Positions 1-64,000 of a stretch of DNA of 64,000 bases are shown in pieces. The stretch comes from Isurus oxyrinchus (taxonomy: Eukaryota), in assembly GCA_026770705.1 (NCBI GenBank), contig JANJGN010000017.1, positions 43,772,001 through 43,836,000 of the forward strand, in the 5' to 3' direction. The first letter of the stretch is position 1; each line of letters opens with the position of its first letter. The notes beneath the pieces are model-generated. The model saw only the letters and a list, made by a program, of their open reading frames with translations. It ran no database searches and was not told where the DNA came from. The position numbers were made by a program, and so were the translations under genes.

Positions 1-85
1 CCATATAACTGACATGGTCAGTGGTGTTTTGTATGTTGCATTATTTAAACTTAAAAAAAGGCTGCAGCTCTCACTGGATCCTTAT

Positions 86-436
86 CACAGAATCACAGTG
101 CAGAAGAGGCCCTTTGGCCCATCGAGTCTGCACCGAAACGTGAGAAACACCTGACCTACCTACCTAATCCCATTTCCCAGCTCTTGTCCCAAAGCCTTGA
201 ATGTTATGACGTGCCAAGTGCACATCCAGGTACTTTTTAAAGGTTATGAGGCAACCTGCCTCCACCACCCTCCCAGGCAATGCATTCCAGACTGTCACCA
301 CTCTCTTGGTAAAAAAGTTTTTCCTCACATCACGCCTAAATCTCCTGCCCCTCACCTTGAACTAATGCCCCCATGTGACTGCTCCTTCAACTAAGGGGAA
401 CAGTTGCTCCCGATCCACCCTACCCATGCACCTCAT
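86..436 (-). mobile_element. 5'-truncated CR1-clade LINE 3' end (array copy)
   Basis: Encodes [20 protein letters not shown], typical of the CR1 ORF2 C-terminus, and ends in an (ATTCTGTG)n tail on the minus strand. Confidence 0.9.
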
Positions 437-526
437 ATGTCTGGTGTCCAATTGTAACTCCCAAACGGTGAGTGGGCAGCAGGGATTTGGATAATGTAAC
501 AGAAATTGAGGTTAAATATTACTAAC

Positions 527-553
527 CTGTTGTTGAAGAAACACTGCAATATC
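527..553 (-). CDS. Micro-exon GYCSVSSTT of cassette 18 (rest of cassette is outside the window)
   Basis: tttctctatag|GATATTGCAGTGTTTCTTCAACAACAG|gttagt, 27 nt, phase 1-1. Confidence 0.6.
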
Positions 554-1909
554 CTATAGAGAAACACATACAGTTTAATTGCTTTGGTAAGTGTTTTTGA
601 AGAATCTTCTATTATTCATACTCATAGAAGTATTAGTATTAAATTATTAACATCAGGTATTATTGACAATTACGAAAAAGTGAACAGGTAAAGTTGCACT
701 GGTGCAACGAGCCTGTCACACAAGGTATACAAGATATACAGCCCCACCACCGTCAAGTAATAAAACAAAATAAAATGTGTTCAGGATGGCCACTCTCCAC
801 TGCGCATTCAGGGAGTGAAACCCCTTGCGGTGGTGATACGTCACTGCATTTTGATGCAGAACCTATAAAGCCACATGTGTGCGGTCAATGGCACCCTGTA
901 CAATGGGGATAGCTGCTATCGTGATAAAGCCAAGCTGCACAACATGGAACCAACTGACCTCCCTTGCCCTAGACTACTGACTGCCAGTCACCTCCTTCAT
1001 TGCAGTACATGACAAAATGAGAGTTTGTGGCCACAGTCACTGACAGTGCCATCCTTGCACTGCTCTGGGGCTGCAGCTCTGCCCACCAGGCGCAATAGAT
1101 TTCAAGGCACACCTGCATTGTTAAACAGAGATGTCACACAAGTTTTCCGGAAACTACTGCTCTCGCTGGTGCAGAGATTTAAGGTGGCAAGGATGCACGG
1201 GAATCTCACCACACACCTACCTCCGCCAGAATTAAGAATTGGGCAGAAAGGTCCATCGTCAAGCTCCCTTGCCCGTTGCCACTTATAGAACTTAAGGGGC
1301 CAATTAATGATTACTTAAGAGCCTCATCCCCCCACCGTTGGTCTTGACCCAGCTGCAGGCGTCACTGTCACCATGCGTTACAGCTAAAACAGTGCGACCG
1401 CTTGTCGACTCTTTGCGTCGTGATGGGCAAAAGGAGTTCCATCGATCATGGATCCTCAGAGTCTGACTGAGGACAGGAGATCTGGAAGTGGGAGCCCACT
1501 AAGACCCAGCCCCCCGCTCTGATGCCAACAACCCTGCTCTCCAGACAATAACATGGAAGTTGTTGATGATTCTTTTATATCAGGTTGATGGGTAGCCCTG
1601 TCAGCTCCTGAATGCCTGTTTAGCCGTGTGAGGTTAAGAGATGACATGCGCTGGAATAATGATGTCAGATGCACCAGAGTGAGGGTCATATCAGCTTTAC
1701 ACGCTGACTGATGTCACGATCTGTCTGCATACTTGCAGCACACGCTCCTAATGCCCACCCAATGCCATTATCAAAATCAGGCCTGGCAAATCTCACTGAA
1801 AATATGGTCGCTATGGAGAGAGATTTTACAGTTACCGTATTTCAGGTTGACCCAGTTTGACCATTTGAAATAGTAATGAACCGATCTGTCCTGACCATAA
1901 TATCACAGA

Positions 1910-3247
1910 TCACAAGACACACTGCAGAAAAATATCTCACATCTTCAGGACTCAGCTGTACTGATTCACAATATGAACTACAACTTTCATTGACGTGTCA
2001 TTCTTAAGTTTAACAGTCATTATTGTAATCATAACATACTAACAACATAAATTTAAATATTAGATCATTTGCTGAAAGTTCTCTTACCGTAATTAATGTA
2101 AGAGCAGTGATCACAGAAATCAGAACAACAGTTGCCATAAAATTGACAGCTGTAATCACAGGAACAACCTGATGAATATCCCCCACAGTTGTATCTGCAT
2201 GAGCCGTGTCCTGTTATACAGTAAATGGCAAGTTAGATCTGATAATATATTGATTGTTAACAATGATGCAGATTACAATTTGCAAAGAAATGTAAGGAAC
2301 ACATCATTCAAAAGTGGATCAAACATTTTCTAGAAGGTATTTTCCGTACCTGTTGTAGGTTCAGAAGTCTCTGTAAAATAAAAAAATAAGATAGGTACGA
2401 AGATTATTTTTTCACCTCCATTCCCTACCTGACACATTCAGTAGAATAGGAGAATCTATCAACACATGCTAGGTACAACTTGCTGCAGGAAGTTTTCCTG
2501 CCCCCACTTGCGATGATTCTATTGTTGTCGGGCGTGGAAAGGCTGCATGGTGTGATTCACACAGGAAGGAAACCCAACCACAGCAGGGCTGAATTGAAAC
2601 GCACCCCATTTGGATGTTGTGATGGACTCAACCCACATTGCGGGGTCACAACTTGATGGAGAAGACGTAAATGCTCTTGAACTGTGGCTAAGGGCCATAT
2701 AACTGATATGGTCAGTGGTGTTTTGTATGTTGCATTATTTAAACTTAAAAAAAGGCTGGAGCTCTCACTGGATCCTTATCACAGAATCACAGTGCAGAAG
2801 AGGCCCTTTGGCCCATCAAGTCTGCACCGACACGTGAGAAACACCTCACCTACCTACCTAATCCCATTTACTAGCACTTGTCCCAAAGCCATGAATGTTA
2901 TGACGTGCCAAGTGCACATCCAGGTACTTTTTAAAGGTTATGAGGCAACCTGCCTCCACCACCCTCCCAGGCAATGCATTCCAGACTGTCACCAGTCTCT
3001 CGGTAAAAAAGTTTTTCCTCACATCACGCCTAAATCTCCTGACCCTTACCTTGAACTAATGCCCCCATGTGACTGCTCCTTCAACTAAGGGGAACAGTTG
3101 CTCCCGATCCACCCTACCCATGCACCTCATATGTCTGGTGTCCAATTGTAACTCCCAAACGGTGAGTGGGCAGCAGGGATTTGGATAATGTAACAGAAAT
3201 TGAGGTTAAATATTACTAACCTGTTGTTGAAGAAACACTGCAATATC
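1910..3247 (-). CDS. Cassette 17: predicted stalk micro-exons + hydrophobic anchor exon + stop exon
   Basis: Exons 3221-3247 (GYCSVSSTT), 2350-2370 (ETSEPTT), 2088-2149 ([21 protein letters not shown]), 1910-1921 (CVL*). AG acceptors on all, GT donors on the internal exons, phases compatible. Confidence 0.6.
2780..3130 (-). mobile_element. CR1 LINE 3' fragment (array copy)
   Basis: Same insertion and position as 86-436. Confidence 0.88.
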
Positions 3248-4588
3248 CTATAGAGGAACACATATTTGCTTTGGTAAGTGTTTTTGAAGAACCTTCTATT
3301 ATTTATACTCATAGAAGTATTAGTATTAAATTATTAACATCAGGTATTATTGACAATTACGAACAAGTGAACAGGTAAAGTTGCACTGGTGCAACGAGCC
3401 TGTCGCACAAGGTATACAGCCCCACCACCGTCAAGTAATAAAACAAAATAAAATGTGTTCAGGATGGCCACTCTCCACTGCGCATTCAGGGAGTGAAACC
3501 CCTTGCGGTGGTGATACATCTCTGCATTTTGATGCAGAACCTATAAAGCCACATGTGTGCGGTCAATGGCACCCTGTACAATGGGGATAGCTGCTATCGT
3601 GATGAAGCCAAGCTGCACAAGATGGAACCGACTGACCTCCCTTGACCTAGACTACTGACCGCCAGTCACCTCCTTCATTGCAGTACATGACAAAATGAGA
3701 GTGTGTGGCTACAGTCACTGACAGTGCCATCCTTGCGCTGCTCTGGGGCTGCAGCTCTGCCCACCAGGCGCAATAGATTTCAAGGCGCACCTGCTTTGTA
3801 AAACAGAGATGTCACACAAGTTTGCCAGAAACTACTGCTCTCACTGGTGCAGAGATTTAAGGTGGTAAGGACGCACGGGAATCTCACCACACACCTACCT
3901 CTGCCAGAATTAAGAATTGGGCAGAAAGGTCCATCGTCAAGCTCCCTTGCCCGTTGCCACTTATAGAACTTAAGGGGCCAATTAATGATTACTTAAGAGC
4001 CTCATCCTCCCACCGTTGGTCTTGACCCAGCTGCAGGCGTCACTGTCACCATGCGTTACAGCTAAAACAGTGCGACCGCTTGTCGACTCTTTTGGAGGAG
4101 ATGTGCAAAAGGAGTTCCATCGATCATGGCCCCTCAGAGTCTGACTAAGGACAGGAGATCTGGAAGTGGGAGCCCACTAAGACCCAGCCCCCCCGCTCTG
4201 ATGCCAACAACCCTGCTCTCCTGACAATAACATGGAAGTTGTTGATGAAACTTTTATATCGGGTTGATGGGTAGCCCTGTCAGCTCCTGAATGCCTGTTT
4301 AGCCATGTGAGGTTAAGAGATGACATGCGCTGGAATAATGATGTCAGATGCACCAGAGTGAGGGTCATATCAGCTTTACATGCTGACTGATGTCACGATC
4401 TGTCTGCATACTTGCAACACATGCTCCTAATGCCCACCCAATGCCATTATCAAAATCAGGCTTGGCAAATCTCACTGAAAATATGGTCGCTATGGAGAGA
4501 GATTTTACAGTTACCGTATTTCAGGTTGACCCAGTTTGACCATTTGAAATAGTAATGAACCGATCTGTCCTGACCATAATATCACAGA

Positions 4589-6079
4589 TCACAAGACACA
4601 CTGCAGAAAAATATCTCACATCTTCAGGACTCAGCTGTACTGATTCACAATATGAACTACAACTTTCATTGACGTGTCATTCTTAAGTTTAACAGTCATT
4701 ATTGTAATCATAACATACTAACAACAGAAATTTAAATATTAGCTCATTTGCTGAAAGTTCTCTTACCGTAATTAATGTAAGAGCAGTGATCACAGAAATC
4801 AGAACAACAGTTGCCATAAAATTGACAGCTGTAATCACAGGAACAACCTGATGAATATCCCCCACAGTTGTATCTGCATGAGCCGTGTCCTGTTATACAG
4901 TAAATGGCAAGTTAGATCTGATAATATATTGATTGTTAACAATGATGCAGATTACAATTTGCAAAGAAATGTAACACATCATTCAAAAGTGGATCAAACA
5001 TTTTCTAGAAGGTATTTTCCGTACCTGTTGTAGGTTCAGAAGTCTCTGTAAAATAAAAAAATAAGATAGGTACGAAGATTATTTTTTCACCTCCATTCCC
5101 TACCTGACACATTCAGTAGAATAGGAGAATCTATCAACACATGCTTGGTACAACTTGCTGTAGGAAGTTTTCCTGCCCCCACGTGCGATGATTCTATTGT
5201 TGTCGGGCGTGGAAAGGCTGCAGGGTGTGATTCACACAGGAGGGAATCCCAAACACAGCAGGGCTGAATTCAAACACACCCCATTTGAATGTTGTGAGGG
5301 CCTCAACCCTCAGTGTGGGGGTCACAAATTGATGGAGTAGAGGTAAATGCTCTTGAACTGTGGCTAAGGCCAATATCCCCAACTGACATGGTCAGAAGTT
5401 TTTTTGTATCTCCCATTCTTTAAACTTAAAAAAAGGCTGCAGCTCTCACTGAATCCTTATCACAGAATCACAGAATCACAGTGCAGAAGTGGCCCTTTGG
5501 CCCATCGAGTCTGCACTGACACGTGAGAAACACCTGACCTACCTACCTAATCCCATTTCCCAGCACTTGGCCCAAAGCCTTGAATGTTATGATGTGCCAA
5601 GTGATCATCCAGGTATTTTTTAAAGGTTATGAGGCAACCTGCCTCCATCACCCTCCCAGGCAATGCATTCTAGACTGTCACCACCCTCTGGATAAAAAAG
5701 CTTTTCCTCTGATCCCCCCTCAATATCCTGCCCCTCACCTTGAACTTTTGCCCCCAAGTGACAGCTCCTTCAACTAAGGGGAACAGCTGCTCCTTATCCA
5801 CCCTACCCATGCACCTCATATGTCTGGTGTCATACTGTAACTCCCAAACGGTGAGCGGGCAGCAGGGATTTGGTAATTCCATGTTTACGGAGATAATATG
5901 CAGAATTTATACGACACTTTACGAAGACTTAACCAAATCAACAAGGTGATTCTCTGAGTACAGACATTAAGGTTAATTGTTCTGGCGGATATTGGGTGAA
6001 CAAAATATACAAACTGATAATGTAACAGAAATTGAGTTTAAATATTACTGACCTGTTGTTGAAGAAACACTGCAATATC
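4589..6079 (-). CDS. Cassette 16: stalk micro-exons + anchor + stop exon
   Basis: Exons 6053-6079 (GYCSVSSTT), 5025-5045 (ETSEPTT), 4767-4828 (hydrophobic), 4589-4600 (CVL*). Confidence 0.6.
5461..5819 (-). mobile_element. CR1 LINE 3' fragment (array copy)
   Basis: RVVTV motif and (ATTCTGTG)n tail. Confidence 0.88.
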
Positions 6080-7433
6080 CTGTAGAGGAACACATACAGT
6101 TTATTTGCTTTGGTAAGTGTTTTTGAAGAATCTTCTATTATTCATACTCATAGAAGTATTAGTACTAAATTATTAACATCAGGTATTATTGACAATTACG
6201 AACAAGTGAACAGGTAAAGTTGCACTGGTGCAACGAGCCTGTCACACAAGGTATACAAGATATACAGCCCCCCCACCGTCAAGAAATAAACAAAATAAAA
6301 TGTGTTCAGGATGGCCACTTTCCACTGCACATTCAGGGAGTGAAACCCCTTGCGGTGGTGATACATCACTGCATTTTGATGCAGAACCTATAAAGCCACA
6401 TGTGTGCGGTCAATGGCACCCTGTACAATGGGGATAGCTGCTATCGTGATAAAGCCTAGCTGCACAACATGGAACCAACTGACCTCCCTTGCCCTAGACT
6501 ACTGACTGCCAGTCACCTCCTTCATTGCAGTACATGACAAAATGAGAGTTTGTGGCCACAGTCACTGACAGTGCCATCCTTGCGCTGCTCTGGGGCTGCA
6601 GCTCTGCCCACCAGGCGCAATAGATTTCAAGGTGCACCGGCTTTGTAAAATAGAGATGTCAAACAAGTTTGCCGCAAACTACTGCTCTCGCTGGTGCAGA
6701 GATTTAAGGTGGCAAGGACGCACGGGAATCTCACCACACACCTACCTCTGCCAGAATTAAGAATTGGGCAGAAAGGCCCATCGTCAAGCTCCCTTGCCCG
6801 TTGCCACTTTTAGAACTTAAGGGGCCAATTAATGATTACTTAAGAGCCTCATCCCCCCACCGTTGGTCTTGACCCAGCTGCAGGCGTCACTGTCACCATG
6901 CGTTACAGCTAAAACAGTGCGACCGCTTGTCGCCTCTTTGCGTCGTGATGGGCAAAAGGAGTTCCATCGATCATGGACCCTCAGAGTCTGACTGAGGACA
7001 GGAGATCTGGAAGTGGAGTCCACTAAGACCCAGCCCCCCGCTCTGATGCCAACAACCCTGCTCTCCTGACAGTAACATGGAAGTTGTTGATGATCCTTTT
7101 ATATCGGGTTGATGGGTAGCCCTGTCAGCTCCTGAATGCCTGTTTAGCCGTGTGAGGTTCAGAGATGACATGCGCTGGAATAATGATGTCAGATGCACCA
7201 GAGTGAGGGTCACATCAGCTTTACACGCTGACTGATGTCACGATCTGTCTGCATACTTGCAGCACACGCTCCTAATGCCCACCCAATGCCATTATCAAAA
7301 TCAGGCCAGGCAAGTCTCACTGAAAATATGGTGGCTATGGAGAGAGATTTTACAGTTACCGTATTTCAGGTTGACCCAGTTTGACCATTTGAAATAGTAA
7401 TGAACCGATCTGTCCTGACCATAATATCGCAGA

Positions 7434-9276
7434 TCACAAGACACACTGCAGAAAAATATCTCACATCTTCAGGACTCAGCTGTACTGATTCACAATATGA
7501 ACTACAACTTTCATTGATGTGTCACTCTTAAGTTTAACACTCACTATTGTAATCATAATATATGAACAAGATAAATTTAAATATTAGCTGATTTGCTGAA
7601 AATTCTCTTACCGTAATTAATGTCAGAGCAGTGATCACAGAAATCAGAACAACAGTTGCCATAAAATTGACAGCTGTAATCACAGGAACAACCTGATGAA
7701 TTTCCCCCACAGTTGTATCTGCATGAGCCGTGTCCTGTTATAATGTAAATGGCAAGTTAGATCTGATATTATGTTGATTGTTACCAAGGATGCAGATTAC
7801 AATTTTCAAAGAAATGTAATGAAGTTTTATCATTCCAAAATGGATCAATACATTTTTAATCTATTTCCATACCTGTTGATGTAGTCTCAGAATTCTCTGT
7901 TGAAACAAAACAATTGCATAAGTAAGTAGAATATTTTTTCATATCCATTCCCAACCTGATAGATAGTTCAGTAGAAGAGAAATCACAGAAATCAGAACAA
8001 TTGCCATAATACTGACAGCTATAATCACAGGAACAACCTGATGAATATCCCCCACAGCTGTATCTGCATGAGCCGTGTCCTGATATATAGTAAATGGCAA
8101 GTTAGATCTGATATTATGTTGATTGTTAACAAGGATGCAGATTACAATTCACAAAGAAATGTAAGGAACATTTATCATTCAAAAGTGGATCAAACATTTT
8201 CTGGAAGGTATTTTCCATACCTGTTGTTATGCGTTCAGGAGTCTCTGCAAAATAAAAAAATAAGATAGGTACGAAGATTATTTTTTCATCCATTCCCCAC
8301 CTGACACATTCAGTAGAACAGGAGAATCTATCAACACATGCTTGGTACAACTTGCTGCAGAAAGGATTCCTGCCCCCACTTGTGATGATTCTATTGTTGT
8401 CGGACGTGGAAAGGCTGCAGGGTGTGATTCACACAGGAGGGAATCCCAAACACAGCAGGGCTGAATTCAAACACACCCCATTTGGATGTTGTGAGGGCCT
8501 CAACCCTCAGTGTGGGGGTCACAAATTGATGGAGTAGAGGTAAATGCTCTTGAACTGTGGCTAAGGCCAATATCCCTAACTGACATGGTCAGAAGTGTTT
8601 TTGTATGTCCCATTCTTTAAACTTAAAAAAAGGCTGCAGCTCTCACTGAATCCTTATCACAGAATCACAGAATCACAGTGCAGAAGTGGCCCTTTGGCCC
8701 ATCGAGTCTGCACTGACACGTGAGAAACACCTGACCTACCTACCTAATCCCATTTCCCAGCACTTGGCCCAAAGCCTTGAATGTTATGATGTGCCAAGTG
8801 ATCATCCAGGTATTTTTTAAAGGTTATGAGGCAACCTGCCTCCATCACCCTCCCAGGCAATGCATTCCAGACTGTCACCACCCTCTGGATAAAAAAGCTT
8901 TTCCTCTGATCCCCCCTCAATATCCTGCCCCTCACCTTGAACTTTTGCCCCCAAGTGACAGCTCCTTCAACTAAGGGGAACAGCTGCTCCTTATCCACCC
9001 TACCCATGCACCTCATATGTCTGGTGTCATACTGTAACTCCCAAACGGTGAGCGGGCAGCAGGGATTTGGTAATTCCATGTTTACGGAGATAATATGCAG
9101 AATTTATACGACACTTTACGAAGACTTAACCAAATCAACAAGGTGATTCTCTGAGTACAGACATTAAGGTTAATTGTTCTGGCGGATATTGGGTGAACAA
9201 AATATACAAACTGATAATGTAACAGAAATTGAGTTTAAATATTACTGACCTGTTGTTGAAGAAACACTGCAATATC
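7434..9276 (-). CDS. Cassette 15: stalk micro-exons + anchor + stop exon
   Basis: Exons 9250-9276 (GYCSVSSTT), 8221-8244 (ETPERITT; ttttgcag/gtatgg), 7873-7896 (ENSETTST; tttcaacag/gtatgg), 7612-7673 (hydrophobic; attacag/gtaaga), 7434-7445 (CVL*; ttttctgcag). Confidence 0.62.
8658..9016 (-). mobile_element. CR1 LINE 3' fragment (array copy)
   Basis: ORF 8744-9079 contains the CR1 ORF2 C-terminal motif [14 protein letters not shown]. Confidence 0.88.
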
Positions 9277-10630
9277 CTGTAGAGGAACACATACAGTTTA
9301 TTTGCTTTGGTAAGTGTTTTTGAAGAATCTTCTATTATTCATACTCATAGAAGTATTAGTACTAAATTATTAACATCAGGTATTATTGACAATTACGAAC
9401 AAGTGAACAGGTAAAGTTGCACTGGTGCAACGAGCCTGTCACACAAGGTATACAAGATATACAGCCCCCCCACCGTCAAGAAATAAACAAAATAAAATGT
9501 GTTCAGGATGGCCACTTTCCACTGCACATTCAGGGAGTGAAACCCCTTGCGGTGGTGATACATCACTGCATTTTGATGCAGAACCTATAAAGCCACATGT
9601 GTGCGGTCAATGGCACCCTGTACAATGGGGATAGCTGCTATCGTGATAAAGCCAAGCTGCACAACATGGAACCAACTGACCTCCCTTGCCCTAGACTACT
9701 GACTGCCAGTCACCTCCTTCATTGCAGTACATGACAAAATGAGAGTTTGTGGCCACAGTCACTGACAGTGCCATCCTTGCGCTGCTCTGGGGCTGCAGCT
9801 CTGCCCACCAGGCGCAATAGATTTCAAGGCGCACCGGCTTTGTAAAATAGAGATGTCAAACAAGTTTGCCGCAAACTACTGCTCTCGCTGGTGCAGAGAT
9901 TTAAGGTGGCAAGGACGCACGGGAATCTCACCACACACCTACCTCTGCCAGAATTAAGAATTGGGCAGAAAGGCCCATCGTCAAGCTCCCTTGCCCGTTG
10001 CCACTTTTAGAACTTAAGGGGCCAATTAATGATTACTTAAGAGCCTCATCCCCCCACCGTTGGTCTTGACCCAGCTGCAGGCGTCACTGTCACCATGCGT
10101 TACAGCTAAAACAGTGCGACCGCTTGTCGCCTCTTTGTGTCGTGATGGGCAAAAGGAGTTCCATCGATCATGGACCCTCAGAGTCTGACTGAGGACAGGA
10201 GATCTGGAAGTGGAGTCCACTAAGACCCAGCCCCCCGCTCTGATGCCAACAACCCTGCTCTCCTGACAGTAACATGGAAGTTGTTGATGATCCTTTTATA
10301 TCGGGTTGATGGGTAGCCCTGTCAGCTCCTGAATGCCTGTTTAGCCGTGTGAGGTTCAGAGATGACATGCGCTGGAATAATGATGTCAGATGCACCAGAG
10401 TGAGGGTCACATCAGCTTTACACGCTGACTGATGTCACGATCTGTCTGCATACTTGCAGCACACGCTCCTAATGCCCACCCAATGCCATTATCAAAATCA
10501 GGCCAGGCAAGTCTCACTGAAAATATGGTGGCTATGGAGAGAGATTTTACAGTTACCGTATTTCAGGTTGACCCAGTTTGACCATTTGAAATAGTAATGA
10601 ACTGATCTGTCCTGACCATAATATCGCAGA

Positions 10631-12465
10631 TCACAAGACACACTGCAGAAAAATATCTCACATCTTCAGGACTCAGCTGTACTGATTCACAATATGAACT
10701 ACAACTTTCATTGATGTGTCACTCTTAAGTTTAACACTCACTATTGTAATCATAATATATGAAATTTAAATATTAGCTGATTTGCTGAAAATTCTCTTAC
10801 CGTAATTAATGTCAGAGCAGTGATCACAGAAATCAGAACAACAGTTGCCATAAAATTGACAGCTGTAATCACAGGAACAACCTGATGAATTTCCCCCACA
10901 GTTGTATCTGCATGAGCCGTGTCCTGTTATAATGTAAATGGCAAGTTAGATCTGATATTATGTTGATTGTTACCAAGGATGCAGATTACAATTTTCAAAG
11001 AAATGTAATGAAGTTTTATCATTCCAAAATGGATCAATACATTTTTAATCTATTTCCATACCTGTTGATGTAGTCTCAGAATTCTCTGTTGAAACAAAAC
11101 AATTGCATAAGTAAGTAGAATATTTTTTCATATCCATTCCCAACCTGATAGATAGTTCAGTAGAAGAGAAATCACAGAAATCAGAACAATTGCCATAATA
11201 CTGACAGCTATAATCACAGGAACAACCTGATGAATATCCCCCACAGCTGTATCGGCATGAGCCGTGTCCTGATATATAGTAAATGGCAAGTTAGATCTGA
11301 TATTATGTTGATTGTTAACAAGGATGCAGATTACAATTCACAAAGAAATGTAAGGAACATTTATCATTCAAAAGTGGATCAAACATTTTCTGGAAGGTAT
11401 TTTCCATACCTGTTGTTATGCGTTCAGGAGTCTCTGCAAAATAAAAAAATAAGATAGGTACGAAGATTATTTTTTCATCCATTCCCCACCTGACACATTC
11501 AGTAGAACAGGAGAATCTATCAACACATGCTTGGTACAACTTGCTGCAGAAAGGATTCCTGCCCCCACTTGCGATGATTCTATTGTTGTCGGACGTGGAA
11601 AGGCTGCAGGGTGTGATTCACACAGGAGGGAATCCCAAACACAGCAGGGCTGAATTCAAACACACCCCATTTGAATGTTGTGAGGGCCTCAACCCTCAGT
11701 GTGGGGGTCACAAATTGATGGAGTAGAGGTAAATGCTCTTGAACTGTGGCTAAGGCCAATATCCCTAACTGACATGGTCAGAAGTGTTTTTGTATGTCCC
11801 ATTCTTTAAACTTAAAAAAAGGCTGCAGCTCTCACTGAATCCTTATCACAGAATCACAGAATCACAGTGCAGAAGTGGCCCTTTGGCCCATCGAGTCTGC
11901 ACTGACACGTGAGAAACACCTGACCTACCTACCTAATCCCATTTCCCAGCACTTGGCCCAAAGCCTTGAATGTTATGATGTGCCAAGTGATCATCCAGGT
12001 ATTTTTTAAAGGTTATGAGGCAACCTGCCTCCATCACCCTCCCAGGCAATGCATTCCAGACTGTCACCACCCTCTGGATAAAAAAGCTTTTCCTCTGATC
12101 CCCCCTCAATATCCTGCCCCTCACCTTGAACTTTTGCCCCCAAGTGATAGCTCCTTCAACTAAGGGGAACAGCTGCTCCTTATCCACCCTACCCATGCAC
12201 CTCATATGTCTGGTGTCATACTGTAACTCCCAAACGGTGAGCGGGCAGCAGGGATTTGGTAATTCCATGTTTACGGAGATAATATGCAGAATTTATACGA
12301 CACTTTACGAAGACTTAACCAAATCAACAAGGTGATTCTCTGAGTACAGACATTAAGGTTAATTGTTCTGGCGGATATTGGGTGAACAAAATATACAAAC
12401 TGATAATGTAACAGAAATTGAGTTTAAATATTACTGACCTGTTGTTGAAGAAACACTGCAATATC
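10631..12465 (-). CDS. Cassette 14: stalk micro-exons + anchor + stop exon
   Basis: Exons 12439-12465, 11410-11433, 11062-11085, 10801-10862, 10631-10642. Confidence 0.62.
11847..12205 (-). mobile_element. CR1 LINE 3' fragment (array copy)
   Basis: As other copies. Confidence 0.88.
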
Positions 12466-13820
12466 CTATAGAGGAACACATACAGTTTATTTGCTTTGGT
12501 AAGTGTTTTTGAAGAATCTTCTATTATTCATACTCATAGAAGTATTAGTACTAAATTATTAACATCAGGTATTATTGACAATTACGAACAAGTGAACAGG
12601 TAAAGTTGCACTGGTGCAACGAGCCTGTCACACAAGGTATACAAGATATACAGCCCCCCCACCGTCAAGAAATAAACAAAATAAAATGTGTTCAGGATGG
12701 CCACTTTCCACTGCACATTCAGGGAGTGAAACCCCTTGCGGTGGTGATACATCACTGCATTTTGATGCAGAACCTATAAAGCCACATGTGTGCGGTCAAT
12801 GGCACCCTGTACAATGGGGATAGCTGCTATCGTGATAAAGCCAAGCTGCACAACATGGAACCAACTGACCTCCCTTGCCCTAGACTACTGACTGCCAGTC
12901 ACCTCCTTCATTGCAGTACATGACAAAATGAGAGTTTGTGGCCACAGTCACTGACAGTGCCATCCTTGCGCTGCTCTGGGGCTGCAGCTCTGCCCACCAG
13001 GCGCAATAGATTTCAAGGCGCACCGGCTTTGTAAAATAGAGATGTCAAACAAGTTTGCCGCAAACTACTGCTCTCACTGGTGCAGAGATTTAAGGTGGCA
13101 AGGACGCACGGGAATCTCACCACACACCTACCTCTGCCAGAATTAAGAATTGGGCAGAAAGGCCCATCGTCAAGCTCCCTTGCCCGTTGCCACTTTTAGA
13201 ACTTAAGCGGCCAATTAATGATTACTTAAGAGCCTCATCCCCCCACCGTTGGTCTTGACCCAGCTGCAGGCGTCACTGTCACCATGCGTTACAGCTAAAA
13301 CAGTGCGACCGCTTGTCGCCTCTTTGCGTCGTGATGGGCAAAAGGAGTTCCATCGATCATGGACCCTCAGAGTCTGATTGAGGACAGGAGATCTGGAAGT
13401 GGGAGCCCACTAAGACCCAGCCCCCTGCTCTGATGCCAACAACCCTGCTCTCCTGACAGTAACATGGAAGTTGTTGATGATCCTTTTTATATCAGGTTGA
13501 TGGGTAGCCCTGTCAGCTCCTGAATGCCTGTTTAGCCGTGTGAGGTTCAGAGATGACATGCGCTGGAATAATGATGTCCGATGCGCCAGAGTGAGGGTCA
13601 CATCAGCTTTACACGCTGACTGATGTCACGATCTGTCTGCATACTTGCAGCACACGCTCCTAATGCCCACCCAATGCCATTATCAAAATCAGGCCAGGCA
13701 AGTCTCACTGAAAATATGGTGGCTATGGAGAGAGATTTTACAGTTACCGTATTTCAGGTTGACCCAGTTTGACATTTGAAATAGTAATGAACCGATCTGT
13801 CCTGACCATCATATCACAGA

Positions 13821-15663
13821 TCACAAGACACACTGCAGAAAAATATCTCACATCTTCAGGACTCAGCTGTACTGATTCACAATATGAACTACAACTTTCA
13901 TTGATGTGTCACTCTTAAGTTTAACACTCATTATTGTAATCATTATATACTAACAAGTTAAATTTAAATATTAGCTGATTTGCTGAAAATTCTCTTACCG
14001 TAATTAATGTAAGAGCAGTGATCACAGAAATCAGAACAACAGTTGCCATAAAATTGACAGCTGTAATCACAGGAACAACCTGATGAATATCCCCCACAGT
14101 TGTATCTGCATGAGCCGTGTCCTGTTATAATGTAAATGGCAAGTTAGATCTGATATTATGTTGATTGTTACCAAGGATGCAGATTACAATTTTCAAAGAA
14201 ATGTATTGAAGTTTTATCATTCCAAAATGGATCAATACATTGTTAATCGATTTCCATACCTGTTGATGTAGTCTCAGAATTCTCTGTTGAAACAAAACAA
14301 TTGCATAAGTAAGTAGAATATTTTTTCATATCCATTCCCAACCTGATAGATAGTTCAGTAGAAGAGAAATCACAGAAATCAGAATAATTGCCATAATACT
14401 GACAGCTATAATCACAGGAACAACCTGATGAATATCCCCCACAGCTGTATCTGCATGAGCTGTGCCCTGATATATAGTAAATGGCAAGTTAGATCTGAAA
14501 TTATGTTGATTGTTAACAAGGATGCAGATTACAATTCACAAAGAAATGTAAGGAACATTTATCATTCAAAAGTGGATCAAACATTTTCTGGAAGGTATTT
14601 TCCATACCTGTTGTTATGCGTTCAGGAGTCTCTGCAAAATAAAAAAATAAGATAGGTACGAAGATTATTTTTTCATCCATTCCCCACCTGACACATTCAG
14701 TAGAACAGCAGAATCTATCAACACATGCTTGGTACAACTTGCTGCAGAAAGGATTCCTGCCCCCACTTGCGATGATTCTATTGTTGTCGGACGTGGAAAG
14801 GCTGCAGGGTGTGATTCACACAGGAGGGAATCCCAAACACAGCAGGGCTGAATTCAAACACATCCCATTTGAATGTTGTGAGGGCCTCAACCCTCAGTGT
14901 GGGGGTCACAAATTGATGGAGTAGAGGTAAATGCTCTTGAACTGTGGCTAAGGCCAATATCCCTAACTGACATGGTCAGAAGTGTTTTTGTATGTCCCAT
15001 TCTTTAAACTTAAAAAAAGGCTGCAGCTCTCACTGAATCCTTATCACAGAATCACAGAATCACAGTGCAGAAGTGGCCCTTTGGCCCATCGAGTCTGCAC
15101 TGACACGTGAGAAACACCTGACCTACCTACCTAATCCCATTTCCCAGCACTTGGCCCAAAGCCTTGAATGTTATGATGTGCCAAGTGATCATCCAGGTAT
15201 TTTTTAAAGGTTATGAGGCAACCTGCCTCCATCACCCTCCCAGGCAATGCATTCCAGACTGTCACCACCCTCTGGATAAAAAAGCTTTTCCTCTGATCCC
15301 CCCTCAATATCCTGCCCCTCACCTTGAACTTTTGCCCCCAAGTGATAGCTCCTTCAACTAAGGGGAACAGCTGCTCCTTATCCACCCTACCCATGCACCT
15401 CATATGTCTGGTGTCATACTGTAACTCCCAAACGGTGAGCGGGCAGCAGGGATTTGGTAATTCCATGTTTACGGAGATAATATGCAGAATTTATACGACA
15501 CTTTACGAAGACTTAACCAAATCAACAAGGTGATTCTCTGAGTACAGACATTAAGGTTAATTGTTCTGGCGGATATTGGGTGAACAAAATATACAAACTG
15601 ATAATGTAACAGAAATTGAGTTTAAATATTACTGACCTGTTGTTGAAGAAACACTGCAATATC
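13821..15663 (-). CDS. Cassette 13: stalk micro-exons + anchor + stop exon
   Basis: Exons 15637-15663, 14608-14631, 14260-14283, 13999-14060, 13821-13832. Confidence 0.62.
15045..15403 (-). mobile_element. CR1 LINE 3' fragment (array copy)
   Basis: As other copies. Confidence 0.88.
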
Positions 15664-17016
15664 CTATAGAGGAACACATACAGTTTATTTGCTTTGGTAA
15701 GTGTTTTTGAAGAATCTTCTATTATTCATACTCATAGAAGTATTAGTACTAAATTATTAACATCAGGTATTATTGACAATTACGAACAAGTGAACAGGTA
15801 AAGTTGCACTGGTGCAACGAGCCTGTCGCACAAGGTATACAAGATATACAGCCCCCCCACCGTCAAGAAATAAACAAAATAAAATGTGTTCAGGATGGCC
15901 ACTTTCCACTGCACATTCAGGGAGTGAAACCCCTTGCGGTGGTGATACATCACTGCATTTTGATGCAGAACCTATAAAGCCACATGTGTGCGGTCAATGG
16001 CACCCTGTACAATGGGGATAGCTGCTATCGTGATAAAGCCAAGCTGCACAACATGGAACCAACTGACCTCCCTTGCCCTAGACTACTGACTGCCAGTCAC
16101 CTCCTTCATTGCAGTACATGACAAAATGAGAGTTTGTGGCCACAGTCACTGACAGTGCCATCCTTGCGCTGCTCTGGGGCTGCAGCTCTGCCCACCAGGC
16201 GCAATAGATTTCAAGGCGCACCGGCTTTGTAAAATAGAGATGTCAAACAAGTTTGCCGCAAACTACTGCTCTCGCTGGTGCAGAGATTTAAGGTGGCAAG
16301 GACGCACGGGAATCTCACCACACACCTACCTCTGCCAGAATTAAGAATTGGGCAGAAAGGCCCATCGTCAAGCTCCCTTGCCCGTTGCCACTTTTAGAAC
16401 TTAAGGGGCCAATTAATGATTACTTAAGAGCCTCATCCCCCCACCGTTGGTCTTGACCCAGCTGCAGGCGTCACTGTCACCATGCGTTACAGCTAAAACA
16501 GTGCGACCGCTTGTCGCCTCTTTGCGTCGTGATGGGCAAAAGGAGTTCCATCGATCATGGACCCTCAGAGTCTGACTGAGGACAGGAGATCTGGAAGTGG
16601 AGTCCACTAAGACCCAGCCCCCCGCTCTGATGCCAACAACCCTGCTCTCCTGACAGTAACATGGAAGTTGTTGATGATCCTTTTATATCGGGTTGATGGG
16701 TAGCCCTGTCAGCTCCTGAATGCCTGTTTAGCCGTGTGAGGTTCAGAGATGACATGCGCTGGAATAATGATGTCCGATGCGCCAGAGTGAGGGTCACATC
16801 AGCTTTACACGCTGACTGATGTCACGATCTGTCTGCATACTTGCAGCACACGCTCCTAATGCCCACCCAATGCCATTATCAAAATCAGGCCAGGCAAGTC
16901 TCACTGAAAATATGGTGGCTATGGAGAGAGATTTTACAGTTACCGTATTTCAGGTTGACCCAGTTTGACATTTGAAATAGTAATGAACCGATCTGTCCTG
17001 ACCATCATATCACAGA

Positions 17017-18859
17017 TCACAAGACACACTGCAGAAAAATATCTCACATCTTCAGGACTCAGCTGTACTGATTCACAATATGAACTACAACTTTCATTGA
17101 TGTGTCACTCTTAAGTTTAACACTCATTATTGTAATCATTATATACTAACAAGATAAATTTAAATATTAGCTGATTTGCTGAAAATTCTCTTACCGTAAT
17201 TAATGTAAGAGCAGTGATCACAGAAATCAGAACAACAGTTGCCATAAAATTGACAGCTGTAATCACAGGAACAACCTGATGAATATCCCCCACAGTTGTA
17301 TCTGCATGAGCCGTGTCCTGTTATAATGTAAATGGCAAGTTAGATCTGATATTATGTTGATTGTTACCAAGGATGCAGATTACAATTTTCAAAGAAATGT
17401 AATGAAGTTTTATCATTCCAAAATGGATCAATATATTGTTAATCGATTTCCATACCTGTTGATGTAGTCTCAGAATTCTCTGTTGAAACAAAACAATTGC
17501 ATAAGTAAGTAGAATATTTTTTCATATCCATTCCCAACCTGATAGATAGTTCAGTAGAAGAGAAATCACAGAAATCAGAATAATTGCCATAATACTGACA
17601 GCTATAATCACAGGAACAACCTGATGAATATCCCCCACAGCTGTATCTGCATGAGCTGTGCCCTGATATATAGTAAATGGCAAGTTAGATCTGAAATTAT
17701 GTTGATTGTTAACAAGGATGCAGATTACAATTCACAAAGAAATGTAAGGAACACTTATCATTCAAAAGTGGATCAAACATTTTCTGGAAGGTATTTTCCA
17801 TACCTGTTGTTATGCGTTCAGGAGTCTCTGCAAAATAAAAAAATAAGATAGGTACGAAGATTATTTTTTCATCCATTCCCCACCTGACACATTCAGTAGA
17901 ACAGGAGAATCTATCAACACATGCTTGGTACAACGTGCTGCAGAATGGATTCCTGCCCCCACTTGCGATGATTCTATTGTTGTCGGGCATGGAAAGGCTG
18001 CAGGGTGTGATTCACACAGGAGGGAATCCCAAACACAGCAGGGCTGAATTCAAACACACCCCATTTGAATGTTGTGAGGGCCTCAACCCTCAGAGTGGGG
18101 GTCACAAATTGATGGAGTAGAGGTAAATGCTCTTGAACTGTGGCTAAGGCCAATATCCCTAACTGACATGGTCAGAAGTTTTTTTGTATGTCCCATTCTT
18201 TAAACTTAAAAAAAGGCTGCAGCTCTCACTGAATCCTTATCACAGAATCACAGAATCACAGTGCAGAAGTGGCCCTTTAGCCCATCGAGTCTGCACTGAC
18301 ACGTGAGAAACACCTGACCTACCTACCTAATCCCATTTCCCAGTACTTGGCCCAAAGCCTTGAATGTTATGATGTGCCAAGTGATCATCCAGGTATTTTT
18401 TGAAGGTTATGAGGCAACCTGCCTCCACCACCCTCCCAGGCAATGCATTCCAGACTGTCACCACCCTCTGGGTAAAAAAGCTTTTCCTCTGATCCCCCCT
18501 CAATATCCTGCCCCTCACCTTGAACTTTTGCCCCCAAGTGACAGCTCCTTCAACTAAGGGGAACAGCTGCTCTTTATCCACCCTACCCATGCACCTCATA
18601 TGTCTGGTGTCATACTGTAACTCCCAAACGGTGAGCGGGCAGCAGGGATTTGGTAATTCCATGTTTACGGAGATAATATGCAGAATTTATACGACACTTT
18701 ATGAAGACTTAACCAAATCAACAAGGTGATTCTCTGAGTACAGACATTAAGGTTAATTGTTCTGGCGGATATTGGGTGAACAAAATATACAAACTGATAA
18801 TGTAACAGAAATTGAGTTTAAATATTACTGACCTGTTGTTGAAGAAACACTGCAATATC
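17017..18859 (-). CDS. Cassette 12: stalk micro-exons + anchor + stop exon
   Basis: Exons 18833-18859, 17804-17827, 17456-17479, 17195-17256, 17017-17028. Confidence 0.62.
18241..18599 (-). mobile_element. CR1 LINE 3' fragment (array copy)
   Basis: As other copies. Confidence 0.88.
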
Positions 18860-20213
18860 CTATAGAGGAACACATACAGTTTATTTGCTTTGGTAAGTGT
18901 TTTTGAAGAATCTTCTATTATTCATACTCATAGAAGTATTAGTACTAAATTATTAACATCAGGTATTATTGACAATTACGAACAAGTGAACAGGTAAAGT
19001 TGCACTGGTGCAACGAGCCTGTCACACAAGGTATACAAGATATACAGCCCCCCCACCGTCAAGAAATAAACAAAATAAAATGTGTTCAGGATGGCCACTT
19101 TCCACTGCACATTCAGGGAGTGAAACCCCTTGCGGTGGTGATACATCACTGCATTTTGATGCAGAACCTATAAAGCCACATGTGTGCGGTCAATGGCACC
19201 CTGTACAATGGGGATAGCTGCTATCGTGATAAAGCCAAGCTGCACAACATGGAACCAACTGACCTCCCTTGCCCTAGACTACTGACTGCCAGTCACCTCC
19301 TTCATTGCAGTACATGACAAAATGAGAGTTTGTGGCCACAGTCACTGACAGTGCCATCCTTGCGCTGCTCTGGGGCTGCAGCTCTGCCCACCAGGCGCAA
19401 TAGATTTCAAGGCGCACCGGCTTTGTAAAATAGAGATGTCAAACAAGTTTGCCGCAAACTACTGCTCTCGCTGGTGCAGAGATTTAAGGTGGCAAGGACG
19501 CACGGGAATCTCACCACACACCTACCTCTGCCAGAATTAAGAATTGGGCAGAAAGGCCCATCGTCAAGCTCCCTTGCCCGTTGCCACTTTTAGAACTTAA
19601 GGGGCCAATTAATGATTACTTAAGAGCCTCATCCCCCCACCGTTGGTCTTGACCCAGCTGCAGGCGTCACTGTCACCATGCGTTACAGCTAAAACAGTGC
19701 GACCGCTTGTCGCCTCTTTGCGTCGTGATGGGCAAAAGGAGTTCCAACGATCATGGACCCTCAGAGTCTGACTGAGGACAGGAGATCTGGAAGTGGAGTC
19801 CACTAAGACCCAGCCCCCCGCTCTGATGCCAACAACCCTGCTCTCCTGACAGTAACATGGAAGTTGTTGATGATCCTTTTTATATCAGGTTGATGGGTAG
19901 CCCTGTCAGCTCCTGAATGCCTGTTTAGCCATGTGAGGTTCAGAGATGACATGCGCTGGAATAATGATGTCCGATGCGCCAGAGTGAGGGTCACATCAGC
20001 TTTACACGCTGACTGATGTCACGATCTGTCTGCATACTTGCAGCACACGCTCCTAATGCCCACCCAATGCCATTATCAAAATCAGGCCAGGCAAGTCTCA
20101 CTGAAAATATGGTGGCTATGGAGAGAGATTTTACAGTTACCGTATTTCAGGTTGACCCAGTTTGACATTTGAAATAGTAATGAACCGATCTGTCCTGACC
20201 ATCATATCACAGA

Positions 20214-22056
20214 TCACAAGACACACTGCAGAAAAATATCTCACATCTTCAGGACTCAGCTGTACTGATTCACAATATGAACTACAACTTTCATTGATGT
20301 GTCACTCTTAAGTTTAACACTCATTATTGTAATCATTATATACTAACAAGATAAATTTAAATATTAGCTGATTTGCTGAAAATTCTCTTACCGTAATTAA
20401 TGTAAGAGCAGTGATCACAGAAATCAGAACAACAGTTGCCATAAAATTGACAGCTGTAATCACAGGAACAACCTGATGAATATCCCCCACAGTTGTATCT
20501 GCATGAGCCGTGTCCTGTTATAATGTAAATGGCAAGTTAGATCTGATATTATGTTGATTGTTACCAAGGATGCAGATTACAATTTTCAAAGAAATGTAAT
20601 GAAGTTTTATCATTCCAAAATGGATCAATATATTGTTAATCGATTTCCATACCTGTTGATGTAGTCTCAGAATTCTCTGTTGAAACAAAACAATTGCATA
20701 AGTAAGTAGAATATTTTTTCATATCCATTCCCAACCTGATAGATAGTTCAGTAGAAGAGAAATCACAGAAATCAGAATAATTGCCATAATACTGACAGCT
20801 ATAATCACAGGAACAACCTGATGAATATCCCCCACAGCTGTATCTGCATGAGCTGTGCCCTGATATATAGTAAATGGCAAGTTAGATCTGAAATTATGTT
20901 GATTGTTAACAAGGATGCAGATTACAATTCACAAAGAAATGTAAAGAACACTTATCATTCAAAAGTGGATCAAACATTTTCTGGAAGGTATTTTCCATAC
21001 CTGTTGTTATGCGTTCAGGAGTCTCTGCAAAATAAAAAAATAAGATAGGTACGAAGATTATTTTTTCATCCATTCCCCACCTGACACATTCAGTAGAACA
21101 GGAGAATCTATCAACACATGCTTGGTACAACGTGCTGCAGAATGGATTCCTGCCCCCACTTGCGATGATTCTATTGTTGTCGGGCATGGAAAGGCTGCAG
21201 GGTGTGATTCACACAGGAGGGAATCCCAAACACAGCAGGGCTGAATTCAAACACACCCCATTTGAATGTTGTGAGGGCCTCAACCCTCAGTGTGGGGGTC
21301 ACAAATTGATGGAGTAGAGGTAAATGCTCTTGAACTGTGGCTAAGGCCAATATCCCTAACTGACATGGTCAGAAGTTTTTTTGTATGTCCCATTCTTTAA
21401 ACTTAAAAAAAGGCTGCAGCTCTCACTGAATCCTTATCACAGAATCACAGAATCACAGTGCAGAAGTGGCCCTTTAGCCCATCGAGTCTGCACTGACACG
21501 TGAGAAACACCTGACCTACCTACCTAATCCCATTTCCCAGTACTTGGCCCAAAGCCTTGAATGTTATGATGTGCCAAGTGATCATCCAGGTATTTTTTAA
21601 AGGTTATGAGGCAACCTGCCTCCATCACCCTCCCAGGCAATGCATTCCAGACTGTCACCACCCTCTGGATAAAAAAGCTTTTCCTCTGATCCCCCCTCAA
21701 TATCCTGCCCCTCACCTTGAACTTTTGCCCCCAAGTGATAGCTCCTTCAACTAAGGGGAACAGCTGCTCCTTATCCACCCTACCCATGCACCTCATATGT
21801 CTGGTGTCCAACTGTAACTCCCAAACGGTGAGCGGGCAGCAGGGATTTGGTAATTCCATGTTTACGGAGATAATATGCAGAATTTATACGACACTTTACG
21901 AAGACTTAACCAAATCAACAAGGTGATTCTCTGAGTACAGACATTAAGGTTAATTGTTCTGGCGGATATTGGGTGAACAAAATATACAAACTGATAATGT
22001 AACAGAAATTGAGTTTAAATATTACTGACCTGTTGTTGAAGAAACACTGCAATATC
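20214..22056 (-). CDS. Cassette 11: stalk micro-exons + anchor + stop exon
   Basis: Exons 22030-22056, 21001-21024, 20653-20676, 20392-20453, 20214-20225. Confidence 0.62.
21438..21796 (-). mobile_element. CR1 LINE 3' fragment (array copy)
   Basis: As other copies. Confidence 0.88.
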
Positions 22057-23410
22057 CTATAGAGGAACACATACAGTTTATTTGCTTTGGTAAGTGTTTT
22101 TGAAGAATCTTCTATTATTCATACTCATAGAAGTATTAGTACTAAATTATTAACATCAGGTATTATTGACAATTACGAACAAGTGAACAGGTAAAGTTGC
22201 ACTGGTGCAACGAGCCTGTCACACAAGGTATACAAGATATACAGCCCCCCCACCGTCAAGAAATAAACAAAATAAAATGTGTTCAGGATGGCCACTTTCC
22301 ACTGCACATTCAGGGAGTGAAACCCCTTGCGGTGGTGATACATCACTGCATTTTGATGCAGAACCTATAAAGCCACATGTGTGCGGTCAATGGCACCCTG
22401 TACAATGGGGATAGCTGCTATCGTGATAAAGCCAAGCTGCACAACATGGAACCAACTGACCTCCCTTGCCCTAGACTACTGACTGCCAGTCACCTCCTTC
22501 ATTGCAGTACATGACAAAATGAGAGTTTGTGGCCACAGTCACTGACAGTGCCATCCTTGCGCTGCTCTGGGGCTGCAGCTCTGCCCACCAGGCGCAATAG
22601 ATTTCAAGGCGCACCGGCTTTGTAAAATAGAGATGTCAAACAAGTTTGCCGCAAACTACTGCTCTCGCTGGTGCAGAGATTTAAGGTGGCAAGGACGCAC
22701 GGGAATCTCACCACACACCTACCTCTGCCAGAATTAAGAATTGGGCAGAAAGGCCCATCGTCAAGCTCCCTTGCCCGTTGCCACTTTTAGAACTTAAGGG
22801 GCCAATTAATGATTACTTAAGAGCCTCATCCCCCCACCGTTGGTCTTGACCCAGCTGCAGGCGTCACTGTCACCATGCGTTACAGCTAAAACAGTGCGAC
22901 CGCTTGTCGCCTCTTTGCGTCGTGATGGGCAAAAGGAGTTCCATCGATCATGGACCCTCAGAGTCTGACTGAGGACAGGAGATCTGGAAGTGGAGTCCAC
23001 TAAGACCCAGCCCCCCGCTCTGATGCCAACAACCCTGCTCTCCTGACAGTAACATGGAAGTTGTTGATGATCCTTTTATATCGGGTTGATGGGTAGCCCT
23101 GTCAGCTCCTGAATGCCTGTTTAGCCGTGTGAGGTTCAGAGATGACATGCGCTGGAATAATGATGTCAGATGCACCAGAGTGAGGGTCACATCAGCTTTA
23201 CACGCTGACTGATGTCACGATCTGTCTGCATACTTGCAGCACACGCTCCTAATGCCCACCCAATGCCATTATCAAAATCAGGCCAGGCAAGTCTCACTGA
23301 AAATATGGTGGCTATGGAGAGAGATTTTACAGTTACCGTATTTCAGGTTGACCCAGTTTGACCATTTGAAATAGTAATGAACCGATCTGTCCTGACCATA
23401 ATATCGCAGA

Positions 23411-25253
23411 TCACAAGACACACTGCAGAAAAATATCTCACATCTTCAGGACTCAGCTGTACTGATTCACAATATGAACTACAACTTTCATTGATGTGTC
23501 ACTCTTAAGTTTAACACTCACTATTGTAATCATAATATATGAACAAGATAAATTTAAATATTAGCTGATTTGCTGAAAATTCTCTTACCGTAATTAATGT
23601 CAGAGCAGTGATCACAGAAATCAGAACAACAGTTGCCATAAAATTGACAGCTGTAATCACAGGAACAACCTGATGAATTTCCCCCACAGTTGTATCTGCA
23701 TGAGCCGTGTCCTGTTATAATGTAAATGGCAAGTTAGATCTGATATTATGTTGATTGTTACCAAGGATGCAGATTACAATTTTCAAAGAAATGTAATGAA
23801 GTTTTATCATTCCAAAATGGATCAATACATTTTTAATCTATTTCCATACCTGTTGATGTAGTCTCAGAATTCTCTGTTGAAACAAAACAATTGCATAAGT
23901 AAGTAGAATATTTTTTCATATCCATTCCCAACCTGATAGATAGTTCAGTAGAAGAGAAATCACAGAAATCAGAACAATTGCCATAATACTGACAGCTATA
24001 ATCACAGGAACAACCTGATGAATATCCCCCACAGCTGTATCTGCATGAGCCGTGTCCTGATATATTGTAAATGGCAAGTTAGATCTGATATTATGTTGAT
24101 TGTTAACAAGGATGCAGATTACAATTCACAAAGAAATGTAAGGAACATTTATCATTCAAAAGTGGATCAAACATTTTCTGGAAGGTATTTTCCATACCTG
24201 TTGTTATGCGTTCTGGAGTCTCTGCAAAATAAAAAAATAAGATAGGTACGAAGATTATTTTTTCATCCATTCCCCACCTGACACATTTAGTAGAACAGGA
24301 GAATCTATCAACACATGCTTGGTACAACTTGCTGCAGAAAGGATTCCTGCCCCCACTTGCGATGATTCTATTGTTGTCGGACGTGGAAAGGCTGCAGGGT
24401 GTGATTCACACAGGAGGGAATCCCAAACACAGCAGGGCTGAATTCAAACACATCCCATTTGAATGTTGTGAGGGCCTCAACCCTCAGTGTGGGGGTCACA
24501 AATTGATGGAGTAGAGGTAAATGCTCTTGAACTGTGGCTAAGGCCAATATCCCTAACTGACATGGTCAGAAGTGTTTTTGTATGTCCCATTCTTTAAACT
24601 TAAAAAAAGGCTGCAGCTCTCACTGAATCCTTATCACAGAATCACAGAATCACAGTGCAGAAGTGGCCCTTTGGCCCATCGAGTCTGCACTGACACGTGA
24701 GAAACACCTGACCTACCTACCTAATCCCATTTCCCAGCACTTGGCCCAAAGCCTTGAATGTTATGATGTGCCAAGTGATCATCCAGGTATTTTTTAAAGG
24801 TTATGAGGCAACCTGCCTCCATCACCCTCCCAGGCAATGCATTCCAGACTGTCACCACCCTCTGGATAAAAAAGCTTTTCCTCTGATCCCCCCTCAATAT
24901 CCTGCCCCTCACCTTGAACTTTTGCCCCCAAGTGACAGCTCCTTCAACTAAGGGGAACAGCTGCTCCTTATCCACCCTACCCATGCACCTCATATGTCTG
25001 GTGTCATACTGTAACTCCCAAACGGTGAGCGGGCAGCAGGGATTTGGTAATTCCATGTTTACGGAGATAATATGCAGAATTTATACGACACTTTACGAAG
25101 ACTTAACCAAATCAACAAGGTGATTCTCTGAGTACAGACATTAAGGTTAATTGTTCTGGCGGATATTGGGTGAACAAAATATACAAACTGATAATGTAAC
25201 AGAAATTGAGTTTAAATATTACTGACCTGTTGTTGAAGAAACACTGCAATATC
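23411..25253 (-). CDS. Cassette 10: stalk micro-exons + anchor + stop exon
   Basis: Exons 25227-25253, 24198-24221 (synonymous CCT>CCA change), 23850-23873, 23589-23650, 23411-23422. Confidence 0.62.
24635..24993 (-). mobile_element. CR1 LINE 3' fragment (array copy)
   Basis: As other copies. Confidence 0.88.
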
Positions 25254-26608
25254 CTATAGAGGAACACATACAGTTTATTTGCTTTGGTAAGTGTTTTTGA
25301 AGAATCTTCTATTATTCATACTCATAGAAGTATTAGTACTAAATTATTAACATCAGGTATTATTGACAATTACGAACAAGTGAACAGGTAAAGTTGCACT
25401 GGTGCAACGAGCCTGTCACACAAGGTATACAAGATATACAGCCCCCCCACCGTCAAGAAATAAACAAAATAAAATGTGTTCAGGATGGCCACTTTCCACT
25501 GCACATTCAGGGAGTGAAACCCCTTGCGGTGGTGATACATCACTGCATTTTGATGCAGAACCTATAAAGCCACATGTGTGCGGTCAATGGCACCCTGTAC
25601 AATGGGGATAGCTGCTATCGTGATAAAGCCAAGCTGCACAACATGGAACCAACTGACCTCCCTTGCCCTAGACTACTGACTGCCAGTCACCTCCTTCATT
25701 GCAGTACATGACAAAATGAGAGTTTGTGGCCACAGTCACTGACAGTGCCATCCTTGCGCTGCTCTGGGGCTGCAGCTCTGCCCACCAGGCGCAATAGATT
25801 TCAAGGCGCACCGGCTTTGTAAAATAGAGATGTCAAACAAGTTTGCCGCAAACTACTGCTCTCGCTGGTGCAGAGATTTAAGGTGGCAAGGACGCACGGG
25901 AATCTCACCACACACCTACCTCTGCCAGAATTAAGAATTGGGCAGAAAGGCCCATCGTCAAGCTCCCTTGCCCGTTGCCACTTTTAGAACTTAAGGGGCC
26001 AATTAATGATTACTTAAGAGCCTCATCCCCCCACCGTTGGTCTTGACCCAGCTGCAGGCGTCACTGTCACCATGCGTTACAGCTAAAACAGTGCGACCGC
26101 TTGTCGCCTCTTTGCGTCGTGATGGGCAAAAGGAGTTCCATCGATCATGGACCCTCAGAGTCTGATTGAGGACAGGAGATCTGGAAGTGGGAGCCCACTA
26201 AGACCCAGCCCCCTGCTCTGATGCCAACAACCCTGCTCTCCTGACAGTAACATGGAAGTTGTTGATGATCCATTTTATATCAGGTTGATGGGTAGCCCTG
26301 TCAGCTCCTGAATGCCTGTTTAGCCGTGTGAGGTTCAGAGATGACATGCGCTGGAATAATGATGTCCGATGCACCAGAGTGAGGGTCACATCAGCTTTAC
26401 ACGCTGACTGATGTCACGATCTGTCTGCATACTTGCAGCACACGCTCCTAATGCCCACCCAATGCCATTATCAAAATCAGGCCAGGCAAGTCTCACTGAA
26501 AATATGGTGGCTATGGAGAGAGATTTTACAGTTACCGTATTTCAGGTTGACCCAGTTTGACATTTGAAATAGTAATGAACCGATCTGTCCTGACCATCAT
26601 ATCACAGA

Positions 26609-28451
26609 TCACAAGACACACTGCAGAAAAATATCTCACATCTTCAGGACTCAGCTGTACTGATTCACAATATGAACTACAACTTTCATTGATGTGTCAC
26701 TCTTAAGTTTAACACTCATTATTGTAATCATTATATACTAACAAGATAAATTTAAATATTAGCTGATTTGCTGAAAATTCTCTTACCGTAATTAATGTAA
26801 GAGCAGTGATCACAGAAATCAGAACAACAGTTGCCATAAAATTGACAGCTGTAATCACAGGAACAACCTGATGAATATCCCCCACAGTTGTATCTGCATG
26901 AGCCGTGTCCTGTTATAATGTAAATGGCAAGTTAGATCTGATATTATGTTGATTGTTACCAAGGATGCAGATTACAATTTTCAAAGAAATGTAATGAAGT
27001 TTTATCATTCCAAAATGGATCAATATATTGTTAATCGATTTCCATACCTGTTGATGTAGTCTCAGAATTCTCTGTTGAAACAAAACAATTGCATAAGTAA
27101 GTAGAATATTTTTTCATATCCATTCCCAACCTGATAGATAGTTCAGTAGAAGAGAAATCACAGAAATCAGAATAATTGCCATAATACTGACAGCTATAAT
27201 CACAGGAACAACCTGATGAATATCCCCCACAGCTGTATCTGCATGAGCTGTGCCCTGATATATAGTAAATGGCAAGTTAGATCTGAAATTATGTTGATTG
27301 TTAACAAGGATGCAGATTACAATTCACAAAGAAATGTAAGGAACACTTATCATTCAAAAGTGGATCAAACATTTTCTGGAAGGTATTTTCCATACCTGTT
27401 GTTATGCGTTCAGGAGTCTCTGCAAAATAAAACAATAAGATAGGTACGAAGATTATTTTTTCATCCATTCCCCACCTGACACATTCAGTAGAACAGGAGA
27501 ATCTATCAACACATGCTTGGTACAACGTGCTGCAGAATGGATTCCTGCCCCCACTTGCGATGATTCTATTGTTGTCGGGCATGGAAAGGCTGCAGGGTGT
27601 GATTCACACAGGAGGGAATCCCAAACACAGCAGGGCTGAATTCAAACACACACCATTTGAATGTTGTGAGGGCCTCAACCCTCAGTGTGGGGGTCACAAA
27701 TTGATGGAGTAGAGGTAAATGCTCTTGAACTGTGGCTAAGGCCAATATCCCTAACTGACATGGTCAGAAGTTTTTTTGTATGTCCCATTCTTTAAACTTA
27801 AAAAAAGGCTGCAGCTCTCACTGAATCCTTATCACAGAATCACAGAATCACAGTGCAGAAGTGGCCCTTTAGCCCATCGAGTCTGCACTGACATGTGAGA
27901 AACACCTGACCTACCTACCTAATCCCATTTCCCAGTACTTGGCCCAAAGCCTTGAATGTTATGATGTGCCAAGTGATCATCCAGGTATTTTTTGAAGGTT
28001 ATGAGGCAACCTGCCTCCATCACCCTCCCAGGCAATGCATTCCAGACTGTCACCACCCTCTGGGTAAAAAAGCTTTTCCTCTGATCCCCCCTCAATATCC
28101 TGCCCCTCACCTTGAACTTTTGCCCCCAAGTGACAGCTCCTTCAACTAAGGGGAACAGCTGCTCTTTATCCACCCTACCCATGCACCTCATATGTCTGGT
28201 GTCATACTGTAACTCCCAAACGGTGAGCGGGCAGCAGGGATTTGGTAATTCCATGTTTACGGAGATAATATGCAGACTTTATACGACAGTTTACGAAGAC
28301 TTAACCAAATCAACAAGGTGATTCTCTGAGTACAGACATTAAGGTTAATTGTTCTGGCGGATATTGGGTGAACAAAATATACAAACTGATAATGTAGCAG
28401 AAATTGAGGTTAAATATTACTGACCTGTTGTTGAAGAAACACTGCAATATC
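26609..28451 (-). CDS. Cassette 9: stalk micro-exons + anchor + stop exon
   Basis: Exons 28425-28451, 27396-27419, 27048-27071, 26787-26848, 26609-26620. Confidence 0.62.
27833..28191 (-). mobile_element. CR1 LINE 3' fragment (array copy)
   Basis: As other copies. Confidence 0.88.
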
Positions 28452-29807
28452 CTATAGAGGAACACATACAGTTTATTTGCTTTGGTAAGTGTTTTTGAAG
28501 AATCTTCTATTATTCATACTCATAGAAGTATTAGTACTAAATTATTAACATCAGGTATTATTGACAATTACGAACAAGTGAACAGGTAAAGTTGCACTGG
28601 TGCAACGAGCCTGTCAAACAAGGTATACAAGATATACAGCCCCACCACCGTCAAGAAATAAACAAAATAAAATGTGTTCAGGATGGCCACTTTCCACTGC
28701 ACATTCAGGGAGTGAAACCCCTTGCGGTGGTGATACATCACTGCATTTTGATGCAGAACCTATAAAGCCACATGTGTGCGGTCAATGGCACCCTGTACAA
28801 TGGGGATAGCTGCTATCGTGATAAAGCCAAGCTGCACAACATGGAACCAACTGATCTCCCTTGCCCTAACCTACTGACTGCCAGTCACCTCCTTCATTGC
28901 AGTACATGACAAAATGAGAGTTTGTGGCCACAGTCACTGACAGTGCCATCCTTGCGCTGCTCTGGGGCTGCAGCTCTGCCCACCAGGCGCAATAGATTTC
29001 AAGGCGAACCGGCTTTGTAAAATAGAGATGTCAAACAAGTTTGCCGCAAACTACTGCTCTCGCTGGTGCAGAGATTTAAGGTGGCAAGGACGCACGGGAA
29101 TCTCACCACACACCTACCTCTGCCAGAATTAAGAATTGGGCAGAAAGGCCCATCGTCAAGCTCCCTTGCCCGTTGCCACTTTTAGAACTTAAGGGGCCAA
29201 TTAATGATTACTTAAGAGCCTCATCCCCCCACCGTTGGTCTTGACCCAGCTGCAGGCGTCCCTGTCACCATGCGTTACAGCTAAAACAGTGCGACCGCTT
29301 GTCGCCTCTTTGCGTCGTGATGGGCAAAAGGAGTTCCATCGATCATGGACCCTCAGAGTCTGATTGAGGACAGGAGATCTGGAAGTGGGAGCCCACTAAG
29401 ACCCAGCCCCCTGCTCTGATGCCAACAACCCTGCTCTCCTGACAGTAACATGGAAGTTGTTGATGATCCATTTTATATCAGGTTGATGGGTAGCCCTGTC
29501 AGCTCCTGAATGCCTGTTTAGCCGTGTGAGGTTCAGAGATGACATGCGCTGGAATAATGATGTCCGATGCGCCAGAGTGAGGGTCACATCAGCTTTACAC
29601 GCTGACTGATGTCACGATCTGTCTGCATACTTGCAGCACACGCTCCTAATGCCCACCCAATGCCATTATCAAAATCAGGCCAGGCAAGTCTCACTGAAAA
29701 TATGGTGGCTATGGAGAGAGATTTTACAGTTACCGTATTTCAGGTTGACCCAGTTTGACCATTTGAAATAGTATTGAACCGATCTGTCCTGACCATAATA
29801 TCGCAGA

Positions 29808-31646
29808 TCACAAGACACACTGCAGAAAAATATCTCACATCTTCAGGACTCAGCTGTACTGATTCACAATATGAACTACAACTTTCATTGATGTGTCACT
29901 CTTAAGTTTAACACTCATTATTGTAATCATAATATACGAACAAGATAAATTTAAATATTAGCTGATGTGCTGAAAATTCTCTTACCGTAATTAATGTAAG
30001 AGCAGTGATCACAGAAATCAGAACAACAGTTGCCATAAAATTGACAGCTGTAATCACAGGAACAACCTGATGAATTTCCCCCACAGTTGTATCTGCATGA
30101 GCCGTGTCCTGTTATAATGTAAATGGCAAGTTAGATCTGATATTATGTTGATTGTTACCAAGGATGCAGATTACAATTTTCAAAGAAATGTAATGAAGTT
30201 TTATCATTCCAAAATGGATCAATACATTTTTAATCTATTTCCATACCTGTTGATGTAGTCTCAGAATTCTCTGTTGAAACAAAACAATTGCATAAGTAAG
30301 AAGAATATTTTTTCATATCCATTCCCAACCTGATAGTTCAGTAGAAGAGAAATCACAGAAATCAGAACAATTGCCATAATACTGACAGCTATAATCACAG
30401 GAACAACCTGATGAATATTCCCCACAGTTTTTTCTGCATGAGCCGTGTCCTGATATACAGTTAATGGCAAGTTAGATCTGATAATATGTTGAATTTTAAC
30501 AAGGATGCAGATTACAATTCACAAAGAAATGTAAGGAACACTTATCAATGAAGAGTGGGTCAAAAATTTTCTGGAAGCTATTTTCCATACCTGTTGTTAT
30601 GCGTTCAGGAGTCTCTGCAAAATAAAAAAATAAGATAGGTACGAAGATTATTTTTTCATCCATTCCCCACCTGACACATTCAGTAGAACAGGAGAATCTA
30701 TCAACAAATGCTTGGTACAACTTGCTGCAGAATGGATTCCTGCCCCCACTTGCAATGATTCTATTGTTGTCGGACGTGGAAAGGCTGCAGGGTGTGATTC
30801 ACACAGGAGGGAATCCCAAACACAGCAGGGCTGAATTCAAACACACACCATTTGAATGTTGTGAGGGCCTCAACCCTCAGTGTGGGGGTCACAAATTGAT
30901 GGAGTAGAGGTAAATGCTCTTGAACTGTGGCTAAGGCCAATATCCCCAACTGACATGGTCAGAAGTTTTTTTGTATGTCCCATTCTTTAAACTTAAAAAA
31001 AGGCTGCAGCTCTCACTGAATCCTTATCACAGAATCACAGAATCACAGTGCAGAAGTGGCCCTTTGGCCCATCGAGTCTGCACTGACACGTGAGAAACAC
31101 CTGACCTACCTACCTAATCCCATTTCCCAGCACTTGGCCCAAAGCCTTGAATGTTATGATGTGCCAAGTGATCATCCAGGTATTTTATAAAGGTTATGAG
31201 GCAACCTGCCTCCATCACCCTCCCAGGCAATGCATTCCAGACTGTCACCACCCTCTGGATAAAAAAGCTTTTCCTCTTATCCCCCCTCAATATCCTGCCC
31301 CTCACCTTGAACTTTTGCCCCCAAGTGACAGCTCCTTCAACTAAGGGGAACAGCTGCTCCTTATCCACCCTACCCATGCACCTCATATGTCTGGTGTCCA
31401 ACTGTAACTCCCGAACGGTGAGCGGGCAGCAGGGATTTGGTAATTCCATGTTTACGGAGATAATATGCAGAATTTATACGACACTTTACGAAGACTTAAC
31501 CAAATCAACAAGGTGATTCTCTGAGTACAGACATTAAGGTTAATTGTTCTGGCGGATATTGGGTGAACAAAATATACAAACTGATAATGTAACAGAAATT
31601 GAGTTTAAATATTACTGACCTGTTGTTGAAGAAACACTGCAATATC
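29808..31646 (-). CDS. Cassette 8: stalk micro-exons + anchor + stop exon
   Basis: Exons 31620-31646, 30591-30614, 30247-30270, 29986-30047, 29808-29819. Confidence 0.62.
31028..31386 (-). mobile_element. CR1 LINE 3' fragment (array copy)
   Basis: As other copies. Confidence 0.88.
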
Positions 31647-32999
31647 CTATAGAGGAACACATACAGTTTATTTGCTTTGGTAAGTGTTTTTGAAGAATCT
31701 TCTATTATTCATACTCATAGAAGTATTAGTACTAAATTATTAACATCAGGTATTATTGACAATTACGAACAAGTGAACAGGTAAAGTTGCACTGGTGCAA
31801 CGAGCCTGTCACACAAGGTATACAAGATATACAGCCCCCCCACCGTCAAGAAATAAACAAAGTAATATGTGTTCAGGATGGCCACTTTGCACTGCATTCA
31901 GGGAGTGAAACCCCTTGCGGTGGTGGTACATCACTGCATTTTGATGCAGAACCTATAAAGCCACATGTGTGCGGTCAATGGCACCCTGTACAATGGGGAT
32001 AGCTGCTATCGTGATAAAGCCAAGCTGCACAACATGGAACCAACTGACCTCCCTTGCCCTAGACTACTGACTGCCAGTCACCTCCTTCACTGCAGTACAT
32101 GACAAAATGAGAGTTTGTGGCCACAGTCACTGACAGAGCCATCCTTGCGCTGCTCTGGGGCTGCAGCTCTGCCCACCAGGCGCAATAGATTTCAAGGCGC
32201 ACCTGCTTTGTAAAACAAAGATGTCAAACAAGTTTGCCGCAAACTACTGCTCTCGCTGGTGCAGAGATTTAAGGTGGCAAGGACGCACGGGAATCTCACC
32301 ACACACCTACCTCTGCCAGAATTAAGAATTGGGCAGAAAGGCCCATCGTCAAGCTCCCTTGCCCGTTGCCACTTATAGAACTTAAGGGGCCAATTAATGA
32401 TTACTTAAGAGCCTCATCCCCCCACCGTTGGTCTTGACCCAGCTGCAGGCGTCACTGTCACCATGCGTTACAGCTAAAACAGTGCGACCGCTTGTCGACT
32501 CTTTGGGTGGAGATGGGCAAAAGGAGTTCCATCGATCATGGACCCTCAGAGTCTGACTGAGGACAGGAGATCTGGAAGTGGGAGCCCACTAAGACCCAGC
32601 CCCCCGCTCTGATGCCAACAACCCTGCTCTCCTGACAGTAACATGGAAGTTGTTGATGATCCTTTTATATCGGGTTGATGGGTAGCCCTGTCAGCTCCTG
32701 AATGCCTGTTTAGCCGTGTGAGGTTCAGAGATGACATGCGCTGGAATAATGATGTCAGATGCACCAGAGTGAGGGTCACATCAGCTTTACACGCTGACTG
32801 ATGTCACGATCTGTCTGCATACTTGCAGCACACGCTCCTAATGCCCACCCAATGCCATTATCAAAATCAGGCCAGGCAAGTCTCACTGAAAATATGGTGG
32901 CTATTGAGAGAGATTTTACAGTTACCGTATTTCAGGTTGACCCAGTTTGACCATTTGAAATAGTATTGAACCGATCTGTCCTGACCATAATATCGCAGA

Positions 33000-34841
33000 T
33001 CACAAGACACACTGCAGAAAAATATCTCACATCTTCAGGACTCAGCTGTACTGATTCACAATATGAACTACAACTTTCATTGATGTGTCACTCTTAAGTT
33101 TAACACTCATTATTGTAATCATAATATACGAACAAGATAAATTTAAATATTAGCTGATGTGCTGAAAATTCTCTTACCGTAATTAATGTAAGAGCAGTGA
33201 TCACAGAAATCAGAACAACAGTTGCCATAAAATTGACAGCTGTAATCACAGGAACAACCTGATGAATTTCCCCCACAGTTGTATCTGCATGAGCCGTGTC
33301 CTGTTATAATGTAAATGGCAAGTTAGATCTGATATTATGTTGATTGTTACCAAGGATGCAGATTACAATTTTCAAAGAAATGTAATGAAGTTTTATCATT
33401 CCAAAATGGATCAATACATTTTTAATCTATTTCCATACCTGTTGATGTAGTCTCAGAATTCTCTGTTGAAACAAAACAATTGCATAAGTAAGTAGAATAT
33501 TTTTTCATATCCATTCCCAACCTGATAGATAGTTCAGTAGAAGAGAAATCACAGAAATCAGAATAATTGCCATAATACTGACAGCTATAATCACAGGAAC
33601 AACCTGATGAATATCCCCCACAGCTGTATCTGCATGAGCTGTGCCCTGATATATAGTAAATGGCAAGTTAGATCTGATATTATGTTGATTGTTAACAAGG
33701 ATGCAGATTACAATTCACAAAGAAATGTAAGGAACACTTATCATTCAAAAGTGGATCAAACATTTTCTGGAAGGTATTTTCCATACCTGTTGTTATGCGT
33801 TCAGGAGTCTCTGCAAAATAAAAAAATAAGATAGGTACGAAGATTATTTTTTCATCCATTCCCCACCTGACACATTCAGTAGAACAGGAGAATCTATCAA
33901 CACATGCTTGGTACAACGTGCTGCAGAATGGATTCCTGCCCCCACTTGCGATGATTCTATTGTTGTCGGACGTGGAAAGGCTGCAGAGTGTGATTCACAC
34001 AGGAGGGAATCCCAAACACAGCAGGGCTGAATTCAGACACACCCCATTTGGATGTTGTGAGGGCCTCAACCCTCAGTGTGGGGGTCACAAATTGATGGAG
34101 TAGAGGTAAATGCTCTTGAACTGTGGCTAAGGCCAATATCCCTAACTGACATGGTCAGAAGTTTTTTGTATGTCCCATTCTTTAAACTTAAAAAAAGGCT
34201 GCAGCTCTCACCGAATCCTTATCACAGAATCACACAATCACAGTGCAGAAGTGGCCCTTTGGCCCATCGAGTCTGCACTGACACGTGAGAAACACCTGAC
34301 CTACCTACCTAATCCCATTTCCCAGCACTTGGCCCAAAGCCTTGAATGTTATGATGTGCCAAGTGATCATCCAGGTATTTTATAAAGGTTATGAGGCAAC
34401 CTGCCTCCACCACCCTCCCAGGCAATGCATTCCAGACTGTCACCACCCTCTGGGTAACAAAGCTTTTCCTCTGATCCCCCCTCAATATCCTGCCCCTCAC
34501 CTTGAACTTTTGCCCCCAAGTGACTGCTCCTTCAACTAAGGGGAACAGCTGCTCCTTATCCACCCTACCCATGCACCTCATATGTCTGGTGTCCAACAGT
34601 AACTCCCAAACGGTGAGTGGGCAGCAGGGATTTGGTAATTCCATGTTTACGGAGATAATATGCAGACTTTATACGACAGTTTACGAAGACTTAACCAAAT
34701 CAACAAGGTGATTCTCTGAGTACAGACATTAAGGTTAATTGTTCTGGCGGATATTGGGTGAACAAAATATACAAACTGATAATGTAACAGAAATTGAGGT
34801 TAAATATTACTGACCTGTTGTTGAAGAAACACTGCAATATC
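33000..34841 (-). CDS. Cassette 7: stalk micro-exons + anchor + stop exon
   Basis: Exons 34815-34841, 33787-33810, 33439-33462, 33178-33239, 33000-33011. Confidence 0.62.
34223..34581 (-). mobile_element. CR1 LINE 3' fragment (array copy)
   Basis: As other copies. Confidence 0.88.
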
Positions 34842-36207
34842 CTATAGAGGAACACATACAGTTTATTTGCTTTGGTAAGTGTTTTTGAAGAATCTTCTAT
34901 TATTCATACTCTAGAAGTATTAGCACTAAATTATTAACATCAGGTATTATTGACAATTACGAACAAGTGAACAGGTAAAGTTGCACTGGTGCAACGAGCC
35001 TGTCACACAAGGTATACAAGATATACAGCCCCACCACCGTCAAGAAATAAACAAAGTAATATGTGTTCAGGATGGCCACTTTCCACTGCACATTCAGGGA
35101 GTGAAACCCCTTGCGGTGGTGATACATCACTGCATTTTGATGCAGAACCTATAAAGCCACATGTGTGCGGTCAATGGCACCCTGTACAATGGGGATAGCT
35201 GCTATCGTGATAAAGCCAAGCTGCACAACATGGAACCAACTGACCTCCCTTGCCCTAGACTACTGACTGCCAGTCACCTCCTTCATTGCAGTACATGACA
35301 AAATGAGAGTTTGTGGCCACAGTCACTGACAGTGCCATCCTTGCGCTGCTCTGGGGCTGCAGCTCTGCCCACCAGGCGCAATAGATTTCAAGGCGCACCG
35401 GCTTTGTAAAACAGAGATGTCAAACAATTTTGCCGGAAACTACTGCTCTCACTGGTGCAGAGATTTAACGTGGCAAGGACGCACCGGAATCTCACCACAC
35501 ACCTACCTCTGCCAGAATTAAGAATTGGGCAGAAAGGCCCATCGTCAAGCTCCCTTGCCCGTTGCCACTTTTAGAACTTAAGGGGCCAATTAATGATTAC
35601 TTAAGAGCCTCATCCCCCCACCGTTGGTCTTGACCCAGCTGCAGGCGTCACTGTCACCATGCGTTACAGCTAAAACAGTGCGACCGCTTGTCGACTCTTT
35701 GGGTGGAGATGGGCAAAAGGAGTTCCATCGATCATGGACCCTCAGAGTCTGACTGAGGACAGGAGATCTGGAAGTGGGAGCCCACTAAGACCCAGCCCCC
35801 CGCTCTGATGCCAACAACCCTGCTCTCCTGACAGTAACATGGAAGTTGTTGATGATCCTTTTATATCAGGTTGATGGTTAGCCCTGTCAGCTCCTGAATG
35901 CCTGTTTAGCCGTGTGAGGTTCAGAGATGACATGCGCTGGAATAATGATGTCAGATGCACCAGAGTGAGGGTCACATCAGCTTTACACGGTGACTGATAC
36001 GGTGACTGATGTCACGATCTGTCTGCATACTTGCAGCACACGCTCCTAATGCCCACCCAATGCCATTATCAAAATCAGGCCAGGCAAGTCTCACTGAAAA
36101 TATGGTGGCTATTGAGAGAGATTTTACAGTTACCGTATTTCAGGTTGACCCAGTTTGACCATTTGAAATAGTATTGAACCGATCTGTCCTGACCATAATA
36201 TCGCAGA

Positions 36208-38049
36208 TCACAAGACACACTGCAGAAAAATATCTCACATCTTCAGGACTCAGCTGTACTGATTCACAATATGAACTACAACTTTCATTGATGTGTCACT
36301 CTTAAGTTTAACACTCATTATTGTAATCATAATATACGAACAAGATAAATTTAAATATTAGCTCATGTGCTGAAAATTCTCTTACCGTAATTAATGTAAG
36401 AGCAGTGATCACAGAAATCAGAACAACAGTTGCCATAAAATTGACAGCTGTAATCACAGGAACAACCTGATGAATTTCCCCCACAGTTGTATCTGCATGA
36501 GCCGTGTCCTGTTATAATGTAAATGGCAAGTTAGATCTGATATTATGTTGATTGTTACCAAGGATGCAGATTACAATTTTCAAAGAAATGTAATGAAGTT
36601 TTATCATTCCAAAATGGATCAATACATTTTTAATCTATTTCCATACCTGTTGATGTAGTCTCAGAATTCTCTGTTGAAACAAAACAATTGCATAAGTAAG
36701 TAGAATATTTTTTCATATCCATTCCCAACCTGATAGATAGTTCAGTAGAAGAGAAATCACAGAAATCAGAATAATTGCCATAATACTGACAGCTATAATC
36801 ACAGGAACAACCTGATGAATATCCCCCACAGCTGTATCTGCATGAGCTGTGCCCTGATATATAGTAAATGGCAAGTTAGATCTGATATTATGTTGATTGT
36901 TAACAAGGATGCAGATTACAATTCACAAAGAAATGTGAGGAACACTTATCATTCAAAAGTGGATCAAACATTTTCTGGAAGGTATTTTCCATACCTGTTG
37001 TTATGCGTTCAGGAGTCTCTGCAAAATAAAAAAATAAGATAGGTACGAAGATTATTTTTTCATCCATTCCCCACCTGACACATTCAGTAGAACAGGAGAA
37101 TCTATCAACACATGCTTGGTACAACGTGCTGCAGAAAGGATTCCTGCCCCCACTTGCGATGATTCTATTGTTGTCGGACGTGGAAAGGCTGCAGAGTGTG
37201 ATTCACACAGGAGGGAATCCCAAACACAGCAGGGCTGAATTCAGACACACCCCATTTGGATGTTGTGAGGGCCTCAACCCTCAGTGTGGGGGTCACAAAT
37301 TGATGGAGTAGAGGTAAATGCTCTTGAACTGTGGCTAAGGCCAATATCCCTAACTGACATGGTCAGAAGTTTTTTGTATGTCCCATTCTTTAAACTTAAA
37401 AAAAGGCTGCAGCTCTCACCGAATCCTTATCACAGAATCACACAATCACAGTGCAGAAGTGGCCCTTTGGCCCATCGAGTCTGCACTGACACGTGAGAAA
37501 CACCTGACCTACCTACCTAATCCCATTTCCCAGCACTTGGCCCAAAGCCTTGAATGTTATGATGTGCCAAGTGATCATCCAGGTATTTTATAAAGGTTAT
37601 GAGGCAACCTGCCTCCACCACCCTCCCAGGCAATGCATTCCAGACTGTCACCACCCTCTGGGTAACAAAGCTTTTCCTCTGATCCCCCCTCAATATCCTG
37701 CCCCTCACCTTGAACTTTTGCCCCCAAGTGACTGCTCCTTCAACTAAGGGGAACAGCTGCTCCTTATCCACCCTACCCATGCACCTCATATGTCTGGTGT
37801 CCAACAGTAACTCCCAAACGGTGAGTGGGCAGCAGGGATTTGGTAATTCCATGTTTACGGAGATAATATGCAGACTTTATACGACAGTTTACGAAGACTT
37901 AACCAAATCAACAAGGTGATTCTCTGAGTACAGACATTAAGGTTAATTGTTCTGGCGGATATTGGGTGAACAAAATATACAAACTGATAATGTAACAGAA
38001 ATTGAGGTTAAATATTACTGACCTGTTGTTGAAGAAACACTGCAATATC
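36208..38049 (-). CDS. Cassette 6: stalk micro-exons + anchor + stop exon
   Basis: Exons 38023-38049, 36995-37018, 36647-36670, 36386-36447, 36208-36219. Confidence 0.62.
37431..37789 (-). mobile_element. CR1 LINE 3' fragment (array copy)
   Basis: As other copies. Confidence 0.88.
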
Positions 38050-39415
38050 CTATAGAGGAACACATACAGTTTATTTGCTTTGGTAAGTGTTTTTGAAGAA
38101 TCTTCTATTATTCATACTCTAGAAGTATTAGTACTAAATTATTAACATCAGGTATTATTGACAATTACGAACAAGTGAACAGGTAAAGTTGCACTGGTGC
38201 AACGAGCCTGTCACACAAGGTATACAAGATATACAGCCCCACCACCGTCAAGAAATAAACAAAGTAATATGTGTTCAGGATGGCCACTTTCCACTGCACA
38301 TTCAGGGAGTGAAACCCCTTGCGGTGGTGATACATCACTGCATTTTGATGCAGAACCTATAAAGCCACATGTGTGCGGTCAATGGCACCCTGTACAATGG
38401 GGATAGCTGCTATCGTGATAAAGCCAAGCTGCACAACATGGAACCAACTGACCTCCCTTGCCCTAGACTACTGACTGCCAGTCACCTCCTTCATTGCAGT
38501 ACATGACAAAATGAGAGTTTGTGGCCACAGTCACTGACAGTGCCATCCTTGCGCTGCTCTGGGGCTGCAGCTCTGCCCACCAGGCGCAATAGATTTCAAG
38601 GCGCACCGGCTTTGTAAAACAGAGATGTCAAACAATTTTGCCGGAAACTACTGCTCTCACTGGTGCAGAGATTTAACGTGGCAAGGACGCACGGGAATCT
38701 CACCACACACCTACCTCTGCCAGAATTAAGAATTGGGCAGAAAGGCCCATCGTCAAGCTCCCTTGCCCGTTGCCACTTTTAGAACTTAAGGGGCCAATTA
38801 ATGATTACTTAAGAGCCTCATCCCCCCACCGTTGGTCTTGACCCAGCTGCAGGCGTCACTGTCACCATGCGTTACAGCTAAAACAGTGCGACCGCTTGTC
38901 GACTCTTTGGGTGGAGATGGGCAAAAGGAGTTCCATCGATCATGGACCCTCAGAGTCTGACTGAGGACAGGAGATCTGGAAGTGGGAGCCCACTAAGACC
39001 CAGCCCCCCGCTCTGATGCCAACAACCCTGCTCTCCTGACAGTAACATGGAAGTTGTTGATGATCCTTTTATATCAGGTTGATGGTCAGCCCTGTCAGCT
39101 CCTGAATGCCTGTTTAGCCGTGTGAGGTTCAGAGATGACATGCGCTGGAATAATGATGTCAGATGCACCAGAGTGAGGGTCACATCAGCTTTACACGGTG
39201 ACTGATACGGTGACTGATGTCACGATCTGTCTGCATACTTGCAGCACACGCTCCTAATGCCCACCCAATGCCATTATCAAAATCAGGCCAGGCAAGTCTC
39301 ACTGAAAATATGGTGGCTATTGAGAGAGATTTTACAGTTACCGTATTTCAGGTTGACCCAGTTTGACCATTTGAAATAGTATTGAACCGATCTGTCCTGA
39401 CCATAATATCGCAGA

Positions 39416-41257
39416 TCACAAGACACACTGCAGAAAAATATCTCACATCTTCAGGACTCAGCTGTACTGATTCACAATATGAACTACAACTTTCATTGAT
39501 GTGTCACTCTTAAGTTTAACACTCATTATTGTAATCATAATATACGAACAAGATAAATTTAAATATTAGCTGATGTGCTGAAAATTCTCTTACCGTAATT
39601 AATGTCAGAGCAGTGATCACAGAAATCAGAACAACAGTTGCCATAAAATTGACAGCTGTAATCACAGGAACAACCTGATGAATTTCCCCCACAGTTGTAT
39701 CTGCATGAGCCGTGTCCTGTTATAATGTAAATGGCAAGTTAGATCTGATATTATGTTGATTGTTACCAAGGATGCAGATTACAATTTTCAAAGAAATGTA
39801 ATGAAGTTTTATCATTCCAAAATGGATCAATACATTTTTAATCTATTTCCATACCTGTTGATGTAGTCTCAGAATTCTCTGTTGAAACAAAACAATTGCA
39901 TAAGTAAGTAGAATATTTTTTCATATCCATTCCCAACCTGATAGATAGTTCAGTAGAAGAGAAATCACAGAAATCAGAATAATTGCCATAATACTGACAG
40001 CTATAATCACAGGAACAACCTGATGAATATCCCCCACAGCTGTATCTGCATGAGCTGTGCCCTGATATATAGTAAATGGCAAGTTAGATCTGATATTATG
40101 TTGATTGTTAACAAGGATGCAGATTACAATTCACAAAGAAATGTGAGGAACACTTATCATTCAAAAGTGGATCAAACATTTTCTGGAAGGTATTTTCCAT
40201 ACCTGTTGTTATGCGTTCAGGAGTCTCTGCAAAATAAAAAAATAAGATAGGTACGAAGATTATTTTTTCATCCATTCCCCACCTGACACATTCAGTAGAA
40301 CAGGAGAATCTATCAACACATGCTTGGTACAACGTGCTGCAGAAAGGATTCCTGCCCCCACTTGCGATGATTCTATTGTTGTCGGACGTGGAAAGGCTGC
40401 AGAGTGTGATTCACACAGGAGGGAATCCCAAACACAGCAGGGCTGAATTCAGACACACCCCATTTGGATGTTGTGAGGGCCTCAACCCTCAGTGTGGGGG
40501 TCACAAATTGATGGAGTAGAGGTAAATGCTCTTGAACTGTGGCTAAGGCCAATATCCCTAACTGACATGGTCAGAAGTTTTTTGTATGTCCCATTCTTTA
40601 AACTTAAAAAAAGGCTGCAGCTCTCACCGAATCCTTATCGCAGAATCACACAATCACAGTGCAGAAGTGGCCCTTTGGCCCATCGAGTCTGCACTGACAC
40701 GTGAGAAACACCTGACCTACCTACCTAATCCCATTTCCCAGCACTTGGCCCAAAGCCTTGAATGTTATGATGTGCCAAGTGATCATCCAGGTATTTTATA
40801 AAGGTTATGAGGCAACCTGCCTCCACCACCCTCCCAGGCAATGCATTCCAGACTGTCACCACCCTCTGGGTAACAAAGCTTTTCCTCTGATCCCCCCTCA
40901 ATATCCTGCCCCTCACCTTGAACTTTTGCCCCCAAGTGACTGCTCCTTCAACTAAGGGGAACAGCTGCTCCTTATCCACCCTACCCATGCACCTCATATG
41001 TCTGGTGTCCAACAGTAACTCCCAAACGGTGAGTGGGCAGCAGGGATTTGGTAATTCCATGTTTACGGAGATAATATGCAGACTTTATACGACAGTTTAC
41101 GAAGACTTAACCAAATCAACAAGGTGATTCTCTGAGTACAGACATTAAGGTTAATTGTTCTGGCGGATATTGGGTGAACAAAATATACAAACTGATAATG
41201 TAACAGAAATTGAGGTTAAATATTACTGACCTGTTATTGAAGAAACACTGCAATATC
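39416..41257 (-). CDS. Cassette 5: stalk micro-exons + anchor + stop exon
   Basis: Exons 41231-41257 (GYCSVSSIT), 40203-40226, 39855-39878, 39594-39655, 39416-39427. Confidence 0.62.
40639..40997 (-). mobile_element. CR1 LINE 3' fragment (array copy)
   Basis: As other copies. Confidence 0.88.
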
Positions 41258-42622
41258 CTATAGAGGAACACATACAGTTTATTTGCTTTGGTAAGTATTT
41301 TTGAAGAATCTTCTATTATTCATACTCTAGAAGTATTAGTACTAAATTATTAACATCAGGTATTATTGACAATTACGAACAAGTGAACAGGTAAAGTTGC
41401 ACTGGTGCAACGAGCCTGTCACACAAGGTATACAAGATATACAGCCCCACCACCGTCAAGAAATAAACAAAGTAATATGTGTTCAGGATGGCCACTTTCC
41501 ACTGCACATTCAGGGAGTGAAACCCCTTGCGGTGGTGATACATCACTGCATTTTGATGCAGAACCTATAAAGCCACATGTGTGCGGTCAATGGCACCCTG
41601 TACAATGGGGATAGCTGCTATCGTGATAAAGCCAAGCTGCACAACATGGAACCAACTGACCTCCCTTGCCCTAGACTACTGACTGCCAGTCACCTCCTTC
41701 ATTGCAGTACATGACAAAATGAGAGTTTGTGGCCACAGTCACTGACAGTGCCATCCTTGCGCTGCTCTGGGGCTGCAGCTCTGCCCACCAGGCGCAATAG
41801 ATTTCAAGGCGCACCGGCTTTGTAAAACAGAGATGTCAAACAATTTTGCCGGAAACTACTGCTCTCACTGGTGCAGAGATTTAACGTGGCAAGGACGCAC
41901 GGGAATCTCACCACACACCTACCTCTGCCAGAATTAAGAATTGGGCAGAAAGGCCCATCGTCAAGCTCCCTTGCCCGTTGCCACTTTTAGAACTTAAGGG
42001 GCCAATTAATGATTACTTAAGAGCCTCATCCCCCCACCGTTGGTCTTGACCCAGCTGCAGGCGTCACTGTCACCATGCGTTACAGCTAAAACAGTGCGAC
42101 CGCTTGTCGACTCTTTGGGTGGAGATGGGCAAAAGGAGTTCCATCGATCATGGACCCTCAGAGTCTGACTGAGGACAGGAGATCTGGAAGTGGGAGCCCA
42201 CTAAGACCCAGCCCCCCGCTCTGATGCCAACAACCCTGCTCTCCTGACAGTAACATGGAAGTTGTTGATGATCCTTTTATATCAGGTTGATGGTTAGCCC
42301 TGTCAGCTCCTGAATGCCTGTTTAGCCGTGTGAGGTTCAGAGATGACATGCGCTGGAATAATGATGTCAGATGCACCAGAGTGAGGGTCACATCAGCTTT
42401 ACACGGTGACTGATACGGTGACTGATGTCACGATCTGTCTGCATACTTGCAGCACACGCTCCTAATGCCCACCCAATGCCATTATCAAAATCAGGCCAGG
42501 CAAGTCTCAATGATATTTGGTGGCTATGGAGAGAGATTTTACAGTTACCGTATTTCAGGTTGACCCAGTTTGACCATTTGAAATAGTAATGAACCGATCT
42601 GTCCTGACCATAATATCACAGA

Positions 42623-44463
42623 TCACAAGACACACTGCAGAAAAATATCTCACATCTTCAGGACTCAGCTGTACTGATTCACAATATGAACTACAACTTT
42701 CATTGACATGTCATTCTTAAGTTTAACAGTCATTATTGTAATCATAACATACTAACAACATAAATTTAAATATTAGCTCATTTGCTGAAAGTTCTCTTAC
42801 CGTAATTAATATAAGAGCAGTGATCACAGAAATCAGAACAACAGTTGCCATAAAATTGACAGCTGTAATCACAGGAACAACCTGATGAATTTCCCCCACA
42901 GTTGTATCTGCATGAGCCGTGTCCTGTTATAACGTAAATGGCAAGTTAGATCTGATATTATGTTGATTGTTACCAAGGATGCAGATTACAATTTTCAAAG
43001 AAATGTAATGAAGTTTTATCATTCCAAAATGGATCAATACATTTTTAATCTATTTCCATACCTGTTGATGTAGTCTCAGAATTCTCTGTTGAAACAAAAC
43101 AATTGCATAAGTAAGTAGAATATTTTTTCATATCCATTCCCAACCTGATAGATAGTTCAGTAGAAGAGAAATCACAGAAATCAGAACAATTGCCATAATA
43201 CTGACAGCTATAATCACAGGAACAACCTGATGAATATTCCCCACAGTTTTTTCTGCATGAGCCGTGTCCTGATATACAGTTAATGGCAAGTTAGATCTGA
43301 TAATATGTTGAATTTTAACAAGGATGCAGATTACAATTCACAAAGAAATGTAAGGAACACTTATCAATGAAAAGTGGATCAAACATTTTCTGGAAGGTAT
43401 TTTCCATACCTGTTGTTGTGCGTTCAGGAGTCTCTGCAAAATAAAAAAATAAGATAGGTACGAAGATTATTTTTTCATCCATTCCCCACCTGACACATTC
43501 AGTAGAACAGGAGAATCTATCAACACATGCTTGGTACAATGTGCTGCAGAAAGGATTCCTGCCCCCACTTGCGATGATTCTATTGTTGTCGGGCGTGGAA
43601 AGGCTGCAGAGTGTGATTCACACAGGAGGGAATCCCAAACACAGCAGGGCTGAATTCAAACACACCCCATTTGGATGTTGTGAGGGCCTCAACCCTCAGT
43701 GTGGGGGTCACAAATTGATGGAGTAGAGGTAAATGCTCTTGAACTGTGGCTAAGGCCAATATCCCTAACTGACATGGTCAGAAGTTTTTTGTATGTCCCA
43801 TTCTTTAAACTTAAAAAAAGGCTGCCGCTCTCACTGAATCTTATCAGAGAATCACAGAATCACAGTGCAGAAGAGGCCCTTTGGCCCATCGAGTCTGCAC
43901 TGACACGTGAGAAACACCTGACCTACCTACCTAATCCCATTTCCCAGCACTTGGCCCAAAGCCTTGAATGTTATGATGTGCCAAGTGATCATCCAGGTAT
44001 TTTTTAAAGGTTATAAGGCAACCTGCCTACACCACCCTCCCAGGCAATGCATTCCAGACTGTCACCACCCTCTGGGTAAAAATGCTTTTCCTCTGATCCC
44101 CCCTAAATATCCTGCCCCTCACCTTGAACTTTTGCCCCCAAGTGACTGCTCCTTCAACTAAGGGGAACAGCTGCTCCTTATCCACCCTACCCATGCACCT
44201 CATATGTCTGGTGTCCTATTGTAACTCCCAAACGGTGAGCGGGCAGCAGGGATTTGGTAATTCCATGTTTACGGAGATAATATGCAGACTTTATACGACA
44301 CTTTACGAAGACTTAACCAAATCAACAAGGTGATTCTCTGAGTACAGACATTAAGGTTAATTGTTCTGGCGGATATTGGGTGAACAAAATATACAAACTG
44401 ATAATGTAACAGAAATTGAGGTTAAATATTACTGACCTGTTGTTGAAGAAACACTGCAATATC
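42623..44463 (-). CDS. Cassette 4: stalk micro-exons + anchor + stop exon
   Basis: Exons 44437-44463, 43410-43433 (ETPERTTT), 43062-43085, 42801-42862, 42623-42634. Confidence 0.62.
43845..44203 (-). mobile_element. CR1 LINE 3' fragment (last array copy)
   Basis: As other copies. The homologous site is empty at ~48250 and ~51385. Confidence 0.88.
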
Positions 44464-45817
44464 CTATAGAGGAACACATACAGTTTATTTGCTTTGGTAA
44501 GTGTTTTTGAAGAATCTTCTATTATTCATACTCATAGAAGTATTAATACTAAATTATTAACATCAGGTATTATTGACAATTACGAACAAGTGAACAGGTA
44601 AAGTTGCACTGGTGCAACGAGCCTGTCACACAAGGTATACAAGATATACAGCCCCCCCACTGTCAAGAAATAACAAAATAAAATGTGTTCAGGATGGCCA
44701 CTTTCCACTGCACATTCAGGGAGTGAAACCCCTTGCGGTGGTGATACATCACTGCATTTTGATGCAGAACCTATATAGCCACATGTGTGCGGTCAATGGC
44801 ACCCTGCACAATGGGGATAACTGCTATCGTGCTAAAGCCAAGCTGCACAATATGGAACCAACTGACCTCCTTTGCCCTAGACTACTGACTGCCAGTCACC
44901 TCCTTCATTGCAGTACATGACAAAATGAGAGTTTGTGGCCACAGTCACTGACAGTGCCATCCTTGCGCTGCTTTGGGGCTGCAGCTCTGCCCACCAGGCG
45001 CAATAGATTTCAAGGCACACCTGCTTTGTAAAACAGAGATGTCAAACAAGTTTCCCGGAAACTACTGCTCTCGCTGGTGCAGAGATTTAACGTGGTCAGG
45101 ACGCACGGGAATCTCACCACACACCTACCTCTGCCAGAATTAAGAATTGGGCAGAAAGGCCCATCGTCAAGCTCCCTTGCCTGTTGCTACTTTCAGAACT
45201 TAAGGGGCCAATTATTGATTACTTATGAGCCTCATCCCCCCACCGTTGGTCTTGACCCAGCTGCAGGCGTCCCTGTCACCATGCGTTACAGCTAAGACAG
45301 TGCAACCGCTTGTCGACTCTTTGGGTCGTGATGGGCAAAAGGAGTTCCATCGATCATGGACCCTCAGAGTCTGATTGAGGACAGGAGATCTGGAAGTGGG
45401 AGCCCACTAAGACCCAGCCCCGCGCTCTGATGCCAATAACCCTACTCTCCTGACAGTAACATGGAAGTTGTTGATGATCCTTTTATATCGGATTGATGTG
45501 TGGTCCTGTCAGCTCCTGAATGCCTGTTTAGCCGTGTGAGGTTAAGAGATGACATGAGCTGGAATAATGATGTCCGATGCGCCATAGTGAGCGTCACATC
45601 AGCATTACACACTGACTGATGTCACGATCTGCCTGCATACTTGCAGCACACATTCCTAATGCCCACCCAATGCCATTGTCTAAATTAAGCCAGGCAAGTC
45701 TCACTGAAAATATGGTCGCTATGGAGAGAGATTTTACAGTTACCGTATTTCAGGTTGACCCAGTTTGACCATTTGAAATAGTAATGAACCAATCTGTCCT
45801 GACCATAATATCACAGA

Positions 45818-48506
45818 TCACAAGACACACTGCAGAAAAATATCTCACATCTTCAGGACTCAGCTGTACTGATTCACAATATGAACTAGAACTTTCATTG
45901 ATGTGTCATTCTTATGTTTAACACTCATTATTGTAATCATAATATACTAACAACATAAATTTAAATATTAGCTCATTTGCTGAAAGTTCTCTTACCGTAA
46001 TTAATGTAAGAGCAGTGATCACAGAAATCAGAACAACAGTTGCCATAATATTGACAGCTATAATCACAGGAACAACCTGATGAATTTCCCCCACAGTTGG
46101 ATCTGCATGAGCCGTGTCCTGTTATACAGTAAATGGCCGGTTAGATCTGATATTATGTTGATTGTTAACAAGGATGCTGTTTACAATTTTCTAAGAAATG
46201 TAATGAAGTTTTATCATTCCAAAATGGATCAATACATTTTTTTAACGTATTTCCATACCTGTTGATGTAGTTTCAGAATTCTCTGTTGAAACAAAAAAAT
46301 AGCATAAGTAAGATTATTTTTTCATATCCATTCCCTATCTGACATGTTCAGTAGAATATAAGAATCTATCATCACATGCTAGGTACCACTTGCTGCAGAA
46401 AAGATGCTCTATGCTACATGCCAGTGGACAAAAACAAATGTCTGCAGATTGGAAAGGACATAATATTGAAGGCATTTAAGTTTCTTTCTGGTCCTTTTGG
46501 TTTAGTCTTCTCATTCAAAACACTTTTAAAAATGCTATAATTGCTTTTCACAATTAAACAAGTGTCAACATGATGTAATCCTTTGAGGAACATTGATCAA
46601 GAAACATTGGCCAGAAAATTCCTCAAGAAGTTGACATCCTGACCAGTGAAATCTGCCATTGATCCCGGTAAAGTTCACGTGGTCAGGTATGGAGAACAAG
46701 GGGAGCCACATACGCCACTTGCATCCTCTCCCATCCCACCCCTCATGCAAAAATGTTGGAAATGCTTATCATAATTGCCAGTCCAGGAGAGAGCTGGGGT
46801 GCCCTTTTGGATCCCACAGGCATGTCATTTACTGGAACCAAAGAAGCAGCAAGTCCACATTAATCTGATTCCTTTTTGTCCTACAGCCTCCTACACCTTG
46901 TGCTCTCCTGCTGGTACACACAGCGCCACCAGCTTTTTCCACGCCCTCTTGAGAATGCCCCATTCAAGTGAGCCACAGTCAGTAGTGGCCTTAAAAGGAG
47001 CGCTATCCTGATGTCACATGGCCCCACCGGTTGGTACGATGCCACATTGCCGATTTTGGACCCTCACAGGTCAGGTGACTAATTCGCTTGTCCCCCTCTA
47101 AGGAACGAACAGACAGCTGCAAGATGGACACTGCACTCAGAGTGTTTAAAGCGTTAGGCACCCAATTTCCAGGCTTGGTTCATATTTAAGAGCTTCTGCT
47201 TTTGCAAAGCGTCTGGAAGCACCCTGCAGTGGCTTTGCCTGGTGTTGTGATGAGTTCCTGGATTTGGCTGAATGTGATTCCAAATCCTCACAGGGAGGCA
47301 AAGGTTTAAGTGGCATGAACTACAACAGGCACTGAGGAAATGGTGGCAGTGTGTCTGGGTCTGCAGCATGACAAGGGAATGGAGAAGAGGGCATGTACAG
47401 GGCAAACTCTATGAGATACCCTGTGCCAACTTGCAGATTGACTCATCCAAGCTCCTTGATAGAGACAGGAGGCTGTCTGGCAGACTGCCAAATGCACAAA
47501 TCACTAAAACTGGATGCACAGTTAAATAAGGTCACTTTAAGCCAAGCACTCGGGTGCATTTCTACAGGACTAGAATTGAGAAGTACAGAAGTTATGCTAA
47601 GCCTGTATTGATCATTGTTTGGATGACACTTGGAGCAATGTTTACAGTTCTGGCTGCCATATTGTTAAAAAAGACATAGAGACAGTGGAGAAGGTGCAAA
47701 GAAAGAATGGCACCACAACTGTGAGGTACTACATATCAGGAATGGCTGAACAGGCTGGAGTTCTTCCCCTTGAGAAGGTAAAGGTGAGGGGTGATCCAGT
47801 GCAGGTCTTCAAAATTAGGAAATATTTTGATAAGACATACACAGAGCCAACACCAGCAAAAACGTATATCTATTTAGCACCTTTAACAGAATAAAATAAT
47901 ACAAGGTGCTTCACAGGAGCATCATAAAACAAAACATTGCTTTGAACCTGGGATGTGGAAGTCCCGCCCCCATGTCTGACAGATCTAATTGTTGCCAGCA
48001 GTGGAAAGGCTGCAGGGTGTGATTCACACAGGAGCGAAACCCAAACACAGCCGGGCTGAGTTCAAAAACACCCCATCACCCCATTTGGATGTTGTGAGGG
48101 CCTCAACCCACAGTGAGGGTCATGAATTGATGGAGAAAACATAAATGCTCTTGAATGGTGGCTAAAGCCCATAAAACTGACAGGGTCAGAAGTTTTTTAC
48201 ATGACCCATTCTTTAAGCTTAAAAAAAGGCTGCAGCTCTCACTGGATCCTTATGTGTGGTGTCTAATTGTAACTCCCAAACGTTGAGTGGGCAGCAGGGA
48301 TTTGGATGACTGTATGTTTTGGGAGATAATATGCAGACTTTAGATAGCAGTTTACAAAAATTTTACCAAATCAGTGATGCTCCGAGTGCAGAAATTAAGA
48401 TTAATTGTTCTGACTGATATAGTGTCAGCAAATTTACAAACTGACAATTTAACAGAAAATGAGCTTAAATATTACTAACCTGTTGTTGAAGAAACACTGC
48501 AGTATC
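45818..48506 (-). CDS. Cassette 3 (diverged): stalk micro-exons + anchor + stop exon
   Basis: Exons 48480-48506 (GYCSVSSTT), 46259-46282 (ENSETTST), 45996-46057 ([21 protein letters not shown]), 45818-45829 (CVL*). Confidence 0.62.
47500..47840 (+). mobile_element. Degenerate CR1-clade LINE ORF2 fragment
   Basis: Remnants of CR1 RT C-terminal motifs (EVMLSLY, KDIETVEKVQR, RGDPVQVFKI). Confidence 0.75.
47858..47940 (-). mobile_element. Short L2-like LINE 3' tail remnant
   Basis: tatttagcacctttaac...aaggtgcttcacaggagc resembles the reverse complement of fish/shark L2 3' ends. Recognised from memory only. Confidence 0.4.
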
Positions 48507-50430
48507 CTACAGAGGAACACATACAGCTTATTTGCTTTGCTAAGTGTTTTTAAAGAATCTTCTATCATTCATACTCATAGAAATATTAATATAACGCTTG
48601 ACAAAAATAAATTATTACCATCAGGTATTATAACATTTATGAACAAATGAAGAGGAAAGGTCTCACTGGTGCAGCGAGCCTGTCACATAAAACATACGAT
48701 ATATACAGCCAAACCACCATCAAGAAATGAAATAAAATAAATTAAAATGTGTTCAGGATGGCCACTCTCCACTGCACATTCAGGGAGCGAAGCCCTGCCT
48801 TTTGATGCAGAACCTACGAAATCACATGTGTGCGGTCAATGGCACCCTGCACAATGGGGAAAGCTGGTATCCTGATGAAGCTACGGTGCACAAGAGGGGA
48901 CAAACTGACCTCCCCTGACCTAAACTACTGACTGCTGGTCACACCCAACAGTGCAGTGGATAGCAAATGTGCACCTGCTTTGTAAAACAGACATGTCACA
49001 CAAGTTGGCTGGAAACTTCTGCTCTCGCTGGTGGAGAGCTTGAAGGTGGCAAGAACGCACGGGAATCTCACTGCACACCTACCTCTGCCAGAATTGAGAT
49101 CTGGGTCAGAAGGCTCATCAACAATCTCCCTTGCTCACCTCCACTTGAGGACATTAAGGGGCCAATTAATCATTACTTAAGAGCCTCATCCCCCCATCCT
49201 TGGTCTTGACCCAGCTGCAGTTGGGCCTGTCACCATGCATGACAGCTAAAACAGTGCGACTGCTTGTCAACTCTGGGCATCGTGATGGGCAAAGGGGGGT
49301 TCCATCGGTCATGGACACTCAGGGTCTGATTGAGGACAGGAGGTCTGGAAGTAGGAGCCCACTAAGACGCAGCCCCCCTCCCTGCTGCCAACCCACTGCA
49401 CTCCTCCCCCTACAAATGTCACCCCGTGAAACCTAGCCGTGCAATACTTACCTGTGCCCTGCATTGCTCCATGATCCTTAGACTCCATTGCCTGTCCTTC
49501 TGGCAGCAGCCACGTCCACCACATTGGCGCTGTTGAATGCAGGAGCTGCAGTCTCTGCCTGACCGGCAGCACTTGGTAGGCAAGAATTCTGCGCATTGGG
49601 TCTTGGTTGCAGATGACTGCCCGCCGATGATGCCACCACTGTGTGTGGTTTGGTGCACAGCCCGGATCTCTCAGCAGCTTCCCAGCTGCCAGGTGACACC
49701 CGGAACACCTCAAGAAGGTTCCGCCCCTTGTTCATCAGTGAGGTTGTGGTAAGAGAATTACTCCCTGAGGACCCTGGTTGCAGGAGGCATTGTACTGAGA
49801 GTACTCACCCCCCTCCTCCCCATCTCTACGAGCAGCTTGTCCTGCTCTGTGCTGCCTCTGCTCTATCTCTGCAGATCAACAAGGATGGTAACTATATCAC
49901 CCATGACTGACAGCAAGTGATCTGAACTGAAACCTTCAAGTGAGAACCAAGACCTTCACCACATGTGACACCAATCCCTGTAAACGCCATCAACTTTAAA
50001 CACCTGTAGAAAACTCACAACATTTCTACAAACTCAGCAAAACCCAGCTGAAATCTGAACCTGACAGTAAGTTGGACAGATTTGATGATCCTTTTATATT
50101 GGGTTGATGGGTGGTCCTGTCAGCTCCTGAATGGCTGTCCTGCTGTGCGAAGTTAAGAAATGGACATGAGCTGGAATAATGATGTCAGTCATGCCAGAGT
50201 GAGCTTTACATCAGCTTTACACACTGACTGACGTCACTGATCTGTCTGCATATATCCAGCACACACTCCTAATACCCACCCAATGCCCTTGTCAAAATTA
50301 AGCCAGGCGCAGATCAATGAAAATATAGGCGCTATGGAGCCACATTTTGCAGTCACCATATTTCAGGTTGACCCAGTTTGAATATTTGAAATAGCAAAGC
50401 TCCGATCTGTCCTGACCATAATGTCACAGA

Positions 50431-51644
50431 TCACAATGCACACTGCAGGAAAAAACCTCACACCATCAGAACTCAGCTATACTGATTCACAATATGAACT
50501 GCAATTTCATTAAAGTTTCACTCTTAAGTTGAACAGTAATTTTTTTGTATTCATAATATACTAACAACATAAATTTAAATATTAGCTCATTTACTGGAAG
50601 TTCTCTTACCGTAATTAATGTAAGAGCAGTGATCACAGAAATCAGAACAACAGTTGCCATAATATTGACAGCTGTAATCACAGGAACAACCTGATGAATT
50701 TCCCCCACAGTTGTATCTGCATGAGCCGTGTCCTGTTATAACGTAAATGGCAAGTTAGATCTGATATTATGTTGATTGTTAACAAGGATGCAGATTACAA
50801 TTTACAAAGAAATGTAAGGAACACTTATCATTCAAAAGTGGATCAAACATTTTCTAGAAAGTATTTTCCGTACCTGTTGTTCCGGGCTTAGAAGTCTCTG
50901 TTAAAACTAAAAAAATGCATAAGTAAGAAGATTATTTTTCATATCCATTCCCTACTGACATGTTCAGTAGAATAAGAGAATCTATCAACACATGCTAGGT
51001 ACATCTTGCTCAGAAAAGAAGCTCTGTGCTACACACCAATAGACAAAAACCACTGATTGCAGACTGGAAAGGACATAATGTTAGTTTTTTTAAAGCTATT
51101 TCTCATATTAATTCCCAATGCTGTGTCAGCCTGTGTCAAAATAATAAAAATAATTGCATCAAACAAGAATATTTTTCATATTGGTTCAGGCTTCAAACCT
51201 CATTTGATGTTTTTGAACATGATTTAATAAAGAAAAGTGAGCAGGACATTTGTTGATGGGTGATGTCCATTAGGGTTGTGCCTCCCAAAGATGATGCAGG
51301 TGCAGGCAAAGTTTAACACTTGAGGTAAGTGCCAATTTCCCTTCACCTTTAGACTTGGTGGAGGGAGCATTCCCACTGGATCCTCATGTCTGGTGGCCAA
51401 TTGTAACTCCTAATCGGTGAGTGGGCAGCAGGGATTTGGATGACCTCAATTTTATGGAGATAATATGCAGACTTTAGACGTCTGTTCACAAAGACTTTAC
51501 CAAATCAGTGATGTGATTCTCTGAGTACAGACATTAAGATTAATTGTTCTGACTGATATAGAGTCAGCAAATATACAAACTGACAATGTAACAGAAAATG
51601 ACTTAAATATTACTGACCTGTTGTTGAATAAACACTGCAGTATC
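50431..51644 (-). CDS. Cassette 2 (diverged): stalk micro-exons + anchor + stop exon
   Basis: Exons 51618-51644 (GYCSVYSTT), 50874-50897 (ETSKPGTT), 50610-50671 ([21 protein letters not shown]), 50431-50442 (CAL*). Confidence 0.62.
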
Positions 51645-53501
51645 CTATGGAGGAACACATGCAGCTTATTTGGTTTGGTAAGTGTTTTTGAAGAATCTTC
51701 TATCATTCATACTCATAGAAATATTAATATAATACATGACAAAAATAAATAATTACCATCAGGTGTTATTGACATTCATGAGCAAACAGACATAAGGTTC
51801 ACTGGTACAGCCAGCCTGTCACACACAACATGCCATATAGACAGCCCCACAATCATCAAGAAATCAAACAAAAGATAATGCACTCAAAATGGCCACACTC
51901 CACAACACATTCAGGGAGTGAAACCCTTTGTGGTTTTGATACATCTCTGCATTTAGATGTAGAACCTACAAAGTGACATGTGTGTGGTCAATGGCACCCT
52001 GCATAATTGGGAAAGCTGCTATCCTGATCAAGCTACAGTGCATAAGAGGGATCAAACTGACCTCCCCTGCCCTAGACTACTGACTGCCAGTCACCCCCTA
52101 CATTGCATACATGGCAAACTGAGAGGTGCAGTTTGTGGCCACAGTCACTGACAGTGCCATCCTTGTGCTGCTCTGGGGCTGCAGCTCTGCCCACCAGACG
52201 CAATAGACTTCAATGTGCACCTGCTTTGTAAAACAGAGATGTCACACACATTGCTTGGAGGCTTCTGCTCTCGCTGGTGGAGAGCTTGAAGGTGGCAAGG
52301 ACGCATGGGAATCTCACTGCACACCTACCTCTGCCAGAATTAAGATCTGGGCGGGAAGACCCAAACTCGACCACCCTGCCCTGCTGTCAATTGAGGTCCT
52401 TAAGTGGCCAAATGATGACCATTTAAGGGCCTCTTCATGCGGCCACTGGTCTTAACTCAATGGGAGGTTGGCCTGTCACCATGCAACAGTCACAACAGGT
52501 AAAACTCTGTAGCCAGTTGGGGAGGGGCCATTCACTCAATCAAAAGTACTCATTTCCTGATTGAGGAACGGAAATCAGGATCTGGAGGACCCTATGAGAG
52601 CAATCCCTCTGCCATTGCCATGAACCCCCAGAACCCCACACCCCAGACCCCACCCCATGAAATCTCCACCTTGACACTATGTACATGTGGCCTGCATCAG
52701 TCCGTGATCCTGGGACTCTGGTGCCTGTCCTTCCAACAGCAGCTTCAATCTTCCCATTGGCACCTCTGATTGGCCAGCAGCTCTTGGTAGGTGAGGGGGT
52801 TTTGATTCCAGGTGAACCTTCCTGAAAAGAGGCAGTCCACATCTCTCACTGGCTTTCGAGACAGTAGACGAGATGCTCGATGCATCAGCAAGATTCCACA
52901 CATTGTTCCTCAGTGAGGTTGAGGTAAGAAAATTGCTCCCTGAAGACACTGGGTGCATAAGGCATTGTACTGAGAGTACTCATCCCCCTCCTCCATGACT
53001 CCACAAGCAGTTTGTCCTGCTCTGTGCTGCCTCTGCTCTATCTCTGCAGGTCAAAGAGGATGGTAACTATATCACCCATGACTGACAGCAAGTGATCTGA
53101 ACTGAAATCTTGAAGTGAGAACCAAGACCTTCACCACCTGTGACACCACTCCCTGTAAACGCCATCAACTTTAAACATCTGTAGAAAACTCACATTTCTA
53201 CAAACTCAGTAAAACACAGTTGAAACCTGAACCTGACAGTAACATGGAAGTAATTGATGATCCTTTTATATTGGGTTGATAGGTGGTCCTGTTGGCACCT
53301 GAATGCCTGTTCAGCTGTGTGAGGTTAAGAGATGACATGACCTGGAGTAATGAGGCTGGATGTGCCAGAGTGAGTGTCACATCAGCTTTTCACACTGACT
53401 GCATACTTCCAGCACTCCTAATGCCCATCCAATGCCCTTGTCAAAATCAGGCCAGGCACGGCTCACTGAAAATATGGTCGCTATGGAGAGAGATTTTACA
53501 G

Positions 53502-54357
53502 TCACCTCAGGTTGAAGATTTGAAATAGCAAAGCATTGATCTGTCCTGACCATAATGTCACAGACAACAAGACACACTGCAGAAAAAAACTCACACCATC
53601 AGGACTTAGCTACACTGATTCACAATATGAACTTTCATTAACGTGTCATTCTTAAGTTTAAAAGTCATTATTGTAATCATAATATACTAACAACATAAAT
53701 TTAAATATTAGCTCATTTGCTGGAGTTCTCTTACCGTAATTAATGTAAGAACAGTGATCACAGAAATCAGAACAACAGTTGCCATAATATTGACAGCTGT
53801 AATCACAGGAACAATCTGATGAATTTCCCCCACAGTTGTATCTGCATGAGCCGTGTCCTGTTATACAGTAAATGGCAAGTTAGATCTGATATTATGTTGA
53901 TTATTATTAAAGATGCAGATTACAATTTACAAAGAAACGTAAGGAACATTTATCATTCAAAAGTGGATCAAACATTTTCTAGAAAGTATATTCCATACCC
54001 GTTGCTGTAGTTTCAGAAGTCTCTGTTAAAATAAAAAATAGCATAAGTAAGAGGAATATTTTTTCATATCCATTCCCTACCTAACATGTTCAATAGAATA
54101 GTGATCACAGAAATCAGAACATTTGCCATAATACTGACAGCTGTAATCACAGGAACAACCTGATGAATATCCCCCACAGCTGTATCTGCATGAGCCATGT
54201 CCTATTATACAGTAAATGGCAAGTTAGATCTGATATTATGTTGATTATTAACAAGGATTGTTAACAAAGAAATTAAATGAAGTTTTATCATTCAAAAGTG
54301 GATCAAACATTTTCTAGAAGGTATTTTCCATACCTGTTGTTCTGTGTTCAGAAGCCT
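53502..54357 (-). CDS. Cassette 1 (closest to CUB): stalk micro-exons + anchor + extended terminal exon
   Basis: Exons 54334-54357 (EASEHRTT), 53999-54022 (ETSETTAT), 53735-53796 ([21 protein letters not shown]), 53502-53576 (CVLLSVTLWSGQINALLFQIFNLR*). Confidence 0.62.
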
Positions 54358-54849
54358 CTGTTAAAACTAAAAAAAATGCATATGTAAGAAGAATATTTTT
54401 CATACCTATTTAAATCCCAAACCTCGTTTGATCTTTTTGATTGGCACTAATAAAAGAATGACCAGGTCTGATGAACCTTTGTACTACCTGGCGTAAATTC
54501 TTTCATCTTTCTCCCCTTAGCACCGTTAGTGGCACCAAGTCAATCTGCTATCTGACATGCTTAGAAGAATAGGAGAAAGCGCTGAGCCCGATAAGGGATG
54601 TAAGGTGCTAGATTTTCACAGAGTCCAGAAGATTCCGTTCACATTTCAAAATTGCAGACATTGGTCAGATCCTTTTACAACAACTCCCATTTTTACCGGT
54701 CTGCTTTCAATGACAGACGTGGGTTAGAAAACTAGTGTCTGGTGGTACAGTTTCAATAGAACATTTTATTTAAAATTCCATGAGGACTAACATTATGTCA
54801 TTATAGATGCTTGGCTGAGTTTCAAAAGCTACAATTATTACAGAAAAAG

Positions 54850-56700
54850 AGACATGTTGAACCTTTTCTTCTTGCACTCAGCAGGACATTTCACAGGAAT
54901 ACCAATTAAGGGGAAAACAACAATTTATCCTGTATGTGAAGAGATTGCTGATTGGTTGGCAAGTGGACTCTGATTGATGGAGGTGTTGCCATGGAGAATG
55001 TACCAGTGATAGTGACTGACAGTTAATTGCCCAGCATGGTTTGAAATTTAAATCCAGTAGCTTGACCCTGATTGGTCAAAGCATTGCCCTGAGGAATGAG
55101 TCAGTGAATGGCTGTCACTTATTTTGTTTAGCTGCAACAGGTACAATGTGTGTACATGTTCTTTCTGTCTGCAAAGATTGGGCTCTATGAGTTAATATCT
55201 GAAACTTACAGTACATGCAAATGCACCATGCTGTGAACCTGGCTGACAATCTTAAAGTAGTTGTCAGAGTAATGCTTAGCACAATGAGGATTATTTAGCA
55301 AATAGTGTACAATCACAGAGTCACATCCAACATTGGACACTGTGTTTTGAGTTTTGGAAGCATGGGCTGGTTGGGTACAGCCTGCACCTTGACCATTGTG
55401 AACAGTGGCTAGGACATGCAGTTCGATAGGATCTGCCAGTCTTTGAGACTTACAGCCTCTATACCTTGCATCACACTGGCACTGAAATTCATATACCACA
55501 TTACTCATTTGCATGATAGACAGAACATGTTTTTGTCTTGACGGCAGCATCCAGTTAGTGGCGCATACCACTCGTGTTGCTACTGTATAGCAGCAGCATG
55601 AAACAGCAAGATTCACCTGTTGTTCAAATTTCTGAGATATCTTGCCTTCCAGGGTAATCTGAGGTAGACTGAGCATTTTCCAGGGCCGAATGTGGCTGCC
55701 TTGGGCCCTTTCATGAGTTTGCGTAATATTGAGTGTGAAACATTCTGATCAGGGTAGCCATTATCCAGCAGGATGCCTTTGATCTGCCCTATTTCAGCAC
55801 CAAGCTTGCACAGTGAGCAAATAGTTAACCTATTTACAAGGTTAACAGTAAGACCAATTATATAGCATGTGGAACTGTAAGAACCCCAGCGCTTATATTG
55901 GCTAGTGAAGGTAGGCTTGCGGTAGACCATGGTAGAGAACCCCCGGCAAGTTTCTCAATGAGTACATCAAGGAAAAAGGAGTTAATTTGACTGCTCTGTT
56001 TCAAAGGTGAAATTGAGTGCAGGATGGAGCTCATTAAGACATGTAAGGAAATTGTTACGTGCAACTGTGGATTTAAATGTAGCAAATGTATCATCCACAT
56101 ATTGGAAAGGTGTGAGGGATAGAGGTTAGATGTCATTCCATCAAAAACACATTTCTCATGGAACCCAAAATTTTTTTTGTGAGAACTGGGCCCAGAGGGG
56201 ATCCCACGGGAACACCTTTTTTAGGGTATGCACGGTGTCATTAAAATTGAACTCCACTGCATGGGTTACCGAGTTCATAAGTTCAATGAATACTGATTCA
56301 GGCAATAATGGCAGTCTAGATCACAATGAAATAGTGCTGCAGTCCAAATATCTCTGGTTTCCTTAAATGGAATATTGGTGAATAGGCTTGCAATGTCAAA
56401 TGAGCAAATGGACACAGCAATGCTATCGATATGCAAGTTCTGTAGGCCTTTGCAAATGTAAAGGAATCCTTTACTATCTATGTAGAAAACTTGGTCAAAA
56501 CTAGTTGTAACAATTCACCCAACCATTTGGCCAATTCAGGTTGTGCATCGATAAGAGAGGGAGTGAAGGGACATCACTTTTGTGTGTCTTGGGCATCCAA
56601 TGCATACACGGACGTAGCTATCAGTGAGGACGAACCCTGTCATATATATCACTCGATAGCTCATCGCTCTTACACAAGTCCGGCAAGTGTTATTTTAGCT
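54850..56700 (-). mobile_element. Degenerate Penelope-like retroelement (RT + GIY-YIG endonuclease)
   Basis: Minus-strand RT motifs SFDIASLFTNIP (~56368-56403), GVPVGSPLGP (~56187-56216), YVDDTFA (56081-56101), VYRKPT and L.NGYP. GIY-YIG-like NVVYEFQCQCDARYRG in ORF 55206-55676. Multiple frameshifts; ends approximate. Confidence 0.9.
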
Positions 56701-56719
56701 TCCTTTTGGGTAGCTTGAG

Positions 56720-56785
56720 CTTATTGAAGGTGGAGCAGGTTGTTCCACCAAATGGCCTACTCCTGCTCCTATTTCTCCTCATGTA
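56720..56785 (+). mobile_element. Short CR1-type 3' UTR remnant
   Basis: ggagcagg...aaatggcctactcctgctcctatttc resembles CR1 3' tails. Recognised from memory. Confidence 0.45.
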
Positions 56786-56896
56786 GAAGTTATGTTGATT
56801 GTAAACAATGTTGCAGATTACAATTTTCAAAGAAATGCAATGAACTTCTATCATTCAGAAGTAAGTGAATACATTTTTTGAAGGGATTTTCCGTAC

Positions 56897-56923
56897 CTGT
56901 TGTTGTAGCTTCAGTCGTCATTG
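56897..56923 (-). CDS. First stalk micro-exon after the CUB domain (AMTTEATTT)
   Basis: ttttattgttttag|CAATGACGACTGAAGCTACAACAACAG|gtacgg, 27 nt, phase 1-1, compatible with the phase-1 end of the CUB exon. Confidence 0.7.
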
Positions 56924-57409
56924 CTAAAACAATAAAAATAAATGCATAAGTAACAAGAATATTTTTCATACACGTTCAAGATTCAAACTTGATTTGATCT
57001 TTCTGAACAGCATTAGAGAAAGAATGACCAGGTCTGATATAATTTTGTGCCAACTGATGTAAATCACTTGTCCTTTCTCTTCTTAGCACCATTAGTGACA
57101 CCAATAAGGGAATCCCCTATCTGACATGTTGGGAAGGATGGGGAATCTATGGACAGATACTAGGTACCTCTTGCTGCAGAAAAGAGGTTCTATGCTACAT
57201 GCCAATAGACAAAAAGTTGAAAGGACATAACGTTAATTTTCTTGAGGATATTTTTCATATCTATTGCCCATGCTGTATCTGTCTCTGTCAAAATAATAAT
57301 TGCAGAAGAAACAGGAATATTTTTCACATTTGTTCAAGCCCAAACTTTATTTGATGTTTTTGAACAGGATTAAAGAACGAAGAGTGACCAGGACATTTCT
57401 GTCCCCCTC

Positions 57410-57504
57410 TTATATGCCAAGTGCATTATTTGAATAGGACTTTGGATAATTGGGACTGAGAACAGCCACATCGGCAGTATCAAGATACCCTCCACAAGAT
57501 CTAC
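57410..57504 (-). pseudogene. Frameshifted duplicate of CUB exon A (GRSCGGYLDTADVAVLSPNYPKSYSNNALGI*)
   Basis: Paralog of 63016-63163 with an intact acceptor. One AATGCAC repeat (7 nt) is lost, giving a frameshift and TAA. The flanking intron ~57505-57860 is homologous to ~63165-63520. Confidence 0.8.
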
Positions 57505-58729
57505 CTGTTCAAAGTAAGGAAATGGATAAGTTCATGTGGTGCAATACATGGTAAAAGAACAATCTATTTTAATTTTATTCTCTGCCAAAATTATTTGCCA
57601 AATTTCCCAACCATTTGAACAGGAACAGGTTGTACAGACACTTGAGCCTGTTTCACCATTTATTAGGATCATGGATCATTTTCCTTTTCTCTTAATATTT
57701 CTTAAATCCATTCACTACTTGTTGATATAACGTTCCACAGCTACTGGTCACCCGTCAGCATGTTTATATCACTGTTGATTGTCTTGACATTGATTGGTTA
57801 CAGGTTAATTATTGGGTCAACACAGTTGAGCCTGATTCTGATTTCACCAGGTGCCCATGCACACGGACTACCAATGATAGCAAGTGGGAAACCTGATTGG
57901 ACCTCTTTATTAACTTCACCAGCCTATCTGGGTATTGAAGCCAAAGCAGCCCTACCATTGAATTGGCCGAGACCACATAACCAATTTGTCAACCAAAGCT
58001 GGGAATTTCCAGTTTGTATGGTTCACCTATTAACTGAATAAACGTGCACAGAGATTGTTTGAGTCAGATATATATTCTAATGTATAGAAATTTACAAAAA
58101 TAAATGACATAAGATCTTGACTCTGGTTGGTTACAGAGAGTATTCCGCATATCAATCTTTTTGTTCCCATTGAACAAAAGATGCATGTTCTGATTTTTAG
58201 ATGTGAATGTTAATCTTGGATCATCAAGGAATGGACATTCTGCAGCAATTTGACATTTCTCATCAAATCCAGTCTACTGTGGCCTTTTTTAAATGATTTT
58301 TTTCCTTATACATACAGTATGAGATTTTCAATGTTAGGAAGTAAAGTAGTTTGGAATATTAGTTGTCTACGAAGTAATGTTTAGTCATTGTTGATTTTTA
58401 GTTTGTTTCTTACAGTAAATGTCTTAAAACCTGAAATCTTGTATGATCCTTTGAGTTGGCACTGGCAATTCAGTCTCTTTTTAAAGGTTATGTGTCTCTG
58501 CAGGTATAGTAATACTCTCAATCAATCAGCAGTGCCATTTGTCAGTGCACGATTGGACCATAAATTATAGACACCTGTGTTCAATCGCTTGATATGAGGA
58601 GAAAAACAATCTGGATATTAAATATGTAAATATATACAGAAAAAAGCCAAAAACAGTTTACATTTGATCATATCATGTGAATATTTTTTGTTGCATTTTT
58701 AATCTTCCTGAGGACACTTCAGAAATTTA

Positions 58730-59040
58730 TAGTCTAGAAATTGTTGTGTCCCATGAGCTGGGACATGTTTCTGAAATGAGCAAAATTTATTTATTAATTT
58801 AATATCACCTTCGTGAAACCTCATCCTGCCCATGGATGAGACTTCATGCTAAATGCAAAGGGCACTTGGGTTCTTCGCCTGCCTGCCAACCTTAAGGTTG
58901 GATGGGCAGCGTTCAGAATTAGTTTAATTAGTTTATTAATGGAGTTAACAGGCCTTTGATACCTGATGTCACCACGCGTCACATTACGTGTCGGCGCGCA
59001 GGCCTCGCGATGTGAAAATTTACGCCGAAATTTCTGCCCA
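58730..59040. mobile_element. Non-autonomous DNA-transposon/MITE-like fragment related to 63522-64000
   Basis: Shares catgagc.gggacatgt, ccc.tggatgag and ccaacc.taaggttgg with the element at 63.5-64 kb, and ends in aaatttctgccc. Confidence 0.5.
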
Positions 59041-59509
59041 TTCTTCTGCCCACAGAGATAATACTATCCACTCCCCCCAATTCTCACATCAGTTTTAAGT
59101 GTGTGTCTTGGGTGTTCTTGGGTTTGACTAGAAATCCACTGTTAGTGGTGCGTATGACTGCAAGAAGCGAGCAGTGCGTGACCCCAGAATACCAGGTTCA
59201 AAAGGCAATCAATCACGGAGGGATCACCAGGGAGGAAGCTACAAAATTTGGCCTTGAAAAACCACCTCCTTTCCACAACATGGGCACTAACCGAGCCCCT
59301 GAGAAAATTTCCACTTCGTTACACTTAGTCAGCCTAATGCCTCCACCAGAATTTCCACAGTTATATATCTGCACCCATATTTCTATCTATGTTCTCTCTG
59401 TGACATGTACTTGTATAAATGCAAGGGTGCATTTCATTATCTGCTCTTGTCTACACACTGCTCTTTGTCTGCAATTGCCTGACAATTTCCAGAAAGCCTT
59501 TGAAACGTT

Positions 59510-60350
59510 ACATATTTAAGCTTGAGACTAAAATCAGAAGATGTGGAGTCAGGGGACCAGTAGCAGAATGTATAGCAAGCTGGCTACAAACGAGACAACA
59601 GAGAGGAGGGACTTAATGTAGTTATTTGTATTGGTAAAAGGTGGGAGCTGTTGTTTCACAGGGAACAGTGCTGCAACCACTGTTTTTCACAAGTATATAA
59701 ATGTGGTACAGAAACAGAGGGATCTGGTGATACAGATACACAAATCACCAAAAGATGACCTTGTGGTTTATTGAAAAGTAGAGGCATTATGGTAAACTTG
59801 GATAGAGCTTTAGTTAGACCCCACTTGGAGTGTTGTGAATAGTTCCTATCTCCATATTATAACAAGGATATAGAGGCACTGGAGAAGGTGCAAAAATGTT
59901 TTTCTAGGATGATCCCAGGATGGGGAGATTCTACCTATCAAGAAAGATTGAGCAGCCTGGGACTTTTTATTCTGGAAGCGAAAAGACTAAATGGCAGCCT
60001 GATAGAGACCTTTAAGATTATGGAAGATTCGGATAGCATAGACATAAGATTAATGTAGAGGGGATGCTCCCACATGAGACCAAAACTGAAGACTATGGAT
60101 ATAAGATGGCTGTTAATCAGTCCAATAGGGAAATCAAAAACTGCTTCGTTCTTAGAGTGGTTAGAATGTGACTCTCACTATAAGGAGTAATTAAGGTGAA
60201 TAGCATAGATACATTCCAAGGTAAATTAGATGAGGACATAAGGGAGAAAGGGATAGAAGGAAAGTTGATGAGTTTAGATGAAAAGGAGTGGGAAGAGTTT
60301 TGTGTGGAGCATAAACACTGGCATGAACCAGTTGGCCTATTTCTGAACTG
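59510..60350 (+). mobile_element. Degenerate CR1-clade LINE (ORF2 3' part and 3' UTR)
   Basis: Remnants such as agaccccacttggagt (RPHLE), aaggatatagaggcactggagaaggtgcaa (KDIEALEKVQ), agagtggttagaatgtg (RVVRM) and FQGKLD. Confidence 0.8.
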
Positions 60351-61199
60351 TAAGTACTTCGTAATTTCTCAAAATAATTGGAGGTAATTTGCTGTCTGGC
60401 CATGTACTCTCCTTTTTTTACTTTTAGTTTAGGTGAACCCGGAATAAAAATTTGCACAGTAGAGATGGAAACATATTTTGCACAGAGCAGTGTTTTAGCC
60501 AAACAGACCCAGACCAGTGGGTTTTCATTGTCTCAGTTGACAACCATTTTGTGAGCTCCCAACACTATAGCAGCCAAACTCTGCATCAACTAATTCTGTG
60601 ATTTTCTTTGAGAATTGGTGGAATCAATAAGGTGCTGGATGTGAAACTCAGAGGTGGAACAGATTGGGATTCTCAAAATCAGCTTTTTCAGTTTACTTAA
60701 GGCAAATTTACTATGTCATAGCACTGACAATAAATGTTAACTACATCTCCAAACAGAATGAAATATAAAACTACACACTTCGCCTTCAATCTTTCCTAGG
60801 AGTGGATATATTTTTAAACTTGCTTTCTGAGTAAATCAAGAGGAAAGCCAGGAAGAGTGTTCATGAAAAGACAAATGTGGCTACAACTACTTTGAAAATG
60901 TAGGATACATTCTCAACTCGTTGCTGTTATGTGAAACTTATGCTTTGATAGAAATCAATGGAAACATCAATCAGGCTGCTTCTATAATGATTGTCCGACT
61001 GCAGGACCTGAATTATACCTGGGTGCTAAGTTGAAAATCTATGTATATTTGAATGTTTTGGCTACATTTCTAATTAAACATACTTACAAAGACCTTTTAA
61101 TTGAATTTCAATGGGTTAAGATACATCAAGTCCTAATTTCTCTACATTTCTTCTAGTTTAAAGTACATTTCAATTTTGAGACAAATATACAAAGCTCAC

Positions 61200-61408
61200 C
61201 GGTATCATTTCGCAGAGTGTAGTAGTTTGCAGCAAACCCACTTTTAGTAACACTGGAATCAGATCTAAAATAAATTGTCATACTGTTCGATGATGATACA
61301 AGTTTCTGATATGGCCAGGAGCAGAATTTAGAAAGCAAAACTGAATTTGTTGAGGGCCCATCATATATTGCAATATATTCAGATGAGCACTCTGATGTAT
61401 ATTCCAGC
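61200..61408 (-). CDS. CUB domain exon B of a DMBT1/CUZD1-like gene
   Basis: tctcaacag|G...ACCG|gtgag, 209 nt, phase 2-1. Encodes LEYTSECSSEYIAIYDGPSTNSVLLSKFCSWPYQKLVSSSNSMTIYFRSDSSVTKSGFAANYYTLRNDT, the canonical C-terminal half of a CUB domain. Confidence 0.93.
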
Positions 61409-61577
61409 CTGTTGAGAGAATGACCATATTTTGAAAGTGAATGTTGCAGTAAAACATTTTTTAATCAACTGACTTAATAAATTAGGTAATTGTAAGTATG
61501 TCTGCAGGTATTAGCACTGTAAGTACATGTTTCAGGTCGTAAACAGCATAATAAAATATTGGACAAGTTAAAGTGGA

Positions 61578-61755
61578 AGACTTGCATTGAAATAATACTT
61601 TTCACGACCATCAGCTGTCTCTCAAAGCACGTCACAGCCAATTAAATGCTTTGGAAGTGTAGCCCTTGTTGTAATGTAGGGGACATGGAAGTCAAGTTGC
61701 GCACAGCAAATTTCCACAAACTGCATTATGGCAACAACCAGACAATCTGGTTTGG
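61578..61755 (-). mobile_element. DeuSINE/SacSINE1-like SINE 3' fragment
   Basis: gacttgcatt...acagccaat...gaagtgtag...ttgtaatgtagg...ttgcgcacagcaa matches my recollection of shark DeuSINE tails. Not database-checked. Confidence 0.55.
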
Positions 61756-62053
61756 TGCTGTTGATTATCCTTATGTTTTATTAACTTATGTTTTGCTTTA
61801 TGTTCTTATGTTTTGCTTTCACAGTGCGCCGACCCATGTTCTGCTATTAACACATTTCAGTATCTTACCTTTAAGCCACTATTAGCAGCTTCTTTATCTT
61901 TGAAACTACTATTAACATTCCCCTTATCTTGTGTCCATGACATCTTTGTCAAACCTCTCCTGAACTGCTAACTATCTCCAACTTTACATTTTGCTCCACC
62001 TATACCACCACTCCTCCCGCACAACACCCACCCCCACCATCACTACCATAAAC

Positions 62054-62564
62054 CTACATCTCTTCAGCCCTGAAGAAGAGTACTACAAACTCGAAACGTT
62101 AAATCTGTTTCTCTCTACACAAATTGTGCCTGACCCTGTGTTTTTCCAGCATTTTCTATTTGTATTATATTTGATCCAAGTCAGATTTGTCTGCCAGTTT
62201 CTTTGGTCTGTTTTTATTTCATGAGCTTATATTTATTGCAATAAGATTTCTGTCACTGAAATAAAAACAGAAAACTCAGCATGTCCGGCAGCAACCGTGG
62301 AGAGAGAAACAGAGTTAATATTTTGAGGCTATATGACTCTTCTTCAGAGCAAAAGAGGAAGAACATTTCTACATCTCTTCAGCCCTGAAGAAGAGTACTA
62401 CAGACTCAAAACATTAACTCTGTTTCTCTCTACACAAATTGTGCCTGACCCTGTGTTTTTCCAGCATTTTCTGTTTGTATTATATTTGATCCAAGTCAGA
62501 TTTGTCTGCCAGTTTCTTTGGTCTGTTTTTATTTCATGAGCTTATATTTATTACAATAAGATTT
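62054..62564. repeat. 196-bp direct repeat (62054-62249, 62369-62564) flanking an inverted fragment of the same element family; contains hammerhead-like motifs
   Basis: Exact 315-nt offset between the copies. The spacer reads on the minus strand CTGAAGAAGAGTCATATAGCCTCAAAATATTAACTCTGTTTCTCTC. Confidence 0.85.
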
Positions 62565-63015
62565 GTCCATCTTTCCTATCTCTACCTGAGGAATTCGTCC
62601 ATATCGTGTTGCACACTCCCAGATTTCTTTACACTTGTTACCTGATCACATCAGTAAGTTTTGTAACAATTGACAGCTAATCTTTAACTGAGCACCAGTC
62701 ACACAGTGAAAGATCTCAAATCAGATGTTTTAGTTAGCCAAATGAGTTTTATTTTACTATGAAACCTTACAGCTTTCTATAATATTGTTTCTTGTCAATA
62801 AAATGGAGAATACCTTCTTGCTGTTTTCCTGAAGGGTATATTTCAGTTTAAAGTATCACTTTGGGGCCCGAAATTTCTGAAACTCAAATTCAAATTACTG
62901 GTCTCCCTCGAGTATTCATTCAAGTTAAGTGAATCTGTTAGAAATGGTTAATTGGCAGCAAGAACTTCTGTCATTCATTAAATTAAAATACGAAAGTGGA
63001 AAGATTTTTACTTAC

Positions 63016-63163
63016 TCAATGTATGTGAATTCCAGCTTTATTCTTTCATTTCCATTCCTTCTAATATACCAAGTGCATTGTGCATTATTTGGATAGAAGT
63101 GTGGATAATTGGGACTGAGAACAGACCCATAGGCAGCATCAAGATACCCTCCACAAGATCCAC
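63016..63163 (-). CDS. CUB domain exon A of a DMBT1/CUZD1-like gene (upstream exons lie beyond the right edge)
   Basis: tgttgatag|GTGGATCT...ACATTGA|gtaagt, 148 nt, phase 1-2. Encodes GSCGGYLDAAYGSVLSPNYPHFYPNNAQCTWYIRRNGNERIKLEFTYI(E) and splices in frame to exon B. Confidence 0.93.
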
Positions 63164-63521
63164 CTATCAACAGTAAGGAAATGGGTAAGTTCACCTGTGT
63201 AATACTGGTTAAAGAACAAACTATTTTCTTTTTGTTTCCCTCCCAAAATTATTTGTCAATTTTCCTGAACATAAGAAATTTAAACATGAATAGGACATCG
63301 AGGCCCTGGAGCCAACAATGCCATTCATTATGATAATGGATAATCTTCCTTTTCTCATAATCTTTCTTAAAACCATTCACTCCTTGTTGCAATAATGTTC
63401 CACAGCTACTGGTCACCAATCACCATGTTTATGTCACTGTTGATCTTTTAGTCAGTGATTGTTCACAGTTTAATTATCTCAGCTGAGGCTGATTCTGATC
63501 TCACCAGGTTTCCATATACAG

Positions 63522-64000
63522 GGGGGATGAATTTCCCCTCGTCGGGCGGGCGCAGCTGGCAGGCCTGGGAAAGGCCGGGAAATGGTCAGTTGCCCACGAT
63601 CGGGCCCTGACCGTGATTTCACGTTGGCTGGCCAGTTAATAGCCATCCAGGTGAAACACGTGCCGAAAGCCTCAGTGCTGCTGGGGTGAGGGTGGGAGGG
63701 GCACGAGCGCTGAAGTTTGTGCATGCGCGGTGGTGTGCTCACTGAAAGCACAGAACTGCCTCAGAGAGCTGAAGATTTTAACATCAAAATTAAAGAATTT
63801 TAAAATAAGGAAAACATGTCCCCTCATGTGATTCTGTCACATGAGCAGGGACATGTCAAGGATGAGTTTTAAAATTTTTATTCTTTATTTAATCAATGTT
63901 CGAAAGGTCATCCCACCCGTGGATGAGGTATCGCAAAAAATCCAGAGGCCACTTGGCCGATTCACCCACCCACCAACCGTAAGGTTGGCCAGGCAGCGAT
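63522..64000. mobile_element. GC-rich non-autonomous DNA-transposon/MITE-like insertion
   Basis: Starts abruptly (ggggatgaattt) where homology with the paralogous intron at ~57860 breaks off. CpG-rich and related to 58730-59040. Confidence 0.55.

Follow-up and report, generated by a model that had tools for sequence, protein, structure and literature searches.

The stretch of Isurus oxyrinchus DNA analysed here (64,000 nucleotides of contig JANJGN010000017.1, hereafter the window) carries on its minus strand, on which all features given below lie, part of a new, large and much-expanded member of the known SMB-CUB-ZP (cuzd1/DMBT1-like) family. Most of the window is occupied by a tandem array, each genomic unit of which (2.7-4.0 kb) contains one 123-nt exon encoding a somatomedin-B (SMB) module and two or three exons of 21-27 nt, all of phase 1-1. 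Twelve long units, 3,189-3,208 bp in size, lie within positions 6053..44463, and each consists of a 27-nt GYCSV exon, a 24-nt ETPER exon, a truncated copy of the SMB exon, a 24-nt ENSETTST exon and the 123-nt SMB exon; in one of them these elements are found at 44437-44463, at 43410-43433, from 43268, at 43062-43085 and at 42801-42923, respectively. A thirteenth GYCSV exon is located at 6053-6079. The identity among the twelve long units is 97.5-99.8%. On the 5' side there are three diverged units (45996..53857), 81-92% identical to the other units, with SMB exons at 53735-53857, 50610-50732 and 45996-46118, GYCSV exons at 51618-51644 and 48480-48506, and E-type exons at 50874-50897 (ETSKPGTT) and 46259-46282 (ENSETTST). 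The first two short units, of about 2.7 kb, lie at 527..5045 and contain ETSEPTT exons (5025-5045, 2350-2370), SMB exons (4767-4889, 2088-2210) and GYCSV exons (3221-3247, 527-553). Past the left end of the window there are eight further short units, followed by a 12-nt AQTS exon, CUB domain 5, three ZP exons and a transmembrane exon.

Three more candidate linker micro-exons complete the set: EASEHRTT (54334-54357) and ETSETTAT (53999-54022), which are separated by a truncated SMB copy that starts at 54201, and the 27-nt AMTTEATTT (56897..56923), which is placed between the CUB exons and the SMB array and has four relatives upstream of the window. CUB domain 4 is encoded by a 148-nt first exon of phase 1-2 (63016..63163), which was located by tblastn with shark homologs and has AG/GT borders and an open frame, and by a 209-nt second exon of phase 2-1 (61200..61408; Pfam CUB, E 4.8e-13). 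A truncated and decayed copy of a CUB first exon (57413..57504), recognised by a partial tblastn match, is likely a pseudo-exon; four similar copies, each carrying a stop, lie upstream of it. Pfam gave no matches for three open reading frames at 55.2-56.2 kb.

A preliminary description of this DNA had listed 48 micro-exons, and its peptide counts (17+12+13+2+1+1+1+1) were all recovered on the minus strand, each segment flanked by AG and GT. Their lengths are 24 nt (28 exons), 27 nt (18) and 21 nt (two). As had been claimed, the 48 segments are multiples of three and stop-free in phase 1-1, and they end in ACAG (47) or ACGG (one) before a GT donor, the donors being GTATGG (27), GTCAGT (14), GTACGG (4) and GTTAGT (3). 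The acceptors, on the other hand, can be called pyrimidine-rich in the E-type exons (60-80%) but less so in the GYCSV exons (only 55-60%), and the intron indels of 1, 4, 8 and 12 nt reported between units are present together with others of 2, 3, 6, 7 and 9 nt. When a search rule was fitted post hoc to the features of the 48 segments, it returned 48 matches on the minus strand of the window and none on the plus strand. Across 111 kb of flank it matched once on either strand, and 20 Markov simulations gave 0-3 matches (mean 0.55). These 48 micro-exons comprise only 14 distinct sequences, multiplied by the tandem array, so that they are not 48 independent observations, and with so few 24-nt lineages the lack of frameshifts is by itself weak evidence of constraint. 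Related to this, the proposed comparison of substitution rates between exons and introns gave a strong result only for the SMB exons (0.12 alleles per site against 0.34 in the flanks, p 1.6e-5). It was marginal for the GYCSV exons (p 0.035 when the window's 17 are taken, p 0.32 for all 26), and the E-type exons were no more conserved than their flanks (0.71 against 0.45 alleles per site, p 0.96), which led to the rejection of substitution rates as support for constraint on the latter.

The same description had overlooked the 17 intact SMB exons of the window, one per unit, and the 13 truncated copies. A representative intact exon (42801..42923, 123 nt, phase 1-1, nine cysteines) matches Pfam PF01033 with an E value of 1.3e-4 and 22.6 bits, just under the cut-off of 23.1, and PDB 2cqw with an E value of 4.8e-5. 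The genome contains at least 39 SMB-exon matches, and the 39 that were found are all within this locus. The truncated copies, represented by 43146..43268 within a 324-nt intron, have neither the CC pair nor a donor, keep 6-7 cysteines and show no Pfam match; they are likely pseudo-exons. The presence of the SMB exons also changes the nature of the encoded protein, which had been thought to be a mucin-like stalk of about 400 aa. The micro-exons do sum to 1,200 nt, equivalent to 400 aa, but with 17 SMB exons the array of the window codes for about 1,100 aa of SMB modules and Thr-rich linkers. A pure mucin stalk is ruled out because the SMB exons alternate with the micro-exons, leaving continuous Ser/Thr-rich stretches of only about 12-21 residues. 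The linkers contain 52% Ser+Thr, but in contrast to a mucin PTS stalk an SMB module interrupts them every 12-21 residues, and the array of the window contains 15% cysteine.

With the flanks included, an open gene model of 114 exons was built (7,905 nt, 2,634 aa, no internal stops). It encodes a signal peptide, two CUB domains, one SMB module, two further CUB domains, 25 SMB-linker units, a fifth CUB domain and a ZP domain, which makes five CUB, 26 SMB and one ZP in total. An RQKR furin-like site and a hydrophobic, putative transmembrane segment, both read directly from the translation, follow the ZP domain. The SMB repeats, the CUB domains and the C-terminal ZP share one reading frame according to the model, tblastn with homologs and a Pfam CUB match to an exon of the window. 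Exon 1 is 65% identical to the catshark N-terminus. The 73 micro-exons of the model (30 nt or shorter) are all of phase 1-1 and multiples of three. Some 87 kb separate the first exon of the model from HTRA1, whose exons (C17:43.972-44.005 Mb) lie directly upstream and have the same orientation.

The domain layout places the gene among its relatives. In catshark, horn shark, electric ray and another shark, repeats made of SMB, GYCxxxST and a linker precede CUB and ZP domains, and annotated DMBT1/CUZD1-like proteins of sharks and fish have the same layout and closely similar linker peptides. The proteins of Scyliorhinus canicula (XP_038629366-72), S. torazame (XP_072333729/30) and Heterodontus francisci (XP_067909385) share with the Isurus gene the domain order and the GYC-plus-Thr linker, with identities of 80-85% in the SMB exon and 82-85% in the ZP domain; the peptide GYCSVSSTT occurs exactly in XP_072333730. 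The signal peptide, the furin-like site after the ZP and the transmembrane tail, traits of the fish SMB-CUB-ZP family, are all in the model. Unlike those elasmobranch proteins, the Isurus gene has five CUB domains, and in 13 of its units the E-type exon is duplicated and accompanied by a truncated SMB copy. Its 26 SMB modules compare with 2-14 in the SMB-bearing proteins retrieved from cartilaginous fish; the highest teleost count, from a partial model, is 18. The overall system is of no new kind. In a ZP tree of 42 homologs, hand-picked from 135, the Isurus model falls in a clade (100/99) with 11 shark and ray proteins; the fork uniting sharks, CUZD1 and one coelacanth DMBT1 has support of 84/74 and is drawn open, and by this tree the gene could be closer to either DMBT1 or CUZD1. 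The host gene is likely a mucosal member of the shark DMBT1/CUZD1 family.

Splicing was studied in assembled contigs from four runs (two studies, two samples) taken to be RNA by guess; the search for runs carrying the sequence listed none recorded as RNA and three guessed to be so. Contigs of this kind lose rare splice forms, and near-identical copies are indistinguishable in them. In all four runs the contigs join micro-exons in genomic order over GT-AG introns, and the four types seen joined cover 44 of the 48 copies. The proposal that the micro-exons are coding, spliced, symmetric phase-1 exons is thus supported. In 4/4 runs the SMB exon type of 42801..42923 is covered and the SMB-to-GYCSV joint is found (41256-42800, 1,543 nt, CT..AC ends). 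A junction of GYCSV, ETSEPTT and SMB was found in 3/4 runs: in X1-X3, SMB and GYCSV are separated by 16 letters, which together with five that the acceptor shares make up the 21-nt ETSEPTT exon. The order SMB-GYCSV-ETPER-ENSE was seen in one run, in a single X10 contig that skips the 324-nt intron at the joint 43085-43410 (CT..AC ends). A loose end in X3 reads SMB, the last GYC exon and AQTS. The read support amounts to one 2.4-kb stretch, and CUB 1-4, the A-type exons and four singleton micro-exons belong to the sequence model alone; that all 25 units are contained in one transcript would follow from this model, the copies being alike in the contigs. A processed copy as the origin of the joined contigs was rejected, as none of the 39 SMB matches found, a lower bound, was outside the locus.

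The cysteines offer a second line of evidence. The GYCSV micro-exon adds a tenth cysteine to the nine-cysteine SMB module, and among homolog modules (isoforms counted repeatedly) both extra cysteines are present in 128 and neither in 225, whereas only two have the inner one alone; three apparent cases of the outer one alone are each the first cysteine of the next CUB domain. This co-variation suggests that a disulfide likely links the GYCSV cysteine to the SMB exon, and hence that the GYCSV exon is likely obligatory. For the catshark protein P0017, AlphaFold2 run from an alignment of eight rows produced a model too poor to use (mean pLDDT 28.7). A ten-cysteine SMB split over a domain exon and a micro-exon would be a small example of disulfide bonding that renders a micro-exon obligatory.

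Taken with the contigs, these data make it quite probable that the micro-exons are spliced linkers of a tandemly expanded SMB array, likely included as one block per SMB rather than shuffled singly. The preliminary description had instead proposed combinatorial skipping as in schistosome micro-exon genes (MEGs), in which single micro-exons or blocks of units would be left out to give many variants per gene. Any skip would indeed preserve the frame, since every exon of the array is symmetric in phase 1; besides, the GYCSV acceptors are weak, the ETPER/ENSE junction, found in 1/4 runs, is under-represented relative to an assembly in which units of this type (12) outnumber those with ETSEPTT (10), and some ortholog isoforms are devoid of whole units and one of an SMB exon. 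Nevertheless, so far no such skipping has been seen: no junction skipping a micro-exon occurs in the contigs of the four runs, where rare forms may be lost, and none of 13 ortholog isoform pairs differs by a micro-exon alone. Nine of the 13 differ by whole units, which in near-identical repeats can arise as read-mapping artefacts, and in the shark isoform that is devoid of a 41-aa SMB exon alone the GYC cysteine would be unpaired. Skipping among only 14 distinct, near-identical sequences would also add little diversity. The gene resembles MEGs in its many symmetric micro-exons (6-36 nt in MEGs), its signal peptide and its secreted or membrane-anchored product. However, its micro-exons are near-identical duplicates alternating with domain exons, and they make up 1,803 of 7,905 coding nt (23%; 1,584 of 4,659 nt, 34%, within the array), in comparison with the 75-80% given for MEGs in PMC4015677 and PMC5825161. 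Skipping of the MEG type seems rather improbable.

There is even less reason to think that the acceptor of the truncated SMB copy is chosen as an alternative, which would produce an exon of 207 nt continuing into ENSETTST and thereby an additional, defective SMB module. In eleven of the 13 copies an open frame leads in phase to the ENSETTST donor and the AG acceptor is kept, but the copies stem from recent duplication and so are not independent, the other two are frameshifted, the CC pair is lost with 6-7 cysteines left, and the only informative contig (X10) skips the copy while no contig covers it. Equally slight is the chance that part of the array arose in assembly, or that the array is transcriptionally dead, with few units used: contigs cannot tell which copies are used and, of the words sampled from the CUB exon stretch, a fraction of 0.82 was present in the DNA runs, but no two long units are identical, all 26 SMB exons of the gene keep nine cysteines, intact splice sites and a variability well below that of their flanks, and both unit types are present in spliced contigs.

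As linkers of the expanded array, the micro-exons would have distinct roles: the GYCSV exon would provide the tenth cysteine of each module, paired with the extra cysteine of the SMB exon, and the E-type exons short O-glycosylated Thr-rich spacers. Unequal crossing-over may add or remove whole units of the array, a change that the uniform phase 1 would tolerate, and length would then depend on the number of units, as it does in human DMBT1. It is conceivable, at somewhat below an even chance and by analogy, that cleavage at the furin-like site releases the protein and that it polymerises through its ZP domain in mucus, the SMB domains forming a multivalent surface that would probably bind microbes.

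Like tetrapod DMBT1, in which small exons code for the SID spacers, the gene has a tandem array of small Cys-rich domains with Ser/Thr-rich spacers upstream of CUB and ZP. It also adjoins HTRA1, as human DMBT1 presumably does in gene order. Unlike it, the repeated domain is SMB, not SRCR, and the C-terminal transmembrane segment is kept; mouse, horse and coelacanth DMBT1 queries found no SRCR in 464 kb around the locus, only CUB/ZP matches. The array units of 2.7-4.0 kb are similar in size to the DMBT1 repeat of about 4 kb (4,059 bp in PMC11201333), and DMBT1 alleles are described in PMC5435793 as differing in repeat number, which alters bacterial binding. A literature search, with most subscription journals outside its reach, found no report of SMB in DMBT1- or CUZD1-type proteins with CUB/ZP. 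The locus presents a DMBT1-style repeat array built on SMB in place of SRCR next to HTRA1. A broader proposal, unlikely as it stands, is that in sharks and ray-finned fishes SMB modules replace the role of SRCR in a mucosal protein at this DMBT1 position, and that the 25-unit cassette of Isurus, uniformly of phase 1, is also block-spliced, so that the binding polymers from one allele would differ widely in length and linker type and the 27-nt exon would close a fifth disulfide in each module. If such block splicing were true, the under-representation of ETPER/ENSE in the contigs would be its first sign.

The expectation that automated annotation would miss such exons is borne out in the relatives: one stored Heterodontus model has many SMB exons out of frame, and in one catshark model the reading continues into an intron. 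The present work provides an open 114-exon model for a gene on which annotation pipelines can go astray.

The array does contain genuine micro-exons, and the principal types among them undergo splicing. A six-frame search recovered all 48 peptides listed in the preliminary description, in the numbers given there, on the minus strand and with AG and GT on either side; the copies measure 21, 24 or 27 nt, are all open in phase 1 and end in ACAG (47/48) or ACGG (1/48). The acceptors had also been called pyrimidine-rich, which holds only in part: the AG is present at 48/48, and the pyrimidine content of the GYCSV acceptors (types are named by encoded peptide) is only 55-60%. A scan rule derived after the fact from the micro-exons' own features gave 48 matches on the minus strand of the window and 0 on the plus strand; 111 kb of flanking sequence gave one match on each strand, and the 20 simulated sequences had 0-3 apiece. 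The 48 copies comprise only 14 distinct sequences, multiplied by a tandem array whose 12 long units have a period of 3,189-3,208 bp and a mutual identity of 97.5-99.8%. Decayed retroelement-like sequence, which we take to resemble LINE fragments, is found in introns at window 55200-56700 and around 43800-44200 in each unit; three of its ORFs gave no Pfam match.

Among the sequencing runs with the CUB stretch, 0 are recorded as RNA and three were guessed to be RNA. Four guessed-RNA contig sets (X1-X3 and X10; 2 samples, 2 studies) were aligned to window 41,200-43,600. X1-X3 cover only the somatomedin-B-like (SMB) and GYCSV exons, and X10 covers also ETPER and ENSE exons and three short intronic pieces continuing into unlike sequence. 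The joint 41,256-42,800, where 1,543 nt bounded by CT..AC are left out, is present in 4/4 sets. The ETSEPTT exon sits between GYCSV and SMB in X1-X3 contigs, a single X10 contig reads SMB-GYCSV-ETPER-ENSE without the 324-nt intron that holds a truncated SMB copy, and a loose end in X3 agrees, apart from one mismatch, with the last GYC exon and the start of AQTS, a 12-nt exon after the array and beyond the left end of the window. The four types found joined represent, by type, 44/48 copies (individual copies being indistinguishable), with four singletons outside. The joined contigs are unlikely to stem from a processed copy, since 39/39 SMB matches found in the 4.98-Gb genome lie within the locus.

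Each unit contains, about 140 nt past the last Glu-led linker (E-type) exon, a 123-nt phase 1-1 SMB exon that the preliminary description lacked; it encodes nine cysteines, and its donor is GTAAGA. A single copy matches Pfam Somatomedin_B with E 1.3e-4 and 22.6 bits, slightly under the cut-off of 23.1, and PDB 2cqw, whose chain carries the name Sushi domain containing 2, with E 4.8e-5. The window has 17 intact copies and the whole gene 26; once they are counted, the window's array comes to 1,097 aa, 170 of them cysteines, and the mucin-like stalk of 400 aa proposed before has to be abandoned. Another 13 copies on the minus strand (window 43146-43268 and 12 sisters), each within a 311-324-nt intron, are truncated, without CC pair or donor. 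It is possible that they act as alternative acceptors of a 207-nt exon continuing into ENSETTST: 11/13 are in frame for it, which counts against the preferred reading of the micro-exons as linker exons spliced in without shuffling, but the only informative contig (X10) skips this sequence. Also counted against that reading is the detection of ETPER/ENSE junctions in only 1/4 runs, though 12/25 units carry them.

Combinatorial shuffling as in schistosome micro-exon genes (MEGs), also proposed earlier, is so far unsupported. According to PMC4015677 and PMC5825161, MEG variants arise by exon skipping and 75-80% of their coding sequence lies in short symmetric exons, whereas the micro-exon share is 23% in the shark gene. 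No skip junction is listed in the four contig sets, rare forms being lost from contigs, and 0/13 isoform pairs of homologs differ by a micro-exon alone: nine differ by whole units, one by a single SMB exon, one at the N-terminus and two by C-terminal truncation.

The micro-exons serve as linkers, and probably also to close a domain, in a gene that belongs to a known fish family and has an unusually long array. The gene model, based on the window (43,772,001-43,836,000 of contig JANJGN010000017.1) plus 100 kb each side, homolog tblastn and the micro-exon scan, has 114 exons (73 of them <=30 nt), 7,905 nt and no internal stops. It runs from a signal-peptide exon through two CUB, one SMB, two CUB and 25 SMB-linker units to a C-terminal part with CUB, ZP, RQKR and a hydrophobic tail. 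The ETFESASN candidate upstream of the window was excluded from it. This candidate, with intact AG/GT, is one of three extra micro-exon relatives on the minus strand (window 57260-57285; contig ~43,837,750 and ~43,855,000), the other two having a lost donor or altered acceptor. Decayed copies of the CUB first exon occur at window 57413-57504 (-) and contig ~43,848,000-43,854,000 (-); four upstream copies contain a stop, and three of the copies have an AMTTESTET micro-exon after them at a period of 1,538 bp, which makes this a second, small exon-duplication array. The second exons of CUB 3 and CUB 4 (window 61200-61408 and contig 43,843,898-43,844,106, minus strand) are ~96% identical; in these domains SEY or TEY replaces the YDY or DDY of the three remaining CUBs and a WPYQKL stretch is present, and their ligand or calcium binding may differ. 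Past the stop codon, ~22-28 kb further downstream, lie divergent CUB exons (contig 43,704,466-43,710,185, minus strand); one of them is interrupted by an in-frame stop, and they would represent either another CUB gene or a pseudogene.

HTRA1 exons (contig 43,971,703-44,005,122) lie directly upstream, ~87 kb away, on the same strand as the model, and SRCR gave 0 matches across 464 kb around the locus. In sturgeon the two genes may be neighbours as well, since gene model P0079 runs HTRA1 and an SMB-CUB-ZP gene together.

With the SMB exon as query, 5 proteins were obtained from 5 candidates, every one of shark or ray origin; the clusters they belong to bear the names DMBT1-like, CUZD1-like, cubilin-like or uncharacterized. 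In catshark proteins the order is SMB-GYCSVYSTT-linker, or a further stretch of 18 residues, followed by CUB-ZP. With a catshark SMB-CUB-ZP end as query, about 45 proteins (counted by eye) carry SMB among the 120 matches listed of 342, all of them from fishes, and the tetrapod DMBT1 proteins among those 120 are mostly SRCR-bearing. In a ZP tree built from 42 hand-picked homologs, the model sits inside a 100/99 elasmobranch clade, with a 'Pris'-labelled protein grouping with sharks and the DMBT1 and CUZD1 placements not separated. The expectation that annotation would miss the micro-exons is borne out in part. Peptides of this kind already figure in public catshark models. The public models P0002, P0004 and P0015 of relatives translate SMB exons in an incorrect, hydrophobic frame, or read through into introns at missed micro-exons.

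Constraint was compared among copies that are not independent. SMB exons have 0.12 alleles per site vs 0.34 in their flanks (p 1.6e-5); for GYCSV exons the result is borderline, with p 0.035 for the copies in the window and p 0.32 when all 26 are taken; and E-type exons are more variable than their flanks (0.71 vs 0.45), so that the exon-versus-intron substitution test put forward earlier fails for the linkers, though these are spliced. Across homolog modules, in counts that include isoforms repeatedly, the extra SMB-exon cysteine and the GYC-peptide cysteine are both present in 128, both absent in 225 and the inner one alone present in 2; in three modules that look outer-only, the outer cysteine is the one that opens the following CUB domain. 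We infer from this co-occurrence a fifth disulfide, which would make the GYCSV exon obligatory; a structure prediction aimed at it was of unusable quality (pLDDT 28.7). Sharks, rays, sturgeons, paddlefish and bowfin have the ten-cysteine form, against eight cysteines in teleosts.

A DMBT1-style array, in which Thr-rich spacers separate copies of a small Cys-rich domain, fits best. It would have been copied as 3-kb genomic units, with whole units gained or lost, changes that the uniform exon phase would make tolerable. As is general for ZP proteins, the product would be shed at the RQKR site and polymerise through ZP, and its linkers would carry O-glycans; by analogy with DMBT1 the protein might bind microbes. 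Human DMBT1 repeats SRCR, whereas the shark array repeats SMB in 3-kb units; human alleles have 8-13 SRCR repeats, the short allele binding fewer bacteria (PMC5435793), and the repeat unit is estimated at 4,059 bp (PMC11201333). PMC4079513 contributed no exon-structure information. In fishes, cuzd1-named genes, which may or may not be the SMB-bearing ones, are expressed more strongly in a zebrafish mutant whose goblet cells are more numerous (PMC8959185) and induced in salmon gill (PMC8129531), and a cuzd1-named gene with a differently described N-terminus is induced alongside zg16 in cod larvae (PMC5938384).
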